Shown: piece after piece, positions 1 to 64,000 of the stretch | Position numbering within the stretch: the first letter of the stretch is position 1 | Layout of the letters: the number at the start of each line of letters is the position of its first letter | Source of the DNA: a virus | Taxonomy: Duplodnaviria > Caudoviricetes | IMG/VR virus record: IMGVR_UViG_2852574111_000002 | Span: 1,316 to 65,315 of that record | Reading direction: 5' to 3' (one strand) | DNA: 64,000 nt | The notes under the pieces: generated by a model | What the model saw: the letters and a program-made list of their open reading frames with translations, nothing else | Databases searched by the model: none | What the model was told of the DNA's origin: nothing | Translations under genes and position numbers: made by a program

Positions 1-2
1 TG

Positions 3-131
3 CGTGCACCATGGAGCGAGGCCTGCGCACTGCAGCGGCCCTTGCCCGATGACGGGCTGATGATCGTCGCGCGCGGCGCGGCGAAGGAAGACCCGCCGGC
101 CGAGGTCGAGGCTGGCAAGCTGCTGCTGTGA
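3..131 (+). CDS. SOS response-associated peptidase (SRAP family), C-terminal fragment
   Basis: Frame 3 reads [30 protein letters not shown], the typical alphaproteobacterial SRAP C-terminus; 5' part is outside the window. Confidence 0.7.
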
Positions 132-255
132 GGCCGGGCATTGAGACGGCCAGTCTCCGACCGGCGCATTCGCCTACGAGCGATCGTGAATCAGAACGGC
201 CGACCCATACAGGCTGGGTCGGCCGGTGTCTTAGTTGGATTCTGAGCAGCCGTGA

Positions 256-483
256 TCAGTGGCTGGAGCGGGAGTTGCCCTCGATCTGCTCGCGGATCGC
301 GGCGCTCTCGTTGCTGACCGTGTTGCGGTCAACCGTCACCGCAGCGTTGCGACCTTCCACGAGGGTGTTCTGCTGGTGCCGGCCGTAGAGTGACGGATCT
401 CGGCCATCGGCCGCCCTGGCGGACAGGACGCCGACAGCAAGGAAACCGGACAGGGCGACAACAGTCATCATCTTTGCGTTCAT
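256..483 (-). CDS. Small secreted hypothetical protein
   Basis: Signal-peptide-like N-terminus MNAKMMTVVALSGFLAVGVLSARA. Confidence 0.55.
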   Translation of the reverse strand: MNAKMMTVVALSGFLAVGVLSARAADGRDPSLYGRHQQNTLVEGRNAAVTVDRNTVSNESAAIREQIEGNSRSSH

Positions 484-598
484 CGTAATTGTCCTCAACA
501 TCGCTTGTGGGGGTTCGTGGCGAATTCAATGAGCGGACAATACAGATCTGCGCATGGGCCAATAATCATCCATGCTGTCAGTCAGCCTAATCGTAAAC

Positions 599-1189
599 TT
601 ATGTTTCTAATACCTTGGTTTCAGCCGGATCCGAAGCGAGCCCGGCAGTCGCCAGCCAGGCGCGCCAGCGTGCTGTCAACCCCTCCAACGCCTCGGCTTG
701 ATCCACGCCGCCGCCGCAAGGATGGGACATGCCCGCCGGGCGCTCATCGACTGGCACGGTGATGGCGCTCAGAGACCAGTACCATCGCGAGGTGTCCACG
801 CCGTAGGTCCGCCCGATGACGCCGATGGGAACGCCCCGGCTCTCGACCCGATATCCCTCGGAAGGCCCGCCGTCGCGACAGCCAAGCGCGAGAGGCGCGG
901 GCAATCCGCCGGCTTTCAGCGACGCCGGGTCGATCTCTCGAAGCCCGGCCGAGCCCAGCCATGTCCGCCAGCGATCGGCGAACATCGTCATCGCTTCTTC
1001 ACGGCCGCCAGCGCCGCCCTGGCAGTTGCCATGGCCGTCAGAGTGCACATGCACGTTGCCGATCGACCATCCCCATAGCCGGTTGAGCGAATGATCGAGG
1101 ATCCAGATGCCGCCGACCGCAAAGTGGTGGCTCGTGACCTCGTAGGCTTCGAACGTGACGTCATCGCGCCGCTTGAGCTTCAACACCAT
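599..1189 (-). CDS. Hypothetical protein with an internally duplicated ~75-aa domain
   Basis: Two copies of YxVxS..GxI..WxWS..GG..EA..RWRxWLxxAGL; third gene of an apparent operon. Confidence 0.7.
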   Translation of the reverse strand: MVLKLKRRDDVTFEAYEVTSHHFAVGGIWILDHSLNRLWGWSIGNVHVHSDGHGNCQGGAGGREEAMTMFADRWRTWLGSAGLREIDPASLKAGGLPAPLALGCRDGGPSEGYRVESRGVPIGVIGRTYGVDTSRWYWSLSAITVPVDERPAGMSHPCGGGVDQAEALEGLTARWRAWLATAGLASDPAETKVLET

Positions 1190-1193
1190 GGGA

Positions 1194-1502
1194 TCACTCC
1201 GCCGCGTCGGGCTTTACCAGCCGGAGTGGCACCGGCTCGGTCGGCGGCATGTCGGGCGGCCGCGGGCGCCCCTCGATGTCCGGCAGATAGATCCCGCAGC
1301 GCGGCGCGTATTTCTGCGGCTTGGCATGCTCGCTGCCCGGCCGCGGAAGGGGGCAGCTCCAGGCGACGTTGTGCAGCACGGCGTCCATCGTGATGTTCGC
1401 GCCATACTTCTCCGCCAGCCGGGCCAGCCGCATTTGCCCGCGGCGGCGGCATATCGTGCAGGAGAAGCGTACCAGCACGTATGGATAGTCAATGAGGAGC
1501 AC
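1194..1502 (-). CDS. Small Cys-rich (putative Zn-binding) hypothetical protein
   Basis: CTICRRRG plus later Cys residues; tightly spaced with neighbours. Confidence 0.65.
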   Translation of the reverse strand: MLLIDYPYVLVRFSCTICRRRGQMRLARLAEKYGANITMDAVLHNVAWSCPLPRPGSEHAKPQKYAPRCGIYLPDIEGRPRPPDMPPTEPVPLRLVKPDAAE

Positions 1503-1506
1503 GGCA

Positions 1507-1734
1507 TCACTTGCCGTTCACGGCATCCATGGTGGCGAAGGGGAGCCGGCGGACGTAGCCGGCCGAGATCTTCCCCCGCATCTTCAGCACCTTGCCGCCC
1601 ATTTGCACCTGGCCGACCAACAGGGCACGGACGGTATCGCGGAGGTCTCCTCCGCACGCCTCAGCCGCTAGATCTACATGCGCTTCCGACACCTCGACGG
1701 TGCCTGCCGGCAGCGTTCTCATGTCCAATTTCAT
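1507..1734 (-). CDS. Small hypothetical protein (AxxACxGDxRxxxRAL type)
   Basis: RBS GGGAG upstream of ATG 1734; motif AAEACGGDLRDTVRALL. Confidence 0.65.
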   Translation of the reverse strand: MKLDMRTLPAGTVEVSEAHVDLAAEACGGDLRDTVRALLVGQVQMGGKVLKMRGKISAGYVRRLPFATMDAVNGK

Positions 1735-1772
1735 GGCTTCCTCCCTCGCTGATCGCGCTATGGATTCCACGA

Positions 1773-1787
1773 GAACGAAATGAGAAC
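1773..1787. promoter_or_regulatory. Alphaproteobacterial LexA (SOS) box
   Basis: GAAC-GAAATGA-GAAC matches GAAC-N7-GAAC, ~40 bp upstream of the 1734 start. Confidence 0.75.
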
Positions 1788-1864
1788 AAGTCACGTCGTG
1801 ACGATTACCACCGTCGGCCGATGCCGGGTTGCGCCGGTGGTGGGGAATCGCCCATACCGCCACC

Positions 1865-2122
1865 ATGCAGCCCTTCGAGATCGTCCGGAAGAACATCACC
1901 AAGGTCGGGACGGACTGGCAGATTGCCCCTGATCAGCCGCCCATAGACATGCGCATCTGGAGCGGCTTCCTCGCCTTCGTCCCGGGCGATCGCGCCGAGA
2001 TCAAGAAGCGGGTCGATGCCGTGCGCATCAGCTTCACAGCGGACCTGCTGCCGGCCGAGGGTGGCGCCTGGGTGCATGCCGGCTTTAGCGACATCGAAAA
2101 GATCGTGAAGGCGCTGCGCTAG
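1865..2122 (+). CDS. Hypothetical protein
   Basis: 85-aa ORF; stop overlaps the convergent DUF982 stop (CTAG). Confidence 0.55.
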   Translation: MQPFEIVRKNITKVGTDWQIAPDQPPIDMRIWSGFLAFVPGDRAEIKKRVDAVRISFTADLLPAEGGAWVHAGFSDIEKIVKALR

Positions 2123-2481
2123 CGCCGCCGCCGCCGCTTCCCGTAGCGCCAGGGCTCGGCAATGTGGCCGGGCAGTATGGGATCCGGCTTCGCCAGCACG
2201 TCGCGAAGCACCAGGACGCCGGCGAGAGATGCCGCGCCGCTCAACACGGCCGGCAGTTCGTTCGGGCGCAACCGGCCTTCCAGAATGCCGAGAGCGGTTT
2301 CCTGCGCGATCAGGTAAAGCGGATCGCCGCGATGCTCCTCTGGCCACTTCTCTACAAGGAATTGAGCCGCGCCCTCGATCGTCGTCAGCGTGCGCTTGAC
2401 GCCGCTGCTCTCCCATACCTCGACTGGCCGCATCGCGATCATGGCGGATTCAACGCGGCGGATCGGTCGCGGTTTCGGCAC
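2119..2481 (-). CDS. DUF982 family protein
   Basis: TIEGAAQFLVEKWP...Y..A..TAL..LEG...A...AG pattern. Confidence 0.7.
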   Translation of the reverse strand: MPKPRPIRRVESAMIAMRPVEVWESSGVKRTLTTIEGAAQFLVEKWPEEHRGDPLYLIAQETALGILEGRLRPNELPAVLSGAASLAGVLVLRDVLAKPDPILPGHIAEPWRYGKRRRRR

Positions 2482-2489
2482 CCAAACGC

Positions 2490-2523
2490 AAAAAAGCCCC
2501 GCCCTCCCGAAGGAGAGCGGGGT
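2490..2523 (-). terminator. Intrinsic terminator downstream of the sulfotransferase gene
   Basis: GC-rich stem with TTCG loop followed by a T-tract on the minus strand. Confidence 0.6.
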
Positions 2524-2622
2524 CAGGATAGGGAGGAAACGCCCAAGGAGGGCTAAGCCCCGGCGAGCTACCGGCGTCCGCCCTCGCGTGGATGACGTAT
2601 CAACATTCGCGGCTGCCAGTGG

Positions 2623-3399
2623 CTACTGCATCGTTGCGCGTCGTTCGTCGCGGAATCTTCGAAGGTGAAAGAGCGCACGACGCGGCCAACTCTTGATGGC
2701 CCCCAAGAGCTCCAGGTCGAGCGCTACGAGCGATCTGTAGAAATCACGCACCTCTGGCCGGCTGAAATCGGGTCGAGCGGTCGGCGGTCCCGGATTCGAG
2801 CGACGAGACTTGATGGTCAACGGAAGTCCGGACGCGCGCACGAGCTTGGCAAGTCCATCATCGAGGTTCTCGGTGAAGCCGACGAGATCAAGTTCCTGAA
2901 CCATATCGTAGGCCCGATATAGATGCTGTCGATCTACCCATGCATCGCTCGTCAGATGGCCGGAGAGGTACCGAACCTGACAGTTGTCAAAAAGATACCG
3001 CGCCGCAGGTAGCGTCGACATCATCGCATTAAGCCGAACAACGTCACTTAGGTTGGTATTCAAAAGAAAATTGCAGACATCCTTCTGATCATCTGGAAAT
3101 GTTTGCAGAATATCGAACTTCGCACTATGTTGCATCCACTTGAGGTAAGATATCAGCTGCTCAACCGGATCTCTCAGAAACGTAAATACAAACCAGTTAC
3201 TTCGGTCCAGAAGGCCCAGGGCTTGCGGCACAGACAGGTGGCCTGACACGAACCTTTCCGGGATGTCAGCAGACAAGTCCGCCATCAGGGCCGGCACACC
3301 TTCAATATGGATGCGCGACGCCACTTGCTCCGAGAGGACATCATTCACCGTCGTGCCGGCTGTTTTGGGTATGTGAACCAGAAACAATCTCTTAGACAA
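2623..3399 (-). CDS. Sulfotransferase family protein (Sulfotransfer_2-like)
   Basis: 5'-PSB motif FLVHIPKTAGTT and 3'-PB motif FLRDPVEQLISY. Confidence 0.85.
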   Translation of the reverse strand: MSKRLFLVHIPKTAGTTVNDVLSEQVASRIHIEGVPALMADLSADIPERFVSGHLSVPQALGLLDRSNWFVFTFLRDPVEQLISYLKWMQHSAKFDILQTFPDDQKDVCNFLLNTNLSDVVRLNAMMSTLPAARYLFDNCQVRYLSGHLTSDAWVDRQHLYRAYDMVQELDLVGFTENLDDGLAKLVRASGLPLTIKSRRSNPGPPTARPDFSRPEVRDFYRSLVALDLELLGAIKSWPRRALFHLRRFRDERRATMQ

Positions 3400-3624
3400 A
3401 TCCCTACCCCGTCATGCCGAAACGCGCATTCAACAAGAGAGCCAAAATCCCGCCGCTTGCCCGCGGACCCCTCCCAGTTGACGCATTAACACCCGCTATG
3501 CGCAACCTAATGCGCGGCATTGGCTTAATGGCCGATTTAGGGGCTCCCTGTGAGTAATGCTCATTGACCTCTAGCGGCCCACCATGCTGTGCTCCGTCAG
3601 ACATTGACGCTGACTGGATTTGTA

Positions 3625-4635
3625 ATGCTCCGCTGGCTCAAGCGACAGAAAGCACGAAACGTCACCCCGCTCGCCGATGCGCCAGCTCAACCCCAAAAGC
3701 CCGCCGAGGTCGAGGCAGTTGAGCCCGATATCATCGAAACAGCTGTAGCTGCCAGCAGTGCGCCAGCTCTACACGGCCCCCGTGAGTTTGCCGCGGAGGC
3801 AGCCGCTTATCGACAGAAGCTCACCGCAGCGAAGACGTTCGACGAACTGCGGGAGTTATGGCGCACCAGCGTATTTCCATATCGGATGAACGAGCAGGAT
3901 CCCTTCTCGGCTTCATATCGCGCTGAGGTCCTTGCTCTCTATGAGATGCTTGTGCAGTCCGATTACAATGTCCAGAACGAGCTGACATCCACCCATCTGA
4001 AGGCCGAAGATTTTGCCGTTGGCTATCCTTGGACCTCGAAGAATCTCGGCGTCGTCGCTTCCGAGCTCGGGAAAGCGCTTCAGGGATTCCGCGTCATTGC
4101 CGAACATTGCCCTGGCGCGACAAGCGTTATCGAGTTTGGCGCAGGTTGGGGCAACTCGGCTATCCCCCTCGCGCGGGCGGGACTCGACGTCACCGCCGTC
4201 GACATCGACCTCGCTTTTCTTCAGCGGATTGAGCGGGAAGCGGCGGCCCTGTCGGTGGGGATCAAAACGGTAAACGCCGAATTCCTCGAAGCCGCGCGCA
4301 ATGTCGATCGCCGATATGACGTTGCCCTTTTCTCATCTAGTTTCCATCACTGCCTGGAGTTTCAAGAGCTCCTCCGGCTGATCCATAAGCACGTTCTGAC
4401 GGACAATGGCTGCATCTGCTTCTTCGCAGAGCCCGTCTCGAACGGCTTCACCTTCCCGTGGGGCTTGCGTTACGACGGCGAGGCAGTGTGGGCCATAACG
4501 TGCAACAAGTGGCTCGAGCTCGGGTTCTCCGAAGACTTCTTCAGGGAAATCCTTGATAGGACCGGGTTTTCCGTCCAGCCGGTTCCCGACAGCTCGGGAT
4601 ATCTTGGCCTCGGATGGGTTGCGCGCAAGATCTGA
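3625..4635 (+). CDS. Class I SAM-dependent methyltransferase
   Basis: Motif I VIEFGAGWG, VTAVDID, FSSSFHH; alternative start GTG 3589. Confidence 0.85.
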   Translation: MLRWLKRQKARNVTPLADAPAQPQKPAEVEAVEPDIIETAVAASSAPALHGPREFAAEAAAYRQKLTAAKTFDELRELWRTSVFPYRMNEQDPFSASYRAEVLALYEMLVQSDYNVQNELTSTHLKAEDFAVGYPWTSKNLGVVASELGKALQGFRVIAEHCPGATSVIEFGAGWGNSAIPLARAGLDVTAVDIDLAFLQRIEREAAALSVGIKTVNAEFLEAARNVDRRYDVALFSSSFHHCLEFQELLRLIHKHVLTDNGCICFFAEPVSNGFTFPWGLRYDGEAVWAITCNKWLELGFSEDFFREILDRTGFSVQPVPDSSGYLGLGWVARKI

Positions 4636-4647
4636 TGCGGTTGGAGG

Positions 4648-5451
4648 TCAGACTGCGCGGCACAGAATGATGTAGTGCAGCCCCGGATATCCAAGCTCCG
4701 GCCTGTCTGTGACCGTTGGCCAGAAATAGCCGATCGGCATGTGAGCTTGCGACAGCACCGTAGGCTCGAAACCGGCCTCTCCCAGTTGGTGGAGCAGTGC
4801 ATCCTGGCCGAACATCCGCATTTCCAGCACAGTGCCTGGCCCGCCGTGGAAGATAATATTCTGGTCGTAGACGTCGTAGCTGCCGTCCGCCTTTCGGCTC
4901 ACCACCAGCCATTGACCATCCATCTGACACAAAGCGAAATTCACCATGCCGGGAAAGTGTTCGGTTGTTTCCGGAGCCGATGTGAACGGCACTGAGAAAA
5001 CCAAGACGCCGCCCATTTTCAGCATTCGACGCAGATTGCGAAAACCGAGATCGAGCGGCTGCAATACGTGCTCAAACACCTCCGTACAAATGATGAAATC
5101 GAGATTCTGGTAATTTTTCCAATCATCACTCAACACATCAAGGCGTGGCTCTTGATGAAAGAACGTATTGGTAAAATCGAACTTTTGAGCCAGGACGCTA
5201 GCATAGCCATCCCACTCGCTCATGCCGAGCCCCCGCACGAATCGATCGGTGGGGAATTCCTTTAGCGGCAACGATTGTTCCATGAGGCCCAGGCTCAGCG
5301 CATGGACTATCCCCCGGAAGCGCGGTGTCGATCCACACTGCCGACAGTTGGGAAACTCACGGTGAAACTCTCCGGCGCGCTGTAAATTGTCGGCGCCACA
5401 GATGTTGCACGCAAACGAGATCGTTGTTTCGGGATCGATGCTCAGTTCCAA
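4648..5451 (-). CDS. Class I SAM-dependent methyltransferase-like protein with N-terminal Zn ribbon
   Basis: CNICG..CRQCGS; DFIICTEVFEHV; LRRMLKMGGVLVFSVP. Confidence 0.8.
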   Translation of the reverse strand: MELSIDPETTISFACNICGADNLQRAGEFHREFPNCRQCGSTPRFRGIVHALSLGLMEQSLPLKEFPTDRFVRGLGMSEWDGYASVLAQKFDFTNTFFHQEPRLDVLSDDWKNYQNLDFIICTEVFEHVLQPLDLGFRNLRRMLKMGGVLVFSVPFTSAPETTEHFPGMVNFALCQMDGQWLVVSRKADGSYDVYDQNIIFHGGPGTVLEMRMFGQDALLHQLGEAGFEPTVLSQAHMPIGYFWPTVTDRPELGYPGLHYIILCRAV

Positions 5452-5521
5452 TTTATACTTGCCCTATCTCTGAACATGTACAACGCCGCCCCCTCTCAGT
5501 TCGACAGGATTATGGGCTTCG

Positions 5522-7600
5522 TCAACTCGCCGATCCCGCCTCGGCCGCAGCCGGCGTCCTCATGAGCAGATCTTCCGCAAAGGCCGTCCACCGTTGACGG
5601 AATGCTGCATAAGAGAAGTGCTGCGCCCTGTCATAAGTGCGTCCCCGGAGCCGATCGAGCTCCGCAGCGTCCGCATTCAGGAGCGCTTCCGTCAACGACA
5701 CCAACTGATCTCTGTCCCCATAGTGGAAACCGGAAACTCCGTCCTCGACGATCGACGCGGGCCCTCCATTATTCACAACGACCGGGACCACCCGTGCCGA
5801 CATCGCCTCGACGACGCTGATGCCAAAATGCTCGCATTGGTCGGGCCGCTCAGCAGGATCGACGCCGAACCCCGCCCCGTGCCAGTAGACCGAGCAGCTG
5901 GCCAGCAAGTCTTCGACCTCTTCGGGCGCCGCATCGACATGGAATTGCACCGGTAGGCCTTCCGCCCGCTTCAGGCAATCCTCAAGATAAGCCCGATGCT
6001 CGGGCTCCGGCGGCAGGGAGCCGACAAGATGCAGGTCAACGTTATTGCCTCGGGACACCAAATCACCGACGGCCTCGATCATCATGTCCTGCCGCTTGCA
6101 GTGTCCTCCCGTGAAGAAGCGGCCTATCGCCAGGATTCCCGCCCGCTCTCCGTCCGACGCGGCGCTTACAAGCCCGACGGAGGGATAAAGGACCTCGACC
6201 GTCGTCCGTTCGAACGCTGTGCCTGTAAGCTGCTCGCGAATGAATGCCTCGACGAATTCCGAATAGCACACGATCGCGTCGTATCGAGCTAACCACGGCA
6301 GCCGCCGCTCAAGCTCCTCGGGGGCCGATTTGAACGGAACCTGGCAGCAGTAAATGTTGCGAACCCCGAGCCCAGGCGAACTGGGGCAAATCTCGTTGCC
6401 GAGAGCGAAGAACACGTCGTATGGCTCGGCGTTGACCGCCTCGGCGTAGGTTACGATGTCCAGGCTTGGCAGCTCCAGACTGAGGCTCTTGAGGACCGAC
6501 GATATCCGGATGCGCGAAAACCGCTCGGGCACAATCAGTGTCGGCGCGAACCCAAGACGCGAAAACACCTCTATAACGCCCAGCAGATAGCGCTCCCCAC
6601 CACCGGGATTGATATTGTAGGGTGTATAGAAGCCCGCTCGTCTGCCATTCGGCGGATTCGCCGGAACGGTTCGCCCTGTGAAATGCCGCCCATCGTGGCG
6701 ACCATTTTCGAGAAACGAAGCCCAGCGCTTCACAAATTTGCGGCGATTTAGATCAACGATCGTGGAAAGTTGAAGTCCGTTCGACGGGTCCGACGTCGTA
6801 GCGCTCTCGTAATGTATAACCGTAGATTGCGGGACAAAATATACGCTTTTTCCGAGAGTCGCAATCTTCAGACACAGATCGCAGTCCTCGTAGTAAGCCG
6901 GCTCATACCGAAAATCGAAACCCAAGACACTCTCGAAATCATCCTTCCTCATCAGCACTGCCGCGGCTGAAACGTAATCAACTTCTCGCATTTTATTAAA
7001 TCGAGGCTGATCGGGGGCCTGAAATTTGCCGATCTGGACTGAATTTCCATCCTGATCCAGCAAGGCACCAGCCTCTTGCAGTTGACCATCGGGATAGACA
7101 AACTTTGGACCGCAACAACCGGCATTCGGCTCCGTGCGAATCGTGTGGATCAGAGGCTCAAGCCACCACTTCGTGACCACTACATCGTTGTTCAGGAACA
7201 GAAGATACTTTCCCTTGGCCGCCTCTGCTCCGATATTGTTGCCTTCGCCAAAGAACCTATTCACCTCCAAGCGAATGAGTTTATGCGGCCCCTTGTAGCG
7301 TGCGAGCGAAAGATACTCCTCTCTCCGGCTCCCATTATCGACTACGATAACCTCGTACGTCGCACCGCTTGTATTTTCCCATATACTCTTCAGACATTCG
7401 ATGGTCATGTCTGGCTTATTGAGATTAAGTATAATAATCGATACTTCAGGATCAACAGAATTGTAATAGTACAATCCAGAGCCGGATGAGACATTGGATA
7501 CTGCGAGCAATTTAGAGCCCCCCCCGAGAACACGCGACGCCCAAAGGATCAAAACTGCACAGACTCGGGCAGATTCTGATAGCCTGAACTTAACATCCAC
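5522..7600 (-). CDS. Bifunctional glycosyltransferase (GT2 domain plus GT4/GT-B domain); 5' end uncertain
   Basis: VSIIILN, VIVVDNGS, LLFLNNDV, YYEDCDLC (GT2); EHFGISVVEAMS (GT4 E-x7-E). Confidence 0.85.
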   Translation of the reverse strand: MDVKFRLSESARVCAVLILWASRVLGGGSKLLAVSNVSSGSGLYYYNSVDPEVSIIILNLNKPDMTIECLKSIWENTSGATYEVIVVDNGSRREEYLSLARYKGPHKLIRLEVNRFFGEGNNIGAEAAKGKYLLFLNNDVVVTKWWLEPLIHTIRTEPNAGCCGPKFVYPDGQLQEAGALLDQDGNSVQIGKFQAPDQPRFNKMREVDYVSAAAVLMRKDDFESVLGFDFRYEPAYYEDCDLCLKIATLGKSVYFVPQSTVIHYESATTSDPSNGLQLSTIVDLNRRKFVKRWASFLENGRHDGRHFTGRTVPANPPNGRRAGFYTPYNINPGGGERYLLGVIEVFSRLGFAPTLIVPERFSRIRISSVLKSLSLELPSLDIVTYAEAVNAEPYDVFFALGNEICPSSPGLGVRNIYCCQVPFKSAPEELERRLPWLARYDAIVCYSEFVEAFIREQLTGTAFERTTVEVLYPSVGLVSAASDGERAGILAIGRFFTGGHCKRQDMMIEAVGDLVSRGNNVDLHLVGSLPPEPEHRAYLEDCLKRAEGLPVQFHVDAAPEEVEDLLASCSVYWHGAGFGVDPAERPDQCEHFGISVVEAMSARVVPVVVNNGGPASIVEDGVSGFHYGDRDQLVSLTEALLNADAAELDRLRGRTYDRAQHFSYAAFRQRWTAFAEDLLMRTPAAAEAGSAS

Positions 7601-8058
7601 TGCCGGAACCGACGCCGAGGCATCCCATTCTTGTTGATGACTAGAAAGCGCGAGAAGCTCCGCGGGCGACCTGATCGAGAAAAAAGCAGCAATCTCAGGG
7701 GCTTGTGCGGCTTTCCATTCCGCCGAAAGAGCAATTTTCCTATGACGCCCCGCTGTCCATAAGTCATCACCTGCGGCATCACAGTGCTACATTCGTCGGC
7801 GATCCTGGCTTCCTCAGCCGCCACCAGAACCGACAGTCGCGCCGTAGCTTCGTTAAGCTGCTGAGACACATACCGCAGATGGGTGGCAAGGCGGAGTTCC
7901 GCTTGATACGACGCGATCTCGAGCCTGCGAATCTCAAGCCGGTGACGCTCCATTAACTCGATGTTCTCAGCGCGGAGCGCCTCAATAATCTCGGCCTGAG
8001 CTCTACTGAAGCCGGCATCATCGGTTGCGCTACTGGCCAAAAGCTCAAGCTTTGTCAT
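7549..8058 (-). CDS. Coiled-coil protein with triple GxP(R/H) module; possibly the frameshifted N-terminus of the glycosyltransferase
   Basis: Overlaps the downstream ORF by 52 bp in another frame; C-terminus aligns with the FkbM C-terminus. Confidence 0.6.
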   Translation of the reverse strand: MTKLELLASSATDDAGFSRAQAEIIEALRAENIELMERHRLEIRRLEIASYQAELRLATHLRYVSQQLNEATARLSVLVAAEEARIADECSTVMPQVMTYGQRGVIGKLLFRRNGKPHKPLRLLLFSRSGRPRSFSRFLVINKNGMPRRRFRQWMLSSGYQNLPESVQF

Positions 8059-8202
8059 TGCTGAAACATCTACTCCGAGATCTTAGCGATTCGACAGATT
8101 GCGGCTGCGGGGTCGACTGCAATCTCTTTCCCATCGAAAAAACTTACATTAACTAGACACGATGGTGTAGAGATAGAATTTCTACAATCTTTAGGTCGCA
8201 CT

Positions 8203-9372
8203 TTAATCGAGTTTAAGCGCATTTGGAAGCGTTTGGTATGCTTCGCTGGTCAACCACCGCTGGAACGGGCGACGGGGCTGCCCCTTGTCGTCGAGAACGA
8301 TACTTTTCGACAGCATCCTGCATCTGCCGTCAGTGTGAAAGAGTAGCCGCTGAACGAGGCGATGAGGACGCCCATCCCACCTGAAAAGACAACGCTCCAC
8401 CCAGCCCTTTTGTCGCAGATAGGACTGCAACCCATCCAATTGCTCTGCCATCCGGCGCGCGATCTGGAGTTGCCCGGACAGCTCTTCACTCGCCTGATGC
8501 GCGGCAAAGAGCTGACTCTCTAGTTCGCTCTTCTGCTGGCGCTCGGCATCGAGCACAGCTTCGAGCTCGCTCAGACGGTCGGCGCGTTGGCGTTCAAGCT
8601 CCAACCTGTCTTCCAGCTCCGCGGCACGTCGGCGTTCAAGCTCTGCCCTTTGCTGTAGCTCCGCGGCCGACAACAATGCGCTCTGCATGTCGACCGTCAT
8701 AAATTCATCGAACACATTGGGAGGATATTTGAACCGAGATACTAAGTTGTCTCGTTCGTTGGCAACGTAAAAACGATTCAATCCATCCATATAGACAAAC
8801 TTGTACCCAGCATCTAGGATGAATATTTCCCATTCTGCGTGGCTTTCGACCTGGACCATGGGCTCCATCGCCTCGATCACAACGACCCAAGGTCGAAAGC
8901 GTGTCCAGTCTCCGCCGCGCAGCACCGCGTCTTCTAAACCTTCTACATCGATCTTCAGAAAATGAATGTCTTGTCCGGGAGGCACATAGTCGCTGCATAT
9001 CGATTCCAGCGTGGCCATGGGCACAAGGACGCCGCTGGACTGGAAGCCTTTTGCCAGATGCTCTTCAGCGATGGAGTCAACGACGGTTGAGAGGCCTTCG
9101 TTGCTCATGATGTTGATTGTGACGACGCCTGGCGCGTCGCCGATTGCGACCCCCAGGTTGCGGTCGCGCACCCGGTGCTGGTTGAGCTGGCTCAGTAGAG
9201 CTGGATTTGGCTCAATATTTATGCCGCTCCAGCCTCGATCGTAGAAAGCCTTCGTCACACTATGAAACTGTGGCCAGGCGGCCCCGATGTCGATGTAGAA
9301 CCCAAGCTCAACATCTTTTAGAGCTCGCCAGAGCATCACGTCTTCTCTATTCTGGGCGAAAGAGACGAACAT
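8203..9372 (-). CDS. FkbM family methyltransferase with coiled coil
   Basis: SFAQNREDVMLWRAL, YIDIGA, NIEPN, FLKIDVEGLE; heptad-rich region at about aa 230-320. Confidence 0.9.
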   Translation of the reverse strand: MFVSFAQNREDVMLWRALKDVELGFYIDIGAAWPQFHSVTKAFYDRGWSGINIEPNPALLSQLNQHRVRDRNLGVAIGDAPGVVTINIMSNEGLSTVVDSIAEEHLAKGFQSSGVLVPMATLESICSDYVPPGQDIHFLKIDVEGLEDAVLRGGDWTRFRPWVVVIEAMEPMVQVESHAEWEIFILDAGYKFVYMDGLNRFYVANERDNLVSRFKYPPNVFDEFMTVDMQSALLSAAELQQRAELERRRAAELEDRLELERQRADRLSELEAVLDAERQQKSELESQLFAAHQASEELSGQLQIARRMAEQLDGLQSYLRQKGWVERCLFRWDGRPHRLVQRLLFHTDGRCRMLSKSIVLDDKGQPRRPFQRWLTSEAYQTLPNALKLD

Positions 9373-9528
9373 TTGCGCTCGGGCTCCTCAGCTATTCAGG
9401 CGCGGTCGGGCATCGTACAGATATCGGCTGGAGACGAGAAGCTGTCGAATCCGCCTTTCCCGTGGATGGCGATACGCAGGGGATTCACCCGTCACGCCTC
9501 GATAGATTGGAGTGCTCAGCAGGCCGTG

Positions 9529-9813
9529 TCACTGCTTGAGCACATGGACCTTGATTCCAGCCCAGATGACGAAGAGGAGGCCACCGGTCATGATGGCGAG
9601 CACGGTGTATCCGACCTTCGCCGCCACGCCGTCGGCCGCCAACCGCAGCCGCCGCAGGAAGCGGAAATCATCGCGCGCCGCCTCTCGCTGCTTCGCATCC
9701 TCGATGTAGAGCCCGGCATCCTCGAGCCCGCGCTGAACCGCGCGCTCCATCATCTCGCGGAGCTCTTCCTTCGAAATCGACAGGACGACGCTCTCGTTCA
9801 GTTCATTCCGCAT
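9529..9813 (-). CDS. Phage lysis-region membrane protein
   Basis: Follows the spanins; single C-terminal TM helix. Confidence 0.6.
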   Translation of the reverse strand: MRNELNESVVLSISKEELREMMERAVQRGLEDAGLYIEDAKQREAARDDFRFLRRLRLAADGVAAKVGYTVLAIMTGGLLFVIWAGIKVHVLKQ

Positions 9814-10087
9814 CGGCCTGCCCCGCTACCTCGGCGCGCACGCCGGCGTACCACTCCTGTCCCTGCTCCAGCCGCCCGTTGGCGAGCGCTAGGGCGGTAT
9901 AGGTCCGCGCCAGCGCCACCCGGGCGTCCATGCCGACCTTCAACGTCGGCACAGGGACCGGAACCAACCAGACCGGCGCCTGCGGCAGCGTGAGCGGCGT
10001 CGGCTTAGGGACCGCCCCGCACGCCGCGCAAATCGTCGGGAGTAAGATCGCAGCGGCGATCCGGGCGCTTCGCGAGCTCGGCTTCAT
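9803..10087 (-). CDS. Putative o-spanin (Rz1-like lipoprotein)
   Basis: Lipobox-like ICAAC, Pro-rich linker, overlaps the 3' end of the i-spanin. Confidence 0.7.
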   Translation of the reverse strand: MKPSSRSARIAAAILLPTICAACGAVPKPTPLTLPQAPVWLVPVPVPTLKVGMDARVALARTYTALALANGRLEQGQEWYAGVRAEVAGQADAE

Positions 10088-10448
10088 AGTCGTCGATCCT
10101 ATTCTGGTTGGCCTGCAGGGTCTCGTCGAGGATCTCGGCGCGCCGCGTCGCGTCGGCATAGGCGCGGTTGGCGATGTCGCGCTCGAGACGAGCAAACTCC
10201 TTATCGCGCAGCGCACTCTCCAGCTGCCGCCGCAGATCCGCCGCCTCGCACACTGACTGCGCCGAGCCGATGCCGGCGAGGTAGCAGGCGGCGCCGAGGC
10301 AGAGGATGCCGCCGGCAGCGGCTAGGCGCGGCAGCCTGACGAGCGGCAGCAACGAGTAGCCGAGCAGCCCGACGCCGAGCAGCGCCATGCCGCCGGCGCC
10401 GAAGGTCGGTGCCCATGACGGCAGGAAGGACAGGAGGGCCGCGATCAT
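10005..10448 (-). CDS. Putative i-spanin (Rz-like)
   Basis: Hydrophobic N-terminus followed by a long helical domain; lies after holin and endolysin. Confidence 0.7.
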   Translation of the reverse strand: MIAALLSFLPSWAPTFGAGGMALLGVGLLGYSLLPLVRLPRLAAAGGILCLGAACYLAGIGSAQSVCEAADLRRQLESALRDKEFARLERDIANRAYADATRRAEILDETLQANQNRIDDYEAELAKRPDRRCDLTPDDLRGVRGGP

Positions 10449-10789
10449 CCCGGGGCGCTCCCAGGTTCGGTAGGTGCGGAGTCGGTCACAACCACCGCTG
10501 CGCCAGCCTCCGCCGCCGCCACTGCCGGGGAGGCCGACGAGGATGGCGGCGCGTAAGGGAGGCCGCTGCGCGTCGCCCAGATCGCGGCGATGTCCTGCGC
10601 CGTCGCCAGCCCGGAATAGCCGAGGATGAGCAAGGCGATCAGCATCATGTAGCCGAACGCCATGGTGTCGTTGACGCGCGTGTCGGGCGCGTCGCGCAGA
10701 AGGTGGAGCTGCCAGCAGCAGAACAGGATCACGGGGAAGATCGCCAGTCGCCGCCACTGCCAACTCGGCTCGCCGGGCTGCTTCTTCAT
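10445..10789 (-). CDS. Putative holin
   Basis: Two TM segments, basic N-terminus, directly after the endolysin. Confidence 0.6.
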   Translation of the reverse strand: MKKQPGEPSWQWRRLAIFPVILFCCWQLHLLRDAPDTRVNDTMAFGYMMLIALLILGYSGLATAQDIAAIWATRSGLPYAPPSSSASPAVAAAEAGAAVVVTDSAPTEPGSAPG

Positions 10790-10790
10790 C

Positions 10791-11516
10791 TCAGGCCTCG
10801 TTCTGCGAGAGCGAGCCGGAGAGCGAGCGGCGCGGCAGCGGGGCGACGGGGGCGAGGAAGGTCGACGGCCAGCGCAGGCCACCTGGCCGGAGCCGGTTCT
10901 TGGCGAGGCGGGTGATCGTCACCGCATCGGACTGGTTGCCGCCGAGCACGTGGAACGCTTCGGCGTCCTGGCCGACGAGGAAGCCGACATGACCCTGCCA
11001 GCCGCTCGGCGAGCCACGCCAGAACACGGCGACGCAGCCGAGCATCGGATCCTTCAGCGGCTTGCCGAACTTCAGCCAGTTGATCGAGCCCCACGGGTTC
11101 GCCGGCACCGGCTCGTTCGGCAGCGTCGCGGCGATGCACCAGCCCGTGAAGGTGCCGCACCAGGCGTCCTCATCGTTGCGGAACGGTGCCGACAGGCGGT
11201 CGAGCCACTTGATGATGGTCGGGTTGTGCTGCGGCCCCTTAACCTCGCGGACCCCGAGATTGCGCCGTGCCTCCTCCAGCCAGGGGAGGATCGGTTCGGT
11301 GCCGGCGACCACGGGCGCCGCAGCGGCTACGGCCGGAATGGCGCCGAGGGCGGCGAGCGTCTTGGGGCCGACCTGCCCGTCGACGGTAAGGCCGCGCGCG
11401 CCCTGAAACGCGCGCACCGCCTGATCGGTGCGCCGGCCCCAGACGCCGTCGGCACCGGAGGGGCCGAGGTCGTAGCCAAGCGCCATCAGGCGCCGCTGAA
11501 GCTCAACGGTGTCCAT
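10791..11516 (-). CDS. Endolysin: peptidoglycan-binding domain plus TIGR02594-type (NlpC/CHAP-like) domain
   Basis: LQRRLMALGYD..ADGVWG..T..AVRAFQ..GLTVDGQVG; PWLEEARRNLGVRE, DEDAWC, GHVGF, LGGNQSD. Confidence 0.9.
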   Translation of the reverse strand: MDTVELQRRLMALGYDLGPSGADGVWGRRTDQAVRAFQGARGLTVDGQVGPKTLAALGAIPAVAAAAPVVAGTEPILPWLEEARRNLGVREVKGPQHNPTIIKWLDRLSAPFRNDEDAWCGTFTGWCIAATLPNEPVPANPWGSINWLKFGKPLKDPMLGCVAVFWRGSPSGWQGHVGFLVGQDAEAFHVLGGNQSDAVTITRLAKNRLRPGGLRWPSTFLAPVAPLPRRSLSGSLSQNEA

Positions 11517-11548
11517 GCTAGTCTCCAGAATGTCGGGGGGATCAGGCG

Positions 11549-11794
11549 ATGCGGTTCAGCGCCGAGTGGTGGACGGGCTTCGGCCTCGTCTTCGCGGCCA
11601 TCGGCACGATCACGGTCATGTTCTGCTGGTGGATGGATCGGCGCATCGCGCGGTTCGAAGCCGAGGACGCCGAGGATCGCGATCGCGCCGGGTTAGATGC
11701 GAGCATTAGGAGCGGCGAAGACGGGCTCGACGCGGAGATCGACCAGATCCTCCGCGGCGCACCTGAAATGAAAAAGCCGCCCGAAGGCGGCTGA
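11549..11794 (+). CDS. Small single-TM hypothetical protein (moron)
   Basis: N-terminal TM helix with acidic tail; opposite strand to the late genes. Confidence 0.45.
   Translation: MRFSAEWWTGFGLVFAAIGTITVMFCWWMDRRIARFEAEDAEDRDRAGLDASIRSGEDGLDAEIDQILRGAPEMKKPPEGG
11771..11792 (-). terminator. Intrinsic terminator between tail and lysis modules
   Basis: Minus strand AGCCGCC-TTCG-GGCGGCT followed by TTTT. Confidence 0.7.
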
Positions 11795-11863
11795 TGCGGG
11801 CGGCTAGACGCAGATTTCTGAACGCGGTAGCAAATGCTGGTTAGACCTTGCGGGGAGGGCGCC

Positions 11864-12502
11864 GTGACTATCCGCTTCTTTCATTCATTCGAACATCCGG
11901 CTCCCATACAGGGAACCCGCCCCATTGATGAGCAAAAGCATTACGCTGACATAATATTCCGATATCCAGTCTCGGGAAAAACCGTTCTAGATATTGGTGC
12001 CTGGGATGGCTATTTCTCGTTTGAAGCAGAGCGGCGCGGCGCGTCTCGAGTGCTGGCGACCGACCATTTTTGCTGGTCCGGCCCCGGATGGGGCACGAAG
12101 GATGGGTTCAATTACATTCATCAGGCGCTGAAATCAAAAGTTGAAAGCGTCGATGTTGACGTAGTTGACCTAGACAACAAGAAGCTAGGGACGTTCGACT
12201 TCGTAATGATGCTTGGTGTCCTCTATCATTTGAAGGACCCGTTCGGAGGCCTTGAAAAGGTCGCGGCGATGACGTCAGATTGCCTCGTCATTGAGACACT
12301 CTCAGATATGAACGACGTAAACGAACCGGTAGCTCGATATTATTTATTTGATGAATTTGGTGGAGACCCAACGAATTATTGGGGACCGAACATCCTGTGC
12401 CTGGAAAGTATGTTGCGAGAGCTAGGATTTACCCGCTTCGAGCATGAATGCTATCCGCAACTTGCGAAGAATTGTCGTGTTATCATGCACGCTTGGAAAT
12501 AG
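11864..12502 (+). CDS. Class I SAM-dependent methyltransferase (CmoB/DUF1698-like), moron
   Basis: VLDIGAWDGYFSFEAERRGA, FDFVMMLGVLYHL; RBS GGGGAGGG before GTG 11864. Confidence 0.85.
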   Translation: MTIRFFHSFEHPAPIQGTRPIDEQKHYADIIFRYPVSGKTVLDIGAWDGYFSFEAERRGASRVLATDHFCWSGPGWGTKDGFNYIHQALKSKVESVDVDVVDLDNKKLGTFDFVMMLGVLYHLKDPFGGLEKVAAMTSDCLVIETLSDMNDVNEPVARYYLFDEFGGDPTNYWGPNILCLESMLRELGFTRFEHECYPQLAKNCRVIMHAWK

Positions 12503-12574
12503 GCTCGCACCCAATAGGCCGGCTGAGTTTGCCGGCACCACAACTGGCGCATAGCAGGCCCTACGCAGGCAGCC

Positions 12575-12916
12575 CTATTCGGGCCAGGAGAAGGGGCAGG
12601 CCGCCGTCACCTCGGCGAGGAAATCCTCTATGGGCGGAGCGGTACGCGCCCCGGTTTGGACTTCGGCAAGAGCGGCCAGCGCATAGGTCCACACCGCCGA
12701 GCGATGTGCCTTCAGCGCCGCCGCCTCGGCGGCATAGCCCGGGTTCGGATCGTCGAGATAGGTGACGGCCGCGAGCATGCCGTCATACTGGCGCTCCTGC
12801 GCCTTGGCATCGAGCATGCCCTGGATGGCGGACGAGTACATGGCAAGGAGCTGCTGCTGCTGCTCGGCCGCCTTCTGGTCGGCGGTGATGTAGTCGGCCG
12901 GGGTGAGCGTCCGCAT
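12575..12916 (-). CDS. Tail fibre assembly/chaperone-like protein
   Basis: LDAKAQERQYD..AVTY..EA..W pattern; TGATG coupling with upstream gene. Confidence 0.65.
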   Translation of the reverse strand: MRTLTPADYITADQKAAEQQQQLLAMYSSAIQGMLDAKAQERQYDGMLAAVTYLDDPNPGYAAEAAALKAHRSAVWTYALAALAEVQTGARTAPPIEDFLAEVTAACPFSWPE

Positions 12917-13269
12917 CACGGGGTCTCCTCATCGGCAGGAGACACGGTCTCCACGTCGGGAAAAAGCACGGACGGCTCGTCGAAGGGCAACATCACCTCC
13001 CCGTCAGCCGGATCGAGGATCGGCGCCGGAAAGGCGACCTCGTGGGACGGCTCCGGCCCGTGCGGCAGGATCAGCGTCAGTTCCAGATCCCCGGCGACAC
13101 GACTGATTTCGCCGACGATCCAGTCGGACAGCACCGCCCCGTTGGGAACGGTCGCCCCGTCGGGCAGCCCGGCGAAATCGATCGCCTCGCCATTGATGGT
13201 GAGCACGTCGCCCTCCTTGCTGAGGGCGAGCGTGGCGTCACGGTACTGCGGGGAGAGGTTGATCTTCAT
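12916..13269 (-). CDS. Tail fibre assembly chaperone-like protein
   Basis: MKINLSPQ..GDVLTINGE.IDF..LPDGAT motif; coupled to the fibre gene. Confidence 0.7.
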   Translation of the reverse strand: MKINLSPQYRDATLALSKEGDVLTINGEAIDFAGLPDGATVPNGAVLSDWIVGEISRVAGDLELTLILPHGPEPSHEVAFPAPILDPADGEVMLPFDEPSVLFPDVETVSPADEETP

Positions 13270-14543
13270 CAGAACCACCTGCCGATAGCGATGTAGTGGA
13301 ACGTTGGGTCAGTGCCTGTAGTATCACGGCTGACGCTGCTAACGTTGGTGAAACTCGCGCCACCGATGCTTGCAGCTGTTACTGTTTGAATTGACGAGAT
13401 AATGTAGGGCGCCCATCCCCCGTCATATGAACTAGTGACAACTGGCGGCGCCGAGAATGCCACTGGGAATACGTAAGATCCGAGGGCGACGGTAGCGCCC
13501 GCCGCGATCACTCCGGGTGCCCGGAGATGCCGACGCCAGCAGATCTGCGTTCCATCGGCGAACCTGACGTACTCGCCGTTGCCGTTGCTGCCGCGCTCGA
13601 CGATCGCCCCGGTCGGCACTCCGCCCGCTTGCGACACGGCGCCGATGATACTGGCCGCATGGTAGATCTTATAGGCGACGGCTCCGTAGGACCCACCGCC
13701 GACCTTCCACTGATTGTCGGTGTCCAGCCCCAAGTAGGCCGCGAAGCCGGCGGGACGGTGGAACAGCTGCGCGGCAGCTCCAGTGCCGTTGCCGCGTACC
13801 TCGATCTCGCCGAGATTGCCGGCGGCATTGGCGATACCGTTGTTACCCTGCCCTCCACCTGCAGCAACCAGCCGCCCGCCCATGGTGTCGCCGGCCTTGT
13901 TGACCGGCGTGTAGCCCAACGCGGCTTGAGCCCCTAGCGTCGTCCTGGCCGTTGCTGCGTCAGCGTCGTCCATAAGCGTTTGGATGAACGCCGACGGAGC
14001 CACATAGGGCAGCCACGCCGTACCGTTCCAGATCGACACGGTGCCCGTCGCGACGCTCACCACCGTCGTGCCGCGAGCCGGTGCGGTGAACAGCCACCCC
14101 GATACGGTCCGCTGCGCCAGACTATTCGCCTGCCCGACCCAAGCGCCCGTAGGCACGGTGCCGACGACGTACATGTCCCCGGTGACGGGGGAGCCGGGCG
14201 GCGTGTTGCTGCCGAGCGACTGGACCTCGTAGTTCGGCCGGGCCGCCTTGATGATGCCGGCCTGGGCGATCAGCGCCCGCACCTGCTCCGCGAGATAGCC
14301 GGAGGTGAAGCGCGACGGGGCATCGAAGCGCACCAAATAGCTTGCACCGGCCTGATTGGCGCCGGACCATGCCGTGGCGAGTTCGAAATGCGTGGCGTCG
14401 GTCACCGAGCCGATCGTCACCCGCTGCCCGGCAAGCTCCAGCGTGTCGCCCGCCAGCAGGCCGCTCCAGAGCACGCCCGTGCCGGTGACGGTCGTAGCGC
14501 CATTGGCCACCGAAACGGTGCCGGTGTTGTAGAAGCTGAGCAT
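13269..14543 (-). CDS. Tail fibre protein (DUF2793-like central domain, ERGSNxNGEYVRFADGTQICW C-terminal domain)
   Basis: YNTGTVSV.NG.TTVTGTG N-terminus; PP.SP..GD.YVVG..PTGAW.G; fibre C-terminal motif. Confidence 0.85.
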   Translation of the reverse strand: MLSFYNTGTVSVANGATTVTGTGVLWSGLLAGDTLELAGQRVTIGSVTDATHFELATAWSGANQAGASYLVRFDAPSRFTSGYLAEQVRALIAQAGIIKAARPNYEVQSLGSNTPPGSPVTGDMYVVGTVPTGAWVGQANSLAQRTVSGWLFTAPARGTTVVSVATGTVSIWNGTAWLPYVAPSAFIQTLMDDADAATARTTLGAQAALGYTPVNKAGDTMGGRLVAAGGGQGNNGIANAAGNLGEIEVRGNGTGAAAQLFHRPAGFAAYLGLDTDNQWKVGGGSYGAVAYKIYHAASIIGAVSQAGGVPTGAIVERGSNGNGEYVRFADGTQICWRRHLRAPGVIAAGATVALGSYVFPVAFSAPPVVTSSYDGGWAPYIISSIQTVTAASIGGASFTNVSSVSRDTTGTDPTFHYIAIGRWF

Positions 14544-14555
14544 GTTGTCCTCGGA

Positions 14556-15944
14556 TCAGCCGAAGTCGGAAATGTTCATGGCCGCCACCCAGCCGAACGG
14601 GGCGGCCGTCCAGCCGGAAGCCTTTTCCCAGAGGTATTGGGTGCGGCTCGTGATCGTGGCGCGGAAGATGTTCTGATAGGCGCCGCCACCGGTCGCGACG
14701 ATGTCCTGCGACTGCACCTTGCCGCAGCCGCACCACCAGCCCGAAGTGCCGTCGGCCACCAGAATGAAGCCGAAGGGCGTTCCGGCGCCAACGGGCGGAA
14801 CGCCGGCCGCCGGCAGGTTGTACCAGTTGGTGTTCTGCGCCGTAGTGATCGCCCCGAAATCAGGGAAATAAGGGGTGATCCGGTCGGAGCGAAAGAGGAA
14901 GTCTTGCGCGCCGGCGTTGTAGTAACTGACGTCCTTCTTGGTGACGTAAATCCCGCCGCCGGGCTCGATATGAATGCGGCAGCGGACCGTCGTGGTGTCC
15001 GGCCCCGGAACATAGGCAGGGTCGCTGGCCACTACGGCGTAGCGGATCGGGGTCGGGTCGCTCGGCATGCCGGCGAGCAGGATCTGCGTCGGGCTCAACC
15101 AGAATATGCTCACGAGCTCCTGGTTGCCGCCGTCGGCCGAATAGGCGATGACCGGCGGATAGTGCGGGTACGCCTTGCTCAACGTCGCTATGGCGTACCG
15201 CCGAGGGCTGGAGCCTCCGTAGGTGAGCGGGAATGGGTCGCCGTCGACCCGATCAGAGCTCCAGTTCGCGCCGCCCCCGCCGTAGAGGTTGCACGTGACG
15301 GTGCCGGTCTCCTCGATCTGGAAGTGGTTGTTCCGCGTCGACAACATCATGTCGTCGAGGCTGCAGGTCAGGTGGTTGAAGCCGGGCCGCGAGACGAAGA
15401 TGCCTCGCCCATAGAGGGGATGAAGACCGATCCGGCCCCCGTTGCCACCCGCCCCTTCCAATGCGGTCGGGTTCGTCCCGAAGACGAAGTAGGCGTACTC
15501 CATGCCCGCCCGGCTCGGCGAGAAACATATCTCGTCGTTCTCCAGCGTCACGGCACAGGTGCCGTAGCCGCGGGCGTAGTTCGTCGCGATGCCCGCGCCC
15601 GACACTGGCGTCCCAGCGAGATAACGCGTCAGCGTGCCGCCGCCATTCCGCTGCCACGCCAGCGTCGGCCGGGTCGGCCCGTTCGCTCCGGCAAGCGCCA
15701 GGCGACGCACGTTGCGCGTGCCGGCTATGCCGCCGAAGGTCGCGGGATAGCTGATGTTCTTGGTCGGAAGGGCGCCGGCCGCCGCCACGCCGCTGGTGAG
15801 CAGCCGCAAGACGTTCCGGCGCCCGCTGTCGAAGGTGACCACGCGCGGGTCGAGCGCCATGTTCTTCGGATCATGTGGCGCAAGACAGGTCCGAAGGCGA
15901 AACAAACCTTCCGCGGTGACGAACGTATGATTGCTGTTCGCCAC
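14556..15944 (-). CDS. Minor tail protein with three related modules
   Basis: Between tail tip and fibre genes; recurring G(I/L)(F/Y)..., D..(F/L).S modules. Confidence 0.65.
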   Translation of the reverse strand: MANSNHTFVTAEGLFRLRTCLAPHDPKNMALDPRVVTFDSGRRNVLRLLTSGVAAAGALPTKNISYPATFGGIAGTRNVRRLALAGANGPTRPTLAWQRNGGGTLTRYLAGTPVSGAGIATNYARGYGTCAVTLENDEICFSPSRAGMEYAYFVFGTNPTALEGAGGNGGRIGLHPLYGRGIFVSRPGFNHLTCSLDDMMLSTRNNHFQIEETGTVTCNLYGGGGANWSSDRVDGDPFPLTYGGSSPRRYAIATLSKAYPHYPPVIAYSADGGNQELVSIFWLSPTQILLAGMPSDPTPIRYAVVASDPAYVPGPDTTTVRCRIHIEPGGGIYVTKKDVSYYNAGAQDFLFRSDRITPYFPDFGAITTAQNTNWYNLPAAGVPPVGAGTPFGFILVADGTSGWWCGCGKVQSQDIVATGGGAYQNIFRATITSRTQYLWEKASGWTAAPFGWVAAMNISDFG

Positions 15945-15947
15945 TGG

Positions 15948-18900
15948 TCAGCTCCACCAGTCGAAGTATTCAGCGCTTAGATTGAAGTCGATCTTTCCAT
16001 TTGGTGACAAGATGCGGCCGGCAGTGACAGTGCCTATGTTTGCGACAATTGACGAAAGCGTACCGATGTTCATTTTCGGCGCCGTGATTGACCCGTCGAC
16101 GATAAGGTCGCCTTGGATGAAGATGCCGGAGGCATTCGACACGAAGGGCGAGACGCGGATCCCGTTCACGCGGCGCGTCAGCACGAACAGATCGGCCTCG
16201 GCCTCGAAGGTCGAATAGGTGCCGCCGGCATTGCTGTAGGCCGCGATCATCATCGCCGCGCGCGTCGTGTAGACGCCATCGGTCACCTGCGCCGCAGCCT
16301 CGTAGGCGGCCAGCGCCCCGGCCGGCAGCGAGACCGCGGCGACCGTGCGGAAGGTCACATTGGCGTCGAGATTTTCGAGCTCGGCCTGCAGCTGCACGAC
16401 CTGAGACGCGATACCGGCGACGTCGTCGGCGACGACGGTGATCTTCTCCGTATAGGAGGCGGTTACCCGCTCGGCGGAGGCGGTCAGCTGAAAGCCCCAT
16501 TCCTCCTTGTCGAGCCAGTTCTGGGCGTCCTGCTCGGCGAGAAGTTCCGCCATCCGCTCATTGGCGAGATTGGTCGCGGCCAGGGCCTCGCCGATCTGCC
16601 GCTCGACATAGTCCCGCACACCCTTCTCAAAATTCTCCAGCGAGACCTGCACATTGTCGGCGCGCGTCGTCGGCTGCGCCAGATCGACATAGGCCCACGG
16701 TCCCTGCTTGCCGGCGGCGTTCACCGCGGCGACGCCGAGCCGCAACGCCAGCGGCTCCACCTGCTCCGAGAGCTTCGGCATCCGCACGTCCGGCAGCGGC
16801 GTCCAGCTCTCGCCCTCGTCATAGGAAACGCGGGCGACGTAGAAGACCGCACCCGGCACCGGCCCCCACTCGGCCACGATGCGGCAGGGCACCTCATTGG
16901 CGATGAAGCGCGCGCTCAGCAGCAGGGGCTGCGGAAAGGTCGGGTTGCGCGGCGTGTTGGCTTCCGGCAGCGGCGGCGGCTCGGTCAGATCCTCGTCATG
17001 CACGCGGGCATCGTCGACGAAGAGTTCAAGCGACACCCGGTCGCCGGCCGGCGCCGCCCGCGTGACGATGCAGCGGCGCTGCCAGGTCGTGCCGAGACCG
17101 ATGGCGAAGCTCGGAAGCTCGGCGCCCTCGGGGCGCTCCAGCGCGGCGTTCAACGTGCCCTGCGCCGCCTCCACAATGGCGAGGTCGGCGCCGTCGAGGA
17201 TGGCGATGCCGTCATTGGCGCCGCGCGCGCACTTGATCGGGCCGAAGGGGCGGCCGCGTTTGTCGCGGATCAGGATGTAATGCTGGCCGGCCACCCACGC
17301 CGGCGCCTCGTGCAGGTAGAGCGCATTGCCGACGCGGCGCGTCACCTTGCCGGAGGCGCCCCATTGCTGCGGCAGGTCAGATTGCAGCAGCACCGGCGCG
17401 CCGAGATAGAGCAGCCGCCCGTCATGCTCGGTCGTCAGCCGCACATTGATGCGGCGATAGAGGTTCTGCCGCAGCAGGAACTCGACCTCGCGCTGCGCCT
17501 GCGCCCGCTTCACGATGGGCAGCTGCAGCCTTGTCGCGCGGGCGATCTGTTCCTCGGTCGCCGTGCGCGGCGCCACGGCCTCCGCCAGCTGCCAGGTGCT
17601 CTCGTCGAGATATTCGAGCACGGCGCACTGCGCTTCGTCCGTCGGGCGCAGCAGGTACTCAATCTCCAGCGAGCCGCGCACGATCTCCTGGTCGGTGATG
17701 AGCATGCGCGGCACGCTCGACCACTGCTCGCGCACCAACGACAGCGTGCCGGCCATCCACACATGCTTGGCGCGGCAGGCCGAGAGCGCGGTATCAACAG
17801 CCTGCGGCACCGGCACCGTGGCGGCGAAGTCATGGTCGAAGGTGTCGCCGCGGGCCGCGCAGGTGGCGGCGAGATCGACGAAAGCCTGAAAGTCCAGCCG
17901 CGACAGCGGCAGGCTGCCGCCATAGGACGTGTTGGTGACGATATCGAGCGCCGCCCAGGCCGGCGAGCGCGTGGGCTGCTCCACCCATGCCGAACCCGTC
18001 CACACCGGGAGGATGCGCGTCGCCACCTCGGAAAGGCGGGACAGCGCGTCACCAGAGAACTGGTCGGTGGCCTTGGCGCGGATGGCGATGGTCGAGACCG
18101 GGAAGCTCTGCGGCCCGGTCAGGAAGGCGCGCATCTCCGCCCAATTGATCTGGTCGACGATGTTGGTGTCGGTCGCCCGTTCCGTCGTGCGTCGCACGCG
18201 CACCTTGTAGCGCCCCGCAGGCACCTCGGCGGCGAGGCTGAAGCGCAGCGGCGACTTCGAACACAACGGCACGTTCGGGAACGGCCCGACCGAGGTCCAA
18301 TCCCCGATCTCGTTGCCGGCAGCGTCGACCGGCCGGTACTGCATCATCACCGGCACGAAATGCGGGGTGAGCACGCCAGAGTCATTCTGCAGGCCGCAGC
18401 CGTTCGGCATGGACAGGTCGACCACCAGGCGCGTCGCCTGCGTGCCGGCGGCGTTGGCGATGAAGCCGCCGGTCCACGCGGGGAAGTCGAGTTCCTGCCC
18501 GCTCACCTCGGCGGAGGATTCGACGTTCACCGGGAACAGCGTCACCTGCTGGCCGGGATTGTAGAAGGCGATCTGCACGCCGCTGAATTGCGGGTTCACG
18601 CCGGTGCCGCTGGTCCACAGCGGCGTGTCCTCGATCAGGATCTGTTCGGGCTGGAGCCGGTCCTCGCCGCGCGACAGCAGCACATGAATGTACTGGTCGT
18701 TACCCTCATAGCTCGACCATTCCGGCGCCGCCTTGTCGAGCACGCGCTTGCGCCGCCCATAGCAGGACGGAATCGGCTCCAGCGGGCGGGCGAGGTTGAG
18801 GCCGGTTCCCCAGCTATAGATCGGATCAGGCTCGGCCTGGCTGCCGCCGGGCTTCACCGCCATCAGCGTGTTGATGAGGAAGCCGCCGCCGACCATGATG

Positions 18901-19220
18901 GCGCCGGCGGCGGCCTTGGCCGCCACCGTCCCGGCGCCGAACAGTGCACCGCCCGCCCAGGGGGCGAAGGCCGACAGGGCGATGACGCCGACGAGCCCGG
19001 CGATGGAGTTCTGCGTCAGGCCGCCGCCGCGCGGTCGGGACAGGAACTCGACCGCGGAACCCTTGCGGATGCGGCGGGAATTCCAGTTCGCCCGCAGCAC
19101 CGGCTCGCCGTCGACCAGGCAGATCGTCGGCAGGGTGGTGGTGTTCCAGCCGGTGCGGCGCAGGAAGCTGGTGATCGTCTCATTGCGGCGCGGCAGGGCG
19201 CGCGCGAGTTCGATCCCCGG
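15948..19220 (-). pseudogene. Tail tip / host-specificity protein (TipJ-like), 3' part, separated from its start by the satellite
   Basis: Frame stays open from codon 19220 to the stop at 15948; joins in frame to 36451-36410 across the att core to give 1104 aa; YGR motif, C-terminal fibronectin-like and J-like region. Confidence 0.85.
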
Positions 19221-19225
19221 CAGCG
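19219..19225 (+). repeat. Left att core GGCAGCG
   Basis: Identical to 36408-36414; 17 bp from the integrase stop. Confidence 0.85.
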
Positions 19226-19241
19226 GGAGATTTTTGCTTAG

Positions 19242-20492
19242 TTAATTCAACTCACTAGGCGCCATGATCGCGCTATGGTCGCGCCTGCCGCCGCGTGCTG
19301 ACGGCCGCGTCGTCTCCCATTCGGGCAGAATGCCGCCCGAAATAGTGTTCATGGCGGACTCTACGGCGTTGTCTTCCGGGAACAGGTGCCCGTAGACATC
19401 CAGCGTGGTGGACACCTTGCTGTGGCCGACGAACGGCGCCACCTGATGGCCGTTCAAACCCTTCGCAATCAACAGGCTCACGGCCGCATGGCGTAGGGCA
19501 TGGAAGTGGAACTTCGGCCGGCCGTACCGCTGTCCTTCCGGTGCGGGGTGCGCAAGGCCAGCCTTCTTCATCAGAGGACGCCAGACGCCGATGTCGAAGC
19601 CGGAGCGCATGTTCTTGCCGCCGCACGACATGAACAGGAAGCCCTCGTCAGGCCCGCCGAGATGGTCGCGGAGCTCGGCCAGCGCGGCGCGGACGATCGG
19701 CACCATCGGCACGTCCCTGACGCTGGCGTGGGTCTTTGGCTGTTTCAACCCGTTCACCTCGGAATAGGAGTGCCTCACCCTTATCCGGCCCGCGGCGAAG
19801 TCGACGAACTCCCATTGCAGCCCGCAGATTTCCCCCAGGCGCATGCCGCAGAACAGGGCGAGCACGACGAACAGCCGCCGCTGCATGAAGGTTGTCACCT
19901 TCTCACCGCTGTCACGGCGACTTAGGGCCGTGAGCAGCGCGGCGAGGTCGGCCCGGCTAGGGATGGCTATCTTCTGCGGGGCGCTCGGCACGCGCACCTC
20001 TCCGTCGCGGACGACGTTCTGCTTTGCATAGCCCTTCTTCACGGCGAACTTCACGACGAGGCTCATCGCCGTGCGGAACTGCTGCAATGAGCCATAGGCG
20101 TAGGCCTTCGAGCGGCTCGTCAGAAAGGCCTGTAGTTCTTCGGCGTGCAGCTCAGTCATGAGCCGGTGGCCGAATGCAGGCAGGAGGTGATTGTCGAGCA
20201 CGCCCTGATAGTTCTTGATGAATGAGCGCGTCGGCGAGCCCAGGTTCTTGTTCCTCACCTCGCAATCGCGCATCCACTCCTCGCTCACCTTGGCGAAGGT
20301 GAGGGTTTGTGAAGGGGCGACGTGGACCCCCTTCTCGATCTCCGTCTCGACATGCGTCCGGTAGCGATCGGCATCCTTCTTTTTCTTGAAGTTCTTCTGC
20401 CGCCGCTTGCCGGCCTGATCGGTGTAGCGCACTACCCAACGTTCGATGGTCTCGCCCTTGTGAAGGCGCTCATATTTGGCGACGCTCGCCAT
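19242..20492 (-). CDS. int: Tyrosine recombinase / integrase of the satellite
   Basis: GMRLGEICGLQW, KT, FHALRH, GH, LDVYGH catalytic motifs; N-terminal arm-binding WVVRYTD. Confidence 0.93.
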   Translation of the reverse strand: MASVAKYERLHKGETIERWVVRYTDQAGKRRQKNFKKKKDADRYRTHVETEIEKGVHVAPSQTLTFAKVSEEWMRDCEVRNKNLGSPTRSFIKNYQGVLDNHLLPAFGHRLMTELHAEELQAFLTSRSKAYAYGSLQQFRTAMSLVVKFAVKKGYAKQNVVRDGEVRVPSAPQKIAIPSRADLAALLTALSRRDSGEKVTTFMQRRLFVVLALFCGMRLGEICGLQWEFVDFAAGRIRVRHSYSEVNGLKQPKTHASVRDVPMVPIVRAALAELRDHLGGPDEGFLFMSCGGKNMRSGFDIGVWRPLMKKAGLAHPAPEGQRYGRPKFHFHALRHAAVSLLIAKGLNGHQVAPFVGHSKVSTTLDVYGHLFPEDNAVESAMNTISGGILPEWETTRPSARGGRRDHSAIMAPSELN

Positions 20493-20572
20493 GGTCGGTG
20501 ACCTCCTCATTTGTGAGAAAAAGCGCCAGCCGCACAGCACGGCGCGGCTGGCAAATCGGCAATCGCCGCCGA

Positions 20573-20980
20573 TCAGTCAGCCGCCCAGCGGACGCCGGAA
20601 GCGGTGAAGGTGCGCACGCGCACATAGGCGCGGGCGTCGCCGATCAGGATCCAGTTTGTGGAGATGCCCCACCGCGCGCTGAAGTCGGACAGCGCAGAAG
20701 CATCTTCAAGGCAGCGGCGCACGGCGCTGAGCCCTTCCTGCCAAGCCTGTGCTGGAAGGGAGAGCGCCCGGCAGCAGAAGGCCAGACGGGCTTCCATGCC
20801 GCTCAGCAGCCCTTCTACCGGCGCCGTGGCGAGCTGAGCGGGATCGATGCCCTCCAGGGCATGGCAGATGCCGTGCCAGTCAGGGTTGATCAACACTGAC
20901 GCGGGGGGATGTCCAATTTTGGATACACTCCCCGCGAGGTCGGTTCCCCCGACCACCGAGAGCATGGGGCGTACCGTCAT
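20573..20980 (-). CDS. Hypothetical protein
   Basis: ATGA-coupled in the operon upstream of int; C-terminal WGISTNWILIGD. Confidence 0.6.
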   Translation of the reverse strand: MTVRPMLSVVGGTDLAGSVSKIGHPPASVLINPDWHGICHALEGIDPAQLATAPVEGLLSGMEARLAFCCRALSLPAQAWQEGLSAVRRCLEDASALSDFSARWGISTNWILIGDARAYVRVRTFTASGVRWAAD

Positions 20981-21234
20981 GACACCCCCCATTCGAGGTC
21001 GCCGTCACTTCCCCGCGCCCATCCGATTTGCGAGCAGAAGCGCGCGTCCGCTTCTGAGGCGCCGAGGCTGGGTTCAGCGTCGCCGTTCTCCTCGAGGTCG
21101 GCGTCGCCTTCCAACGCGTCCCTGAGAGCGAGCGCGCGTTCGATGATGGATGCGAGCGCCTGGCGCGTGGCGATGCGATCGGCGCTTGCCGGCGGAAGCG
21201 GTCCGCCGAAATCATGATCCACAAGCATGATCAA
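20977..21234 (-). CDS. Small acidic hypothetical protein (DGDADLE..EPSLG type)
   Basis: ATGA-coupled to neighbours. Confidence 0.6.
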   Translation of the reverse strand: MIMLVDHDFGGPLPPASADRIATRQALASIIERALALRDALEGDADLEENGDAEPSLGASEADARFCSQIGWARGSDGDLEWGVS

Positions 21235-21638
21235 CCCTCCGCATGCGCGGCAGCGGCTTCAAGGTTAGCCAGCCACGCGGAAAGGGACGATCGGCGGGCG
21301 CAGACCTTCGCTCCGATCTTGAAGGTGGGTGTGTCGCCTTTGCCAGCGAGGTGATAGACCTTCGCCGGTGTGAGCTTGAGAAACGCCGCTATGGCCGGGA
21401 CGCCATAGAGCAAATCCTCGCTCTCCGACGTCTCCCCAGAATTGGGGCGACGTCCCGCCAAGGTGTCTTCCTGGCACCCTGCCCCGACCGCGGGTGCCCC
21501 GCTGGCGCCGAGCATCGCAAGAAGGATGTCCACGCGCTGTAGCTCGCGCTGGATGTTGTTTCGAATTTCGAGAAGCTCCCGCGCGACATCAGTCGGTGGG
21601 ATGCTGGCCGGCTTTATCCGGCTGGTGTGCATGTTCAT
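21231..21638 (-). CDS. AlpA/excisionase-like HTH DNA-binding protein
   Basis: C-terminal DLLYGVPAIAAFL..VYHL..PTFKIGAKVCARRSSLSAWL. Confidence 0.75.
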   Translation of the reverse strand: MNMHTSRIKPASIPPTDVARELLEIRNNIQRELQRVDILLAMLGASGAPAVGAGCQEDTLAGRRPNSGETSESEDLLYGVPAIAAFLKLTPAKVYHLAGKGDTPTFKIGAKVCARRSSLSAWLANLEAAAAHAEG

Positions 21639-21639
21639 A

Positions 21640-21915
21640 GCTGGTCTCTCAGGTCGTCGGGTTTCCACACCCGTGCCCGGTGACAGACCGGGCAGCCGGG
21701 GGGTGGAAACGCGCCTGAGAGACACGTCGGCACGCTTTTAAGGGTCTCCCCTCTGGACATGGCGCACCGCCCCCGGCCATATTGGCCAAGGTCGGGCGCC
21801 CGCCAAGGCGCACCGCACGCGCTTTCGAGCCCGCCAAGGCTCTCACGCGATTACCGGCATAGCCCGCGCCAACGGGCCGACATGCCGTCTCAGGTCCGGG
21901 TTTCCACACCCAATC
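21640..21915 (-). ncRNA. Putative c4/CI-type antisense RNA leader
   Basis: Two direct copies of TCTCAGG..GGGTTTCCACACCC (21647-21672, 21888-21911) and one inverted copy (21701-21731), upstream of the HTH-int operon. Confidence 0.55.
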
Positions 21916-22027
21916 CCATTTATGCGCTGCTTCGCCCCCTCCGCCAAGAGGGGTTAGCGAACGCGCGCCGATTGCGCTATCGAAGCGCCAATGCCACGCT
22001 CCGATGCAGGGTTATTGGGGGGCGAAG

Positions 22028-22873
22028 ATGGCGGATAGAAGCTCAATTTCATTCGAACAAGCTGAAGGCGCGGCCCCTCTGCCCGCTCAGTTGCAATTGA
22101 AAACTGTATCTCGCGAGCTTGTCGTTCGGCTGTATGATGTTTTTCATACCCGTGTGAGACGTGCCAGCGTCGCTCTAGGGCCCGGCTGGATCGATGTGTT
22201 CCGAGATGAATTTGTACGACGTCAGCACAAATTCTCCAATGAATTCTCGGCGAATTGGGACTTCAATCTCCAATACGTTCGACGAACTCTTAATAGCATG
22301 GACTACCTTGAGATATTCGGGTTGCTACAGTGGATAATTCGACATGAGTCGACGCCATATGACTTCACAGAAGCCATAGCAGAGTGTTTGGTTGACTGCC
22401 GGGCGGCATATCGAATTATCGACCATGATACCATAGCGCCGATATCTGACCCGGCCGAGACAGAAGCGCTAGAGTCTGCTCTGGAAGCAGCAAGGTCTTC
22501 TGGCATTTCAGGCGCTCGCTCCCATCTCCTATCTGCAACTGAAGCGGCGACCGCCGGCAGGAACGCGGATTGCATCCGCGAGAGCATCCACGCCGTTGAA
22601 GCTGTTGCGCTGGCCTTAGCGCCAGGGTCCAGAGAGTTGGGCCCGGCCCTCGCAAAGCTCGAGGCCGCAGGGGCGATCCACGGGGCGCTAAAGACAGCGT
22701 TCCGCAGTTTGTACGGCTACGCCAGTGACGAGAAGGGCGTCCGCCATTCTCTCCTCGATCAGGACGCAGCAAAAGTGGACGAGTCCGACGCTCTGTTCAT
22801 GCTCGGCGCATGCGCCTCCTTCGTGAGCTATCTCATTGCTAAGGGCCGAGCAGCCAAGCTGATCAGCGACTAG
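22028..22873 (+). CDS. AbiJ-NTD4-like abortive infection protein
   Basis: SFEQAEG..PLP.QL N-terminus; CIRESIHAVE..IHGALKTAF..LYGYASDEKGVRHSL C-terminus. Confidence 0.7.
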   Translation: MADRSSISFEQAEGAAPLPAQLQLKTVSRELVVRLYDVFHTRVRRASVALGPGWIDVFRDEFVRRQHKFSNEFSANWDFNLQYVRRTLNSMDYLEIFGLLQWIIRHESTPYDFTEAIAECLVDCRAAYRIIDHDTIAPISDPAETEALESALEAARSSGISGARSHLLSATEAATAGRNADCIRESIHAVEAVALALAPGSRELGPALAKLEAAGAIHGALKTAFRSLYGYASDEKGVRHSLLDQDAAKVDESDALFMLGACASFVSYLIAKGRAAKLISD

Positions 22874-22981
22874 CCCCCTGCGACAAGTGAAGATGCGAGC
22901 GCGCGTGCTTGCCGGGATCCTATGAGGATTTGGCGCCGGCACGCAAAACGGTATGATCACGCCGACAACTCAGCATGAGAC

Positions 22982-24664
22982 ATGGACGTGTGCGAAAAGG
23001 TTCTTCTAGGCATATGCCTAACCCGCCCTCCCTTGAACGAAACGGCCGGAATATTCGGTTTTGCTGAGTTTGTGACCGCGTTCGCGCTGCTGATCTTGGT
23101 TTACAATGCAACAGACCCACTCTACCGATTCCGAATATCCGTCGCTCCCCTACCCGTCTTCCGAATAACGTTCTGGTCAATCACACTAATCGGCCTAGGA
23201 TCGCTTGGATCAGATCTCTGGTTTGCGCAGCGTTGGCCCGCCCCCGCATTGGGCGTCTCACAGGCTGTCATTCAAGCTATACTTGGCGCCACGTTCTTAT
23301 CAGTTGCCTTGCTCTGGCTCTGGTTTGCCTTCGTTTCACCGCCGAAATTCGGAAAGAGCAACTACTTACGATTTTCCGGCTCCCTCTACGGCGTGATCGT
23401 CAAGGGATCAGACAAAGAGCTGTCTCAAGTCGCGGGTGAGCTTATTCGTTCAGCTGCTCCCCTGATCAAATTCAGCAGCGCCGCCGCAAGGCGCGAGGCC
23501 ACCCCACCAGCCGTATCTCAGCACGCGTACGACATATTACTACTCCTCGCCAATCGAAAGATGTGTCGAAACATCGTGCATCATTCGCCAACAACAGCCA
23601 TTGCGATTATGCGCGAAGCGTCGATTGCAAATATCGCCGGATTGCCATTGTCACAATTTGCAAAAAACATCACATCGGAGGCACTTTTATACAGCGACTC
23701 ACCGCTTTATCATGAAAACAATTTACATACCTCCGGTCTTCTCGGTTACGTGCGACCATTCAAGAATGCCCTGTATGGAGATTACAAGCTCGTCGAAACC
23801 TTGGCTCGACAAAGCTCGTCACCATTAGACATCGGGTGGACACTCTCGTCGTCACTCACGGTAACCCAGTTGGAAGCGTACTTAGACGCAGTACTCGTCA
23901 CCTTCTCGAATTTTGTTGAACTTAAATCCTGCAATGAGCATTCGATTTCGCTGTATCGGGCGCTTGATGTTGCCAGACACTGTGCGATAGGCATTCGCGA
24001 TGGCGCCAATGAAGACATGCCACCGGACATCAGCCCTCGACGCAAACTGGGCCTCGCTGCTCGATTTTCTGCAAAGATGGTCGAGATACTACAAGATTCC
24101 GAGACTTTGCCGACACCTCCGACCGTTCGCCCGAAGGGTGTTAAGCCACGAGGTGATAACTCTATTTACGCGCATATCGCTGAACTGATGTACCAGCTAA
24201 TCTTTTTGGCTTCGAAGGTGAAAAGTTCACCCGAGGAAGCCTGGCGGATTCAGCAGAACGCGGTATGGAGCCAGATCTTTTCCTACCGTGACAATGACGC
24301 CGCGTGGCGTGCGATATCGTCTCGGCTTCGACGGAGGATTTATGACCATGTTGTCGAATTGGAGACCTTACCGAACTATAGCTCCTCCAAAATACTTGGA
24401 ATGTGCCTAAATGTAATGGATTTGTCGGAAACATACTCGGGAGGAGATCGAGGTTACGCCGCTTTGCAAAAGGTTGTCATGAGATGGACGAAGCGACATT
24501 ATATGACTTTAGCCGAGAAGCACCATTTGGTGGCCGCAGACTGCTTGTCAGGCGGCATCACTTTTGACGCTGCGGAGCGACGCTTGGTTAAGACGTATTT
24601 CTTAGGACTTGGACTGGAGCCGGCGCGCTCCTACCTCAATCTTGATCCCGCGAGGGCGACTTAG
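22982..24664 (+). CDS. 560-aa hypothetical membrane protein (about 3 N-terminal TM helices, helical cytoplasmic domain)
   Basis: Long AT-richer ORF with hydrophobic N-terminal segments. Confidence 0.75.
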   Translation: MDVCEKVLLGICLTRPPLNETAGIFGFAEFVTAFALLILVYNATDPLYRFRISVAPLPVFRITFWSITLIGLGSLGSDLWFAQRWPAPALGVSQAVIQAILGATFLSVALLWLWFAFVSPPKFGKSNYLRFSGSLYGVIVKGSDKELSQVAGELIRSAAPLIKFSSAAARREATPPAVSQHAYDILLLLANRKMCRNIVHHSPTTAIAIMREASIANIAGLPLSQFAKNITSEALLYSDSPLYHENNLHTSGLLGYVRPFKNALYGDYKLVETLARQSSSPLDIGWTLSSSLTVTQLEAYLDAVLVTFSNFVELKSCNEHSISLYRALDVARHCAIGIRDGANEDMPPDISPRRKLGLAARFSAKMVEILQDSETLPTPPTVRPKGVKPRGDNSIYAHIAELMYQLIFLASKVKSSPEEAWRIQQNAVWSQIFSYRDNDAAWRAISSRLRRRIYDHVVELETLPNYSSSKILGMCLNVMDLSETYSGGDRGYAALQKVVMRWTKRHYMTLAEKHHLVAADCLSGGITFDAAERRLVKTYFLGLGLEPARSYLNLDPARAT

Positions 24665-24762
24665 CGGCGGCCGGCCCGTCGTCCTCGCTCGAATAGGCCT
24701 AGCGCGCCCCATCGATATCGAACGGCAAGACGGTGGCGACGTCGACGCAAAGAGAGCTCCGC

Positions 24763-25713
24763 ATGGCTAGTGATGACACGGCACCCACGCTCGTACTCCA
24801 CGATACGTTCGCGCACCCACTTAGTTATACCACCACAAAAATTACAATGTTCTTTGAAGAGGTGGAGATAGGGACAGGCACGGGATTTATCGTCGACTTT
24901 GCCGGTCACTATGCGCTGGTGACGAACTGGCATGTGTTAAGCGGACGACACGCAATCAGTGGCCAGCCATTGCACAGAATGGGGAGCCTTCCAACTCGGA
25001 TTTCGTTCCATGTCACCGCCTTTGTGCAGCAGAAACTTCCATCCGGGTCAATAGATTCGTTACATTTTAAGCCAATATCACTCGACCTATACGACGATAT
25101 GCATACGCCAATCTGGATCGACAATGGCCCGACCGATCCTATTGACGATTTTTCTCTGATTTACCTAGATTTCTTTGCCGATCACAACGACGGTAAGGAC
25201 TACAAACTCAAATCAATTCCCCTTGGGGAAGTGCTATACGTAACGCCAATTGACAAGAACAATACCAATCCGACACCGCCATTTGCTTTGTTCACCAACC
25301 TTTACCCTCCAATAGGATCTGACGTTTTTGTACTGGGTTACCCGAAAGGGCTGGAGTTGACAGGTGTGCTTCCAATTTGGAAACGCGCATCGATAGCCAC
25401 CGAGCCCCAATCCCCGATAGCGCATGGCAGTGTCGGGCGGCAGAACCTGTTCTATATCGACGGCAACACGAAGCCTGGCATGTCGGGCGCGCCAGTTATC
25501 TACATCACGGAACCAGGCGTCCGGCTTGTCACAGACGACGGCGACGCTGTGGATTGGACGCCTGGGGCGCCAATATTACTGGGAGTATATGCAGGGCGAG
25601 ATGGCGTCACTCAGGACGAACATGAACTCTCTCTTGGCCGCGTCTGGAAAACTGCGAGTATCCGCAGCCTGATGTTAGCCGCGATCGGTCGACGACAGAA
25701 GGCCAATGGCTAG
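24763..25713 (+). CDS. Trypsin-like serine protease domain protein
   Basis: GTGF, LVTNWHV (His), DDFSLI (Asp), TKPGMSGAPV (Ser); no signal peptide. Confidence 0.85.
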   Translation: MASDDTAPTLVLHDTFAHPLSYTTTKITMFFEEVEIGTGTGFIVDFAGHYALVTNWHVLSGRHAISGQPLHRMGSLPTRISFHVTAFVQQKLPSGSIDSLHFKPISLDLYDDMHTPIWIDNGPTDPIDDFSLIYLDFFADHNDGKDYKLKSIPLGEVLYVTPIDKNNTNPTPPFALFTNLYPPIGSDVFVLGYPKGLELTGVLPIWKRASIATEPQSPIAHGSVGRQNLFYIDGNTKPGMSGAPVIYITEPGVRLVTDDGDAVDWTPGAPILLGVYAGRDGVTQDEHELSLGRVWKTASIRSLMLAAIGRRQKANG

Positions 25714-25864
25714 CTCATCTGCGCTAAGGCATTTCCCCACCCTGCAAGGCGTCAGGAATCACGATGTGGTCGTTTGCATCGCCCCATCGCGGATTTGCGC
25801 GCCCCGCACCGGTGCTCGACTCCGGACGCCTTCCCGAGCAGACTGGCGCTCTGGGAGAAAGCCA

Positions 25865-25966
25865 ATGAGCGACGATAAGAAAACTCCGCCACCGCCACCG
25901 CCACCACCACCGTCTCCGGAATACGACAAGAAAAGCGGCTGGCCGATCAAACCGACGACCCGCTAG
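25865..25966 (+). CDS. 33-aa proline-rich micropeptide
   Basis: RBS GGAGA; MSDDKKTPPPPPPPPPSPEYDKKSGWPIKPTTR; stop overlaps the convergent gene stop. Confidence 0.45.
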   Translation: MSDDKKTPPPPPPPPPSPEYDKKSGWPIKPTTR

Positions 25967-26457
25967 AGCCCGTACCGCCACGCCGCTAGAGCAACCGAGC
26001 TCGCCAGGACAGGTGCTGTTACGCCGCACGCGCGCGCCGTGCTGAGCCACCATGTGCCTCGGCGATTAACTCCGCGGTTCACTTCGGCCGTCTCAGCCAT
26101 TTGGCCGAGATAGGCCTTCAAGACGTCAGCACCAGTAAGCGCATCGTTCTCGGTAGCCCATCGCCAGAATGCGGGCTCGCGGCCCGGCAAGGCGATGTCC
26201 GCCGATGACAGCACTTTGAAGCAGCACGCCGCACCGGCAAGCAGCGGAATGGCTGCGGTGAGAAGCGCGTAGCCCGCCGCTGCAGGAACGAGCGCTGATC
26301 CGAGGCTTGCGCCGAAGCCGGACGCGGCAGCGATGGACAGGGTCACATAGAGGCTCAGCAGGTTCATAGCCTGCTGGTCAGTGAACTGGATTAGTTCGAG
26401 CCTCGCCGTATGGTGGGCGCGTGCATCTTCGATTGCGATGGCCGTCAAGTCGGTCAT
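25963..26457 (-). CDS. 3-TM membrane protein (Pycsar/SLATT-effector-like topology)
   Basis: DQQAMNLL-TM1-TM2, soluble linker, N..VN.RG..L..A-TM3; follows terL. Confidence 0.65.
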   Translation of the reverse strand: MTDLTAIAIEDARAHHTARLELIQFTDQQAMNLLSLYVTLSIAAASGFGASLGSALVPAAAGYALLTAAIPLLAGAACCFKVLSSADIALPGREPAFWRWATENDALTGADVLKAYLGQMAETAEVNRGVNRRGTWWLSTARACGVTAPVLASSVALAAWRYGL

Positions 26458-26493
26458 GGTGATCGTTCTCCCAGCACCTGCTGAGCTATATGA

Positions 26494-28095
26494 TTACAGC
26501 ACCATCAGCTCCGGCGACCACTCGTCGCTGTCGTAAATGCTGGCACCGCCCTCGGCGCTGGCGCGGCTGACGGCCATGGCGCAGGCGACCGCGCCGTCGA
26601 TGCGATCGCGGCTCTTGCCCTTGTGGAACATGCGGTTGCCGGCGCTGTCGGTGTGGACGGCGATGTTGTCGAAGCACCAGCGCAGGACAGGATGCCCGCC
26701 ATGGGCGAACTGCCGCCCGACGATGGCGCGCTCCAGTTCCTTGACCGCCGGCGCCATGGTGACCCAGCCCTGCCGCATCTCGACGGCCGGCAAGCCGTCC
26801 TCAGCTAAGTTGTTGAGCATGTTGCGCGCGAGGTGCGGATCGAAGGCGATCTCCTGCACCGCGAAGCGCTCGCACAGCCCGCGGATGGTGTCTTCCACCG
26901 CGCGGAAGTCGACCACATTGCCGGGCGTCGGGATGATAAAGCCCTGATCCGCCCATGAGGGGTATGGCACGCCATCGCGATCGGCGCGGATTCGCAGATT
27001 GTCTTCCGGGCAGAAGAACCACGGATGCACGAGGTAGCCGCCGCGCTCGTCGCGCCAGGCGGCGACGACGGCGGTGAGGTCGTGATTGGAGGAGAGATCG
27101 ACACCGAGCCAGCACGGCTCGCCGGCGAGCAGCTCGAGGTCCACCTCGCCAGCACCGGCGTCGTACACGTCCATATCGACGAACGGATCGGCGGAGTGAT
27201 CAAGCCAGATATTGAGGTTGAGCTGGCGGAAGGCCTCGCGGTCGCCGATGCGCCGCTGTCCTTCGCGGGCGAGCTGGCGCAGGCCCTCGAGGTCGGGATA
27301 GCCGTGGGCGAGGCCGGGGTTCACCCGGTGCCAGACCTCTTCATCGGTCCAGTCGCAGTCCCGCTCGGCTTCGAACAGGATCGGCAGGATAGAGGGATCG
27401 TCGACCTCGCCGCGGGCGACGCGGCGGGCATCGTCCACGATGTCCCAGGCGACATTCTCCTGCCCACGGCCGGCCGTGGTGGCGACGACGAGCAGTGAGC
27501 CCTTCTGCTTCACCAGGCCGGAGCGCAGCACGTCCCAGAGGTCGCGCTTGGGCCAGGCGTGCAGCTCGTCGGCGAGCACGAAGGCCGGCGTGCGCCCGTG
27601 CTGCGTGCCGGCATCGGCTGAGATCGCCTCATAGAAGGATCCGTCACGCGGGAAGGTCAGGCGGTTGCGGTAATCGACGACGCGGGTGTGCGCCGCCGCC
27701 TGCGGCACGGTGCGCACGATGCCGAGCGCCTCGGCATAGGCAAGACGCGCCTGCTTGCGGTCAGCGGCGGCCGATATCACCTCGCCGCCCGGCACCCGCT
27801 CCGGCCCGATCGTGTGCAGCAGCGCCAGCGCCGCGGCGAGCGAGGTCTTGCGGTTGCCGCGCGGCAGCAGCAGCACCACGGTCTTGACGATCCGGCTGCC
27901 GTCTTCATGACGCGGGCCATAGATCGCCCGCACGATCCGCTCCTGCCACGGATGAAGCTGGAACGGCTTGCCCGGAAGTGGGCTCTTGGGGTGCTTGAGC
28001 TTGCCGAGCCAGCGCACGGCACGCTCGCCCCGTCCCATGGGATCGGCGATCTCGCTGCCGTCGAATATCCAGGCGGGGAACGTCGAGCGCGCCAT
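26494..28095 (-). CDS. terL: Terminase large subunit (satellite)
   Basis: Walker A PRGNRKTS, Walker B LADELH, GVDLS, RIDGAVA. Confidence 0.93.
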   Translation of the reverse strand: MARSTFPAWIFDGSEIADPMGRGERAVRWLGKLKHPKSPLPGKPFQLHPWQERIVRAIYGPRHEDGSRIVKTVVLLLPRGNRKTSLAAALALLHTIGPERVPGGEVISAAADRKQARLAYAEALGIVRTVPQAAAHTRVVDYRNRLTFPRDGSFYEAISADAGTQHGRTPAFVLADELHAWPKRDLWDVLRSGLVKQKGSLLVVATTAGRGQENVAWDIVDDARRVARGEVDDPSILPILFEAERDCDWTDEEVWHRVNPGLAHGYPDLEGLRQLAREGQRRIGDREAFRQLNLNIWLDHSADPFVDMDVYDAGAGEVDLELLAGEPCWLGVDLSSNHDLTAVVAAWRDERGGYLVHPWFFCPEDNLRIRADRDGVPYPSWADQGFIIPTPGNVVDFRAVEDTIRGLCERFAVQEIAFDPHLARNMLNNLAEDGLPAVEMRQGWVTMAPAVKELERAIVGRQFAHGGHPVLRWCFDNIAVHTDSAGNRMFHKGKSRDRIDGAVACAMAVSRASAEGGASIYDSDEWSPELMVL

Positions 28096-28097
28096 GG

Positions 28098-28511
28098 TCA
28101 ATCGCCCATGCCGAACAGATCGTCCTGCCCGTCATCCGCGGCATTGCGCGCGGCTGGCCGGGAACGACTGACGGGGGTGAGACCGAGCTCGCCGGCGAGC
28201 AGGCGCGCTTGTGTCTGCGCATCCGACGAAATGGCAACGGCGGGGTGCTTCTTCGGGCCGGTCTTGCTCTGGAAGATCATGCCTTCCTTGGCGATCAGCC
28301 GTTCGGCTTCCGCTGCCCGGCCGACAGCAACGCAGTAGTTCGCCAGGGTGGCGACGTCGGTCATGGTGAGGGTGCGGCGCTCTTCAATCAGGATCGGCGC
28401 TACGCGCTCCCACTCGGCGCGGGCGTCGTCTGAGAGCCAGTCCGGCGGATCGAGCGGACCGCGCACCGGCGACGAGGCGGGCACGATGCTGAAGGGCTTG
28501 GCGCCGCGCAT
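28098..28511 (-). CDS. terS: Terminase small subunit, P27 family (satellite)
   Basis: MRGAKP, PPDWLS..A..EW.R..P.L, L..YC, ELGLTP.SR. Confidence 0.88.
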   Translation of the reverse strand: MRGAKPFSIVPASSPVRGPLDPPDWLSDDARAEWERVAPILIEERRTLTMTDVATLANYCVAVGRAAEAERLIAKEGMIFQSKTGPKKHPAVAISSDAQTQARLLAGELGLTPVSRSRPAARNAADDGQDDLFGMGD

Positions 28512-28562
28512 AGCGATCAGCTCTCCCATCTTGAGAACGGATGGTCACTCAATCGCCGCCAA

Positions 28563-28823
28563 GTGCCGCTACGGCAGGCCATGGCGAGGTCGCCAGGAGG
28601 ATGGGTGGTGTCCGGGGAATACGTGCCGACCGATGCGTACCGATTGCTGGGACGGTTGAGAGTCAGCGGCCAGATACGGCTCGAGGCGGGCCAGGCCGAC
28701 CACGATGGCGCCATCTCCTTTCTGCTCGCGCGCGGCTTGGCGCATCGCTCCGCGAACGGCGCGGAGCTGCGGATCACCGACAAGGGGCGCCGAGCCGGTC
28801 GCATCACGAAGACCGCTCCCTAG
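28563..28823 (+). CDS. Small hypothetical protein, antisense between HNH and terS
   Basis: Winged-helix-like end LRITDKG; start uncertain. Confidence 0.35.
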   Translation: MPLRQAMARSPGGWVVSGEYVPTDAYRLLGRLRVSGQIRLEAGQADHDGAISFLLARGLAHRSANGAELRITDKGRRAGRITKTAP

Positions 28824-29157
28824 AGCCGCGCTTCTCCTGCGCCTGCTTCCACCGGCTATGACAGGAGGTGCAGAGCGGCTGCCAATTGGAGCGCGACCAG
28901 AACAGCCGCTGATCGCCCTTATGCGGGACGATGTGGTCGACGACCGATGCCGGCGCGTCGCAGCCAGGCCGGGCGCAGCGCGGATTGAGCTTCAGGAACG
29001 CTGCGCGCTCCTTTTCCCACTTGCTGTCATAGCCGCGCTCGCGCGCCGGCACGCGGCGCTGCTCATAGGCCGCCTTGCGCTTGCGCTCGCAGGGGCAGCG
29101 TTCGCCCGAGGCGATGCGATGACCGCATCCGCAAATCCGAGGCGCGCGTACCGGCAT
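28804..29157 (-). CDS. HNH endonuclease (terminase-associated, satellite)
   Basis: RGYDSKW, C..C..VVDHIVPH.G..FW..NWQPLC..CH. Confidence 0.92.
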   Translation of the reverse strand: MPVRAPRICGCGHRIASGERCPCERKRKAAYEQRRVPARERGYDSKWEKERAAFLKLNPRCARPGCDAPASVVDHIVPHKGDQRLFWSRSNWQPLCTSCHSRWKQAQEKRGSRERSS

Positions 29158-29164
29158 GGCCGCC

Positions 29165-29770
29165 TCACGCGAAGCCCGGCAGCCGGTACGGCGCCAGGAG
29201 GTCGGTGACATCGGCCGGCAGCGAAGACGGCAGGCCATAGGAGAAGGAACCGACGCCGTCGACATCCTCGCTGCGCATGGTCTGGTCGCGGCCGCGTGTG
29301 TGCCAGGCATTGCGCACCGCAAGGATCGCCGCCCGCTCTATGTCGGCCGGCAGGTCGCGCCCCTCATCGCCCGGCAGGAGAAAGCCGGCGGTGTAATCGA
29401 CGAGGATCCGACCGGGCGACCACACCGAGCGGGCGGCGGACGAGGTGAGCCGGTAGATCATGCCGGTCCCGGCGTCCGCCTCATAGAGCGCCGACGCCAG
29501 CGAGCCGGCTTCCGTGGTGACGGAGGTGATGGCCGCGATCGGAAAGCGGCTCAGCAGCAGCACCGCTGCCGGCTCGGCGAGATGGACGGTCTCGCGCACG
29601 CCTTCGCGGGCGAAGACCCGCCCGCACCAGCTCTCAATCGCCCGGCTCGCCTGGCCGATCAGTCCGCCGAGATAGATGTCCGCGGTGCCATCGGTAACCT
29701 CGAGCTCGAGCTTCACGGCGTCGAGCGTCGTCAAATCGCGTTTGGTGGCCGGCGTGATGACGGTGAGCAT
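29165..29770 (-). CDS. Head-tail connector protein (satellite)
   Basis: MLTVITPA..LTTL..VK; homologous to helper 44716-45315. Confidence 0.8.
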   Translation of the reverse strand: MLTVITPATKRDLTTLDAVKLELEVTDGTADIYLGGLIGQASRAIESWCGRVFAREGVRETVHLAEPAAVLLLSRFPIAAITSVTTEAGSLASALYEADAGTGMIYRLTSSAARSVWSPGRILVDYTAGFLLPGDEGRDLPADIERAAILAVRNAWHTRGRDQTMRSEDVDGVGSFSYGLPSSLPADVTDLLAPYRLPGFA

Positions 29771-29975
29771 GAACATTCCTCGGAAGAGAGGGCGGACGCA
29801 GCCTCGCGCTGCGCCCGCCGGTGAGCCCTTGGCCTGTCTTTGGTCAGGCTGGTGCTCGCGACCTTCCCCGCCTTGCCTCCCATGAACCCCGTTCGGCAGG
29901 GTGGCGCCGGAGAGGCGGGGTTTCCGTTGTTGGGCAGGCCGCTACGTGCCCTCAAGGCTCGGCGCCCGAACGGCG

Positions 29976-30404
29976 TCAGGCCACCGGGCGCTCGCGCGCG
30001 TGGCCCTTGATGACGGTGGCGGCGAGCGGCGTGGCCGTGCCGTGCGTGCCGGAGAAGTCGGCAAGCAGCTTGATGAAGCGCCGATTGCCGACATAGCCGA
30101 CGCGGGTCACGCTCGGGTCGGGGTGCGCCGCCTTCAGCGCCAGCACGATGCCGGAGGTGACGCCGGCGACGCCCTGAACATCGGCGTCGGTCACCGGCTC
30201 ATAGGTGGCATCGTCATCCGAATGGGTGAGCTTGAACTCGAGCTTGTTCGTGGCGCTGAAGCTGATGCCGCCGGTGCCGACATGGATCGCCAGCATGGCG
30301 GAATCGAAGCCCTTGAGATCGATCGCCGCCGGGGTGTTGTCGGCGTCATAGGGCGCCGGCGCGATGACCGAGGCTACGGCGATGTTGCTGATGATGTCCC
30401 GCAT
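29976..30404 (-). CDS. Putative capsid decoration protein (satellite)
   Basis: Follows the capsid gene; homologous to helper 46049-46474 (MRD.ISNI, .GYVG.K/R). Confidence 0.6.
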   Translation of the reverse strand: MRDIISNIAVASVIAPAPYDADNTPAAIDLKGFDSAMLAIHVGTGGISFSATNKLEFKLTHSDDDATYEPVTDADVQGVAGVTSGIVLALKAAHPDPSVTRVGYVGNRRFIKLLADFSGTHGTATPLAATVIKGHARERPVA

Positions 30405-30469
30405 GGACAGGATCCTCTGAGTTGGAGCGATGGGGTGTCGGTTCGACCGACGCCCTCAGGTACTTCCGA

Positions 30470-30497
30470 GACGTGTCCCCAAATTTGGGGACACGTC
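30470..30497. repeat. Perfect 28-bp palindrome
   Basis: GACGTGTCCCCAAATTTGGGGACACGTC. Confidence 0.85.
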
Positions 30498-30502
30498 CGC
30501 TG

Positions 30503-31708
30503 TCAGGAGGTCGCCATCTTGAGCTTGCGCAGCGCGCGAGCCTGAACCACGCCGGCGCCGGTGCGGCGGGTGGCATGGATACGGGTGATGCCCTCGGTGG
30601 CGCGGATGTACGGGTTGACGAGGATCGACAGCGCCAGGCGGTCGACGATCCGGTAGGCCGTGGCGAAGTCGCCGAACAGGATCGGAAAGGTGCCGGCGGC
30701 GACATCGGGCATGTCGACGGCTTCGACCACAGGGCGGCCGAGGATCATTTCGGGCTGGCCGGCCTGATAGGAGGGCTGCCAGAGATAGTTGCCCTGGCCG
30801 TCCTTCATGGTGCGCAGCTTGGCCAGCGTGCCGCCGTTCATCAGCCAGGAGCCACGGGCACGGTACGCCGCCGGCAGCGCGTACATCAGCGCGATGAGCT
30901 GATCGGCGGAGAGGGTCGTCGCGTGGCCGTTCAGCGTCTCGGCGATGCCTGCCGCGGTGAGCAGGCCTTCCGGCTCCAGCACACCATTGCCGGAGACGAA
31001 GGCGAGGCCTTCCTTCTGGCCGAAGTCCTCGGCGAACGCGAGGCGGGTTTCGGCTTCCGCCGTACCGCCGGAATCGGCGAGCAACTGATTGGAGAAGTCG
31101 ACGAAGGTGTTCACCTCCCGGATCGGGATTTCCACCTGGCCGAAGCTCGGCTCGCTGCCCTCCTGAGGCTGCGTCTCGCCCTTCCATTTTGCGTTCGTCC
31201 GGCCCGTCCGGCGAGGATATGACACGGCCGGCGCCGTGGTGGTGCGCACCGTGGCGAGGGTGCGGATGGGCGAGAACTCGACGATGTCGCGGACGAACTC
31301 GGTCGACATCTCGGTCGGCGCCAGATAGCCGCCCTGCGTGTCCGACGAGACGGTGAGCACCTTCAGCTCGGCTTCCGGCGCGCGGTCGCCTTGGCGCAGA
31401 TAGGTGGCGAACGCCTTCTGCTCGGTGCTCGGCTCGCCCTTGGTCTCGCCGGTGCCGTTCGGGCGGTTGCCCTTGGCCTCCAGCTTGTCGAGCCGCTCGG
31501 TGAGCTTCGACACCGGATCGTCCTTCGGCTCCGGCGTGGTGCCCTTGCCCTCCAGTGCGGTGATGCGGTCGCCCAGCGCCTTCTGGCCGTCGGTGACGGT
31601 CTTGGTGAGAGCGTCGAGCGCCTTGGTGACGACCTCGCTCGGATCGTCATTGTCGCCCTTCAGCTCGACCGCGCCGGGCGCCAGCACATGCAGGCAGGTA
31701 TGCTTCAT
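30503..31708 (-). CDS. Major capsid protein, HK97 family (satellite)
   Basis: GGYLAP, LMNGGTL..L..MKDGQGNYLWQ, ILFGDF..Y.IVDR. Confidence 0.93.
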   Translation of the reverse strand: MKHTCLHVLAPGAVELKGDNDDPSEVVTKALDALTKTVTDGQKALGDRITALEGKGTTPEPKDDPVSKLTERLDKLEAKGNRPNGTGETKGEPSTEQKAFATYLRQGDRAPEAELKVLTVSSDTQGGYLAPTEMSTEFVRDIVEFSPIRTLATVRTTTAPAVSYPRRTGRTNAKWKGETQPQEGSEPSFGQVEIPIREVNTFVDFSNQLLADSGGTAEAETRLAFAEDFGQKEGLAFVSGNGVLEPEGLLTAAGIAETLNGHATTLSADQLIALMYALPAAYRARGSWLMNGGTLAKLRTMKDGQGNYLWQPSYQAGQPEMILGRPVVEAVDMPDVAAGTFPILFGDFATAYRIVDRLALSILVNPYIRATEGITRIHATRRTGAGVVQARALRKLKMATS

Positions 31709-31710
31709 CG

Positions 31711-32214
31711 TCAGCTTCCTCGAATGGCCGCTTCCGCGCGGCGGATGGATTCGGCGAGGGCGAAGGCTCCCGCCGCGGACTTGGCGGAAGTGACCTTCGC
31801 GCCGGGGTGCATGGGCGCGCTCACCAGCGACACCTCAAAAAGCTCAAGCGCCTTGATGGTCCGGCCGCCGCCGCTGCGGGCCGCCGCCTTGCGGGTGACG
31901 AAGCCGATGGACAGGCCGCGCACCGCGCCGGCCTTCACCAGCGCGCGGACCTCGCGGGCGCGCGCCACCTCGTCGACGAGGAGCCGGCCGGCGACGTGCA
32001 GGCCGTCCGCCTTCTCCTCCACCCGGTCCCACGCCCCGACGGGATCGTTGAGGTCGTGGCCGAACAGCATGGGCAGCGGCAGCTTGAGGCCCTTGAAGGC
32101 GCCCGGTTCGATCCAGTCGCCGATGCGATCGGGCGCGCCGAACTTCCATGCCAGGCCGGAGATCGCCCCGCTTTCGTCCGCCAGCACCTTGGTCTCGAAG
32201 AAGGCGCGTTCCAT
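31711..32214 (-). CDS. HK97 prohead protease (satellite)
   Basis: GLSIGF, LFEVSLV..PM. Confidence 0.9.
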   Translation of the reverse strand: MERAFFETKVLADESGAISGLAWKFGAPDRIGDWIEPGAFKGLKLPLPMLFGHDLNDPVGAWDRVEEKADGLHVAGRLLVDEVARAREVRALVKAGAVRGLSIGFVTRKAAARSGGGRTIKALELFEVSLVSAPMHPGAKVTSAKSAAGAFALAESIRRAEAAIRGS

Positions 32215-33395
32215 CAGTCTTCCTCGCGGCGGGCCGGCCCGGTGGTGCGGGTGGTCACGGTGACGTTGGGATTGGCGTATTCCTCGCCGCCGGCGCGCGG
32301 CGGCAGGTCGAGCCAGTCGCGGCCCTCATTCGGGTTCAGCACCCGCGCGGAGATGAGCGAAGAGATCGCCGTCGCGCGTTCGGTAAGGCTGGCGCGGGTG
32401 AGGTCGTCGCGATCGAACAGGATCCGGTACTCGCGCCGCTCTTCCGGCGTGAACAGCGCCCGGCTTAGGGCGCCCTCAAGCGCGCGCAGCCACGGCTCCA
32501 GCGAGTAGGTCAGGAACTCCTTGCCCATCTGCTCGGAGTTGGACCAGGTCGCGCGGTCCAGCTCGTAGAGCATGGACGGCGGCACACGGAAGGCGCGGGC
32601 GATCTCGACGATCTGGAATTTTCTCAACTCGAGGAATTGCGCGTCGGTCGACGCTAGCGTCAGCTGCGTGTACTTGGCGTCATCGTCCAGAACGGCGGTG
32701 CCGCCGGCTTTCCCCGGGCCATGCGCCGCGTTCCAGCCTTCCTTGGCCCGCCGGGCGCCCTCCGGTGTGAGCTTGCCCTTGAAGGAGATGACGCCGGCCG
32801 GGCGACCGCCGTTCTTGAAGAGCCCGCCGGCGTGCGCCTCCATGATCTTGGCGACGCCGATGGCGTCCGCTGCCAGCGACAGCGGGCACCGCGCAAAGGG
32901 CGGGCGCAAATGCACCACGTCGTCCGCCGAGACTGGGACATTGTTGATGCGGAAGCTGGGCTCAAGCCGTCCGTCGCCGGAATAGTCGACCGTGAAGTGC
33001 GCCGGTTCATAGCGCACCAGCTCGATTGTGCGCCCATCCACCTTGTTCGCGAGCGCCAGCGCGCCCTTGTCGCTGATCAGCGCGGCGGCGACCATGTCGC
33101 GGATGAACTCGAAACGCGACGTCCAGTCGTTTGGGCGATCGGCGAGCAGCCGCGCCGCAGGATGTTCTGGCGCCTCGGCTTCCGTGCCGCCTATCCGGTG
33201 CATGACCCTCAGCTCGAGGCAAGCCGCGGGTTCCGAGATCAGCCGGATCGCCGACTGCGCTGCCGGCACAGTCAATGCCTGAGCCGCGCCAACGGACAGG
33301 CCGGAGGGCAGCGCGCCGAGCAGCGCTTGCAGCTCCGAATCCGGCGCCGCTAGGCTCTTCGTCGTCCTGAACCATCCTGAGAGCCGCTGAAGCAC
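32214..33395 (-). CDS. Portal protein, HK97 family (satellite)
   Basis: F.NG.RP.G, DAQFLE.RKFQI.EIARAFRVPP. Confidence 0.92.
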   Translation of the reverse strand: MLQRLSGWFRTTKSLAAPDSELQALLGALPSGLSVGAAQALTVPAAQSAIRLISEPAACLELRVMHRIGGTEAEAPEHPAARLLADRPNDWTSRFEFIRDMVAAALISDKGALALANKVDGRTIELVRYEPAHFTVDYSGDGRLEPSFRINNVPVSADDVVHLRPPFARCPLSLAADAIGVAKIMEAHAGGLFKNGGRPAGVISFKGKLTPEGARRAKEGWNAAHGPGKAGGTAVLDDDAKYTQLTLASTDAQFLELRKFQIVEIARAFRVPPSMLYELDRATWSNSEQMGKEFLTYSLEPWLRALEGALSRALFTPEERREYRILFDRDDLTRASLTERATAISSLISARVLNPNEGRDWLDLPPRAGGEEYANPNVTVTTRTTGPARREED

Positions 33396-33456
33396 GTCTG
33401 ACCTCGACTAACCTACTGACAAATATTGAAAAACCCTATTTGGCCTCTATCTCGCG

Positions 33457-33478
33457 CGGTGGACCCCAAGCGGTCCGG
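33457..33478. other. Putative cosN core of the satellite
   Basis: CGGTGGACCCCAAGCGGTCCGG, dyad GGACC-N6-GGTCC, intergenic upstream of portal; 18/22 identical to helper 52445-52466. Confidence 0.65.
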
Positions 33479-33623
33479 CGCCCCTACGGCAAAGTTGCCG
33501 ACCGCCCCCCGTCTGGCGTCTCGGTGGCCTGCTCTCCGCCGCGGAGAGGTGAACTTTAGGCATGCTCCAGATGTGCGCCGCGTCGCTCATGGTTGTCCAT
33601 CCCCTTATGTCACTAAACTTAAG

Positions 33624-33824
33624 TCAACTTCGGTCATCTTCGGACTTGCGAGAAGATATCCACGCATCAAGCTCATCCTGATACGCGCACAGCGGCGACG
33701 TTCGACCTGTCGCGAGGCGAAACACCGGCAGGCCTGAGCTCGCCGCCAACCGATGCACTGTCTTCTGGGATACCTCCAAGTATCTCGATATCGCCCACGC
33801 CGTCTTGATGACACGCCGTTGCAT
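33624..33824 (-). CDS. Small HTH DNA-binding protein (excisionase/AlpA-like)
   Basis: AISRYLEVSQKTV.RL...LPVF...ELDAW. Confidence 0.7.
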   Translation of the reverse strand: MQRRVIKTAWAISRYLEVSQKTVHRLAASSGLPVFRLATGRTSPLCAYQDELDAWISSRKSEDDRS

Positions 33825-33877
33825 TCGCCTCTGCTCCTCGTCGAGCCGCGCCCTATAGACCGCAGATATAGAAGGGG

Positions 33878-33997
33878 GTGTACTTTTGTAGACTAGGGGT
33901 GCCTCAGCGCGATCAATGGCTTAGAGCCGAGGTGGTGTACAATTGTAGACCTATGGCAGTGTACAAATGTGAACCGTAGAGGTCTACAAATGTACAC
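33878..33997. promoter_or_regulatory. Putative satellite replication origin with four 16-bp iterons
   Basis: GTGTAC-W4-GT(A/G)(G/A)AC at 33878, 33935, 33959 and inverted at 33982; abuts the stop of the putative rep. Confidence 0.7.
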
Positions 33998-34462
33998 CTA
34001 TTCATCCGACGGCTTGGCGGCATCGGTCGAATACCGCCGCCACTCATCAGTCGGGCTTTCCCATGTCCAGCTATGTGGGCCTGTCTGGTCCCGCGTGGCG
34101 TAGAAGGTGAGCCGGAAACGGCTCATCTCGGTCATGGTGGTGCCCCTGCGCCCTCCCCGCTCAACCGACACGAGCCCACGCTGCACGGCTTCTGCGATGG
34201 CGGCAGGGATGTAGCGACGGGCGATGCCGTAACCTTCAAGCTGGCGGTAGGTGGCGGACAGGCGACCGTTTTCCTGTCCCGCGTTCGCCATGTGCTCGAT
34301 TGTCAGAAACTCGATGAGCCGCACGCAGTTGATCGACCTGCCGCGCCATGCCTCCGACGACATGAGGTCAATGTCCAGCCATACCCAAGGGCGTCCCTCT
34401 GGTGGGCCGGCGGCATCCTTTGCACGCCCGGTCTGGCGCCGCCGCGACCTAGGAGGGCTCAA
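33998..34462 (-). CDS. Putative winged-helix replication initiator
   Basis: WL..DLMSS.AWR, ENG.L.ATY, I..A..RGLV; iterons directly downstream. Confidence 0.6.
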   Translation of the reverse strand: MSPPRSRRRQTGRAKDAAGPPEGRPWVWLDIDLMSSEAWRGRSINCVRLIEFLTIEHMANAGQENGRLSATYRQLEGYGIARRYIPAAIAEAVQRGLVSVERGGRRGTTMTEMSRFRLTFYATRDQTGPHSWTWESPTDEWRRYSTDAAKPSDE

Positions 34463-34697
34463 ACGGCAACTCGCCCTTGCGACGAGCCTCCGCCAAGGCC
34501 AGGCACACCGCGTCGGCGAAGTCTGGCAGCCGATCCATGGCGAAAGTGATGCCAGTCTTGCTCGGCCTCATATCGCCGTCGCCGGCGTCGAACCACACGC
34601 GGGCGCTGAACACGGCCCGGCCGTTGAACTGCCCAAGCGTTACGCGGATTTCTTCGCGGCTGTTCTTCTTCACCGCGGCAACCACAACGTCGTTCAT
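34449..34697 (-). CDS. PC4/p15-family ssDNA-binding protein
   Basis: KNSREEIRV.L..FNG...RVWF..GD.RPSK.GI. Confidence 0.8.
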   Translation of the reverse strand: MNDVVVAAVKKNSREEIRVTLGQFNGRAVFSARVWFDAGDGDMRPSKTGITFAMDRLPDFADAVCLALAEARRKGELPFEPS

Positions 34698-34945
34698 GAT
34701 TGTGTCTCCCCTGCGTGGATCGCGACGAGCTTGAGCTCGGTGGCGATGTCGACGGCTCTGTTCACTTCGTCTGGCGTGAGATCGGGCCACCGATCGTGCA
34801 TGGCCGTCGCGATGCGCTGCGGATCGCTCCATGGGTCCCCGGTGGGTGCTGCCTCTTCCACGAGCCAGCGAGCCACCTCTGGCACCCGATCCCGGTTTGC
34901 GGGGTCTCCGGCCTCAGGCGGGCCTACGTTGACGTCAGCGCCCAT
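34694..34945 (-). CDS. Hypothetical protein
   Basis: Coupled within the satellite early operon. Confidence 0.5.
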   Translation of the reverse strand: MGADVNVGPPEAGDPANRDRVPEVARWLVEEAAPTGDPWSDPQRIATAMHDRWPDLTPDEVNRAVDIATELKLVAIHAGETQS

Positions 34946-34947
34946 GT

Positions 34948-35991
34948 TCAGCCCGCCCACGCCGGATCGTTCGCCAGATGATCGGCGAGCACCTGAAGCC
35001 CCTTCGGCGTGACGACCGCCTGCGTGCCGATCACCGTCTCGCCATCGCGCTCATAGGAGACCGGCCGATGGTCCATCAGCCCGGCCCTGCACTTCTCCGC
35101 GTGCGCCAGCCAATCGCCCTTGCCGCCCCGCCGGTATATCCAGCGGTGCCGGTAGAGCTTGGCGAAGAATGGCTTCACGGGATGCGAGAGAGCCTTCGCC
35201 GCGTCGGTGATGCACATGGCGCCGGCGGCCGTTCCGATCCGCGCCAACGCACCCTCTGCTTTCGCGAGAGCGGCTTGCGCGGTTGTGGCCTCTTGATGCC
35301 AGTGCGAGAGCACAGCAGCGACCACGCGCGGATCGGCGGGGTTGATCAGGCTCGCCGGCTCCGCCTGCCGCGCTTCCAACTCCATCCAGCGATCGATGAT
35401 CCGCGCGCGGAGCTCCACGCTGTAGCCCGAAACGAGGATCAGGCACTCCCGCTTGGGCAGCAGGAACACCTTGGAAGGACGGCCGCCGGCGGACGGTTCG
35501 GACTTTTCCTCAAGAGTGAGGGAAAGCCCCTCGGCGAGGTTCTTGATGTCCCGGCGCACGTTGTCGTGCTCCTTGCCGGTCAGCTCCGCGATTTCGCGGG
35601 ACGACATGGTGAGCGGCTCGGCATCGGGCACAATCCCCGGTGAGGCCACCACACCGCCGGCCGGCGGGCGGCCCGGCTCCAGGCTGCGCTTGCGCGCTTC
35701 CCGATCGAATGCTTCGGCGTAGCGTTCCCGGCGCTTGCCAGCATTCGGCCCCGTCAGGCCACGGGCGAGCATCAGGAAGCCCTCCCGCGTCATCCAGTAG
35801 AACCGGCGCCCCGGCTCGCCGACCTCGCGGAAGTGGCCCGCCATATCGGCCCCGTTCTCGCCGAGGAGATCGTCCACCGCGCGGAGGATCAGAACGTGAT
35901 CGCGCTCAAAATAGGCGGCCACGTCCCGACTGGCAGCCATCGGCACGCTCTTCACGGTCGTCACCACCGGTAGCAGGAAGGAATCAACCAT
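34948..35991 (-). CDS. Rha-Rha-ANT(KilAC) antirepressor-type regulator
   Basis: Two Rha-like domains (SRDVA.YF..DH; MSSREIAELTGKEHDNV) and C-terminal CITDAAK..VTPKGL. Confidence 0.82.
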   Translation of the reverse strand: MVDSFLLPVVTTVKSVPMAASRDVAAYFERDHVLILRAVDDLLGENGADMAGHFREVGEPGRRFYWMTREGFLMLARGLTGPNAGKRRERYAEAFDREARKRSLEPGRPPAGGVVASPGIVPDAEPLTMSSREIAELTGKEHDNVRRDIKNLAEGLSLTLEEKSEPSAGGRPSKVFLLPKRECLILVSGYSVELRARIIDRWMELEARQAEPASLINPADPRVVAAVLSHWHQEATTAQAALAKAEGALARIGTAAGAMCITDAAKALSHPVKPFFAKLYRHRWIYRRGGKGDWLAHAEKCRAGLMDHRPVSYERDGETVIGTQAVVTPKGLQVLADHLANDPAWAG

Positions 35992-36202
35992 CGGTCGAGC
36001 CCTCCGGCTTCCGGGCCTTGGCCTCAAGATCGGCGAGCCATGCGGAAAGGCTCGCGCGGCGGGCGCAGACATTTCGCCCGATTTTGAAAGCGGGAATTTC
36101 CCCCGTGGCAACGCGGTGCTTTGCCTGCCGAGGCGTTAGCCGAAGGTATTTAGCTATGGCCTCAAACCCGTAAAGCAGATCGGATTCGTCGTTCGTATCC
36201 AT
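35984..36202 (-). CDS. AlpA/excisionase-like HTH DNA-binding protein
   Basis: DLLYGFEAIAKYL..PAFKIGRNVCARRASLSAWL; first gene inside the right att site. Confidence 0.78.
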   Translation of the reverse strand: MDTNDESDLLYGFEAIAKYLRLTPRQAKHRVATGEIPAFKIGRNVCARRASLSAWLADLEAKARKPEGSTDG

Positions 36203-36318
36203 ATGGTCCTAAACCTCGCTGTGGTCGCGTCGTGGTCGTGTCGCGGTCGCGCGGCGGTGCCGCCTGTCTTTGTCCGTCTGTGTTTTTTCAAGGACTTAGT
36301 CGGCCCGTCTCGGGCAAC

Positions 36319-36353
36319 AAAAAGCCCGCCAATGCCGATGACAAAGGCGGGCT
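36319..36353 (-). terminator. Intrinsic terminator just inside the satellite, facing incoming helper transcription
   Basis: Minus strand AGCCCGCC-15 nt-GGCGGGCT-TTTT, about 55 nt beyond the att core. Confidence 0.6.
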
Positions 36354-36407
36354 ATCCAATTGTTCCAGCTAGTCTTTTTCGACGTCTACGCTTGGAGCTT
36401 CATATAA

Positions 36408-36414
36408 GGCAGCG
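36408..36414 (+). repeat. Right att core GGCAGCG
   Basis: Identical to 19219-19225. Confidence 0.85.
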
Positions 36415-36451
36415 CGATGTGCAGCACCGGCAGGTAGGCGACAGCGGCCAT
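36408..36451 (-). pseudogene. 5' fragment (MAAVAYLPVLHIALP) of the interrupted tail-tip gene
   Basis: ATG 7 nt after the NlpC gene stop; in the integrated state it runs into satellite DNA and stops after 21 aa. Confidence 0.8.
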
Positions 36452-36457
36452 GAAGGA

Positions 36458-36874
36458 TCAGTCCGATACGGGCTCAAAGAAGCGGATGCGTCCCCAGCCC
36501 TGCATGCGCAGCGCGGGGACCGGATCGAAGCGAGAGCCGGAGCTCTCGTCGCAATGGGAGACCAGGCGTTCGGGGGCGAGCCACACGCCGATATGCGCGG
36601 CGCGGTCGGCGCGCCCCATGGCGACCAACGCGCCGTCGGCGGCACTGATCAACCCCGGCGCCGGCGGCACCGCCTCGCGCCACCTCTGGCGCTCCGGATG
36701 GCCTTCTATGGTCTCGATCATCCAGCGCCAGCCGGGATGCTCCGGCAGAACGACGTCCGGAAGGTCGCGGCCGAACAGCTCGCGCTGGATCCGCTTCGCG
36801 TGGTGCCAGCACGAATATTCCGGCGACCAGCGCCGACCGATGAGGCCGGCGAGGAAGGCGGCGCGGTCGATCAT
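36458..36874 (-). CDS. Tail assembly protein K-like (NlpC/P60)
   Basis: Y.CW....RIQRE.FG; HIGVW..VSHC. Confidence 0.8.
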   Translation of the reverse strand: MIDRAAFLAGLIGRRWSPEYSCWHHAKRIQRELFGRDLPDVVLPEHPGWRWMIETIEGHPERQRWREAVPPAPGLISAADGALVAMGRADRAAHIGVWLAPERLVSHCDESSGSRFDPVPALRMQGWGRIRFFEPVSD

Positions 36875-37407
36875 CGCACCAATCCCGGGAAGTTGGCACG
36901 GGTGTAGACCCGGCGCGGGAACTTCTTGTTGCCGAGGTTCGACAGTCTGGCCGTGCCGGTCACCGAGGAACCGACGACCTTCACCGAGGAGATCAGGAAC
37001 TCCACCGGGCCGTAGATCGGCTCGGAAGGATCATCGTCGCGATATTCGCGATAGATCGCCTTGAGATCGGCATTGTAGCCGACGGCCGCCTCGAGATAGG
37101 CGGTCAGCTCGCGCGCCACGTTGTCGATGGTGATCTGCGTCTGCGGAATCTGGCCCTGCGCCAGCTCGGCGAAGAGCGAGGTGAAGGCCGAGGGCTGGAA
37201 GGTCGCCATGGCGCCCGGCGTGAACACCGCCGAGGTCTCGATCCCGAGCGTGCGCGCCATGACGTCATGCACCAGGCGTGCCGGCACCTCATTGCCCTCG
37301 TCGTCCTGAATGGCCGGGTGTTGAAGCTCCAGCGTGACATAGACGCTGAATGCCGTGGTACAGGAGGCCTCAGCCTCTTCCCACGCGGCGTTGAGCGGCA
37401 CGCTCAC
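36871..37407 (-). CDS. DUF1833-like minor tail protein
   Basis: TLELQHP, ITIDNV.REL, KFPRRVYT..FPGL; position after the distal tail gene. Confidence 0.72.
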   Translation of the reverse strand: MSVPLNAAWEEAEASCTTAFSVYVTLELQHPAIQDDEGNEVPARLVHDVMARTLGIETSAVFTPGAMATFQPSAFTSLFAELAQGQIPQTQITIDNVARELTAYLEAAVGYNADLKAIYREYRDDDPSEPIYGPVEFLISSVKVVGSSVTGTARLSNLGNKKFPRRVYTRANFPGLVR

Positions 37408-37796
37408 GGCGACACCGGGACGAGTTCGGCCGGCAGGACCAGCATAGAGAATGACACCATGGTCTCGGCGCCGATCGAGCCGTACTGGATGCCGCCGGCG
37501 CCACCGATGATCTGCACGACGCGGGTCGTATAGGTCTGGCCGTCGAGCGACACCGGCATGAGGAAGCGCGTCGCGCCGTCTCCAATCGTCGCGAGGAAGT
37601 CACCGAAGGCGACCATCTGCGCGGCGGTCAGGCCGCGCCCCCATCTTGCCGTGCCGACACGGTCCCCGGGCCGCCGCCGCTGGCGGGTGTCGCCCCCCTC
37701 CATCTCGGTGGAGATTGCCTCCCGACCCGGAACATAGCCCCATGCGGAACGCTCCGGGCGGAATGGGACCGTGGCCGGCCATTCAGCGTATGCCAT
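37404..37796 (-). CDS. Distal tail-like protein
   Basis: WP..VP.RP, MEGG..RQRRR, GA.RF.MPV. Confidence 0.7.
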   Translation of the reverse strand: MAYAEWPATVPFRPERSAWGYVPGREAISTEMEGGDTRQRRRPGDRVGTARWGRGLTAAQMVAFGDFLATIGDGATRFLMPVSLDGQTYTTRVVQIIGGAGGIQYGSIGAETMVSFSMLVLPAELVPVSP

Positions 37797-40700
37797 CAAC
37801 CAAGATCCCCGCGACGCAAGCCGTAACGGCGCTCAACAGCCGTAGCGACGTCTCCGCCATCCTCGAACTGCCGGCTCACCTCATCGGCGGCGACACGGCG
37901 CATCATCAGCTCGATGTCGATTCCGCCATCGGCCCCCATCGTGGCCCGCGTCCGGGCGGTGTAACCCGCCGGGGCATTTCTGACATGGACCGAGATGCGG
38001 GGCGGCGCCATGGGCCGGCTGTTGTCATTCGCCGTGCCACGGAACGCCCGCAGCGCGTCGGCGACACCGACGCCGCCGCCATCGGCATAGCCGCGGAGAC
38101 CGCGATGCAATGCGTCGAGGTTGCCGACGCCGGCGCTGCGGACGGCCTCCTGCGAGAAGACGAACTCGCCCCGGTGCACGAGGCCGGCGGTCTCGTACTT
38201 GCCGCCCGCACCGGTGTAGCCGCCGATATCGTATAGACCCTTCCCGGAGGCCGGCGCATAGCCGGCCAGAGACGGGCCGGACGATGCTGGTGTCCCGAAG
38301 CCGAGGAAGCCGGCCACGATGCTGCCCAAGGTGTTGCCGCCGCCGGTGCCCGGTCCGAAGAGGCTCGAGGCGAGGTTCTGCATCGCCATGTCCAGAACGA
38401 CATTAAGCGCGCGCTTGGCGGCGTTCTCCAGCGCCTCCATGGCATCAGCGCCGTCCAGGATGTCGCTGACGAAGCCGGAGAGCGCGTCGCCGGCGATATC
38501 CCGGGTGGTGCTGAGGATGGCATTCAGCCGGAGCGCCTGTGCTTCGAAGGAATCCATGTCGACGGGAAGGCCAGCGGAGCGCAGTGTCGAGGCGATCTGC
38601 TGATCGATGGGACCCCGGCCGAGCTGATCGCGCTCAAACTGGATATCCGCCAACAGGTTGAGACGCGCCGTCAGCTCCGCCTTGCGGCCAAGCTCGGCGT
38701 TCTGCTGCTTCAGCAGTTCAAGCTGGCGTTCATCGACCGAGGTGCCGTTGGCTTCGGCCTCACGCTTCAGTTCCCAATACGCCTGGAAGTTCGCCCGGAG
38801 CTCGGCGACCTCTCCTGCTGTCTTCCCGATGAGCTCAGCTTCAAGTTCCTGCGCCGCGACGCTCTGCTGCGCGCTGAGCAGGCGATCCCGGCCGGCTTGG
38901 TCAAGCGCTACCGTCGCCTGCGTGAGCTCGCGCGTCGCCGCCGCCTCGGCGCGGGCCGCCGCGGTCTTGCCGTCGGCGCCTTCGGTCTCTGCGCGGTAGC
39001 GCTCAAGTGCCGCCGACGCAGCTGCACGCTGTTCCGGCGTGATCGCCTTCAGCAGGGCGATCTCAAGTTCCTGCTCACGGCGAACGACCTCGGCCTGCGG
39101 AACAAGGTTCCCATAGGCGTCGGTCATGGACCGGATTTGGTTCGTGACGCCCTGAAGCGCGCTCTCCTGCGCCGAGGCGTCGCCAACACCCTCGCGCAGT
39201 GCCTCCCTCAGCTTCGCCTGCTGCTTCTGGAGGTCAATGAGCTGCTGCACGCGCGGATCGCGCGTCGAGACGATAGAGCGGGCCTCGGCGTCGAGAAGGT
39301 TCCGGTCGGCTATAACGCCCTTGGTCTCGATATCGGCGCGTTCGGCGTAAGCCTTCGCCAGTTCGGCATTGTTCGTTCGGAGACGCTCGACGAGACCGCC
39401 ACGATAGCGACCTGCCGACGTGCTGTTGAGCGCCCTATCGAGGTCCGCCCGCTCCTTCTCAAGAGCGGCGATGCGCTCCCCGAGCGACGGTCCGGTCATC
39501 AGGGCGTCGATGCCCTGCCCCATCGCAGTGTAGGCGCCGGAGGCGGCGTTCCGGATGGACAGCCAGGCGCGGCCGAGAAGCGTCAGGTTGTCGTTCGCCG
39601 CGGGCAGCGTCTGATTAAGGCGCTGAAGCAGTACCACCGCGGCTTCGTGGGTGCGGTTGCTGTTCGCGAGGTCGCGGATGTAGCGGATCGTCGTGCCGTC
39701 GAGGAACAGCAGCTTCTCGTTGAGCGCCTCGGCGCCCTCGGCCGGCCGAGCGAATGCCTCCGAAATCTGATCGGACGCGGCGCCGAGATCCTGCTGAGTG
39801 ACGGCAGCATAGCGCTTGGTGGCGTCTACCAAGCCCTCATACAGGTCGGTGCCGATCTTTCCGGTGGAAGTCATCGCGGCAACGATCTGCCGCGCCTCGG
39901 CGACCGTCGCATCGGAGGAATCCGCCGCGGCGACGGCTATCGCCTTCAGGTCGTCGAGAGTGGCGCGGGTCGCCCTGCCCCGCCCCTGCAAGGCAGCCTG
40001 CAGCTCCTTTTCGCCGTTCACCCAGCTGGCATAGGACGCCACGGCCGCAACGCCGACCGCCGCAATCGCGGTCACCGCGAGGCCCGCCGGCGTCACCAGC
40101 CCGCCGAGCGAGCCGCCGAGCGCCTGAATGCCGGCGACAAGGCCACCCTCACGGGTCGAAAGGATCTGATAGATCTGGCCGGCCTGCGAGGCGAACACCT
40201 GCATGGGCGGAGCGCCCATGGCCATCATGGTGATGATGTCGTTGACCTGGAACGACAGGTTCGACAGGTCGAAGGTGCTCAGCGTGCGGCGCGCCTGCTC
40301 CAAGCCGCGGAGCATCACGACCTGTTCGGCAAAGGCGTTCTTGGTCCGCTGGATGGAAGCGGCACGTTCGGTTTCCGTCAGGATGCCGAGTTTGGCGGCA
40401 TGATTGATCTCGTCGAGGGTCTCCTTGTAGACGCGCTGCACCTGCGCGAGCGGCAGGTACTTCTCCCGCAGGCGCTGGATTTCATTGCCGACGGCAGCGA
40501 TGTCGGCGGCGCGGGCTTCAGTGCTGAAGTCGTCGCGAACGCCGAGCACAGCGTTGTAGCTCTGCTGCGCGGCTGCGGCGGCCGCGATGGCCTGCGTCTC
40601 CTCTTGGACGCGGCGCGTCATCTCCTGCTGCGCGGCCGAAACGATCCGATGCTTGGCATGCATCAGGTCGAGGGTTCTGGCGTACTCCTCCGCAGTGATC

Positions 40701-40981
40701 GCACCCTGCTGAAGGGCACGATCCAGCCGCTGATGCTCGCGCGCGAGCGTCTGGATCGTGCGGAACTCTTCGTCGTACTTCCGGCGGACGGTATCGGCCG
40801 CATTCGAGGCAGAGATCTGGCGCTTCGTCACCGTGTCGGTGACGGTTGCCATGCTCTCGCCGCTACGGGCGACATTGCCCTGCGCCGCCGCCACCGCATT
40901 GAGGTCCGCGGCCGCCTTGTCGGCACCACGGCTCTCATACTGCGTGACAACGCGCCGGATCTGTTCGACGGTAATTGCCAT
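37796..40981 (-). CDS. Tape measure protein
   Basis: About 1060 aa, Ala-rich helical; NLSFQVNDI..M..GAPPMQVFASQ.GQI; C-terminal GGYTG.GGKYE.AG.VHRGEFV. Confidence 0.92.
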   Translation of the reverse strand: MAITVEQIRRVVTQYESRGADKAAADLNAVAAAQGNVARSGESMATVTDTVTKRQISASNAADTVRRKYDEEFRTIQTLAREHQRLDRALQQGAITAEEYARTLDLMHAKHRIVSAAQQEMTRRVQEETQAIAAAAAAQQSYNAVLGVRDDFSTEARAADIAAVGNEIQRLREKYLPLAQVQRVYKETLDEINHAAKLGILTETERAASIQRTKNAFAEQVVMLRGLEQARRTLSTFDLSNLSFQVNDIITMMAMGAPPMQVFASQAGQIYQILSTREGGLVAGIQALGGSLGGLVTPAGLAVTAIAAVGVAAVASYASWVNGEKELQAALQGRGRATRATLDDLKAIAVAAADSSDATVAEARQIVAAMTSTGKIGTDLYEGLVDATKRYAAVTQQDLGAASDQISEAFARPAEGAEALNEKLLFLDGTTIRYIRDLANSNRTHEAAVVLLQRLNQTLPAANDNLTLLGRAWLSIRNAASGAYTAMGQGIDALMTGPSLGERIAALEKERADLDRALNSTSAGRYRGGLVERLRTNNAELAKAYAERADIETKGVIADRNLLDAEARSIVSTRDPRVQQLIDLQKQQAKLREALREGVGDASAQESALQGVTNQIRSMTDAYGNLVPQAEVVRREQELEIALLKAITPEQRAAASAALERYRAETEGADGKTAAARAEAAATRELTQATVALDQAGRDRLLSAQQSVAAQELEAELIGKTAGEVAELRANFQAYWELKREAEANGTSVDERQLELLKQQNAELGRKAELTARLNLLADIQFERDQLGRGPIDQQIASTLRSAGLPVDMDSFEAQALRLNAILSTTRDIAGDALSGFVSDILDGADAMEALENAAKRALNVVLDMAMQNLASSLFGPGTGGGNTLGSIVAGFLGFGTPASSGPSLAGYAPASGKGLYDIGGYTGAGGKYETAGLVHRGEFVFSQEAVRSAGVGNLDALHRGLRGYADGGGVGVADALRAFRGTANDNSRPMAPPRISVHVRNAPAGYTARTRATMGADGGIDIELMMRRVAADEVSRQFEDGGDVATAVERRYGLRRGDLG

Positions 40982-41033
40982 GAGCAGGTCCTGCCGTTCC
41001 CTTGCGGGCACGGTTCCGGTGGCGGGGGTGAAG

Positions 41034-41387
41034 ATGAGACTGGCGGCCGTGACCGCGCTGCTATTCGCAGCGACGTTTGGATCGGCGCGCGCCGACAATA
41101 TCGAGACCGCGGCGAACGTGTTGGTGTGTGCCGATCCGCTAAGTGTGAAGGACGCCTACAAGGCGGCCAGCGGGCGCGATCCCGCGTGGCTGAAAGAGCT
41201 CGGCTGCGTCTATGTCGCCGGCGGGATTCCCGGAGTTCTTCTCGACGGTGACTATATCGATGGCACGTGGCGCGTGAGGCTGAGGCCGCCGGGCCGCGAC
41301 GGTACTACGGTGTACGGCTGGTCCTGCTCTTTCCGATTGCCCGGCAAGACAGAGGCTTTCGGCTGCGGCAGGAGCAGCATCTACTAG
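41034..41387 (+). CDS. Small secreted Cys-containing protein (moron)
   Basis: Signal peptide MRLAAVTALLFAATFGSARA; antisense between chaperone and tape measure genes. Confidence 0.65.
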   Translation: MRLAAVTALLFAATFGSARADNIETAANVLVCADPLSVKDAYKAASGRDPAWLKELGCVYVAGGIPGVLLDGDYIDGTWRVRLRPPGRDGTTVYGWSCSFRLPGKTEAFGCGRSSIY

Positions 41388-42106
41388 GCTTCGGCAGGCT
41401 CCGTCCCGGTGACGGCCTCGTTGAGCGCCGCCGACATCTTCGAGATCAGGGTGTGGAAGCGCTCGAAGGCGTCCGGCCCCTTGATGCCCAGCCGCTCCGC
41501 GTAGCGGTCGATCGCGGTGAATGGGATTCCGCCGTGCGGGCCGGGCGTCCGGTCCGACAACAGCGTCCAGAATGCCTTCCATTCGAGTTCGAGGTGATCC
41601 GCCAGCGCCGGCCGCTCGGCGAGCGCCTTCGGCGTCACGCCCTCCTCTCGGGCGAGGTCTTCCAGCCACTGCAACTGGTCGCCCCATGCCACCATCCAGC
41701 GGAGCATGGCGGTCAGGTTGCTCGCGTCGGCTTCGAGCGAGGCAACGCCGCGATCGGCGACGATCCCGCCGGCGGCGACGCAGGCGCCCGCCAGATACTC
41801 GCCTATGTCCGGGTCCGTCAGCAGCTCGACGGTGCAGGGTTCGTCCAGGCTCCAGTCTACGACGACGGTGCGGACTAGCACCTCCGCGAGGATCCGAGCC
41901 GAGACCTCCGGCGGCATCTTCTCCTTCTGCTCGTCAGGGAGTTCCCGAACGAGATCGCCACGCAGCTTCGCCGCCTCGGTGTTGCGCAGGCTGCGGGCCT
42001 TGATATCGAGGCTGATGCCGAGCTCGTCGAGCACGATCCCCTTCACCCACGCGCCGCCGGCTGCCTTGGCCTTTGCCGCCCTGAGATCACCGACCTTCAG
42101 TTTCAC
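41384..42106 (-). CDS. Tail assembly chaperone, G and T parts in one frame
   Basis: Between tail tube and tape measure; G-like part ends about EADASN, T-like part LRW..WG..IPFTAIDRYA. Confidence 0.72.
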   Translation of the reverse strand: MKLKVGDLRAAKAKAAGGAWVKGIVLDELGISLDIKARSLRNTEAAKLRGDLVRELPDEQKEKMPPEVSARILAEVLVRTVVVDWSLDEPCTVELLTDPDIGEYLAGACVAAGGIVADRGVASLEADASNLTAMLRWMVAWGDQLQWLEDLAREEGVTPKALAERPALADHLELEWKAFWTLLSDRTPGPHGGIPFTAIDRYAERLGIKGPDAFERFHTLISKMSAALNEAVTGTEPAEA

Positions 42107-42285
42107 GAGGTCTTCTCCTGCTTCGGCGCGGGCTTGCCCCAGCGCGCATGTTTCTTGGCGACGATGAGCTCGGCGTAATCCGCCGGCACATCATCGGGAA
42201 CGGAGAGGGTTTCGCCGGCGGCGAACGCGCGCCGGCGGCCCTCGGGATAGCCCGTGAAGGGCTCCACGATCTCGACCGTCTTCAT
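42103..42285 (-). CDS. Small phage hypothetical protein
   Basis: RBS and coupling; 60 aa. Confidence 0.6.
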   Translation of the reverse strand: MKTVEIVEPFTGYPEGRRRAFAAGETLSVPDDVPADYAELIVAKKHARWGKPAPKQEKTS

Positions 42286-42311
42286 GGGAGTTTCCTTTGG
42301 GGAGAGGCCGA

Positions 42312-43238
42312 TCAGGCCACGGCGCGCGTGATCTTCACCGAGCAGGCCTCGGTGGCGTCGTAGACCGCGCGGAACGGGATGGAGACCATCACGTCGTCGT
42401 TGTTGCCGCCGATCTGCTTCGCGCCGTCGAGGAAGATGATCTTGGGCAGCAGGACCGTGTATTTCTTGTTCGCGTCCTTGCCGATGTTGAAGCTCAGAGC
42501 GCCGCCGCCGTGGTCGAGCACCGCCTGGTAAAGCGCCTGGCTCTCGAAATAGGCCTCGAGGGTGCCGGTGCTGTCGAAACGGCCGGCACCGAACTCCTCC
42601 GTGAAGAGCGAGCCGACCACCGGGCGTTCGCGGAGGTTGTTGTTGAATTCGAGATTGAGGCTCCGCACCTTCGGGACCGGGTTGAGCCCGGCGACCGCCA
42701 GGGCCGCGACGTGAGCGGACGACGTCAGGATCGGCTCGGTCGTCGCCGCCGTGTAGGTGGCATCGGTGACAATCGTCGAAGCGAGTGTCTCCTTCTGGCC
42801 GACTAGACCGATCGAACCGGTGACTTTCGCGCGCGCCGCGATCGCAAGGGAGAAGGTGTTGACGGTGCAGCCGGTGTAGCGGTGGAAGCTGTCGGTGGCG
42901 CCGAGCTCCAGCGTCTCCTCGACGGTGAAATACTTTGGGGTGATGCCGTTCTTCAGGACGTTGGTGGCCCAGGTGCCGCGCAGCGCCGCCTCGAGCATGT
43001 CGTCGAAGGTGCTGTAGGAGAATTCGAAGGGATAGGCGCCGCTGACGCCGAGGCCCAGCAGACCTTCGTCGGGCACGTTGCGGTCAGCCCGGAGCTCGTC
43101 GCTGGTCTGCGTCGTCTTGTTGGTGCGCGGCCCGCCGCCGGTGGTGCGGAAGGTCTTGAAGGTCGGGGTGGCCGGCGTGGTGCCATACGTCGCCTCGGCG
43201 ACATAGGCGATCCGCGCCTCGCTCGAATTGGCAGGCAT
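42312..43238 (-). CDS. Major tail tube protein
   Basis: E.TYGTTPATP.F..R.TG, S.ELR.DRN. Confidence 0.85.
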   Translation of the reverse strand: MPANSSEARIAYVAEATYGTTPATPTFKTFRTTGGGPRTNKTTQTSDELRADRNVPDEGLLGLGVSGAYPFEFSYSTFDDMLEAALRGTWATNVLKNGITPKYFTVEETLELGATDSFHRYTGCTVNTFSLAIAARAKVTGSIGLVGQKETLASTIVTDATYTAATTEPILTSSAHVAALAVAGLNPVPKVRSLNLEFNNNLRERPVVGSLFTEEFGAGRFDSTGTLEAYFESQALYQAVLDHGGGALSFNIGKDANKKYTVLLPKIIFLDGAKQIGGNNDDVMVSIPFRAVYDATEACSVKITRAVA

Positions 43239-43263
43239 GGCAGTTCTCCGATGTGAGGGAAGG

Positions 43264-43674
43264 TCAGCCTAGGAAGTCGGCGTCGTAGGCGACGGCGCAG
43301 CTCAGCGCCCAGTAGTTGCCGTCATCGTTCCGGTCATCGAGGACGGCGGGCGAGGCACCCGCGGTGCGAACCGGGCCGAAGTCCCGATGACGGAAGTGAG
43401 CGCGGAGTTCGTCGAGCCAGGCGGTCCAGTCGATGACGCCGGCGCCACGCGGGATCATCAGCACGAAGCGGATCGCACCTTCCTCGCGCTGTAGGTTTTC
43501 ACCTGGCGCGCCGATGCTGGCGACACTCTCCTGCGCCAGCGGGTACTGCACGGCGAGGAAGGGATCACCGCCTTCCGGCGGTTGGAAGGTCTCGTTCGGA
43601 TACGCGATCGGGGTGCGCGTCCAGAACGCGTCCACCCTCTCCTTCACCGCGATCATCACCGCTGCCGAGGCCAT
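43264..43674 (-). CDS. Tail terminator-like protein
   Basis: PIAYPNE.F.PP, EG.I...PRG.G; position before the tube gene. Confidence 0.72.
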   Translation of the reverse strand: MASAAVMIAVKERVDAFWTRTPIAYPNETFQPPEGGDPFLAVQYPLAQESVASIGAPGENLQREEGAIRFVLMIPRGAGVIDWTAWLDELRAHFRHRDFGPVRTAGASPAVLDDRNDDGNYWALSCAVAYDADFLG

Positions 43675-43676
43675 GG

Positions 43677-44351
43677 CTACCTCACCCTGATCACGATGGC
43701 TGGCTGGCGGCTTTCGCGTTCCATCCGAATGGCGGACTGCCGAGCGGGCTGATTTCGCATCGCCCGGCGCTCGGCGCGGTTGGCAGCGCCGGGCACATAG
43801 CCGAGCAGCGGCGAGCGGTAAGTGAACCGGATGCTGGCGACGTTGTTGAACCGCTGGCGCGCCAGCACGGTGACCGCTTCATAAACGCCATCCGGCGCCT
43901 GTTTCGAGAGGCCCCGTTCAATCTTCCGGGCATAGGGCTGCAGGTTGAGGAAGACGTATTCCTCCGCCGGCGGCACCTCGGCGCCCGGGGCGATCTCGAC
44001 GCCGTCCGCATAGAAGGCGTGGCTGCCCTGATATCGGCCGGTGAGCACTGGTGAATGCTTCACCAGCATCTCACCGATCCAATCGAACAGGTCGTTCAAC
44101 AAGTCGAACTCGAAGACGATGACGCCATCGGGCTTCACGCTCTCCAGCGGAGCGCCGAGGCGGCCGTCAACATAGGTTTCGTGCGGCGGCACGACGCCGG
44201 TAGCGCGGCGGTTGATCTCTTGCGCCTCGGCGAGCGCCTTCCGGGCATAGCCGGCCAGCCTCCGGCCGCGCTCCGCCGGCGGCTCGCCCTCACGGATCGC
44301 CAGCATGATGCTGCGCTCAATCGGCTCGATCCGCGTGGTGACCTTGGCCAC
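43677..44351 (-). CDS. Tail completion (HK97 gp10-like) protein
   Basis: SPV.TG.Y..SH, PYARKIE; position in the neck module. Confidence 0.68.
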   Translation of the reverse strand: MAKVTTRIEPIERSIMLAIREGEPPAERGRRLAGYARKALAEAQEINRRATGVVPPHETYVDGRLGAPLESVKPDGVIVFEFDLLNDLFDWIGEMLVKHSPVLTGRYQGSHAFYADGVEIAPGAEVPPAEEYVFLNLQPYARKIERGLSKQAPDGVYEAVTVLARQRFNNVASIRFTYRSPLLGYVPGAANRAERRAMRNQPARQSAIRMERESRQPAIVIRVR

Positions 44352-44710
44352 TAGCCGCGGACCTGCAGGTTGATGCGGACCAGTTCGCCGCCGAGATAGA
44401 TGGGCTCGGCAGCGATCACGGCCCGCGCCCGGCCGGCCGACACCAGCGTGTCGCCGGCTTTCGGGGGCTCCGGCGTGCCGGCCGGCCAACCAGCCGCCTT
44501 GATCTGGGTCGGCGCCATCACAACCTTGCCGTCGCCCTGCATGATGCCGCCGACAAGCTCGTCCGGCGCATAGCCGCGGAGCTTGATCCGGACTGTGACA
44601 TCGGCCGTGGTCTTGTTCGTGCCGGCCCACGTCGACCGGCGCAGAACAGCATCGTGCCCATGATGCTGAAGCTGCCGATCCAAGGCGGCGATGGCGGCCG
44701 AAGGGGTCAT
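44351..44710 (-). CDS. Head-tail adaptor/closure protein
   Basis: G....LRR, Y.P.ELVG.I.QGD. Confidence 0.7.
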   Translation of the reverse strand: MTPSAAIAALDRQLQHHGHDAVLRRSTWAGTNKTTADVTVRIKLRGYAPDELVGGIMQGDGKVVMAPTQIKAAGWPAGTPEPPKAGDTLVSAGRARAVIAAEPIYLGGELVRINLQVRG

Positions 44711-44715
44711 CTTGC

Positions 44716-45315
44716 TCAACCCATCATAGGAGCAATGTAAGGGCGCACCAGTTGCGCCGCTGTCGGGCTGACCAGAAGGTCGGCCACGCCGGGAACTCGG
44801 TAGGAGAAGGCGCCGATGTCCTCGACCGTCTCCGATTTCAGCAGTTCGTCGCGTGCCCGGCCGGCATGATAGGCCGCGGCTTCGAGGGCGACGGCACGCT
44901 CTACAGGGAGCGGCAGCGTCCGCGCGGCGTCGGGCGCAAGGATGAACCCGGCCTTGTATGTGATCTCCACGGCCTCGCGCCAAACGGCACACCTTCCGAG
45001 GCGCCGAAACCACTGCCCATCGGACTGATAGCCGCCGGGCGTGAGCGGATTTCCATTGAGATTGAAGGTCAGCACCTCGGTGACGGGGCCGCGCGACACC
45101 ATGAACTCCCCGCCGCGGATGTCGCCGCGCTCGAAGGTCTCGCGATAGGTCTGGAGCGGGAAAATCCGGCGGCAGACGTCGGAAATCGCCGCCGATGCGT
45201 GACCGATGAGCAGTTCGACCTGTTCATCGGCCATTTCGCCGAAGTCTGCCAGCGCGCGAGCGCGGGCGACCGTCGTCAGCGCCATGGTTTCAGCCGGCGT
45301 GACGACCGTCAGCAT
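44716..45315 (-). CDS. Head-tail connector protein (helper)
   Basis: MLTVVTPA..LTT; Y.AGF; homologous to the satellite copy. Confidence 0.8.
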   Translation of the reverse strand: MLTVVTPAETMALTTVARARALADFGEMADEQVELLIGHASAAISDVCRRIFPLQTYRETFERGDIRGGEFMVSRGPVTEVLTFNLNGNPLTPGGYQSDGQWFRRLGRCAVWREAVEITYKAGFILAPDAARTLPLPVERAVALEAAAYHAGRARDELLKSETVEDIGAFSYRVPGVADLLVSPTAAQLVRPYIAPMMG

Positions 45316-45319
45316 GCGA

Positions 45320-45988
45320 TCAGCCCTTCTTGGCGCGCTTGGCGATGAAATCCGCCTTGCCGGCGGCGTCGAGGCCGTTGAAAGCCTCGGCATCGGCCTT
45401 CGTCAGCTTCTCCGCGAACTCGACGCCGTCGGCATCGAGGACGGAATAGCTGCCACCGCCGCGATGGACGGCCTTCAGGTCGGCCTGCGCCGGATTCGGC
45501 ACGTTTCCGGAGGCTTCGCCGAACTGATCGGTCTGCGCGGCGGCCACAGCAGCCGGGGCAGAGGGCGGAGTCGGCGCGCCGGGAGCCGAAAGCGGCTGTT
45601 CCGTCACGCCGGACGACGGAACGACGCCGAAAACGGGCTCGGCGCCCTCCATTTCGCGCACCATCTGCTCTTTGGCGGCGGCAACCATCTCGGCATGGAC
45701 GAGATTGCCGCTCCAGGGGGCGCCGGAACGCGCGATGATCGCCTTGAGCTCGTCATCCGAGGCCGCGGCGAGCTTGCGGTCGACCGCCGCGATGATACGG
45801 CCGTCGATTTCGGCCTTGGCGGCCTTCTCGGCGTCGTCGTTCTTGCCCGGCTCGATATAGCCGGCGTCCACCAGACCGTCGAAATGACCATCCACGAAGG
45901 GATATTCGAGGCCGACGGCGAGGTTTTCGATATTCACGCCGTCCACCGCATAGGGGAACGACTTCAGTACCTTGCCCTGGCGTGCCAT
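45320..45988 (-). CDS. Phage head-region hypothetical protein
   Basis: 222-aa ORF with low-complexity linker between decoration and connector genes. Confidence 0.65.
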   Translation of the reverse strand: MARQGKVLKSFPYAVDGVNIENLAVGLEYPFVDGHFDGLVDAGYIEPGKNDDAEKAAKAEIDGRIIAAVDRKLAAASDDELKAIIARSGAPWSGNLVHAEMVAAAKEQMVREMEGAEPVFGVVPSSGVTEQPLSAPGAPTPPSAPAAVAAAQTDQFGEASGNVPNPAQADLKAVHRGGGSYSVLDADGVEFAEKLTKADAEAFNGLDAAGKADFIAKRAKKG

Positions 45989-46048
45989 GGGGCGAACTCC
46001 TCTGTCTCCGGGCGGGTCCGCACGGCGCCTATGACGGCGCCGGCGTCA

Positions 46049-46474
46049 TCAGACCGGCGGGTTGGGGGTCGGACGGAGGTTGTTGCGGCCGAGAATCCAC
46101 ACAGCCGCGATGAAGACGTTGCCGGTGTTGCCGGACGGCGTGATCGTCGCCCGGAGATACTGCTTGCCACCGACGTAGCCGATCTTCCGAACGGTATCGT
46201 CGGCGGCGAACGTGAAGCCGGCGTTCGCCAGCGTGCCGTTGAGCTGGTCGGCCGGCACCGGAGTGGCGTCCGAGAGGTTCGCCAGGTCGCCGTGTTCGAA
46301 GGTGACGGAGAACGTCGCGTCGACATCAGCAAGGCCGCCGATGAGAAGGGCGAGCGCAACGGCTTCCACGCCGATCCTGTTGAGGATCTGGGTCACGAAC
46401 GGGGTGTTGTCGGCCACCGCGGCGGCCGGCGAGATCGCCCGCTTCAGGTCGATATTCGAGATCAGGTCCCGCAT
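46049..46474 (-). CDS. Putative capsid decoration protein (helper)
   Basis: Follows the capsid gene; paralogue of 29976-30404. Confidence 0.6.
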   Translation of the reverse strand: MRDLISNIDLKRAISPAAAVADNTPFVTQILNRIGVEAVALALLIGGLADVDATFSVTFEHGDLANLSDATPVPADQLNGTLANAGFTFAADDTVRKIGYVGGKQYLRATITPSGNTGNVFIAAVWILGRNNLRPTPNPPV

Positions 46475-46555
46475 CGCAGGAGCCTCCATAAGCAAGACGG
46501 TGCCAGACGCGCCGGGTGCGCCGGCGCGCTGGTCATTTCCGTCGATGAAGGGAAA

Positions 46556-47932
46556 TCAGGCCGACACGACCTGAAGGGCGAAGGCTTCGAAGTCGACGAC
46601 GTCGCCGCCGACGCGGGCACGGGTGTAGAACTCCACGAAGGGCTTCGAGGAGTAGGGATCGCGCAGCACGCGGATGCCGAGGCGGTCCACGACGGTGTAG
46701 CCGGCGCGGAAATCGCCGAACGCCACCGGCAGAGCACCGGCAGCGACGGCCGGCATGTCGTCGGCGCGGCGGATCGAGTGGCCGAGCAGCATCGAGGGCT
46801 GACCCTCCTGCAGGCCGGGCCGCCAGATGTACTGGCCCTGCTCGTCCTTAAAGAGCATCACCGAGGCCACGGTGCCGCGCTTCATCAGCCAGTTCGCGTT
46901 GGCCAGGTAGCGGTCCTTCAGGCTGAAGAGCAGCTGGATGAGACCATCGGGGGTGAGGCCGGTCGCGTTGCCGGACGCGACCTGCATGATCGTGCCACGG
47001 AGGCCGTTCGACCCCGATGGATAGGTCAGGATGCCGCGCGGCTTCTTGATGCCGTTGCCGGAGATGAAGGCCAGCGCGCGCATGCGCGCGAACTTCTCCG
47101 CCACCTTCCGGGACAGCCAGGCTTCGACGTCGATGCCAGCATCTTCGAGAAGCTGCTGGGTCGCCTTCGGCTTGGCGTACATCTCGTGAACCGGGATGCG
47201 CTGCACGCCGACCTGCGGGGTGCCGGTTTCCGGACGGGCATCGGTCTCGCCGACCCAGCCAGCGCCGGCTTCATCGGTGTCGATCGGGATCTCGAGCGCG
47301 TCGGTGGAGACGCTCTCGTGCGTGGCGAGTTCGTCGATCGGCGAGGTCTCATAGACCTTGGTGATGATTCGCGAGGACGTCGACGTCGGCACAAGATAGC
47401 CGCCATCGGGGTCCGAGCCGACCATCAGGGCCTTGTACTCGTCACTGTTGAAGCTCTTCTCGTCGCGGCGAAGCAGGTTCGGCCACATGTCCGCATAGGC
47501 CTTGTACTCGTCACGATTGACGGTCTCCGGCGTGAGGATCGTGGTCGACTTCAGTTCTCCGCGGCGCGCCAGCGCGACGCGCTTGAAGGCGATGGCCTCA
47601 TCGAGCAGCTTCTGGCCGGCATCGCCGCCGGCGCCGGGCCGATTGAGGCGCTTCTCGAAGCCATCGAGACGCTCGGCACCGGCCTTCGCTTCATCAATGA
47701 TCTTCTTGACCTGCGCCTCGATCGCCTCGTGCTTGGCCGCGATGCCCGTGGTGAGGGCCTCGAGGTCCTTCTTGAACTGCGGGCTCTCCAGCAGCTTGGC
47801 GCCGGACTCCTCCGCGAGCTTGCGGACGTCGGCGAGGTCCTTCTCCATGGTCTTCTTGAGCCCGGCGACATCGTCGCCAAACTTCTTCACTTCACGCTGC
47901 ACATCCTGCAGCACGTCATCGATCTCGGGCAT
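46556..47932 (-). CDS. Major capsid protein, HK97 family (helper)
   Basis: DGGYLVP, F.SGNG.KKP.G, YIW.PG, AFGDF..YTVVDR. Confidence 0.95.
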   Translation of the reverse strand: MPEIDDVLQDVQREVKKFGDDVAGLKKTMEKDLADVRKLAEESGAKLLESPQFKKDLEALTTGIAAKHEAIEAQVKKIIDEAKAGAERLDGFEKRLNRPGAGGDAGQKLLDEAIAFKRVALARRGELKSTTILTPETVNRDEYKAYADMWPNLLRRDEKSFNSDEYKALMVGSDPDGGYLVPTSTSSRIITKVYETSPIDELATHESVSTDALEIPIDTDEAGAGWVGETDARPETGTPQVGVQRIPVHEMYAKPKATQQLLEDAGIDVEAWLSRKVAEKFARMRALAFISGNGIKKPRGILTYPSGSNGLRGTIMQVASGNATGLTPDGLIQLLFSLKDRYLANANWLMKRGTVASVMLFKDEQGQYIWRPGLQEGQPSMLLGHSIRRADDMPAVAAGALPVAFGDFRAGYTVVDRLGIRVLRDPYSSKPFVEFYTRARVGGDVVDFEAFALQVVSA

Positions 47933-47955
47933 TTCGCCCTCCGTTGTGAGGTGGG

Positions 47956-48681
47956 TTATCGGATCTTGGAGCCTGCCGAGCGGATTTCCGCGAGCAGGGC
48001 GTCCAGGCTCTTGCTCGCCCCAGCCTCACGCTGTGCGATGCGCACCACCCGCGACACGAGCGCGGTGGCGGTTTTCCGGGAGAAGCCGCCTGCCTCGCGC
48101 AGGAGCCTCTCCGCGTCGGAAAGGGTCTGGATGTCATCGACCGACTTCACGGCATCGACGAGAGCATCCGGGTTCATGCCGAACAGCACGACGCTGACCT
48201 CCATGAGGTCGAGCCGCTTGATCGTGCGGTAGGGTTCCTCCGGCTTGGTGCCGATGGTGTATTCCTTGGCTCGGTAGCCGATCGACAGGCCGTCGAGCTC
48301 GCCTTCGCGCATCGCGGCGTGGATCATCTTGCCGCGCTCGCTCTCGGTGAACAGGCGGCCCTCGACGCGGAGGCCCACGCTGTCCTCGCTCATCTTGGTC
48401 CACTTACCGATCGGGACCATGTCTTCGGCGGAACCGGCCCAGCCGCCGCCATGCTGCAGCAGCATCTTCGGCAGCTTGCTCTTGGTCGCCCATTCCTTCA
48501 GCGTCGCCTTGAAGGCGCCGGGCTTGATGACGTCGCCGCCGTAATCCTCGACGTTGAACACCGAGCCGTAGCCTTCGAAGGTCCCGTCCGCCGCGCTGTC
48601 GGCGAACTTGACCTCGAAACGGACGTCCAGGCGGCCATCATCCTTCGGCGCGGTCTTGAACTGCACGGGATCACGGCTCAT
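47956..48681 (-). CDS. HK97 prohead protease (helper)
   Basis: FEGYGSVFN, LLQH, GLSIGY, LMEVSVV. Confidence 0.92.
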   Translation of the reverse strand: MSRDPVQFKTAPKDDGRLDVRFEVKFADSAADGTFEGYGSVFNVEDYGGDVIKPGAFKATLKEWATKSKLPKMLLQHGGGWAGSAEDMVPIGKWTKMSEDSVGLRVEGRLFTESERGKMIHAAMREGELDGLSIGYRAKEYTIGTKPEEPYRTIKRLDLMEVSVVLFGMNPDALVDAVKSVDDIQTLSDAERLLREAGGFSRKTATALVSRVVRIAQREAGASKSLDALLAEIRSAGSKIR

Positions 48682-49951
48682 CGCTCGGTCGCTCCTGCTT
48701 CGGCGGCGTCGCCATGGTGGGGGTTCCGTCTTCCTGCACGATCGCCGAGTTGGCGGGCATCCGCGGCCGGTGGAGCCCGGCCACATACGGCATGTCTTCG
48801 AACTCGCGCGGCTCCTCCGCCAGCATCCAGCCGGCGTCGATACCGGACTTGTAGAATTCAGCCCTGGTCTTGTGGTCGCCGCGCAGCAGCTCGGTATCGA
48901 CGAAGCGCATGTAGAGGCCCTTCCGACGCTCGTCCTTGGTGAGCAACCAGCGGTCCCCGCTCGATTCCAGACGGCGGTGCCAGGGCCTAACGGTGTGATT
49001 GTGATGCGCCAGCATCATCTGTTCGGACGAGGCGAAGGTCGCGTTCTTGTCGCCGGTGTAGCCGACCATGATCGGCAGCACGCCCATGGCCCGGCAGACC
49101 TCTTCGATCTGGAAGCCACGGGTTTGGATGTGCTGGGCATCTACGCCCGACATCTGCTGCGACTGCCATTTGGCCGCGCGGTCGAGGATCATCGTTCGGC
49201 CGGTGTTGTGGATGCCCTTGTAGTGAGCCTCGATCCACTTCCGGTAGAACTTGAAGCCGCTTTCATCGATCGTGCCGTCGATCGACACAATGCCGCCCGG
49301 CCGGGCGCCGTTAGCATGCATGCGGGCGTGACTGGCCTCGGTCGCGATGGCGAGCCCGAGAGCCTCGCGGGCAAGCTTGAGCGTCTCCAGCCCCATGAAG
49401 CCGTTCCAGGAGCCGCCACGGATGTGCCAGATCTCCCTCGACGTGAAGGTCTGGCGGGCGCCGTCCGGGGCCGTGACCGTGTACGAGAGGCTCCAATCCG
49501 GATTTTGCGTCACATCGACGTGGCCGGGCTGAAAGGGGATCAGCTCCACCACCTCACCACGCACCCGATTTACGAACACATAGGCGTTGCGGCAGATCGC
49601 AAGGTGGAGGCCGATGGTCTCGCGGAATTCGAAGCCGGACTGAAACTCGTTCGGCTCCGTCGACATGATGTCGGTGAGCGGGTGCTCCGGCTCCTCCCGC
49701 CGTTCCACACGGTTGCCGACCGGCACCTTCCGGTACGGCTTGAACGGAACCGAACAGATGCTTTCAGCTATGATCGAAGCGCAGCGAAGCGCGGTGGTGA
49801 CCTCGAGCGCGCGTTTCCACGTCACCGTGATGCCCGAGGCGGACTGATGCCCCCCGAAAAGATCGCTCCAGATTTCTTCCGCGGCGCCGTATCGCGTGCC
49901 GGAATCGTCCTTGGCCTCGGCTCCCAGCACACTCGACAGAAAGCCACGCAT
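48671..49951 (-). CDS. Portal protein, HK97 family (helper)
   Basis: NGARPGG, DAQ.I.TR.FQIEEVCR..GV.P, LLRGD.KTR. Confidence 0.93.
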   Translation of the reverse strand: MRGFLSSVLGAEAKDDSGTRYGAAEEIWSDLFGGHQSASGITVTWKRALEVTTALRCASIIAESICSVPFKPYRKVPVGNRVERREEPEHPLTDIMSTEPNEFQSGFEFRETIGLHLAICRNAYVFVNRVRGEVVELIPFQPGHVDVTQNPDWSLSYTVTAPDGARQTFTSREIWHIRGGSWNGFMGLETLKLAREALGLAIATEASHARMHANGARPGGIVSIDGTIDESGFKFYRKWIEAHYKGIHNTGRTMILDRAAKWQSQQMSGVDAQHIQTRGFQIEEVCRAMGVLPIMVGYTGDKNATFASSEQMMLAHHNHTVRPWHRRLESSGDRWLLTKDERRKGLYMRFVDTELLRGDHKTRAEFYKSGIDAGWMLAEEPREFEDMPYVAGLHRPRMPANSAIVQEDGTPTMATPPKQERPSDEP

Positions 49952-50136
49952 CAGCTGCGCCTCGCACCGAGCACGGCCACTACGACGAACGCCATGCCTG
50001 CCGCGATGAGCGCCGACGGCAAGTGCATCATCGAGATGCCAGCCACCACGAGCGCTACGCCAAGCAGAGCAAGCGCGTCCCACACGATCGTGCTGGCCCC
50101 CAACGCGGCGGGGGCGCCTTCAGCATCGTCCGCCAT
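49951..50136 (-). CDS. Small 2-TM protein between terL and portal
   Basis: Hydrophobic 61-aa ORF coupled to the portal start. Confidence 0.6.
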   Translation of the reverse strand: MADDAEGAPAALGASTIVWDALALLGVALVVAGISMMHLPSALIAAGMAFVVVAVLGARRS

Positions 50137-50138
50137 GA

Positions 50139-52010
50139 TCAATCTCCAAGAAGGCGCTCGACCGCGTCTTCCGACTCCCAGAAGGAGCGGCCCTTTGGCT
50201 TCACGTTCTTGCTGGCGAACCCGGTGGCCATGGCGATGGTGACCATGCCGTCGATGCGTCCACGCGACCGCGTCTTGTCGAAGGCGCGATTGTTCATGCC
50301 GTCGGCGATGACGTGCGCGTTCGCGGCGCAGGAATAGGTCAGCGGCGAAGCGTCGATCAGGATGGTCTTGTTCAGGATCCGGTCTTCTAGCGTCTCGATA
50401 GACCGCGGCATGCACAGGCGCTCAATAGGCTTCTTCTGTTCGTCCAGCTGCTTGTAAAACAACACCTTCTTGCCCTGCCCGTGCGGCACCAGCATCAGCC
50501 CGGTCCCGCGGATCGTTTCGGGGCCTTCATAAAGCCAGGCGGGGAATCCTATGTCCTCGCAGGCGTCCATGAACTCCCCGATGCCGGCGGGATCGAATGC
50601 CAACCCCTGCACGTCGTGGGCGGCACAGAGCTTCGCTACCAGCGCGGCGACGAAGCTCTTGTCGATCACAGCGCCATCAACGGCGACCAAATGACCTTCC
50701 AGCACCCAGCGGTCGTAAGGCGCCTGATCCGCCTTCACTCGCTCTTCAAGGCCGTCCTTCGTCGTCCAATACCAGGTCTTGGCGAAGAGCTTCCCGTCCT
50801 TCAGCCACACCGCCGTCAGGGCAGTGAGGTCGTTCTTTTGCGACAGGTCGAGGGACAGCCAGCAGGGGCAGCCCTTGAACTCGTCCGGATCGACCTTGCC
50901 TTGAACCGCGGCCCAGGCTTCCTCGGCAATCCAGAACTCGGTCGCGCCGATCGGGATGCCGAAGTAGAGGCGCTTGAGCGCCAACGCCGTCGAGAGCATC
51001 GACTTGGCGGTTTTAACCTGGCCGCGGATGTTCTCGATTGGAAAGGTGACGCCGAGGGCCGGCAAAGCCTTCGGCCAACAACCTTCGTTGTCGAAGACGT
51101 TCTCTCGATCCGCCTTGTCTACGCGCGCGACGAAGGCGAACGCCTCATCGTCGTCCACTTCGCCTTGCGCGACCTTCTGGTAGAACTCGGAATATTCGGT
51201 ACCGACGAGCTGCGTCGACGAGGGCGTGTTCGTGCCGAGCAACATGAGGGCATCGCCCGGCATCTTCGCTATGGCAGCCTTCCACAGCTCGATCGAGGTG
51301 TTGTTCTTGAACTCGTGGATTTCGTCCGCTGCGACCAAGGTAGGCTTGGGGCCAGAGATCGCCTCGCCGTTGGCGAGCGACTGGAAGATGGACTCGCTCT
51401 CCGGGAATTCCAGCTTCCAAGCGTTGTCGCCTTCGCCACGGACGACGACGTGCCCGTTGGCGACGAGCGTATCGTCTTCATCTCCACCGGGAATCGGCGC
51501 CCGGCACATGGCAACGGCGTCCTTGAACAACACGTTCGCGGTGTTTTTGTCCTGTCCGATGGCGAACGCACGCGCTCTGTGGATGCCATAGAAGCCGGTC
51601 ATGTACAGCCCGGTGGCCGCCATGAACGGGCTCTTCGCCTGACCCTTCCCCGTTTCCAGCCAACCGCTGCGGAACCGCATGCGTCCGCTGGACTTACGCC
51701 AACCGAAGAGCGAGCCGGCCACGAAGGTGTGCCAGGGGAGCAGATTGAACGGCTCACCGACCTTCGCACCTTCGGTAATCGTGAGCATCGCCGGGTAAAA
51801 GCCCAGCGCATGCGCGGCTTTCTCCGGCCGCCAATGAAGGTCTCGTGCCTTTCCGTCCTTCAGATCCCGCAGGTGACGTTCGGCGGCATGACGCACCAGT
51901 TCGCCAGCGACAATCCGGCCCTCGACGGTGTCACGTGCCCAACGGGTCGTTGGATCACTTGGATAGGGTGCCGAGGTAGTTGTCCGCGGCGCGCGGGGCT
52001 TTTTTGCCAC
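50139..52010 (-). CDS. terL: Terminase large subunit (helper)
   Basis: GKGQAKS, AADEIHE, LDLSQKNDLT, RIDG. Confidence 0.93.
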   Translation of the reverse strand: MAKKPRAPRTTTSAPYPSDPTTRWARDTVEGRIVAGELVRHAAERHLRDLKDGKARDLHWRPEKAAHALGFYPAMLTITEGAKVGEPFNLLPWHTFVAGSLFGWRKSSGRMRFRSGWLETGKGQAKSPFMAATGLYMTGFYGIHRARAFAIGQDKNTANVLFKDAVAMCRAPIPGGDEDDTLVANGHVVVRGEGDNAWKLEFPESESIFQSLANGEAISGPKPTLVAADEIHEFKNNTSIELWKAAIAKMPGDALMLLGTNTPSSTQLVGTEYSEFYQKVAQGEVDDDEAFAFVARVDKADRENVFDNEGCWPKALPALGVTFPIENIRGQVKTAKSMLSTALALKRLYFGIPIGATEFWIAEEAWAAVQGKVDPDEFKGCPCWLSLDLSQKNDLTALTAVWLKDGKLFAKTWYWTTKDGLEERVKADQAPYDRWVLEGHLVAVDGAVIDKSFVAALVAKLCAAHDVQGLAFDPAGIGEFMDACEDIGFPAWLYEGPETIRGTGLMLVPHGQGKKVLFYKQLDEQKKPIERLCMPRSIETLEDRILNKTILIDASPLTYSCAANAHVIADGMNNRAFDKTRSRGRIDGMVTIAMATGFASKNVKPKGRSFWESEDAVERLLGD

Positions 52011-52392
52011 GTTGCACCTTCCCGGCCTTGTTGCGACGGACGGGCGCGATGCCGAGTTCAGCTTCGAGCACCCGGATGTGCTCGTCCGCCTGTCGCATGA
52101 TTGTCCAGTACGGGCTGACCTGCGGGACCTTCGTACGCCGAGCCTTCAGGATGGTCCCGTGCTCAGCGATCTGCCGGGATGCCCGCCGATACTCGACGTA
52201 GAATTCGACCAGGCGCTGCATGGCGTGGCCGTTCACCATCGCCAGAGTACCGGCCTCCTTCATCTCGCGCTCGATGATGCCCCAGCGCTCATGCGCTTCG
52301 ACAATGTCGAGCTCATCGGCGAACTGAGAGGTCCAATCCGGCTCCGGCGGGACGCCGTCGCCGCCAGCCACGGAGGTAAGTTTCATGCTCAT
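51955..52392 (-). CDS. terS: Terminase small subunit, P27 family (helper)
   Basis: PPEPDW, E.W..I, ELGI.P..R. Confidence 0.85.
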   Translation of the reverse strand: MSMKLTSVAGGDGVPPEPDWTSQFADELDIVEAHERWGIIEREMKEAGTLAMVNGHAMQRLVEFYVEYRRASRQIAEHGTILKARRTKVPQVSPYWTIMRQADEHIRVLEAELGIAPVRRNKAGKVQRGKKAPRAADNYLGTLSK

Positions 52393-52444
52393 CCCCTACG
52401 GGGATGACCGAAACCCCCCTTTCTAAATTTCCTCGCAGTGCGAA

Positions 52445-52466
52445 CGGAGGACCCTGTGCGGTCCGG
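52445..52466. other. Putative cosN core of the helper
   Basis: CGGAGGACCCTGTGCGGTCCGG, dyad GGACC-N6-GGTCC, between HNH and terS with a G-tract upstream on the minus strand. Confidence 0.68.
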
Positions 52467-52504
52467 CCCCCAGCCGGCCTAGAGATCTACTACCCCCCCG
52501 GGGT

Positions 52505-52852
52505 TCAGCGGCGGATGTTCCAGGGATGGGTTGGATCAAGCGGCCGACCATCGACCGTGCATCCGCGCATGCCACCATCGCCCCGCTCTTCGCGCTGCTT
52601 CGTGCTGTTGTGATGAGGCTCACAGAGCGGCTGCCAGTTGTTCTTGTCCCAGAACAACTTGCGTGCCTTGGCGATCTCGTCAGGCGTTTTCGCTTCGGCG
52701 AGGCGGTGAGGCACGACGTGGTCCACGATCGTTGCCTTCGTCCGCTCGCCCTGCCGAGCGCACCGGATGCACCATTCATGGGTGCGCAGGAACTCCTTGC
52801 GCGCCTTGTCCCACTTGCTGTCGTAGCCCCGCTGGCGCGCTCCTGGGCGCAC
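52505..52852 (-). CDS. HNH endonuclease (helper)
   Basis: RGYDSKW, C..C..IVDHVVPH, NWQPLC..HH. Confidence 0.9.
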   Translation of the reverse strand: MRPGARQRGYDSKWDKARKEFLRTHEWCIRCARQGERTKATIVDHVVPHRLAEAKTPDEIAKARKLFWDKNNWQPLCEPHHNSTKQREERGDGGMRGCTVDGRPLDPTHPWNIRR

Positions 52853-53179
52853 GGTTCAGGACTCCCGCTCGGCGATGCCACACCGCCACTTCACGACACG
52901 CCAAACCGGGTGCTGCATCGCCCATTCATTCATGGCTGCGGTTCATTCCATTGGCAGAGCCGTGCGGGCCTCGGTGGCCACGCGCGCCTCACGGCAGGCA
53001 TCGGGACTGGCCAGCAGGCAGACGGTGAGGATAAGGCGATCGGTAAACCCGAACGAGACGCGCTAAAGGTTCGGATCATCCTGAAATAATTATCGTGTAG
53101 CGGGTGCGGCTAAGAACGCCAGCTCAGCTTCACGACTCGGCAACGTGATGCCGCATCATTCAACGATAAAACGCCAAGC

Positions 53180-53749
53180 TTACGGCTTAGAAGGAGGATC
53201 AAAAGTATGCCCCGGAAGATATCCCTTTCCGATCGGCCATTCATTATTCTTCAGATATTCGCCGTAGCCGTTAACATTTAAAAACTTCGCAACCCCCGAC
53301 GACCCATCGTAATTGATCTTCATCGAAAGCTTAACTTGATCAAGAGAACGCTCAATTCGTTCAAGCCCGGATTGAATTGCGCGTATTGCCTCTGACTTGG
53401 ACCCATCCGCGTAGACAAGCTTCTCGATCTTATCTGCAACCTTTTCTGCAAAGAGTTCCTGGCCGTCGTTGAACCGACGCACTTCGCCGATCAAGCGGTC
53501 ATCGACTGCCCGTACCGATGCGGTCAATCCGTCGACCGATGCTTGCAGGTTTTGGGTAGAGCGAGCCAGGCTCTCTTGCAGCGTCGTGATCGATTGTTCC
53601 AGTCCTCTGTATGACTTGTCAGCGACGTAGTTGGCCACGCCCCACGACACGACGGAAGCCGTGGCAGTCGCCCCGACAATTCCGATAATCACACGGGCCC
53701 AAGTAAAGAAGCCCTTCACGTCGTCGAGAATCCCCATTTGGGCGCTCAA
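53180..53749 (-). CDS. Single-TM coiled-coil hypothetical protein (moron)
   Basis: AT-richer; N-terminal TM helix then heptads. Confidence 0.65.
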   Translation of the reverse strand: MSAQMGILDDVKGFFTWARVIIGIVGATATASVVSWGVANYVADKSYRGLEQSITTLQESLARSTQNLQASVDGLTASVRAVDDRLIGEVRRFNDGQELFAEKVADKIEKLVYADGSKSEAIRAIQSGLERIERSLDQVKLSMKINYDGSSGVAKFLNVNGYGEYLKNNEWPIGKGYLPGHTFDPPSKP

Positions 53750-54222
53750 ATTCTGATGGTCTTAAGTACCGATAGCACCTAACGATGGCTGTCGGAAGGC
53801 ACATGCTAATCGAGCCGTAGCGCTCGGTCCTGGGCCCCCAGAAGGTCTCTCCGGCGATTGACAATTCGTCTCGGGATCGAGCCGTACCGACCCTCGAGGC
53901 CACCGAAACGTAAGCTCCCGCTGCCCTACCAGCCGCAGGCACATTTCCTTCCGATCAAGGATTTCGTCGGCAATTAGGACTGATTTGCTCGATCTACGCT
54001 AGAGGGTGCTCGCGGCTTGCGCACCTATTTGGACGTGATGACGAGCTTCCTTCCTCGTGCGGCCTCTCCGTTCGCCACAAACGGGCAAGCTCGCCTAAGC
54101 CGGCTTCAGGACCTGTAGACGCGCGAAGTCGATCTCGGCACTACGAATTGCGTCGCCCGCTGGACGAGGACTGTCAGCCCTGCGACCTTGCTAAGCTCTG
54201 GCTTTCAACAGCGGAGGGATTC

Positions 54223-54651
54223 ATGGCGACAATGTCCGTCCTCCTGAGAACCCTGCCCGACACCGAAGCCGCGGTAGGGCGTTCAGGCACCCACACGATC
54301 GTGGTGGACAGGCCAGCGGGCAAGGCCGGCGGCCAGGGGCTCGGCTTCAATGGAGGCGAGTTGCTCGCCCTCGCAATCGGCGGGTGCCTCTGCAACGACC
54401 TGCAGTATGTCGCTCATGAGATGGGCGTGGCACTGGCTTCGATCGCCGTCGATGTTGAGGTGACGTTTGAAGGCACCCCGGTCCTCGCTACCTCTGCTTC
54501 GGTAACCGTTGATGTGAGTGCCCGCGACCAAGACGCTGACATCGATGAGGTGGTCCGCAAGGCGATCGCGAGCTCAACGGTGAGCAATTCAATACAGCGA
54601 GGCGTTGCCGTTCGCACGTCTGTGCGCCTCAGCCCGGAGCGGGGAGCTTAG
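54223..54651 (+). CDS. OsmC-like family protein
   Basis: GGQGLGFNGGELL.LAIGGC; RBS GGAGG. Confidence 0.82.
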   Translation: MATMSVLLRTLPDTEAAVGRSGTHTIVVDRPAGKAGGQGLGFNGGELLALAIGGCLCNDLQYVAHEMGVALASIAVDVEVTFEGTPVLATSASVTVDVSARDQDADIDEVVRKAIASSTVSNSIQRGVAVRTSVRLSPERGA

Positions 54652-54740
54652 CGCGTAACGGATGGATGAGGTATGATCTTTAAAACCCGCCGCGTGCGGC
54701 GAGTCTATGATTGTACAGATTGAAGTCACCGCGCCTGCGT

Positions 54741-55655
54741 CTAACGCGCTCTCACATACAGATTGTCATCGTCGCGCTGATAGCCGCCGATGGCAGCGGC
54801 GACAGCAGCGATGAATGCCCCGACCATCATCGAGAGTGCAGCAAGGAGGGCGAAGGTCGCACTCGCCTTGCGGGCCGTATCCGCTGCTTCCTGTGCCTTC
54901 ACCTTGGCGTCGTTCACCTGCTTCAGCACAGCATCGACCCGCGCCGTGGCGTCAGCCTCGGAAAGTCCTGTCCGCGCCGCTACTAACTGGCCAAGATAGG
55001 CTTTGTCGCCGGCCGAAACCTCTCCCGCGGCCGCACTGGCCAAGAGGATCCGGGAGGCCTGTGCCGCCGCTGCAGCGTCGCCCTCGGGTCCAGGTGCCGC
55101 TGTTTGAGCAGGATTGCTTGGGCGGAACAACGCATCCACAAAATAGGCGGTCGCGTTTGAACCCTCCTCGGAACCAGCATTCGACGTCGAACCGGCCGAA
55201 GCGCCCACCGCAGCGCCGGAGGCGATCGTCGATGCAGCCTGCACGCCGGTGCTGACCGTCGACGAAATAGCGGAGCCTAGAACCGACACGACGAGCAGAG
55301 TGGCGAGCGCCCAGGCCAGAAAGCCATGGGCGGTATCGCGAAACATCGCCTCGCCGGTCTTGGGTCCGGTCCACTTCGTCCGTAGGCGGCCGGTGAGATA
55401 GCCTCCTAGCCCGGACGAAAGCCACTGGACGACGACCAGCCAGATGGCCGTCGAGACCGCGAAAGTCGTAACGCTTGCGCTCTCGTTGACCCACGGAGAA
55501 ACCATGGTGAGCCCGATGCCGGAGCCAACCAGCATCAGAACGAATGTCAAAGCCGAAGCGGCAACGGCGCCCGCAATGACTGGTCCCCAACTTACAGCGG
55601 ATGAAGACGATTCAACCGTCGCCGCGGTCGTCGTCGCTGAATATGTCTCGGCCAT
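54741..55655 (-). CDS. Conserved multi-TM membrane protein
   Basis: SAVSWG.VIAGA, GGYLTGRLR.KW, FRDTAHG.LAWA; RBS GGAG. Confidence 0.8.
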   Translation of the reverse strand: MAETYSATTTAATVESSSSAVSWGPVIAGAVAASALTFVLMLVGSGIGLTMVSPWVNESASVTTFAVSTAIWLVVVQWLSSGLGGYLTGRLRTKWTGPKTGEAMFRDTAHGFLAWALATLLVVSVLGSAISSTVSTGVQAASTIASGAAVGASAGSTSNAGSEEGSNATAYFVDALFRPSNPAQTAAPGPEGDAAAAAQASRILLASAAAGEVSAGDKAYLGQLVAARTGLSEADATARVDAVLKQVNDAKVKAQEAADTARKASATFALLAALSMMVGAFIAAVAAAIGGYQRDDDNLYVRAR

Positions 55656-55755
55656 GGATTTCCTCCTGACTGAACAGCGCGAGAGCGTGTCATGGAGGGG
55701 CCCAGGATCGCCGACGTGCCGGCGGTTTCACCGCTCGTGAAGCACCGCGCCTGAT

Positions 55756-55781
55756 AACAGGAGGATGGTTACGAAGGTTCC
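55756..55781 (-). promoter_or_regulatory. Putative EcfG (general stress sigma) promoter
   Basis: GGAAC-N18-GTT on the minus strand about 100 nt upstream of the membrane protein gene. Confidence 0.45.
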
Positions 55782-55892
55782 TTGGGCATATGTGCCCTTC
55801 GCACATGAAAACGCCCGCTGACCTGAAGGCCGCGGGCGCAAATCACTGACATTGACAGAATATCGCACTTCTCATTCCATCGGGCAAGCGGC

Positions 55893-56810
55893 TTACGCGC
55901 CGGCCAGTGCGTCTTCCACCTTTTCCCAGAGGTCGCGGCGGACGGTCGCTTGCTCGCCTTCCTCGTCACGCCACGCCTTCACCTTCGCCTTCCGCTCCAC
56001 GTTACGCCCCGGGATCTTGTAGAAGTCCGCGAGGTGGTCGAGCGCGATCTTCAACACGTCGATCAAGACGGCGCTCCGCTGTGCTGCGTTCTTGCGCGCC
56101 ACCAGCTTGAGCGCGATGTCCTCGATCCTGTCGCCGGCGAGTTCGCCCTCGATGACAACCGCGACAACGAACGGCGCGAACCGGTGGCCGAGATACACCA
56201 CCGCCTGACGCCACCTATGGCGGGCCGCAGCCTGACGCTCAGACGCAGGCATGCTGCCAGCGACGTACCCACTCCCGCCGCCGCTGGACCGGCTATGATC
56301 GATGGAGGCGACCGGCGAAAGGCCGGCATCGTACCAATCGTCGAGGAAGCGCTGGGCAGCATCAGCCTGCCGCTGGATCAGGCTCTTACGGGAGATGAGC
56401 ACTTCCAGCGGCGATGACGTCACGCGCGTCGCCCGGCCGGCCTTTACCACCGCCACGGCATCCGCCTTCACCAGACGCTCCATCGGCGCCGTGTCTTCCT
56501 TCACCTCACCCCCGAAGTAGCGGCGCATTTCCTCCCGCTTCTCGCGGCCGTCCAGGTCGACGGCCTTGCGCACATGCCGCTGGCGCTTTTCCCTGGCGAT
56601 GACGGCCGACTTGGCATCTGCCGCCGAAGCCTCGCGGCGATCCATCCGCTCGATCGCCGCGTCCACCGGCGCAATCTGTTCCTTCGGCTCTGCCCGAGCC
56701 CGACGGGCCGCCGCCTTCCGCGCCGCATGGCTTTTCAGGTCCACCCTTGCCAGTCGCGTTTCGCTCACGTCGATCCGCACCGCCGGCTTCTTCGTCTCTT
56801 TCGCCACCAT
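55893..56810 (-). CDS. DUF6456-like protein, putative late transcription activator
   Basis: SPL..L..RK.L..RQ.DAA.RF..DW; last early gene before the late operon. Confidence 0.65.
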   Translation of the reverse strand: MVAKETKKPAVRIDVSETRLARVDLKSHAARKAAARRARAEPKEQIAPVDAAIERMDRREASAADAKSAVIAREKRQRHVRKAVDLDGREKREEMRRYFGGEVKEDTAPMERLVKADAVAVVKAGRATRVTSSPLEVLISRKSLIQRQADAAQRFLDDWYDAGLSPVASIDHSRSSGGGSGYVAGSMPASERQAAARHRWRQAVVYLGHRFAPFVVAVVIEGELAGDRIEDIALKLVARKNAAQRSAVLIDVLKIALDHLADFYKIPGRNVERKAKVKAWRDEEGEQATVRRDLWEKVEDALAGA

Positions 56811-56825
56811 CGTCCCTCTCCGCCG

Positions 56826-57827
56826 CTATCGTTCGCCTGCCGCCTGTTGCCGTCTGTCCGGCCCGTCACGGCTCGGTGGCCATGCGCTCGGCAGCAATCG
56901 CCCTGTGACCTTGTGCGGCCGGCCAGCGAACGGCCGGGCCGGGTAGACGAAGGCGCGCAGCGGCAGGCCTGCCTCTTCGGCGACCGCCTGCCATTCCCGC
57001 CATTCGGGCGTGTCAACCTCGACGATGACGCCGTGCGCGAAGTTCGGCCCCAGCGCCTGCCGCAGCGCCGCCACGGCCGGGCTGTCCGGCGGCCTCGGTG
57101 CCAGTGACGTCGCGAAGTTCGCGAAGATGTGCCGGGCGAGATAGGCGCTCGGATCGAGCATTTTCCGCGGCTTGGGTTTCTCCGCTGCGCACGCCGCCCG
57201 GTATGGCGCGATGGCGTCGACGGCTTTCCGCCTCTCGGTATCCGAAAGCTTGTTCCAATGCCGGCGCGGGGTGACGGTCGATGCCGTCGGCGGCGCGGCG
57301 TAGCGGCGGATGAACTCGGCGTAGAGCTCATCCTCCTGCCCTGACGAAGTCCCCTCGCCCACCGCCCCCTTGGGGGCTATGGGGGTGACCTTCGGTTCTT
57401 CTGACGGTTCTATGGGGGTGTCAGCAGTGAAACCCCCGGGGGTGTCAGCACTGACACCCTCCCCCTTGCTTCCTAGGGTGTCAGCCTGACACCCTCCCCC
57501 CGGAACGTCCCCGGAACATCCTTGCGCAGATGCAACATCATCTGGCGTGAGAACTCGGCTCAGCACCAAGCGATAGTGGTTGGCCTTCTGCCTGCCGCTG
57601 GCTTCACGCACCTCGGTCTTCTGGACAAGGCCGCGCTCGATCAGCCACCCGATGCGACGAAGCACGGTGCTCTTCGACTGGCACGATTCCTCGCAGATGC
57701 GCGCGATGGTCGGCCAGCACTCGCCGGTCTTCTTGTCCGCATAGTTGGCGAGCGAGATCAGCACCAGCTTGGTCGCCGCGTCGGTGATGTACTGATCCAG
57801 CGCCCAGGCCACGGCTTGCACACTCAT
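56826..57827 (-). CDS. Replication initiator (lambda O-like, N-terminal HTH)
   Basis: MSVQAVAWAL..KLVL..LANYAD..G.CWP; internal iterons. Confidence 0.82.
   Translation of the reverse strand: MSVQAVAWALDQYITDAATKLVLISLANYADKKTGECWPTIARICEESCQSKSTVLRRIGWLIERGLVQKTEVREASGRQKANHYRLVLSRVLTPDDVASAQGCSGDVPGGGCQADTLGSKGEGVSADTPGGFTADTPIEPSEEPKVTPIAPKGAVGEGTSSGQEDELYAEFIRRYAAPPTASTVTPRRHWNKLSDTERRKAVDAIAPYRAACAAEKPKPRKMLDPSAYLARHIFANFATSLAPRPPDSPAVAALRQALGPNFAHGVIVEVDTPEWREWQAVAEEAGLPLRAFVYPARPFAGRPHKVTGRLLPSAWPPSRDGPDRRQQAAGER
57380..57500. promoter_or_regulatory. Putative helper replication origin (iterons inside the initiator gene)
   Basis: GGGTGTCAGC at 57416, 57440, 57476; inverted CTGACACCC at 57451, 57486. 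Confidence 0.7.
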
Positions 57828-57883
57828 GCGTTGGGCCTCCCCAAACGCCAGACGGAGAATTCCACCCCCTCGACAAATCGAAG

Positions 57884-58588
57884 GTGGCCGGCAAGTCTTT
57901 CGCTATGGGGCTGCGACTCTTGACTGGACCGCTTGGACTGCTGATTGTCGGCACTCTTCTGGGTGTGCCCTTGGGTATGTCCGTAGTCCCATTTCTGTTG
58001 TGGGACGTACGAGGAGATTGGGTCGCCTTTGCTGGCGCGGTGGCTGGCGGTATTGCTGGCGGCGCAATGACATTGATAGCCGGCGCGTTGGCTTGGCGGG
58101 CCGCGATGGCAGAGATCGAGCTCACACAAAGAAAGGAGGCGAAAGCGGCAGATGAAGTATTGGGCCTCCTCGACGCATATGCTGCAGGCATCGAAACCGC
58201 CTGCCGAGAGATCGAAGGCAGAGCCAGTGTTATATTCGGCGATCGTAGCGGCATATCTCAGCTGACCCGCGACGAGGCGCGGCACACCAGGCTCGGGATA
58301 CGGTACGCAATCCGTCGCTCCACATTGGGAATACGCGCGGAGGATGTCGAGCGCGTCATTCCAAGAGTGCCGCTGGCGTTGATGGTCCCGCTCCGCGACT
58401 TGGTGGATGACGACGGCACCCTGCATCGTGTTGAGGAACAGATTCACTCCGCCATAGAGGCGAGCACTGACCAGAACTCCGGGTCGGTTCGAACACCTGT
58501 GATGGAGGGACCGCGAATCCGCCTGACGGTCCGTGGGATTCGAGCCAAAGCCGAAGCCCTGCGAGAGGCGGTGGCACAACACCGCTAA
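57884..58588 (+). CDS. Membrane-anchored hypothetical protein (antisense moron)
   Basis: Two N-terminal hydrophobic segments; opposite strand to the early operon. Confidence 0.6.
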   Translation: MAGKSFAMGLRLLTGPLGLLIVGTLLGVPLGMSVVPFLLWDVRGDWVAFAGAVAGGIAGGAMTLIAGALAWRAAMAEIELTQRKEAKAADEVLGLLDAYAAGIETACREIEGRASVIFGDRSGISQLTRDEARHTRLGIRYAIRRSTLGIRAEDVERVIPRVPLALMVPLRDLVDDDGTLHRVEEQIHSAIEASTDQNSGSVRTPVMEGPRIRLTVRGIRAKAEALREAVAQHR

Positions 58589-58596
58589 GGAGAGAC

Positions 58597-58917
58597 TCAT
58601 GGCGCCCCCTCCAAGTCAATCCTCGCCAGCATGTCGAGCACCGTGCCGATCGGAGAGAGCGCCCTGCCCTCCTCATCTCGCGACAGGCCATGCCGGAGCA
58701 CGTCGGGGCTGGCGCCATGCTGCAGAGCGATGGAGGTGACAACCGCGGCATCGCGGGCATTCACCTCGACATCGGTCCCGGCCTTAGGGCCGCAGAGGAA
58801 GATCTCGCCCAGGCGGCCGTCGTCATAGTAGCCGAAGGTGGCCGTGTAGCTGATGCCCTTCACTTCGATCTCGAAGCTCTCAGCGGCACGGCGGTCGGGA
58901 AGCACCTCGCGCGTCAC
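58597..58917 (-). CDS. Stand-alone TSCPD-like (class II RNR C-terminal-like) protein
   Basis: R.LPDRR, G.Y.DGRLGEIF, S.ALQHG. Confidence 0.65.
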   Translation of the reverse strand: MTREVLPDRRAAESFEIEVKGISYTATFGYYDDGRLGEIFLCGPKAGTDVEVNARDAAVVTSIALQHGASPDVLRHGLSRDEEGRALSPIGTVLDMLARIDLEGAP

Positions 58918-59059
58918 AGCCCGCACCCCTCGCCTGGAATGAGGAGCGGCTGCACCAGACCACGGGGCTTCTTCGGCGCCGGAGGAGAGGTGAGAGAAAA
59001 CGGTGTAGTCATGCCGCCCACCTCTCGACAGAGGGCAACGCACCGCGCAGCCTGAAGAG

Positions 59060-59620
59060 ATGGCGCGGATCGGTCTTCCAATCATTGTGCTGGTCAGCAT
59101 CGCTACAGGTGCGCTGCTCGAAGGATTCCTTCGACTTGATCCCTTCGCGGATAGCGCAAGATGGATGACCGAGGTCGCGGCGGCATGGGTTCAAGCCGCC
59201 GGCGCGCTGCTTACGATTGTTCTCACCGGTGGCTTTGCAATCTATGAAATGATGTCCAGAGGGGCAACTAAGCGAGAAGAAAAGCGCATAAACTACAGCA
59301 TTGCCCTCGACATATACAAAGACAGCGTCGAGCAGCTTGACGGATATTTTACATACGACATTGACATGCGCCATGTCGCCAAGACTATCGTCAAGTCGAA
59401 CGTCGAGCTTATTCAGCAGATAGCTTTTAAGGATTTGCCGAGCAATGGCGCGGCCAAGGATATGTTCAAGATGCGACTTTTCATCATCTCCATCCATGCC
59501 GCGATGGAGCGTGAAGACGGTAGATTTGAATCCGTCGCGCTTGCCGATGAATTGCGAGCCGATGCGATTGCATTCCGCGATCAGCCTAGAAACGACAACG
59601 GCCCACTGTTCGATCTGTGA
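59060..59620 (+). CDS. Membrane-anchored hypothetical protein (antisense moron)
   Basis: AAWVQAAGALLTI TM motif; AT-richer. Confidence 0.65.
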   Translation: MARIGLPIIVLVSIATGALLEGFLRLDPFADSARWMTEVAAAWVQAAGALLTIVLTGGFAIYEMMSRGATKREEKRINYSIALDIYKDSVEQLDGYFTYDIDMRHVAKTIVKSNVELIQQIAFKDLPSNGAAKDMFKMRLFIISIHAAMEREDGRFESVALADELRADAIAFRDQPRNDNGPLFDL

Positions 59621-59628
59621 CTGTGCGA

Positions 59629-60237
59629 TCATGCCGGCACCTCGGCGTGATCAAACTTTGCCGCCTCGTTGCCCCAAGTTGCCCAGCCGGCGCGCGACTG
59701 CCGCGAGAACACCGAGACGCGGCGCGCCTCCGGCCACGCCTTCTCCACGGCCAAGTAGAATTCGTCGGGCTTGCGGGAATGCTCGCGGGCGAGGCCGTCG
59801 ATCGCGTCGGCTTCTAGCGTCTCGACCAGGTTGGGGAAGCCGGCGCCCTTCCATGACGAGCCGGACAGCCGCGCGATTATGTACGGCTCGTGGAGTGAGC
59901 GGGCGACATAGCCCGTACCCCAGCGCATCTTCCCGCTCGGTGTCCGCTTGGTCCATCCGCCACCGGTCACCGGCAGCAGCCCCCAACCGCGGATCACCTC
60001 GACATGGGCGCCGATCGCCACCAGCGGCCAGGTGCACCACATGATGCACACCCCGCCCGGCGCGAGCAGGTTGCCCACTGGCAGCGCCTTGATGTCGTCC
60101 AACGACATCGTCTGGTACTGTGCCTGGGCAGACTTCTTCTCTCCCTTGGCCGAGCGAAGGGCGAAGGTCCACGCGGGGTCGATCTCGGCGACATCGTAGG
60201 CGAACATCGACAGGGGGGAGAACGGCCAGCCGGTCAC
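59629..60237 (-). CDS. MT-A70 family N6-adenine methyltransferase
   Basis: DPAW motif IV variant, YQTMSLDDIKALPV, MWCT.P, HSRKPD. Confidence 0.85.
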   Translation of the reverse strand: MTGWPFSPLSMFAYDVAEIDPAWTFALRSAKGEKKSAQAQYQTMSLDDIKALPVGNLLAPGGVCIMWCTWPLVAIGAHVEVIRGWGLLPVTGGGWTKRTPSGKMRWGTGYVARSLHEPYIIARLSGSSWKGAGFPNLVETLEADAIDGLAREHSRKPDEFYLAVEKAWPEARRVSVFSRQSRAGWATWGNEAAKFDHAEVPA

Positions 60238-61631
60238 GCCGCTTCCTCCTGCAGCATGGCCTCGAGCGACTTCACCTCCGCTGCGACCTCAGTGCCGGAA
60301 GTCACCAGTCCGTCAATTTTGTGAACTGCGTGGTGCACGGTCTTGTGGTCGCGACCGCCGAAACGTCGGCCGATCTCCGGCAGTGATCGCAGGGTCAGCG
60401 TCTTAGCGAGGTACATCGCAATCTGGCGCGGCTTCACCACGTTCGCGGTGCGACGCTGCGAGAGGATGTCGGTGCGGCTGACGTTGTAGTGCTTCGTCAC
60501 CACCCGCATGATGTCGTCGATGCGGATCCTCTTCGGCTCCTCGGGGCGGATGAGGTCTCGAAGCGCCATCTCCGCCACGTCGGGCGTGATCCCGCGGCCG
60601 GTCAGCTGGTTGTGGGCCAACAGGCGGTTGAGAGCGCCGTCGAGGTCCCTCCCCGTCTTCCCGCACCGGCGGGCGACATAGCGGAGAATGTCCGGCTCGA
60701 TGCTAAAGCCCGGATACTGCTGGGCGAGCACGGCGAGGCGGGCTGTCAGGATTTCGAGCTTGAGCTCGTCCTCCAACGGGGCGATCTCGACGACAAGGCC
60801 GCCCGCCATGCGGGAGCGTGCGCGCTCGTCCATGGCGTCGAGCTCGGCGGGCGAGCGATCGGCGGCGAGCACCACCTGGCGCCGGCACGCGATCACGGCG
60901 TTGAGCGTGTAGGCGAACTCCTGAAGGACGCTCTTGCCCTGCAGGAATTGCACGTCGTCGATGATGAGCGTGTCGGCTGTGCGCAGGGCATCCTGGAATG
61001 CCGCCGCCGATTGGCCCTTCAGGGCGGCGACGAAGCCGAACATGAAGCGCTCGGCCGTCAGGTAGAGGACGCGGCGACCGCCCGCCTCGCCGGCAGCGGC
61101 GACGGACTGAAGCAGGTGCGTCTTGCCAAGGCCGACGCCGCCATGGACGAACAGCGGGTTGAACACCGCATCGCCGGCCGACGGGACGTCTGCGACCCTC
61201 TTCGCCGCGGCGTGGGCGAGGCGGTTGGAATCGCCGAGCCTGAGGGTCTCGAAGGTCAGGCGGGGATCGAGGGGCGAGCCAAGTGGCGTGTCGACGGCGT
61301 GCATCGCGGGGGCGACCGGCACCAGAGGCGGCGCGGGGATGCTCACCCGCGCGACCGGCGACGGCGGCCGGTTCAGCGTGACCTGCCGGACATTGATCAC
61401 GAGGCGCAAGTCGGGGTCGATGGTCTGCCAGATCGTGGTCAGCAACGCTTCATAGTGCTGCGCGATCCAGACCTTCAGGAATCGGGTCGGGACCGACAAC
61501 ACGACAACGCCTTCAGCGCATCCCTCGAATTCCAGGCGGGTGAACCAACTCGCATAGATCTCGGCGCCCACCCGCGCCTTCAGCATGGCGCGAAGGCGGG
61601 TCCATGTCTCGGCATCGACGGTCGTGTCCAT
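60234..61631 (-). CDS. dnaA: Full-length DnaA paralogue carried by the prophage
   Basis: Domain I (W..L...VG..Y.SWF), Walker A GGVGLGKT, Walker B IDDVQFL, domain IV RQIAMYL..SLPEIG..FGGRDH; phage rather than dnaN/recF context. Confidence 0.9.
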   Translation of the reverse strand: MDTTVDAETWTRLRAMLKARVGAEIYASWFTRLEFEGCAEGVVVLSVPTRFLKVWIAQHYEALLTTIWQTIDPDLRLVINVRQVTLNRPPSPVARVSIPAPPLVPVAPAMHAVDTPLGSPLDPRLTFETLRLGDSNRLAHAAAKRVADVPSAGDAVFNPLFVHGGVGLGKTHLLQSVAAAGEAGGRRVLYLTAERFMFGFVAALKGQSAAAFQDALRTADTLIIDDVQFLQGKSVLQEFAYTLNAVIACRRQVVLAADRSPAELDAMDERARSRMAGGLVVEIAPLEDELKLEILTARLAVLAQQYPGFSIEPDILRYVARRCGKTGRDLDGALNRLLAHNQLTGRGITPDVAEMALRDLIRPEEPKRIRIDDIMRVVTKHYNVSRTDILSQRRTANVVKPRQIAMYLAKTLTLRSLPEIGRRFGGRDHKTVHHAVHKIDGLVTSGTEVAAEVKSLEAMLQEEAA

Positions 61632-61657
61632 CGCGGCCACCTCAATGTTGGAGATTG

Positions 61658-61927
61658 TCAGCCCACCATCCCGAGCGATTGCAGATAGAGGTCGACGATC
61701 GCCTCGTGCTCGGCGCGCTGGTCGGCGTCCTGGCGACGGATCTTGAGGATTTCCTTCAGCGCCTTCACGTCGAAGCCGGTTCCCTTGGCTTCGGCGAAGA
61801 CGTCCTTGATGTCGTCGGAGATGGTCTTCTTCTCCTCCTCCAGGCGCTCGATCCGCTCGATGAAGGAGATCAGCTGCTCCTTCGCGAAGTCGGCGGCAGA
61901 CGGCTCGTCATTCGGTAATTCGGACAT
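61658..61927 (-). CDS. DUF2312 / GapR-like nucleoid-associated protein
   Basis: [34 protein letters not shown]. Confidence 0.88.
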
Positions 61928-61959
61928 GGCAAGGCCTCGATGTTTAGGCGGGCTGGGGA

Positions 61960-62208
61960 TCAGCGCGCGAAAAGGTCCGCCACCGGCGCGGGCGGCCGCG
62001 CGGCGGGCTTGGGCTGCTTGAGTTCGGTAGCGATGAGCGCTGAGGTGATCTCGACGAGCTCTTTGCTGGTCTTGGCGCGGCGGTCGTGCGCCTGCTTCAG
62101 CCGCTTGTATTCGGCGATCTTGTCAGCGCGGGCGGCGGCCAGCTTGCGCCGACGTATCTCCGTCGGTGTCGGCTTTGGGTCGGCCGTCTTGAGGTAGGTG
62201 CGCGGCAT
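61960..62208 (-). CDS. Small basic hypothetical protein
   Basis: 82 aa within the early operon. Confidence 0.5.
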
Positions 62209-62375
62209 GGCGGTTGCCCCTCGTCACCTGGCGAAGAGCGTGGCGAGCAGGTTCGCCGCCATGTCGATGAGGTCTTTGGTGAAGTGCTGTCGCTCGCGAC
62301 GCCGGCGGACGGCCGGCTGCTCGAAGGTGCAGCGCTTGCGGCGCGGCCGGCGGGGCGCGAATGCAACTCGGCTCG

Positions 62376-62885
62376 TCATTGCCCGCCTCCCTGCTTAGGA
62401 AGCCGGCTCACATTGCTCGCGCCCGCGGCCTTGATCTCCGCGCACTCTTCCCGCAGCTCATCGACAGCGCGCGCCAGATCGGCGGCTTCCCGGTCAATCC
62501 GCTCCGCATCGGTTGCGGAGAAGCGCCCGTCCGCGCGGGCTTCAGCCACGGCATGCGTGACATCGGCGAATTCGCGCATGACCGCGGTGTGGCGGGCGTC
62601 GATGTCGACCCTCTTGCCGCCATCGTCCTCACCGGACCGCGTCAGCTCATGGCCGCTATAGTCCGCCATTACCTTGGTGACGTACGGGCGGCCGCAATCC
62701 GCCTCCAACACCATGGCCGAGAGAAGCGGGATCAGGTCCTTGTCCTGCTGGTAGCGGTAGACGCTGCCGGGGTGGACTCCGAGGAGCTCGGCACTGCGTT
62801 CGGCGCCGCCGCATTCGGTGATCAGGTCGCGAGTCGCGGCGACGATGCGCAGGCGCCAGGCACGCGGGAGTGGGTGCTCAGCCAA
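62376..62885 (-). CDS. CII-like regulatory protein
   Basis: ATRDLI..CGG.., LEADCGRP.VT; directly after cro; start uncertain. Confidence 0.6.
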   Translation of the reverse strand: MAEHPLPRAWRLRIVAATRDLITECGGAERSAELLGVHPGSVYRYQQDKDLIPLLSAMVLEADCGRPYVTKVMADYSGHELTRSGEDDGGKRVDIDARHTAVMREFADVTHAVAEARADGRFSATDAERIDREAADLARAVDELREECAEIKAAGASNVSRLPKQGGGQ

Positions 62886-63189
62886 GGTGCCCCTCCCCTG
62901 AGAATTCGACCGCACCATTCGCGGCGGTATCGACCGATGGGACGTGCGAAGACGAGGGGGACGGGCGACGGACATCAGCCGGCCAGACGGCATCAACCGG
63001 CCAGTTGTCCGAGAACCATTGAATGATCTCGTCATACTTCCTAGCCGTGAAGGATCGGCCGGTTGCGATGCGAGAGAAGAAGCTGCCATCGTTGGCGGCC
63101 ATGCGGCCCACCGTCGAAAGCTCGAAGCGGCGTGCGGCTGCGAACGCTACGGCGCAGGAATGCAGATTGGTTCGAAGTTCCTCTTCCAT
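62878..63189 (-). CDS. Cro-like small regulator
   Basis: Divergent from cI; STVGR..NDG.FF.RI..G..T......WFSDNWP..WP. Confidence 0.72.
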   Translation of the reverse strand: MEEELRTNLHSCAVAFAAARRFELSTVGRMAANDGSFFSRIATGRSFTARKYDEIIQWFSDNWPVDAVWPADVRRPSPSSSHVPSVDTAANGAVEFSGEGHLG

Positions 63190-63201
63190 GCCGCGACCAT
63201 A

Positions 63202-63273
63202 GTGGGATTAATCCCACCTTTCAAGTCTCATTTCCTACGCATTTCCCATTCAGAGTTGTGGGATAATTCCCAA
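63202..63273. promoter_or_regulatory. cI/cro operator region
   Basis: Perfect palindrome GTGGGATTAATCCCAC (63202-63217) and near copy GTGGGATAATTCCCAA (63258-63273). Confidence 0.75.
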
Positions 63274-63274
63274 C

Positions 63275-64000
63275 ATGGAGAGGTCACTAAAAATCGTCGT
63301 CGAAGATCGCCTGCGAGTGCTGGATCTCGGACCTATTGAGGCCGCGACCGCGGCTGGGCTTGAGCGGACATTCATTCGCGACATCGTCGAGGGACGGAAG
63401 GAGACAATCCGCCAGTCGAGCTTGGCAAAACTGGCGGCTGCGCTGAGATGGTCCCCGGCTCAGCTAAACGCGGCACTAGCCGGGCAGGAGCCCATGGATG
63501 CTGACGAGATCAGGCCCGTTGACAGCCCCCTCATCCCAGTTCGCGTGCAAGGCATTGTCGAGGCTGGCGCGTGGCGCGCCGTCGCAGAATTCGATGATGT
63601 CCAAGATGAGCGCGTATTCGACACTCGTGACCCTGATTTTCCACAGGCCAGCCTCTTCGCCAGCGACGTAGCAGGCGACTCCATGAACGACCTCAAGCCG
63701 CGCCCGATCATGCCAGGAGACCGCATCACCTGGGTACGGTTCGACGATCTCGGAGGGCGTGTCCCGCTGCGGGACGGCATGGTGGTGGTCGTGGAACAGT
63801 TAAAAGACGGCGGCCATCTACGAGAACGATCGGTGAAGCAGCTTGAGCTATTCGAGGATCATTACGAGTTCCACCCGCGGTCGACCAACCCGAAGCACAA
63901 GCCGATCGTCGTCGATCGGGACTTCGAGGCCGACGACGGCAGGACAGTCGAGGTTATCGGCTTAGTGCGCAAGGTGATGAACACGATCCCTATATCGTAA
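63275..64000 (+). CDS. cI: CI-like repressor (HTH plus S24 peptidase)
   Basis: N-terminal HTH, VEAG cleavage-site motif, GDSM catalytic Ser, SVKQL Lys. Confidence 0.88.
   Translation: MERSLKIVVEDRLRVLDLGPIEAATAAGLERTFIRDIVEGRKETIRQSSLAKLAAALRWSPAQLNAALAGQEPMDADEIRPVDSPLIPVRVQGIVEAGAWRAVAEFDDVQDERVFDTRDPDFPQASLFASDVAGDSMNDLKPRPIMPGDRITWVRFDDLGGRVPLRDGMVVVVEQLKDGGHLRERSVKQLELFEDHYEFHPRSTNPKHKPIVVDRDFEADDGRTVEVIGLVRKVMNTIPIS

Follow-up and report, generated by a model that had tools for sequence, protein, structure and literature searches.

The window analysed here, a stretch of viral DNA of 64,000 nucleotides, raises the question of how a complete prophage comes to have its tail-tip gene, tipJ, occupied by a second element with a capsid of its own, and what that occupation means for the two partners. 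The 7-bp core GGCAGCG is found twice, at the integrase-side junction (19219-19225) and at the Rha/ANT-side junction (36408-36414), and bounds an element of 17,189 bp (19226..36414 with one core copy), whose backbone genes lie on the minus strand, co-oriented with tipJ. The gene is split after codon 14, at the boundary of codons 14 and 15. In the integrated state, its 5' stub (36386..36451, minus strand) consists of 14 native codons, 7 element-encoded codons and a stop, and encodes the 21-aa peptide MAAVAYLPVLHIALPYMKLQA. The 3' body (15948..19225, minus strand), with a core copy at its upstream end, holds codons 15-1104 of the restored gene and matches the central tail fiber J family (phrog_31, E 2.7e-93) and Pfam FNIII-A_GpJ, Phage-tail_3 and Phage_Tail_Tip; TipJ is a gpJ homologue whose N-terminus is weakly gpI-like. 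When the 17,189 bp are deleted in silico, the ATG at 36451 joins the frame entering at 19220 to give an open 1104-aa ORF that begins MAAVAYLPVLHIALPGIELARALP. The element supplies no start codon upstream of the tipJ body; the earliest in-frame start, and the sole one before 19050, is GTG 19100, which has no clear ribosome-binding site and from which a 1050-aa product may be partly functional. About 35 nt past the stop of the stub lies a terminator-like element (36318..36353, minus strand), a GC-rich hairpin followed by UUUUUG; the fold of 36300-36400 on the minus strand has an MFE of -38 kcal/mol (z -2.65), and the hairpin is not among the results of a simple terminator scan.

A 7-bp repeat by itself could arise by chance, but the intact alleles, the N-termini of distant TipJ proteins and the BLASTN breakpoints argue otherwise. 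Two uninterrupted tipJ alleles were found, P0001 (1104 aa, Xanthobacteraceae MAG) and P0241 (1106 aa, Microvirga MAG); both have N-termini identical to the predicted junction peptide, and their first 14 aa are those of the stub. More distant TipJ proteins, from Starkeya and Ancylobacter, all start M..A..LPVLHIA[LA]PGIELARA. The BLASTN alignment of one intact locus to the window is interrupted at 36408 and 19225, the two segments overlapping by the 7 bp of the core itself, and that of a second at 36408 and 19223. The preliminary description of this DNA had already placed both cores, the 17,189-bp element, the 21-aa piece and the uninterrupted 1104-aa TipJ-like frame as we find them; it had also proposed a search for uninterrupted alleles and required intact homologues to have a PVLHIALPG-like start, and the N-termini of P0001, P0241 and the Starkeya and Ancylobacter proteins do agree with such a start.

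Around the element lies a complete prophage, a temperate HK97-like siphovirus with intact late genes, whose host is probably a bacterium of Hyphomicrobiales. Its upstream late genes (36458..52852, minus strand), assigned by PHROG matches and homologies, comprise a head and packaging set (HNH, TerS, TerL, portal, protease, MCP, adaptor, head closure and neck) and a tail set (tail terminator, tail protein, chaperone, 1100-aa tape measure, M-like and DUF1833 minor tail proteins); a 138-aa protein stands at the K position, and the tail protein, a "minor tail protein" in PHROG, is taken by its position as the tail tube. Downstream of tipJ (10791..15944, minus strand) follow fibres, small ORFs and an endolysin: a 462-aa protein without a family match (14556-15944), assumed from its position to be a fibre, a 424-aa tail fibre (13269-14543) and the endolysin (10791-11516). 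The prophage also has an O-like gene for replication and regulators resembling CII and CI.

The embedded element has a head and packaging operon of its own, and the genes described next are all on the minus strand. The first gene past the upstream junction encodes a Rha/ANT (Bro-network type) regulator (34948..36111; Phage_pRha and ANT; phrog_63). It is followed by a PC4-like protein (34449..34832; Pfam PC4, E 4.3e-10), which is conserved in the element family (33-57% identical in 7 related elements) and which, from its Pfam family, we take to bind ssDNA. An operator- or iteron-like array with four copies of GTGTACAWWTGTAGAC occupies 33878..33997; this repeat gives six strand-matches against 0 expected and is absent from the rest of the window. 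Upstream of the head operon lies a gene for a 66-aa HTH_17/PrtN-like small regulator (33624..33824), an AlpA-like candidate with HTH_17 (E 5e-4) and PyocinActivator (E 0.045) matches below the Pfam cut-offs. The operon encodes a portal protein (32214..33395; phrog_12, E 2.3e-95), a prohead protease (31711..32214; phrog_80, E 2.7e-41), an HK97-type major capsid protein (30503..31708; phrog_10, E 5.9e-71), a gp6-like head-tail adaptor (29165..29776; phrog_442, E 1.6e-33), an HNH endonuclease (28804..29322; Pfam HNH, E 3.5e-7), TerS (28098..28529; phrog_83; Terminase_4) and TerL (26494..28101; phrog_9, E 2.6e-140; TerL_ATPase and TerL_nuclease). The HNH ORF as listed overlaps the adaptor gene, and its true start therefore probably lies further in. 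Against their counterparts in the resident prophage, TerL is 25% identical, the HNH protein 44% (prophage gene at 52505-52852) and the adaptor 34% (E 1e-24; prophage gene at 44716-45393). Towards the downstream end, a 164-aa protein with a C-terminal HTH_17 (21231..21725; phrog_66, E 4.7e-5; HTH_17 E 2e-4, below the Pfam cut-off) is a candidate excisionase or regulator. No element ORF has a PHROG match to a tail or lysis family, five ORFs having no assigned function; neither PHROG nor Pfam gives a tail tube, tail tip, holin or endolysin match in the 17.2 kb, or a replication family or primase, and the AAA_25 gene of one relative is absent. The integrase and the genes for head and packaging that were first proposed stand, as does the lack of tail and lysis matches, while "rep/ori" and "cos" are unsupported, a replication protein not having been found.

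The element ends with an outward-facing gene for a tyrosine integrase (19242..20540, minus strand; phrog_1, E 5e-62; Pfam Phage_integrase, Phage_int_M and a weak Arm-DNA-bind_4), which shares its reading frame with the tipJ body, a single TAA separating the two; a genome search gives an open frame of 1097 aa. Its relatives, 33-51% identical, belong to Alphaproteobacteria wherever a host is named, and at least a dozen of them split or abut late genes of other prophages; in every surveyed late-gene case the element is co-oriented with its target and the integrase adjoins the 3' fragment. One relative splits a portal gene (15-bp direct repeat; 488-aa join), another a second portal gene, and one in Azospirillum a gpA-type terL (29-bp direct repeat); in Xanthobacter, it is a DUF1833 tail gene whose 3' end adjoins the integrase. 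Others abut the 3' parts of four protease-capsid fusion genes, a cap_E capsid gene and a tail-fibre gene, and the four capsid-site integrases group as a single clade (support 100%). The source of most surveyed relatives, a collection of viral contigs, favours phage contexts. A search for related integrases in the tipJ of other prophages had been suggested; the relatives surveyed target portal, terminase, capsid and tail genes, and tipJ:14 was seen occupied at this locus only.

The preliminary description knew of no system with this arrangement, in which it was wrong: Tommasini, Mageeney & Williams (2023; PMC10111431) described 491 helper-embedded PICIs (HE-PICIs) within prophage late genes of enterobacteria, one of them in gene J, and excision of HE-PICIs has been demonstrated experimentally (PMC10111431). 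Like these, our element sits inside a prophage late gene and is co-oriented with it (here tipJ codon 14/15, with the backbone on the late-operon strand), has an attP without replacement sequence, which leaves the late gene broken until excision, and carries a Bro-type (Rha/ANT) regulator; in both lineages, integrases have repeatedly taken new late-gene sites (portal, terminase, capsid and tail, J included). The integrase, however, is 21% identical to that of Eco567.11capE from the HE-PICI clade, has a weak Arm-DNA-bind_4 where the latter has Arm-DNA-bind_3, and falls on a very long separate branch of the integrase tree; identity, arm domain and branch place it outside the single HE-PICI integrase clade, which is related to the 11capE integrase and has a P4/PICI-type arm domain. 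The HE-PICI integrase comes first and faces inward, whereas here it comes last, faces outward and adjoins the 3' fragment. A doubled TGTATTGC flanks the attP core of HE-PICIs; with up to 1 mismatch allowed, the motif is missing from the ±400 bp around the reconstructed attP, and its exact form is missing from the whole element. Of the four ordered HE-PICI zones (int-AlpA, Bro, replication with primase, late), the Bro-type gene and the late zone are present, but the integrase and HTH genes occupy the downstream end, and the searches found no primase. Hosts differ (Enterobacteriaceae versus the alphaproteobacterial hosts named for the relatives of our element), as do the sites (Phage-tail_3:153 versus tipJ codon 14), and, unlike HE-PICIs, the element has full portal, protease, capsid, adaptor, HNH, TerS and TerL genes. 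What is new relative to HE-PICIs is the distant integrase lineage, the alphaproteobacterial setting and the capsid-forming satellite type; the element is an independent alphaproteobacterial version of the helper-embedded satellite arrangement.

A less elaborate account is that a satellite or defective phage landed at a chance secondary site in tipJ and killed the prophage, perhaps losing excision as well, with no evolved coupling between the two. The core of just 7 bp would suit such an accident, as would the single occupied tipJ:14 locus known (the window and an identical second assembly), the failure to find an attP or restored attB of the exact sequence in assembled IMG/VR or JGI contigs, the off-target integrations known for HE-PICIs (PMC10111431) and the one integrase relative that lies on a plasmid, outside any prophage. 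We nevertheless consider it unlikely, given the uniform orientation of the dozen or more late-gene cases, the intact ORFs of both element and helper, and the conservation of the target motif across TipJ homologues.

The gene content bears on a second alternative, in which no satellite is involved and the outer prophage instead contains a second phage, either a small temperate one that is autonomous or a prophage in decay. Capsid-forming PICIs (cf-PICIs; Alqurainy et al. 2023, preprint 10.1101/2022.09.08.507074; SatelliteFinder model, PMC10085698) share with it the integrase, HNH, TerS, TerL, portal, protease, capsid and head-tail connector genes and the lack of tail and holin genes (forbidden components), so that tails and lysis are expected from a helper. 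Its 17.2 kb compare with a median of 14 kb in the published cfPICI set (PMC10085698); where cf-PICIs have a primase or replicase and an origin, it has just the PC4-like protein and the four-copy array, and where they have AlpA, the two HTH_17 matches (E 2e-4 and 5e-4) below the Pfam cut-off. Its integrase lies at the far end, unlike the cf-PICI gene order, and it is inserted in a prophage gene, not at a chromosomal site; the text of the cf-PICI survey makes no mention of Alphaproteobacteria (PMC10085698). An autonomous or decaying phage would account for the prophage-like, outward-facing integrase, for the tape-measure-like, tail-completion and chaperone genes of several relatives and for the five unassigned ORFs, yet it is hard to square with the absence of tail, lysis and replication matches and with a content of packaging and head genes only, which matches the capsid-forming satellite model; moreover, size (16.4-17.5 kb among related elements) and backbone are conserved across hosts, which argues against decay. 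We therefore find it improbable.

An assembly chimera of two unrelated phage contigs joined at a short repeat is scarcely credible: although the window is a metagenome-derived provirus record and its Rha/ANT-side junction is known from this record only, the independent Logan assembly of SRR35147599 matches positions 14256-29100 at 100% identity, including the integrase/tipJ junction, which is therefore no assembly artefact, and the 7-bp core marks both junctions, with removal giving an ORF that at the join matches two natural alleles residue for residue.

Taken together, it is likely that the window holds a two-element composite, a capsid-forming satellite in tipJ of an HK97-like siphovirus, which reached the helper-embedded arrangement via an unrelated integrase lineage. 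The anatomy first proposed is borne out: a capsid-forming, tail-less satellite occupies a complete prophage's tail-tip gene, which precise removal of the satellite would restore. The satellite's own tyrosine integrase would have inserted it at the 7-bp core inside the conserved motif LPVLHIA-L-PG, and the satellite would make its own procapsid, portal, adaptor and terminase. Since it lacks genes for tails and lysis and any recognisable ones for replication, these must come from a helper, for which the phage that harbours it is the obvious candidate; the adaptor homology would fit use of this prophage's tails. In lambda, the counterpart of TipJ starts tail assembly. Given that the element brings no replacement 5' end for tipJ, full-length TipJ is impossible while it is integrated, and, by the lambda analogy, neither partner should get tails before precise excision, which would restore tipJ and make tails possible for both. 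Excision on induction, dependence on the helper's tails and a delay of helper virions are all plausible on these grounds. Regulated gene integrity, or active lysogeny, offers a parallel: the skin element in Bacillus sigK and phi10403S in Listeria comK likewise interrupt a gene that precise excision restores at a defined moment. Here, unlike there, the gene that is interrupted is part of the helper phage, itself a mobile element, and the likely beneficiary is the inserted satellite rather than the cell.

With rather less assurance, we favour the view that the alphaproteobacterial integrase lineage, unrelated to the HE-PICI clade, independently evolved its late-gene tropism, serving modular satellites that range from ~10 kb, without portal and terminase, to 17 kb and capsid-forming; its targets would be tipJ, the DUF1833 tail gene, tail fibre, portal, capsid and terminase. 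If so, helper embedding would be a convergent, general satellite strategy; the target here would be the protein that, as judged from lambda, starts tail assembly, the tail being the one structure that the satellite cannot make, and the satellite's own excision would act as a checkpoint on every tail in the cell. Helper-embedded satellites now extend beyond Enterobacteriaceae and beyond one integrase clade, and a second lineage outside that family suggests that structural-gene embedding arose more than once. Embedding may be a common route by which satellites secure linkage to a helper and time its virion production. In this case, one element joins two recent ideas, capsid-forming satellites and helper embedding, and the interrupted gene encodes exactly the structure that the satellite must borrow.

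Such nested elements also mislead prophage and satellite callers, the composite being scored as a single provirus, and they bring defence-candidate cargo into prophages. In the window, this candidate is a low-GC segment (22004..25713; GC 0.51-0.56) on the plus strand, opposite to the backbone, which encodes three proteins: one of 289 aa resembling PDC-S32 (AbiJ_NTD4-like; PADLOC E 2.4e-51), one of 560 aa (phrog_25374) and a trypsin-like, PDC-S45-like protein of 326 aa (PADLOC E 6e-15).

The GGCAGCG heptamer is present in two copies, at 19219-19225 and 36408-36414. From the minus-strand ATG at 36451, 14 codons (MAAVAYLPVLHIAL) are read before the frame enters element sequence and stops after 21 aa; when the 17,189 bp between the borders are removed in silico, with one core copy kept, these codons continue into the frame that enters at 19220, and an open ORF of 1104 aa results. 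Given that a 7-bp repeat alone might arise by chance, the informative test is whether intact relatives match the predicted join. The predicted start, MAAVAYLPVLHIALPGIELARALPRRNET, is identical in two uninterrupted TipJ alleles, P0001, of 1104 aa and from a Xanthobacteraceae MAG, and P0241, of 1106 aa and from a Microvirga MAG. In Starkeya and Ancylobacter, the TipJ proteins share 51-61% identity and all start M..A..LPVLHIA[LA]PGIELARA. At the DNA level, alignment of the window with an uninterrupted prophage locus (L021) ends at 36408 and restarts at 19225, the 7-bp overlap being the core; a second prophage locus with intact tipJ (L002) shows a matching pattern, its core differing by one base. 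Hence the cores, the join and the 1104-aa ORF put forward in the preliminary description are borne out by intact alleles and by DNA breakpoints at the core, and intact homologues do begin with the PVLHIALPG-like sequence on which it had staked its reading. A separate Logan assembly of the occupied locus (L023, SRR35147599) is 100% identical to window positions 14256-29100; thus, the integrase/tipJ junction is not chimeric.

The N-terminal 130 aa of the intact form give a weak Lambda_tail_I match (E 0.009), which suggests, from sequence, that gpI and gpJ are fused in TipJ and that the insertion takes away the first strand of this fusion protein. A TipJ sequence search of the PDB returned a single match, a weak one to a tail protein. 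The two prophages with intact tipJ (L002 and L021) have only the tail-tip region in common with the window (36408-42010; 80-94% DNA identity). The tape measures differ in length among L002, L021 and the window prophage (684, 1238 and 1100 aa), and one of the two intact-tipJ prophages has a different head module; the tipJ 5' end is conserved amid highly mosaic surroundings.

Judged by its gene content, the prophage around the element is a complete siphovirus of HK97-like type. Its head and packaging genes encode HNH, TerS, TerL, portal, protease, capsid, adaptor, head closure and neck proteins, and its tail genes a tail terminator, a tail protein taken as the tube, a chaperone, the 1100-aa tape measure, three small tip proteins and TipJ; downstream of tipJ come genes for a 462-aa protein, a tail fibre and an endolysin, and the early region holds an O-like replication gene with CII-like and CI-like regulators. 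Prophage and satellite head genes share only 25-44% identity, and the two modules are therefore distinct. Between the two adaptors, identity is 34% along the full length, as would be expected if satellite heads must dock on the prophage's tails. That the composite is a single phage with two head modules is ruled out by the element-free intact alleles and the exact borders. A 1008-aa ORF at 45206-48232 (plus strand), antisense to the capsid, protease and connector genes of the helper, was rejected as a high-GC artefact rather than a gene.

Along the direction of tipJ transcription, the element opens with a Rha/ANT gene (34948-36111, minus strand) and a PC4-like gene (34449-34832, minus strand), followed by a gene for a 154-aa protein, for which an Atlas look-up gave HTH_36 as the only lead. 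A four-copy GTGTACAWWTGTAGAC array in both orientations (33878-33997; 0 expected by chance) lies upstream of the portal gene, with the 154-aa gene on one side and, on the other, a small HTH gene that encodes a 66-aa HTH_17/PrtN-like protein; the 64 kb contain no further copy of the motif, and the array is a candidate operator or origin. Then come portal, protease, HK97-type capsid, a 142-aa protein, a gp6-like adaptor, HNH, TerS, TerL and a 164-aa protein. Next is a block of low GC encoded on the other strand; it comprises a PADLOC PDC-S32 (AbiJ-like) gene, a gene for a 560-aa protein and a trypsin-like PDC-S45-like gene. After it come an HTH_17 protein, a pair of small ORFs and, last, the tyrosine integrase, whose stop codon is 16 nt away from the core. 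TGGTCGCG-like repeats represent weak putative attP arm sites. The tipJ body lies in frame with the integrase ORF, a single TAA standing between them (19239-19244), and a 1097-aa open frame was reported there; this shared frame is probably a coincidence. Family searches of the element's ORFs yielded zero matches to tail, lysis or replication families. The first two results agree with the earlier claim that the satellite lacks tail and lysis genes, while the rep/ori and cos it was also said to carry are unsupported, because no element ORF matches a replication family and the GTGTACAWWTGTAGAC array is the sole origin- or operator-like feature.

No substitute 5' end for tipJ is supplied by the element, and the sole in-frame start left to the tipJ body is the GTG at 19100, which would cost 54 residues and is without a clear ribosome-binding site. 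Folding places a GC-rich hairpin and U-run at 36318-36353 on the transcribed strand, about 35 nt past the stub's stop; a simple terminator scan does not list this hairpin, so folding is its whole basis. By a polar effect, it could also keep late transcripts from extending into the tipJ body and the genes for the fibre and the endolysin. The J protein of lambda initiates tail assembly, and by this analogy neither partner should have tails until integrase and excisionase cut the element out precisely. Once excised, the satellite would package its own DNA in its own capsids and borrow the helper's tails and lysis. Passive replication of the satellite within the induced composite would fit the absence of a replication gene. 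The exact attP and attB strings have no match in IMG/VR or JGI contigs, which says little on excision given that contigs drop rare forms.

The preliminary description knew of no described system with this arrangement. However, Tommasini, Mageeney and Williams (PMC10111431) have described helper-embedded PICIs (HE-PICIs), all from Enterobacteriaceae and of a single integrase clade. By qPCR and deep sequencing, they found that the composite excises and replicates before the satellite excises, and they proposed the same model, in which the interrupted late gene is held back until satellite excision; int/late-gene fusions were noted at some sites. Capsid-forming PICIs were also already known. The anatomy first proposed is right and its mechanism plausible, whereas its newness in kind falls. 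The window's element would work like an HE-PICI, yet it lies outside that clade: its integrase shares 21% identity with that of an HE-PICI, 11capE, differs from it in arm-domain type and is far from it in the tree. In addition, the HE-PICI attP motif was not found in the element, the integrase is last and faces outward instead of being first, and no primase was found. What is new here is an independent, apparently alphaproteobacterial integrase lineage aimed at late genes, and a capsid-forming satellite embedded in a tail-tip gene, the tail being the one virion structure that the satellite cannot make.

Integrases related to that of the window (33-51% identity) were judged in their genomic context; the lone integrase as query gave no IMG/VR match and only remote genome matches, and finding relatives required an alignment query. 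In Logan assemblies (L012/L007), a 17,146-bp element with 15-bp direct repeats interrupts a DUF4055 portal gene (488-aa join), and in Azospirillum sp. A26 (L014) a 16,418-bp element with 29-bp direct repeats occupies a gpA-type terL. In Xanthobacter sediminis (L016), the integrase adjoins the last 59 codons of a DUF1833 tail gene, with K- and J-like genes next. Another Logan assembly (L013/L010) has an element of about 17.5 kb (M10) between 414-aa and 563-aa ORFs, a probable split, with a putative join and a 6-bp candidate core, of a tail gene after the tape measure; BLASTP gave no tie of this split gene to TipJ. Among IMG/VR loci, a portal gene is present as both fragments around a 10.9-kb element with an 11-bp repeat (L036), and in L024, L025, L031 and L033 the integrase adjoins the capsid 3' part of a protease-capsid fusion gene. 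The core is TTCCT[GC]CGGCC in L024 and L025, with a weaker 9-bp candidate in L031; the elements mapped in these three loci are about 10 kb, and the join was not found in L033. The integrase adjoins the 3' part of a cap_E capsid gene in L032 and of a tail fibre gene in L026, and lies within tail modules in L027 and L028; the 5' junctions of these four loci were not located in the flanks retrieved. In all prophage cases, the element is co-oriented with its target, and the integrase sits beside the 3' fragment or downstream tail genes. The capsid-site integrases (n=4) form one clade with 100% support. Structural genes are common across the family, with TerL identity of at most 75%. The survey loci come mostly from a viral-contig collection, which biases them to phage surroundings; this bias does not explain integrases directly abutting truncated late genes.

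The related elements vary in content. Right after TerL, L007 (4940-6832), L010 (5039-7369) and L016 (4911-6935) carry a tape-measure-like gene (630-776 aa, phrog_10574; one with a VanY domain), together with tail-completion and chaperone genes, where the window's element has its defence-candidate cargo; judging from these genes, some members of the family may thus make a partial tail. The elements of about 10 kb from the same integrase lineage (L024, L025, L031 and L033, about positions 800-11330) are without portal or terminase, and a PC4-like gene is seen in L024, L025 and L033. The Azospirillum sp. A26 element (L014 with L018/L019; CP170472.1, about 2253284-2269702) carries a lambda-type head module of its own (gpA-type terL, Phage_portal_2, capsid_4/gpT and cement), its site being the resident prophage's gpA-type terL; thus, one integrase lineage is paired with a quite different morphogenesis module. 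Outside prophages, a related element (L015; Rha/ANT 57% and integrase 37% identical) lies on a 160-kb plasmid of Ancylobacter pratisalsi (CP048631.1), where it has no target gene and adjoins MobA/TraC/TraD/TraG conjugation genes; this may be an off-target or alternative site. In the window itself, a low-GC block (2623-9372; 0.53-0.59) left of the prophage lysis region has weak glycosyltransferase-, sulfotransferase- and methyltransferase-like matches, and could represent host surface-polysaccharide genes or prophage morons.

Follow-up and report, generated by a model that had tools for sequence, protein, structure and literature searches.

A prophage carried on the 64,000-nucleotide stretch of DNA that we analyzed (the whole of which we call the window) encodes a full-length DnaA whose DNA-reading helix departs from the canonical sequence at three positions, equivalent to T435K, L438H and R442H of Escherichia coli DnaA. 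The triple change, which we refer to as the K type, is neither a sequencing artefact nor a singleton. It may well have altered the DNA specificity of the helix rather than marking its decay, a reading that we hold with moderate confidence from comparison of sequences.

The source record is a 65.3-kb IMG/VR provirus, of which the window covers almost all. The features of the early operon are as follows:

63275-64000, (+) strand: cI-like S24-peptidase repressor, divergent, continuing past the window end
62376-63089, (-) strand: cII-like activator, which heads the early operon
61960-62208, (-) strand: conserved 82-aa ORF, whose TGA stop begins the single TGATCCCCA at 61954-61962
61658-61927, (-) strand: GapR-like nucleoid protein gene (Pfam), directly upstream of dnaA
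60234-61631, (-) strand: phage dnaA, 465 aa counting from the ATG at 61631
60234-61640, (-) strand: long form of the phage dnaA ORF, 468 aa, with a GTG start at 61640
59629-60237, (-) strand: MT-A70 DNA methyltransferase, whose start overlaps the dnaA stop

The operon runs in the order cII-like gene, 82-aa ORF, GapR, DnaA and methylase, with the repressor divergent from it and an HTH_36 O-like initiator, an HNH gene and the terminase downstream of the methylase. With these neighbors on both sides, dnaA is a prophage gene, as the preliminary description had it, and sits in a prophage early operon rather than being a chromosomal initiator encoded at oriC. The ATG at 61629-61631 has GAGG upstream and matches the starts of relatives, and it is likelier to be the dnaA start than the GTG at 61640; phage residues are numbered here with the GTG start as the first residue. 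The dnaA stop (60234-60236) overlaps the methylase start (GTGA). In the lysogens (X1 and X2), there is a second contig whose match is confined to the conserved part of domain IV (~87% identity); it represents the host's own chromosomal dnaA. The host is an Ancylobacter-type soil or plant bacterium.

Full-length Pfam matches give the phage protein the four-domain organization of DnaA (DnaA_N, linker, AAA+ Bac_DnaA and Bac_DnaA_C):

61425-61610, (-) strand: domain I (DnaA_N, residues 11-72; Pfam, 60 bits)
60786-61271, (-) strand: AAA+ ATPase domain (Bac_DnaA, residues 124-285; Pfam, 166 bits)
60315-60521, (-) strand: domain IV helix-turn-helix (Bac_DnaA_C, residues 374-442; Pfam, 97 bits)

The AlphaFold model (12 sequences) has the expected DnaA secondary structure with a mean pLDDT of 72. 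Domain I retains the equivalents of W6 and F46. In the AAA+ domain, Walker A and B, sensor I and the arginine finger are intact, and the ATP residues K178, D235/D236, D269, R281/R285 and R334 are identical in the phage protein, E. coli and 118 chromosomal relatives. Pfam and the residue alignment thus agree with the earlier claim of a full-length DnaA with all domains and ATPase motifs in place. Among the DNA contacts, R399, R407, Q408, P423, D433, H434 and H439 are unchanged. Five of the six base-contact residues (R399, P423, D433, H434, T435 and H439) are kept, the sixth, T435, being Lys in the phage protein.

The changed residues lie in the recognition helix; their equivalences come from aligning the phage protein with E. 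coli DnaA and with 1J1V, the structure of E. coli domain IV:

60297-60347, (-) strand: recognition helix (residues 432-448 in the AlphaFold model), which reads RDHKTVHHAVHKI and carries K433, H436 and H440
60342-60344, (-) strand: K433 codon AAG, equivalent to E. coli T435
60333-60335, (-) strand: H436 codon, equivalent to E. coli L438
60321-60323, (-) strand: H440 codon, equivalent to E. coli R442

A Thr-to-Lys change had been reported for this helix; the AAG codon for Lys433 is confirmed, but Lys433 does not stand alone and is part of the coordinated triple T435K/L438H/R442H. The T, L and R at these positions are 100% conserved in the 118 chromosomal relatives, which show no variation at the helix positions changed in the K type. 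In the 203 columns that are ≥97% conserved among the same chromosomal DnaAs, the K pair (the window and one other phage, L002) shares just four changes, three of which fall within eight recognition-helix residues, spaced i, i+3 and i+7. Compared with the canonical sisters, the K type has nine DNA changes in ten helix codons. L438H places a polar residue where every canonical DnaA has a hydrophobic one. Position 442 is variable, being Glu in Bacillus subtilis DnaA and His in the viral HTH-only copy L215. In a survey of this residue in phage copies, all 34 other viral-contig copies surveyed (alphaproteobacterial) keep Thr.

Sutton and Kaguni reportedly found in 1997 that E. coli T435K loses specific box binding. 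Passages in three papers state that the recognition helix reads the TnCACA half of the DnaA box, in which T435 makes a base-specific contact (PMC9638019, PMC5742627 and PMC7561715, citing Fujikawa 2003), that R399 reads the TTA half and that T435M is defective in box binding (PMC5742627, PMC7561715 and PMC9638019); a passage in one of them describes R442 as a backbone contact (PMC9638019, citing Fujikawa 2003). Substitutions of E. coli T435 abolish specific box binding (PMC5742627), and a dnaA allele that includes T435K reduces initiation (PMC11695965).

The window gene has four close relatives (L002/L004, L003, L005 and L006), each on a viral or prophage contig in which the genes follow the same order. 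L002/L004 is an independent phage contig, 87% identical, with the same K/H/H helix, whereas L003, L005 and L006, at 83% identity, carry the canonical RDHTTVLHAVRKI. When 5.8 billion proteins were searched with the C-terminal 64 residues, L002/L004 was the only relative with the variant helix. The identical gene, with no differences, is present in isolates of a second study (X2) filed under a second organism label, and a plant metagenome contig that covers 60246-60414, helix codons included, has 0 differences. The preliminary description had allowed for a singleton, an artefact or decay. The triple in L002/L004, the X2 isolates and the plant contig rule out the first two; the third is largely ruled out by a gene-wide dN/dS of 0.22-0.28 within the phage clade and by the domain IV core (390-445), where the two K carriers differ by four synonymous changes and no nonsynonymous ones (hand-calculated Fisher value, about 0.004). 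This test of selection is shallow, since there are just two independent K-type sequences and their domain IV DNA is unusually alike (dS 0.10 versus 0.28 gene-wide). The reading frame is intact in all close relatives (five) and in about ten more distant phage copies. Selection on the phage dnaA is purifying, and the constraint on domain IV could stem from roles other than DNA binding.

Phylogenies that included host DnaAs were built in two ways. In IQ-TREE, the phage clade (100/100) nests within the chromosomal DnaAs of Ancylobacter/Starkeya, its stem being very long (1.26, compared with 0.03-0.16 for its neighbors), whereas FastTree, with more phage-type sequences, places the phage clades together and outside the chromosomal group. 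As the two placements differ, recent capture and an old phage lineage are both kept as options. Inside the IQ-TREE phage clade, the K pair is sister (96/95) to a canonical pair (L003 and L006; 98/97), and the K state is derived and shared.

A second phage-type DnaA clade, at 50-55% identity, contains L203 and P0240-P0247 and includes a prophage of Ancylobacter sp. IITR112 (at 1.86 Mb). Its module consists of GapR (in most members), DnaA, an N6_N4 methylase or PAPS-reductase-like gene and an HTH_36 O-like initiator, together with a NusG-like gene where annotated. An early-operon layout of short-linker full-length DnaA, usually with GapR before it, modification gene and HTH_36 O-like initiator was found in the window, L002, L003, L203, L242 and L244; L237 and L240 have it without GapR, and in L005 and L006 the same block matches the window at the DNA level. 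We propose that the window dnaA belongs to a phage DnaA family of Ancylobacter-group temperate phages, of which a literature search found no description. The conserved early module of this family is (GapR)-DnaA-DNA-modification enzyme, with the O-like initiator later, and its helices are of at least three types: (i) canonical, the majority, (ii) the K type and (iii) a cassette-swapped "N" type. The earlier remark that rhizobial phages more often have just the C-terminal HTH of DnaA holds for related phages, with 27 of 37 viral loci being HTH-only. INPHARED contained no bona fide full-length phage DnaA, the matches being short unannotated contigs or bacterial records, and PHROGs contained no full-length DnaA family. 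A family-wide hand count gave more than one Bac_DnaA match in about 45 of 151 genomes; this figure, from which IstB- or Hda-like ATPases are not separated out, was set aside.

Several observations concern the neighborhood of these genes. In the other K-type phage, a 401-aa beta-clamp (DnaN) homologue lies between GapR and DnaA (L002:8459-9664). A DNA methyltransferase (MT-A70 or N6_N4_Mtase) repeatedly follows the DnaA or domain-IV-only gene (L203, L205, L226, L237, L240, L242 and window 59629-60237), and the two genes of such pairs often overlap at their start and stop codons. The prophage DnaA of Ancylobacter sp. IITR112 (L244, 1.85-1.87 Mb) bears the annotation "chromosomal replication initiator protein DnaA". 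That genome has four DnaA_C matches (L244-L248): the chromosomal DnaA, the prophage DnaA, a 410-aa domain III+IV protein and a 129-aa HTH-only protein.

The K type is not the only remodelled helix. The N-type HTH, PRHMVAYLAR...RDHTTTLNSVRRV, includes Q408H and H439N and is present in four members of the second clade (P0240 and P0245-P0247). In L242 it forms a ~210-bp cassette, the rest of the gene being 93-100% identical to the canonical L203; the exchange, which converts a canonical phage DnaA to the N type, maps to L203:7173-7383 in comparison with L242. The K point substitutions and the N cassette exchange show that the DNA-reading module of phage DnaA has changed at least two times. Scans for the pattern DHKTVxHA showed that Lys is conserved in planctomycete AAA+ plus domain IV paralogues (RDHKTVQHAC) and in the short HTH proteins that Kiloniellaceae have besides a canonical DnaA. 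It is also found in several phage HTH proteins, two lineages of which also have His at 438. Lys at the T435 position is therefore compatible with a conserved function, yet marks proteins other than the canonical box reader. Gemmataceae MAGs (Planctomycetota; L194/L195 and L198/L199) each have two DnaA paralogues, neither with a canonical helix: a 466-aa four-domain form with GGRNHSTVVAGEK and a 334-361-aa form that lacks domain I and has GGRDHKTVQHAC.

Sites that a K-type helix might read were sought in the phage genomes. Canonical boxes (TTATCCACA, ≤1 mismatch) were scattered and unclustered in the window, L002, L003, L005, L006, L203, L237, L240 and L242. The clustered 8-mers and 9-mers enriched in both K phages were just the O iterons of the window and repressor operators. 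Where the 82-aa ORF ends, upstream of gapR, the K phages have TGATCCCCA, compared with TGATCCACA in L003 and L005; the canonical L006 has TGATCCCCG there, and the second phage clade has TGATCGTCA regardless of helix type. The single TGATCC(A/C)CA site upstream of gapR was rejected as a variant box: the K-phage motif is not enriched in the window (11 copies against 14.4 expected), and the site does not covary with helix type once further phages are compared.

The replication genes further downstream were compared in the same phages:

56826-57827, (-) strand: O-like replication initiator (HTH_36), with internal iterons at 57377-57500
55893-56810, (-) strand: DUF6456 protein, 305 aa, directly after the O-like initiator

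The phage does have an O-like initiator of its own with iterons, as had been described; these are copies of GGGTGTCAG, three direct and two inverted, inside the HTH_36 gene, and no DnaA boxes flank them. The initiator is a mosaic (window 56826-57827 compared with L002:15955-16974), with a C-terminal half common to all five phages and an N-terminal DNA-binding domain and iterons that differ in the window. L002, although of the K type, has the O type of the canonical phages. Co-adaptation of DnaA with the O-like initiator is not supported, as O/iteron type and helix type assort independently, and the link that the preliminary description had drawn between DnaA and an origin at 57380-57500 is not borne out. 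A partnership of the GafY/GafZ type with DUF6456 likewise found no support: among the five phages only the window has the gene, the four related ones, the other K type included, having an unrelated 231-aa protein after the O-like gene, and the HTH-only genes checked are not followed by DUF6456.

In the explanation that we favor, the phage-lineage DnaA is a regular member of the early replication module in temperate phages of Ancylobacter-group Xanthobacteraceae. In the K sub-lineage, the DNA-reading face of the helix has been remodelled while domain I, the ATPase residues, the arginine finger and the other contacts were kept. Arg399, in the minor groove, would still read the 5′ TTA half-site, and the 3′ TnCACA half would be read differently. 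We infer that DNA binding is retained with a new specificity. Such a protein would leave the canonical boxes to the host DnaA and work at private sites of its own. Once bound, it would presumably help to open or load helicase at phage DNA or serve as a transcription factor. The phage might use its DnaA to help its own origin, to drive or block host initiation, or for transcription; that DnaA is repeatedly found linked to a methylase, and in many cases to GapR, points to manipulation of replication.

An altered DNA-reading face fits best because the other contacts are kept, selection is purifying, sister phages have been re-specified in parallel and Lys is stable elsewhere. Weighing against it are the E. 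coli T435 substitutions that abolish box binding (PMC5742627), the polar residue introduced by L438H and the shallow test of selection. The search for sites found no cluster of canonical or variant boxes, and so a DnaA blind to boxes stays a serious rival, possible although somewhat unlikely. Here the helix changes would abolish specific DNA binding and the protein would act only through protein contacts, by poisoning or co-assembling with host DnaA oligomers or by titrating or recruiting DnaB through domain I, or it would bind single-stranded DNA through AAA+. This rival takes in the dominant-negative and helicase-recruiting roles offered in the preliminary description, whose third role, a re-specified initiator, is the one towards which the evidence leans. 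The loss of box binding in E. coli T435 mutants (PMC5742627) and the lowered initiation with the T435K-containing allele (PMC11695965) speak for it, as do the intact domain I (W6/F46), ATPase and arginine-finger residues, the want of a cognate site array on the phage and R442H, which would remove the backbone contact described in a passage of PMC9638019. However, a protein that no longer read boxes would be expected to drift, and the remaining base contacts and the domain IV core are identical in the two carriers; Lys at the T435 position is also conserved in several functional-looking families. All phage copies have also diverged at about 20 otherwise invariant positions, mostly in AAA+, which speaks against a smooth fit into host DnaA assemblies, and most sister phages are canonical, so loss of binding is not a general need of the phage role.

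At the other extreme, the substitutions might simply be tolerated, with canonical or weak alphaproteobacterial boxes (TTATCCACA/TGATCCACA) still read. The five retained base contacts and the variability of position 442 (Glu in B. subtilis, His in the viral HTH-only L215) would allow this. We consider it unlikely given that T435 and L438 are invariant in the 118 chromosomal and 34 viral relatives, that T435 mutants fail in E. coli (PMC5742627) and that neutrality is improbable for three changes stacked on a single face of the helix. Decay under relaxed selection, in which a captured host gene is being lost and the helix changes are early damage, could account for the long stem branch (1.26 versus 0.03-0.16) and for a dN/dS of ~0.25 that is probably above that of a typical essential gene, for which no chromosomal dN/dS was computed for comparison. 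It is very improbable: dN/dS is well below 1, the frame is intact in close and distant phage copies, the catalytic residues are all kept, the allele is identical in isolates under two organism labels and in plant metagenomes, and the gene holds its place in the module across phages that are 50% identical. Altered specificity remains our preferred reading.

Comparison with known systems places the K-type protein among relatives of several kinds. It resembles the chromosomal DnaA of Ancylobacter/Starkeya in full-length identity (62-65%), four domains, ATPase residues and most DNA-contact residues, and differs in its location in an early operon rather than at oriC, its shorter domain II linker, the ~20 otherwise invariant positions changed in all phage copies and the three recognition-helix changes. 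The E. coli T435 alleles (T435K of the dnaA(Sx) set, and T435M) affect the same position, T435K with the same residue; these are laboratory loss-of-binding changes in a canonical helix, whereas the phage Lys is natural, accompanied by L438H and R442H, present in two lineages and subject to purifying selection. To the same family belong the phage DnaAs with a canonical helix (L003, L203 and the Ancylobacter sp. IITR112 prophage), the full-length copies of which share the early module, and the domain-IV-only phage proteins such as that of Bradyrhizobium phage ppBeUSDA76-2, with their recurrent adjacency to a DNA methylase. Both groups, most of them HTH-only, keep RDHTTVLHAVRK, unlike the K type. 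Iteron plasmids and lambdoid modules, which pair Rep or O with host DnaA, likewise have an O-like initiator whose gene contains the iterons and exchange specificity between related elements (here the O-like N-terminal domain and the DnaA HTH), but this phage supplies DnaA itself and its iterons are without flanking DnaA boxes. GafA and GafYZ, GTA activators with a DnaA-like HTH and DUF6456, share the domain-IV-like HTH, and the window has a DUF6456 protein (PMC9638019); unlike in those systems, DUF6456 is missing from the four related phages.

Across these phages, DnaA-box recognition, which is otherwise fixed throughout bacteria, would be evolvable, with at least three types (canonical, K and N) arising by point change or by ~210-bp cassettes and yielding private orthogonal initiator-site pairs or rewired host replication, and the K type would be a natural, functional specificity based on T435K. 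We put this forward tentatively, as a possibility short of an even chance. DnaA and its 9-bp box are among the most conserved bacterial protein-DNA pairs. If the proposal is true, natural reading-helix variants kept by selection show how DnaA specificity can shift and offer ready-made orthogonal pairs of initiator and site. Prophage DnaAs annotated "chromosomal replication initiator", as in Ancylobacter sp. IITR112, can mislead origin prediction. DnaA, DNA methylase and GapR all belong to the host replication and cell-cycle machinery, and the question arises why phages of alphaproteobacteria time and again carry DnaA or its HTH together with a DNA methylase, often with GapR as well.

The tail module of the prophage appears to harbor a second, nested integrative element (window 19242-36111), which lies between minor tail genes (36458-37799), which lie next to a tape-measure-like gene of 1100 aa (37796-41098), and a J-like tip gene (15948-19100). 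Its features include:

19242-20540: integrase
about 22-26 kb: low-GC cargo
26494-28101: second large terminase
34948-36111: Rha/ANT antirepressor

The element also has candidate head genes, judged by size and position. It lacks tail genes and may therefore be a small prophage or a satellite that forms capsids. An intergenic stretch within it (33877-33998) contains four copies of the 17-bp quasi-palindrome GGTGTACWWWTGTAGAC, three direct and one inverted. The preliminary description had listed 33878-33997 as an origin linked to DnaA; this link is not supported, as the repeats belong to the nested element, have no resemblance to DnaA boxes and resemble dimer operators. They look like operators or an origin of the nested element itself.
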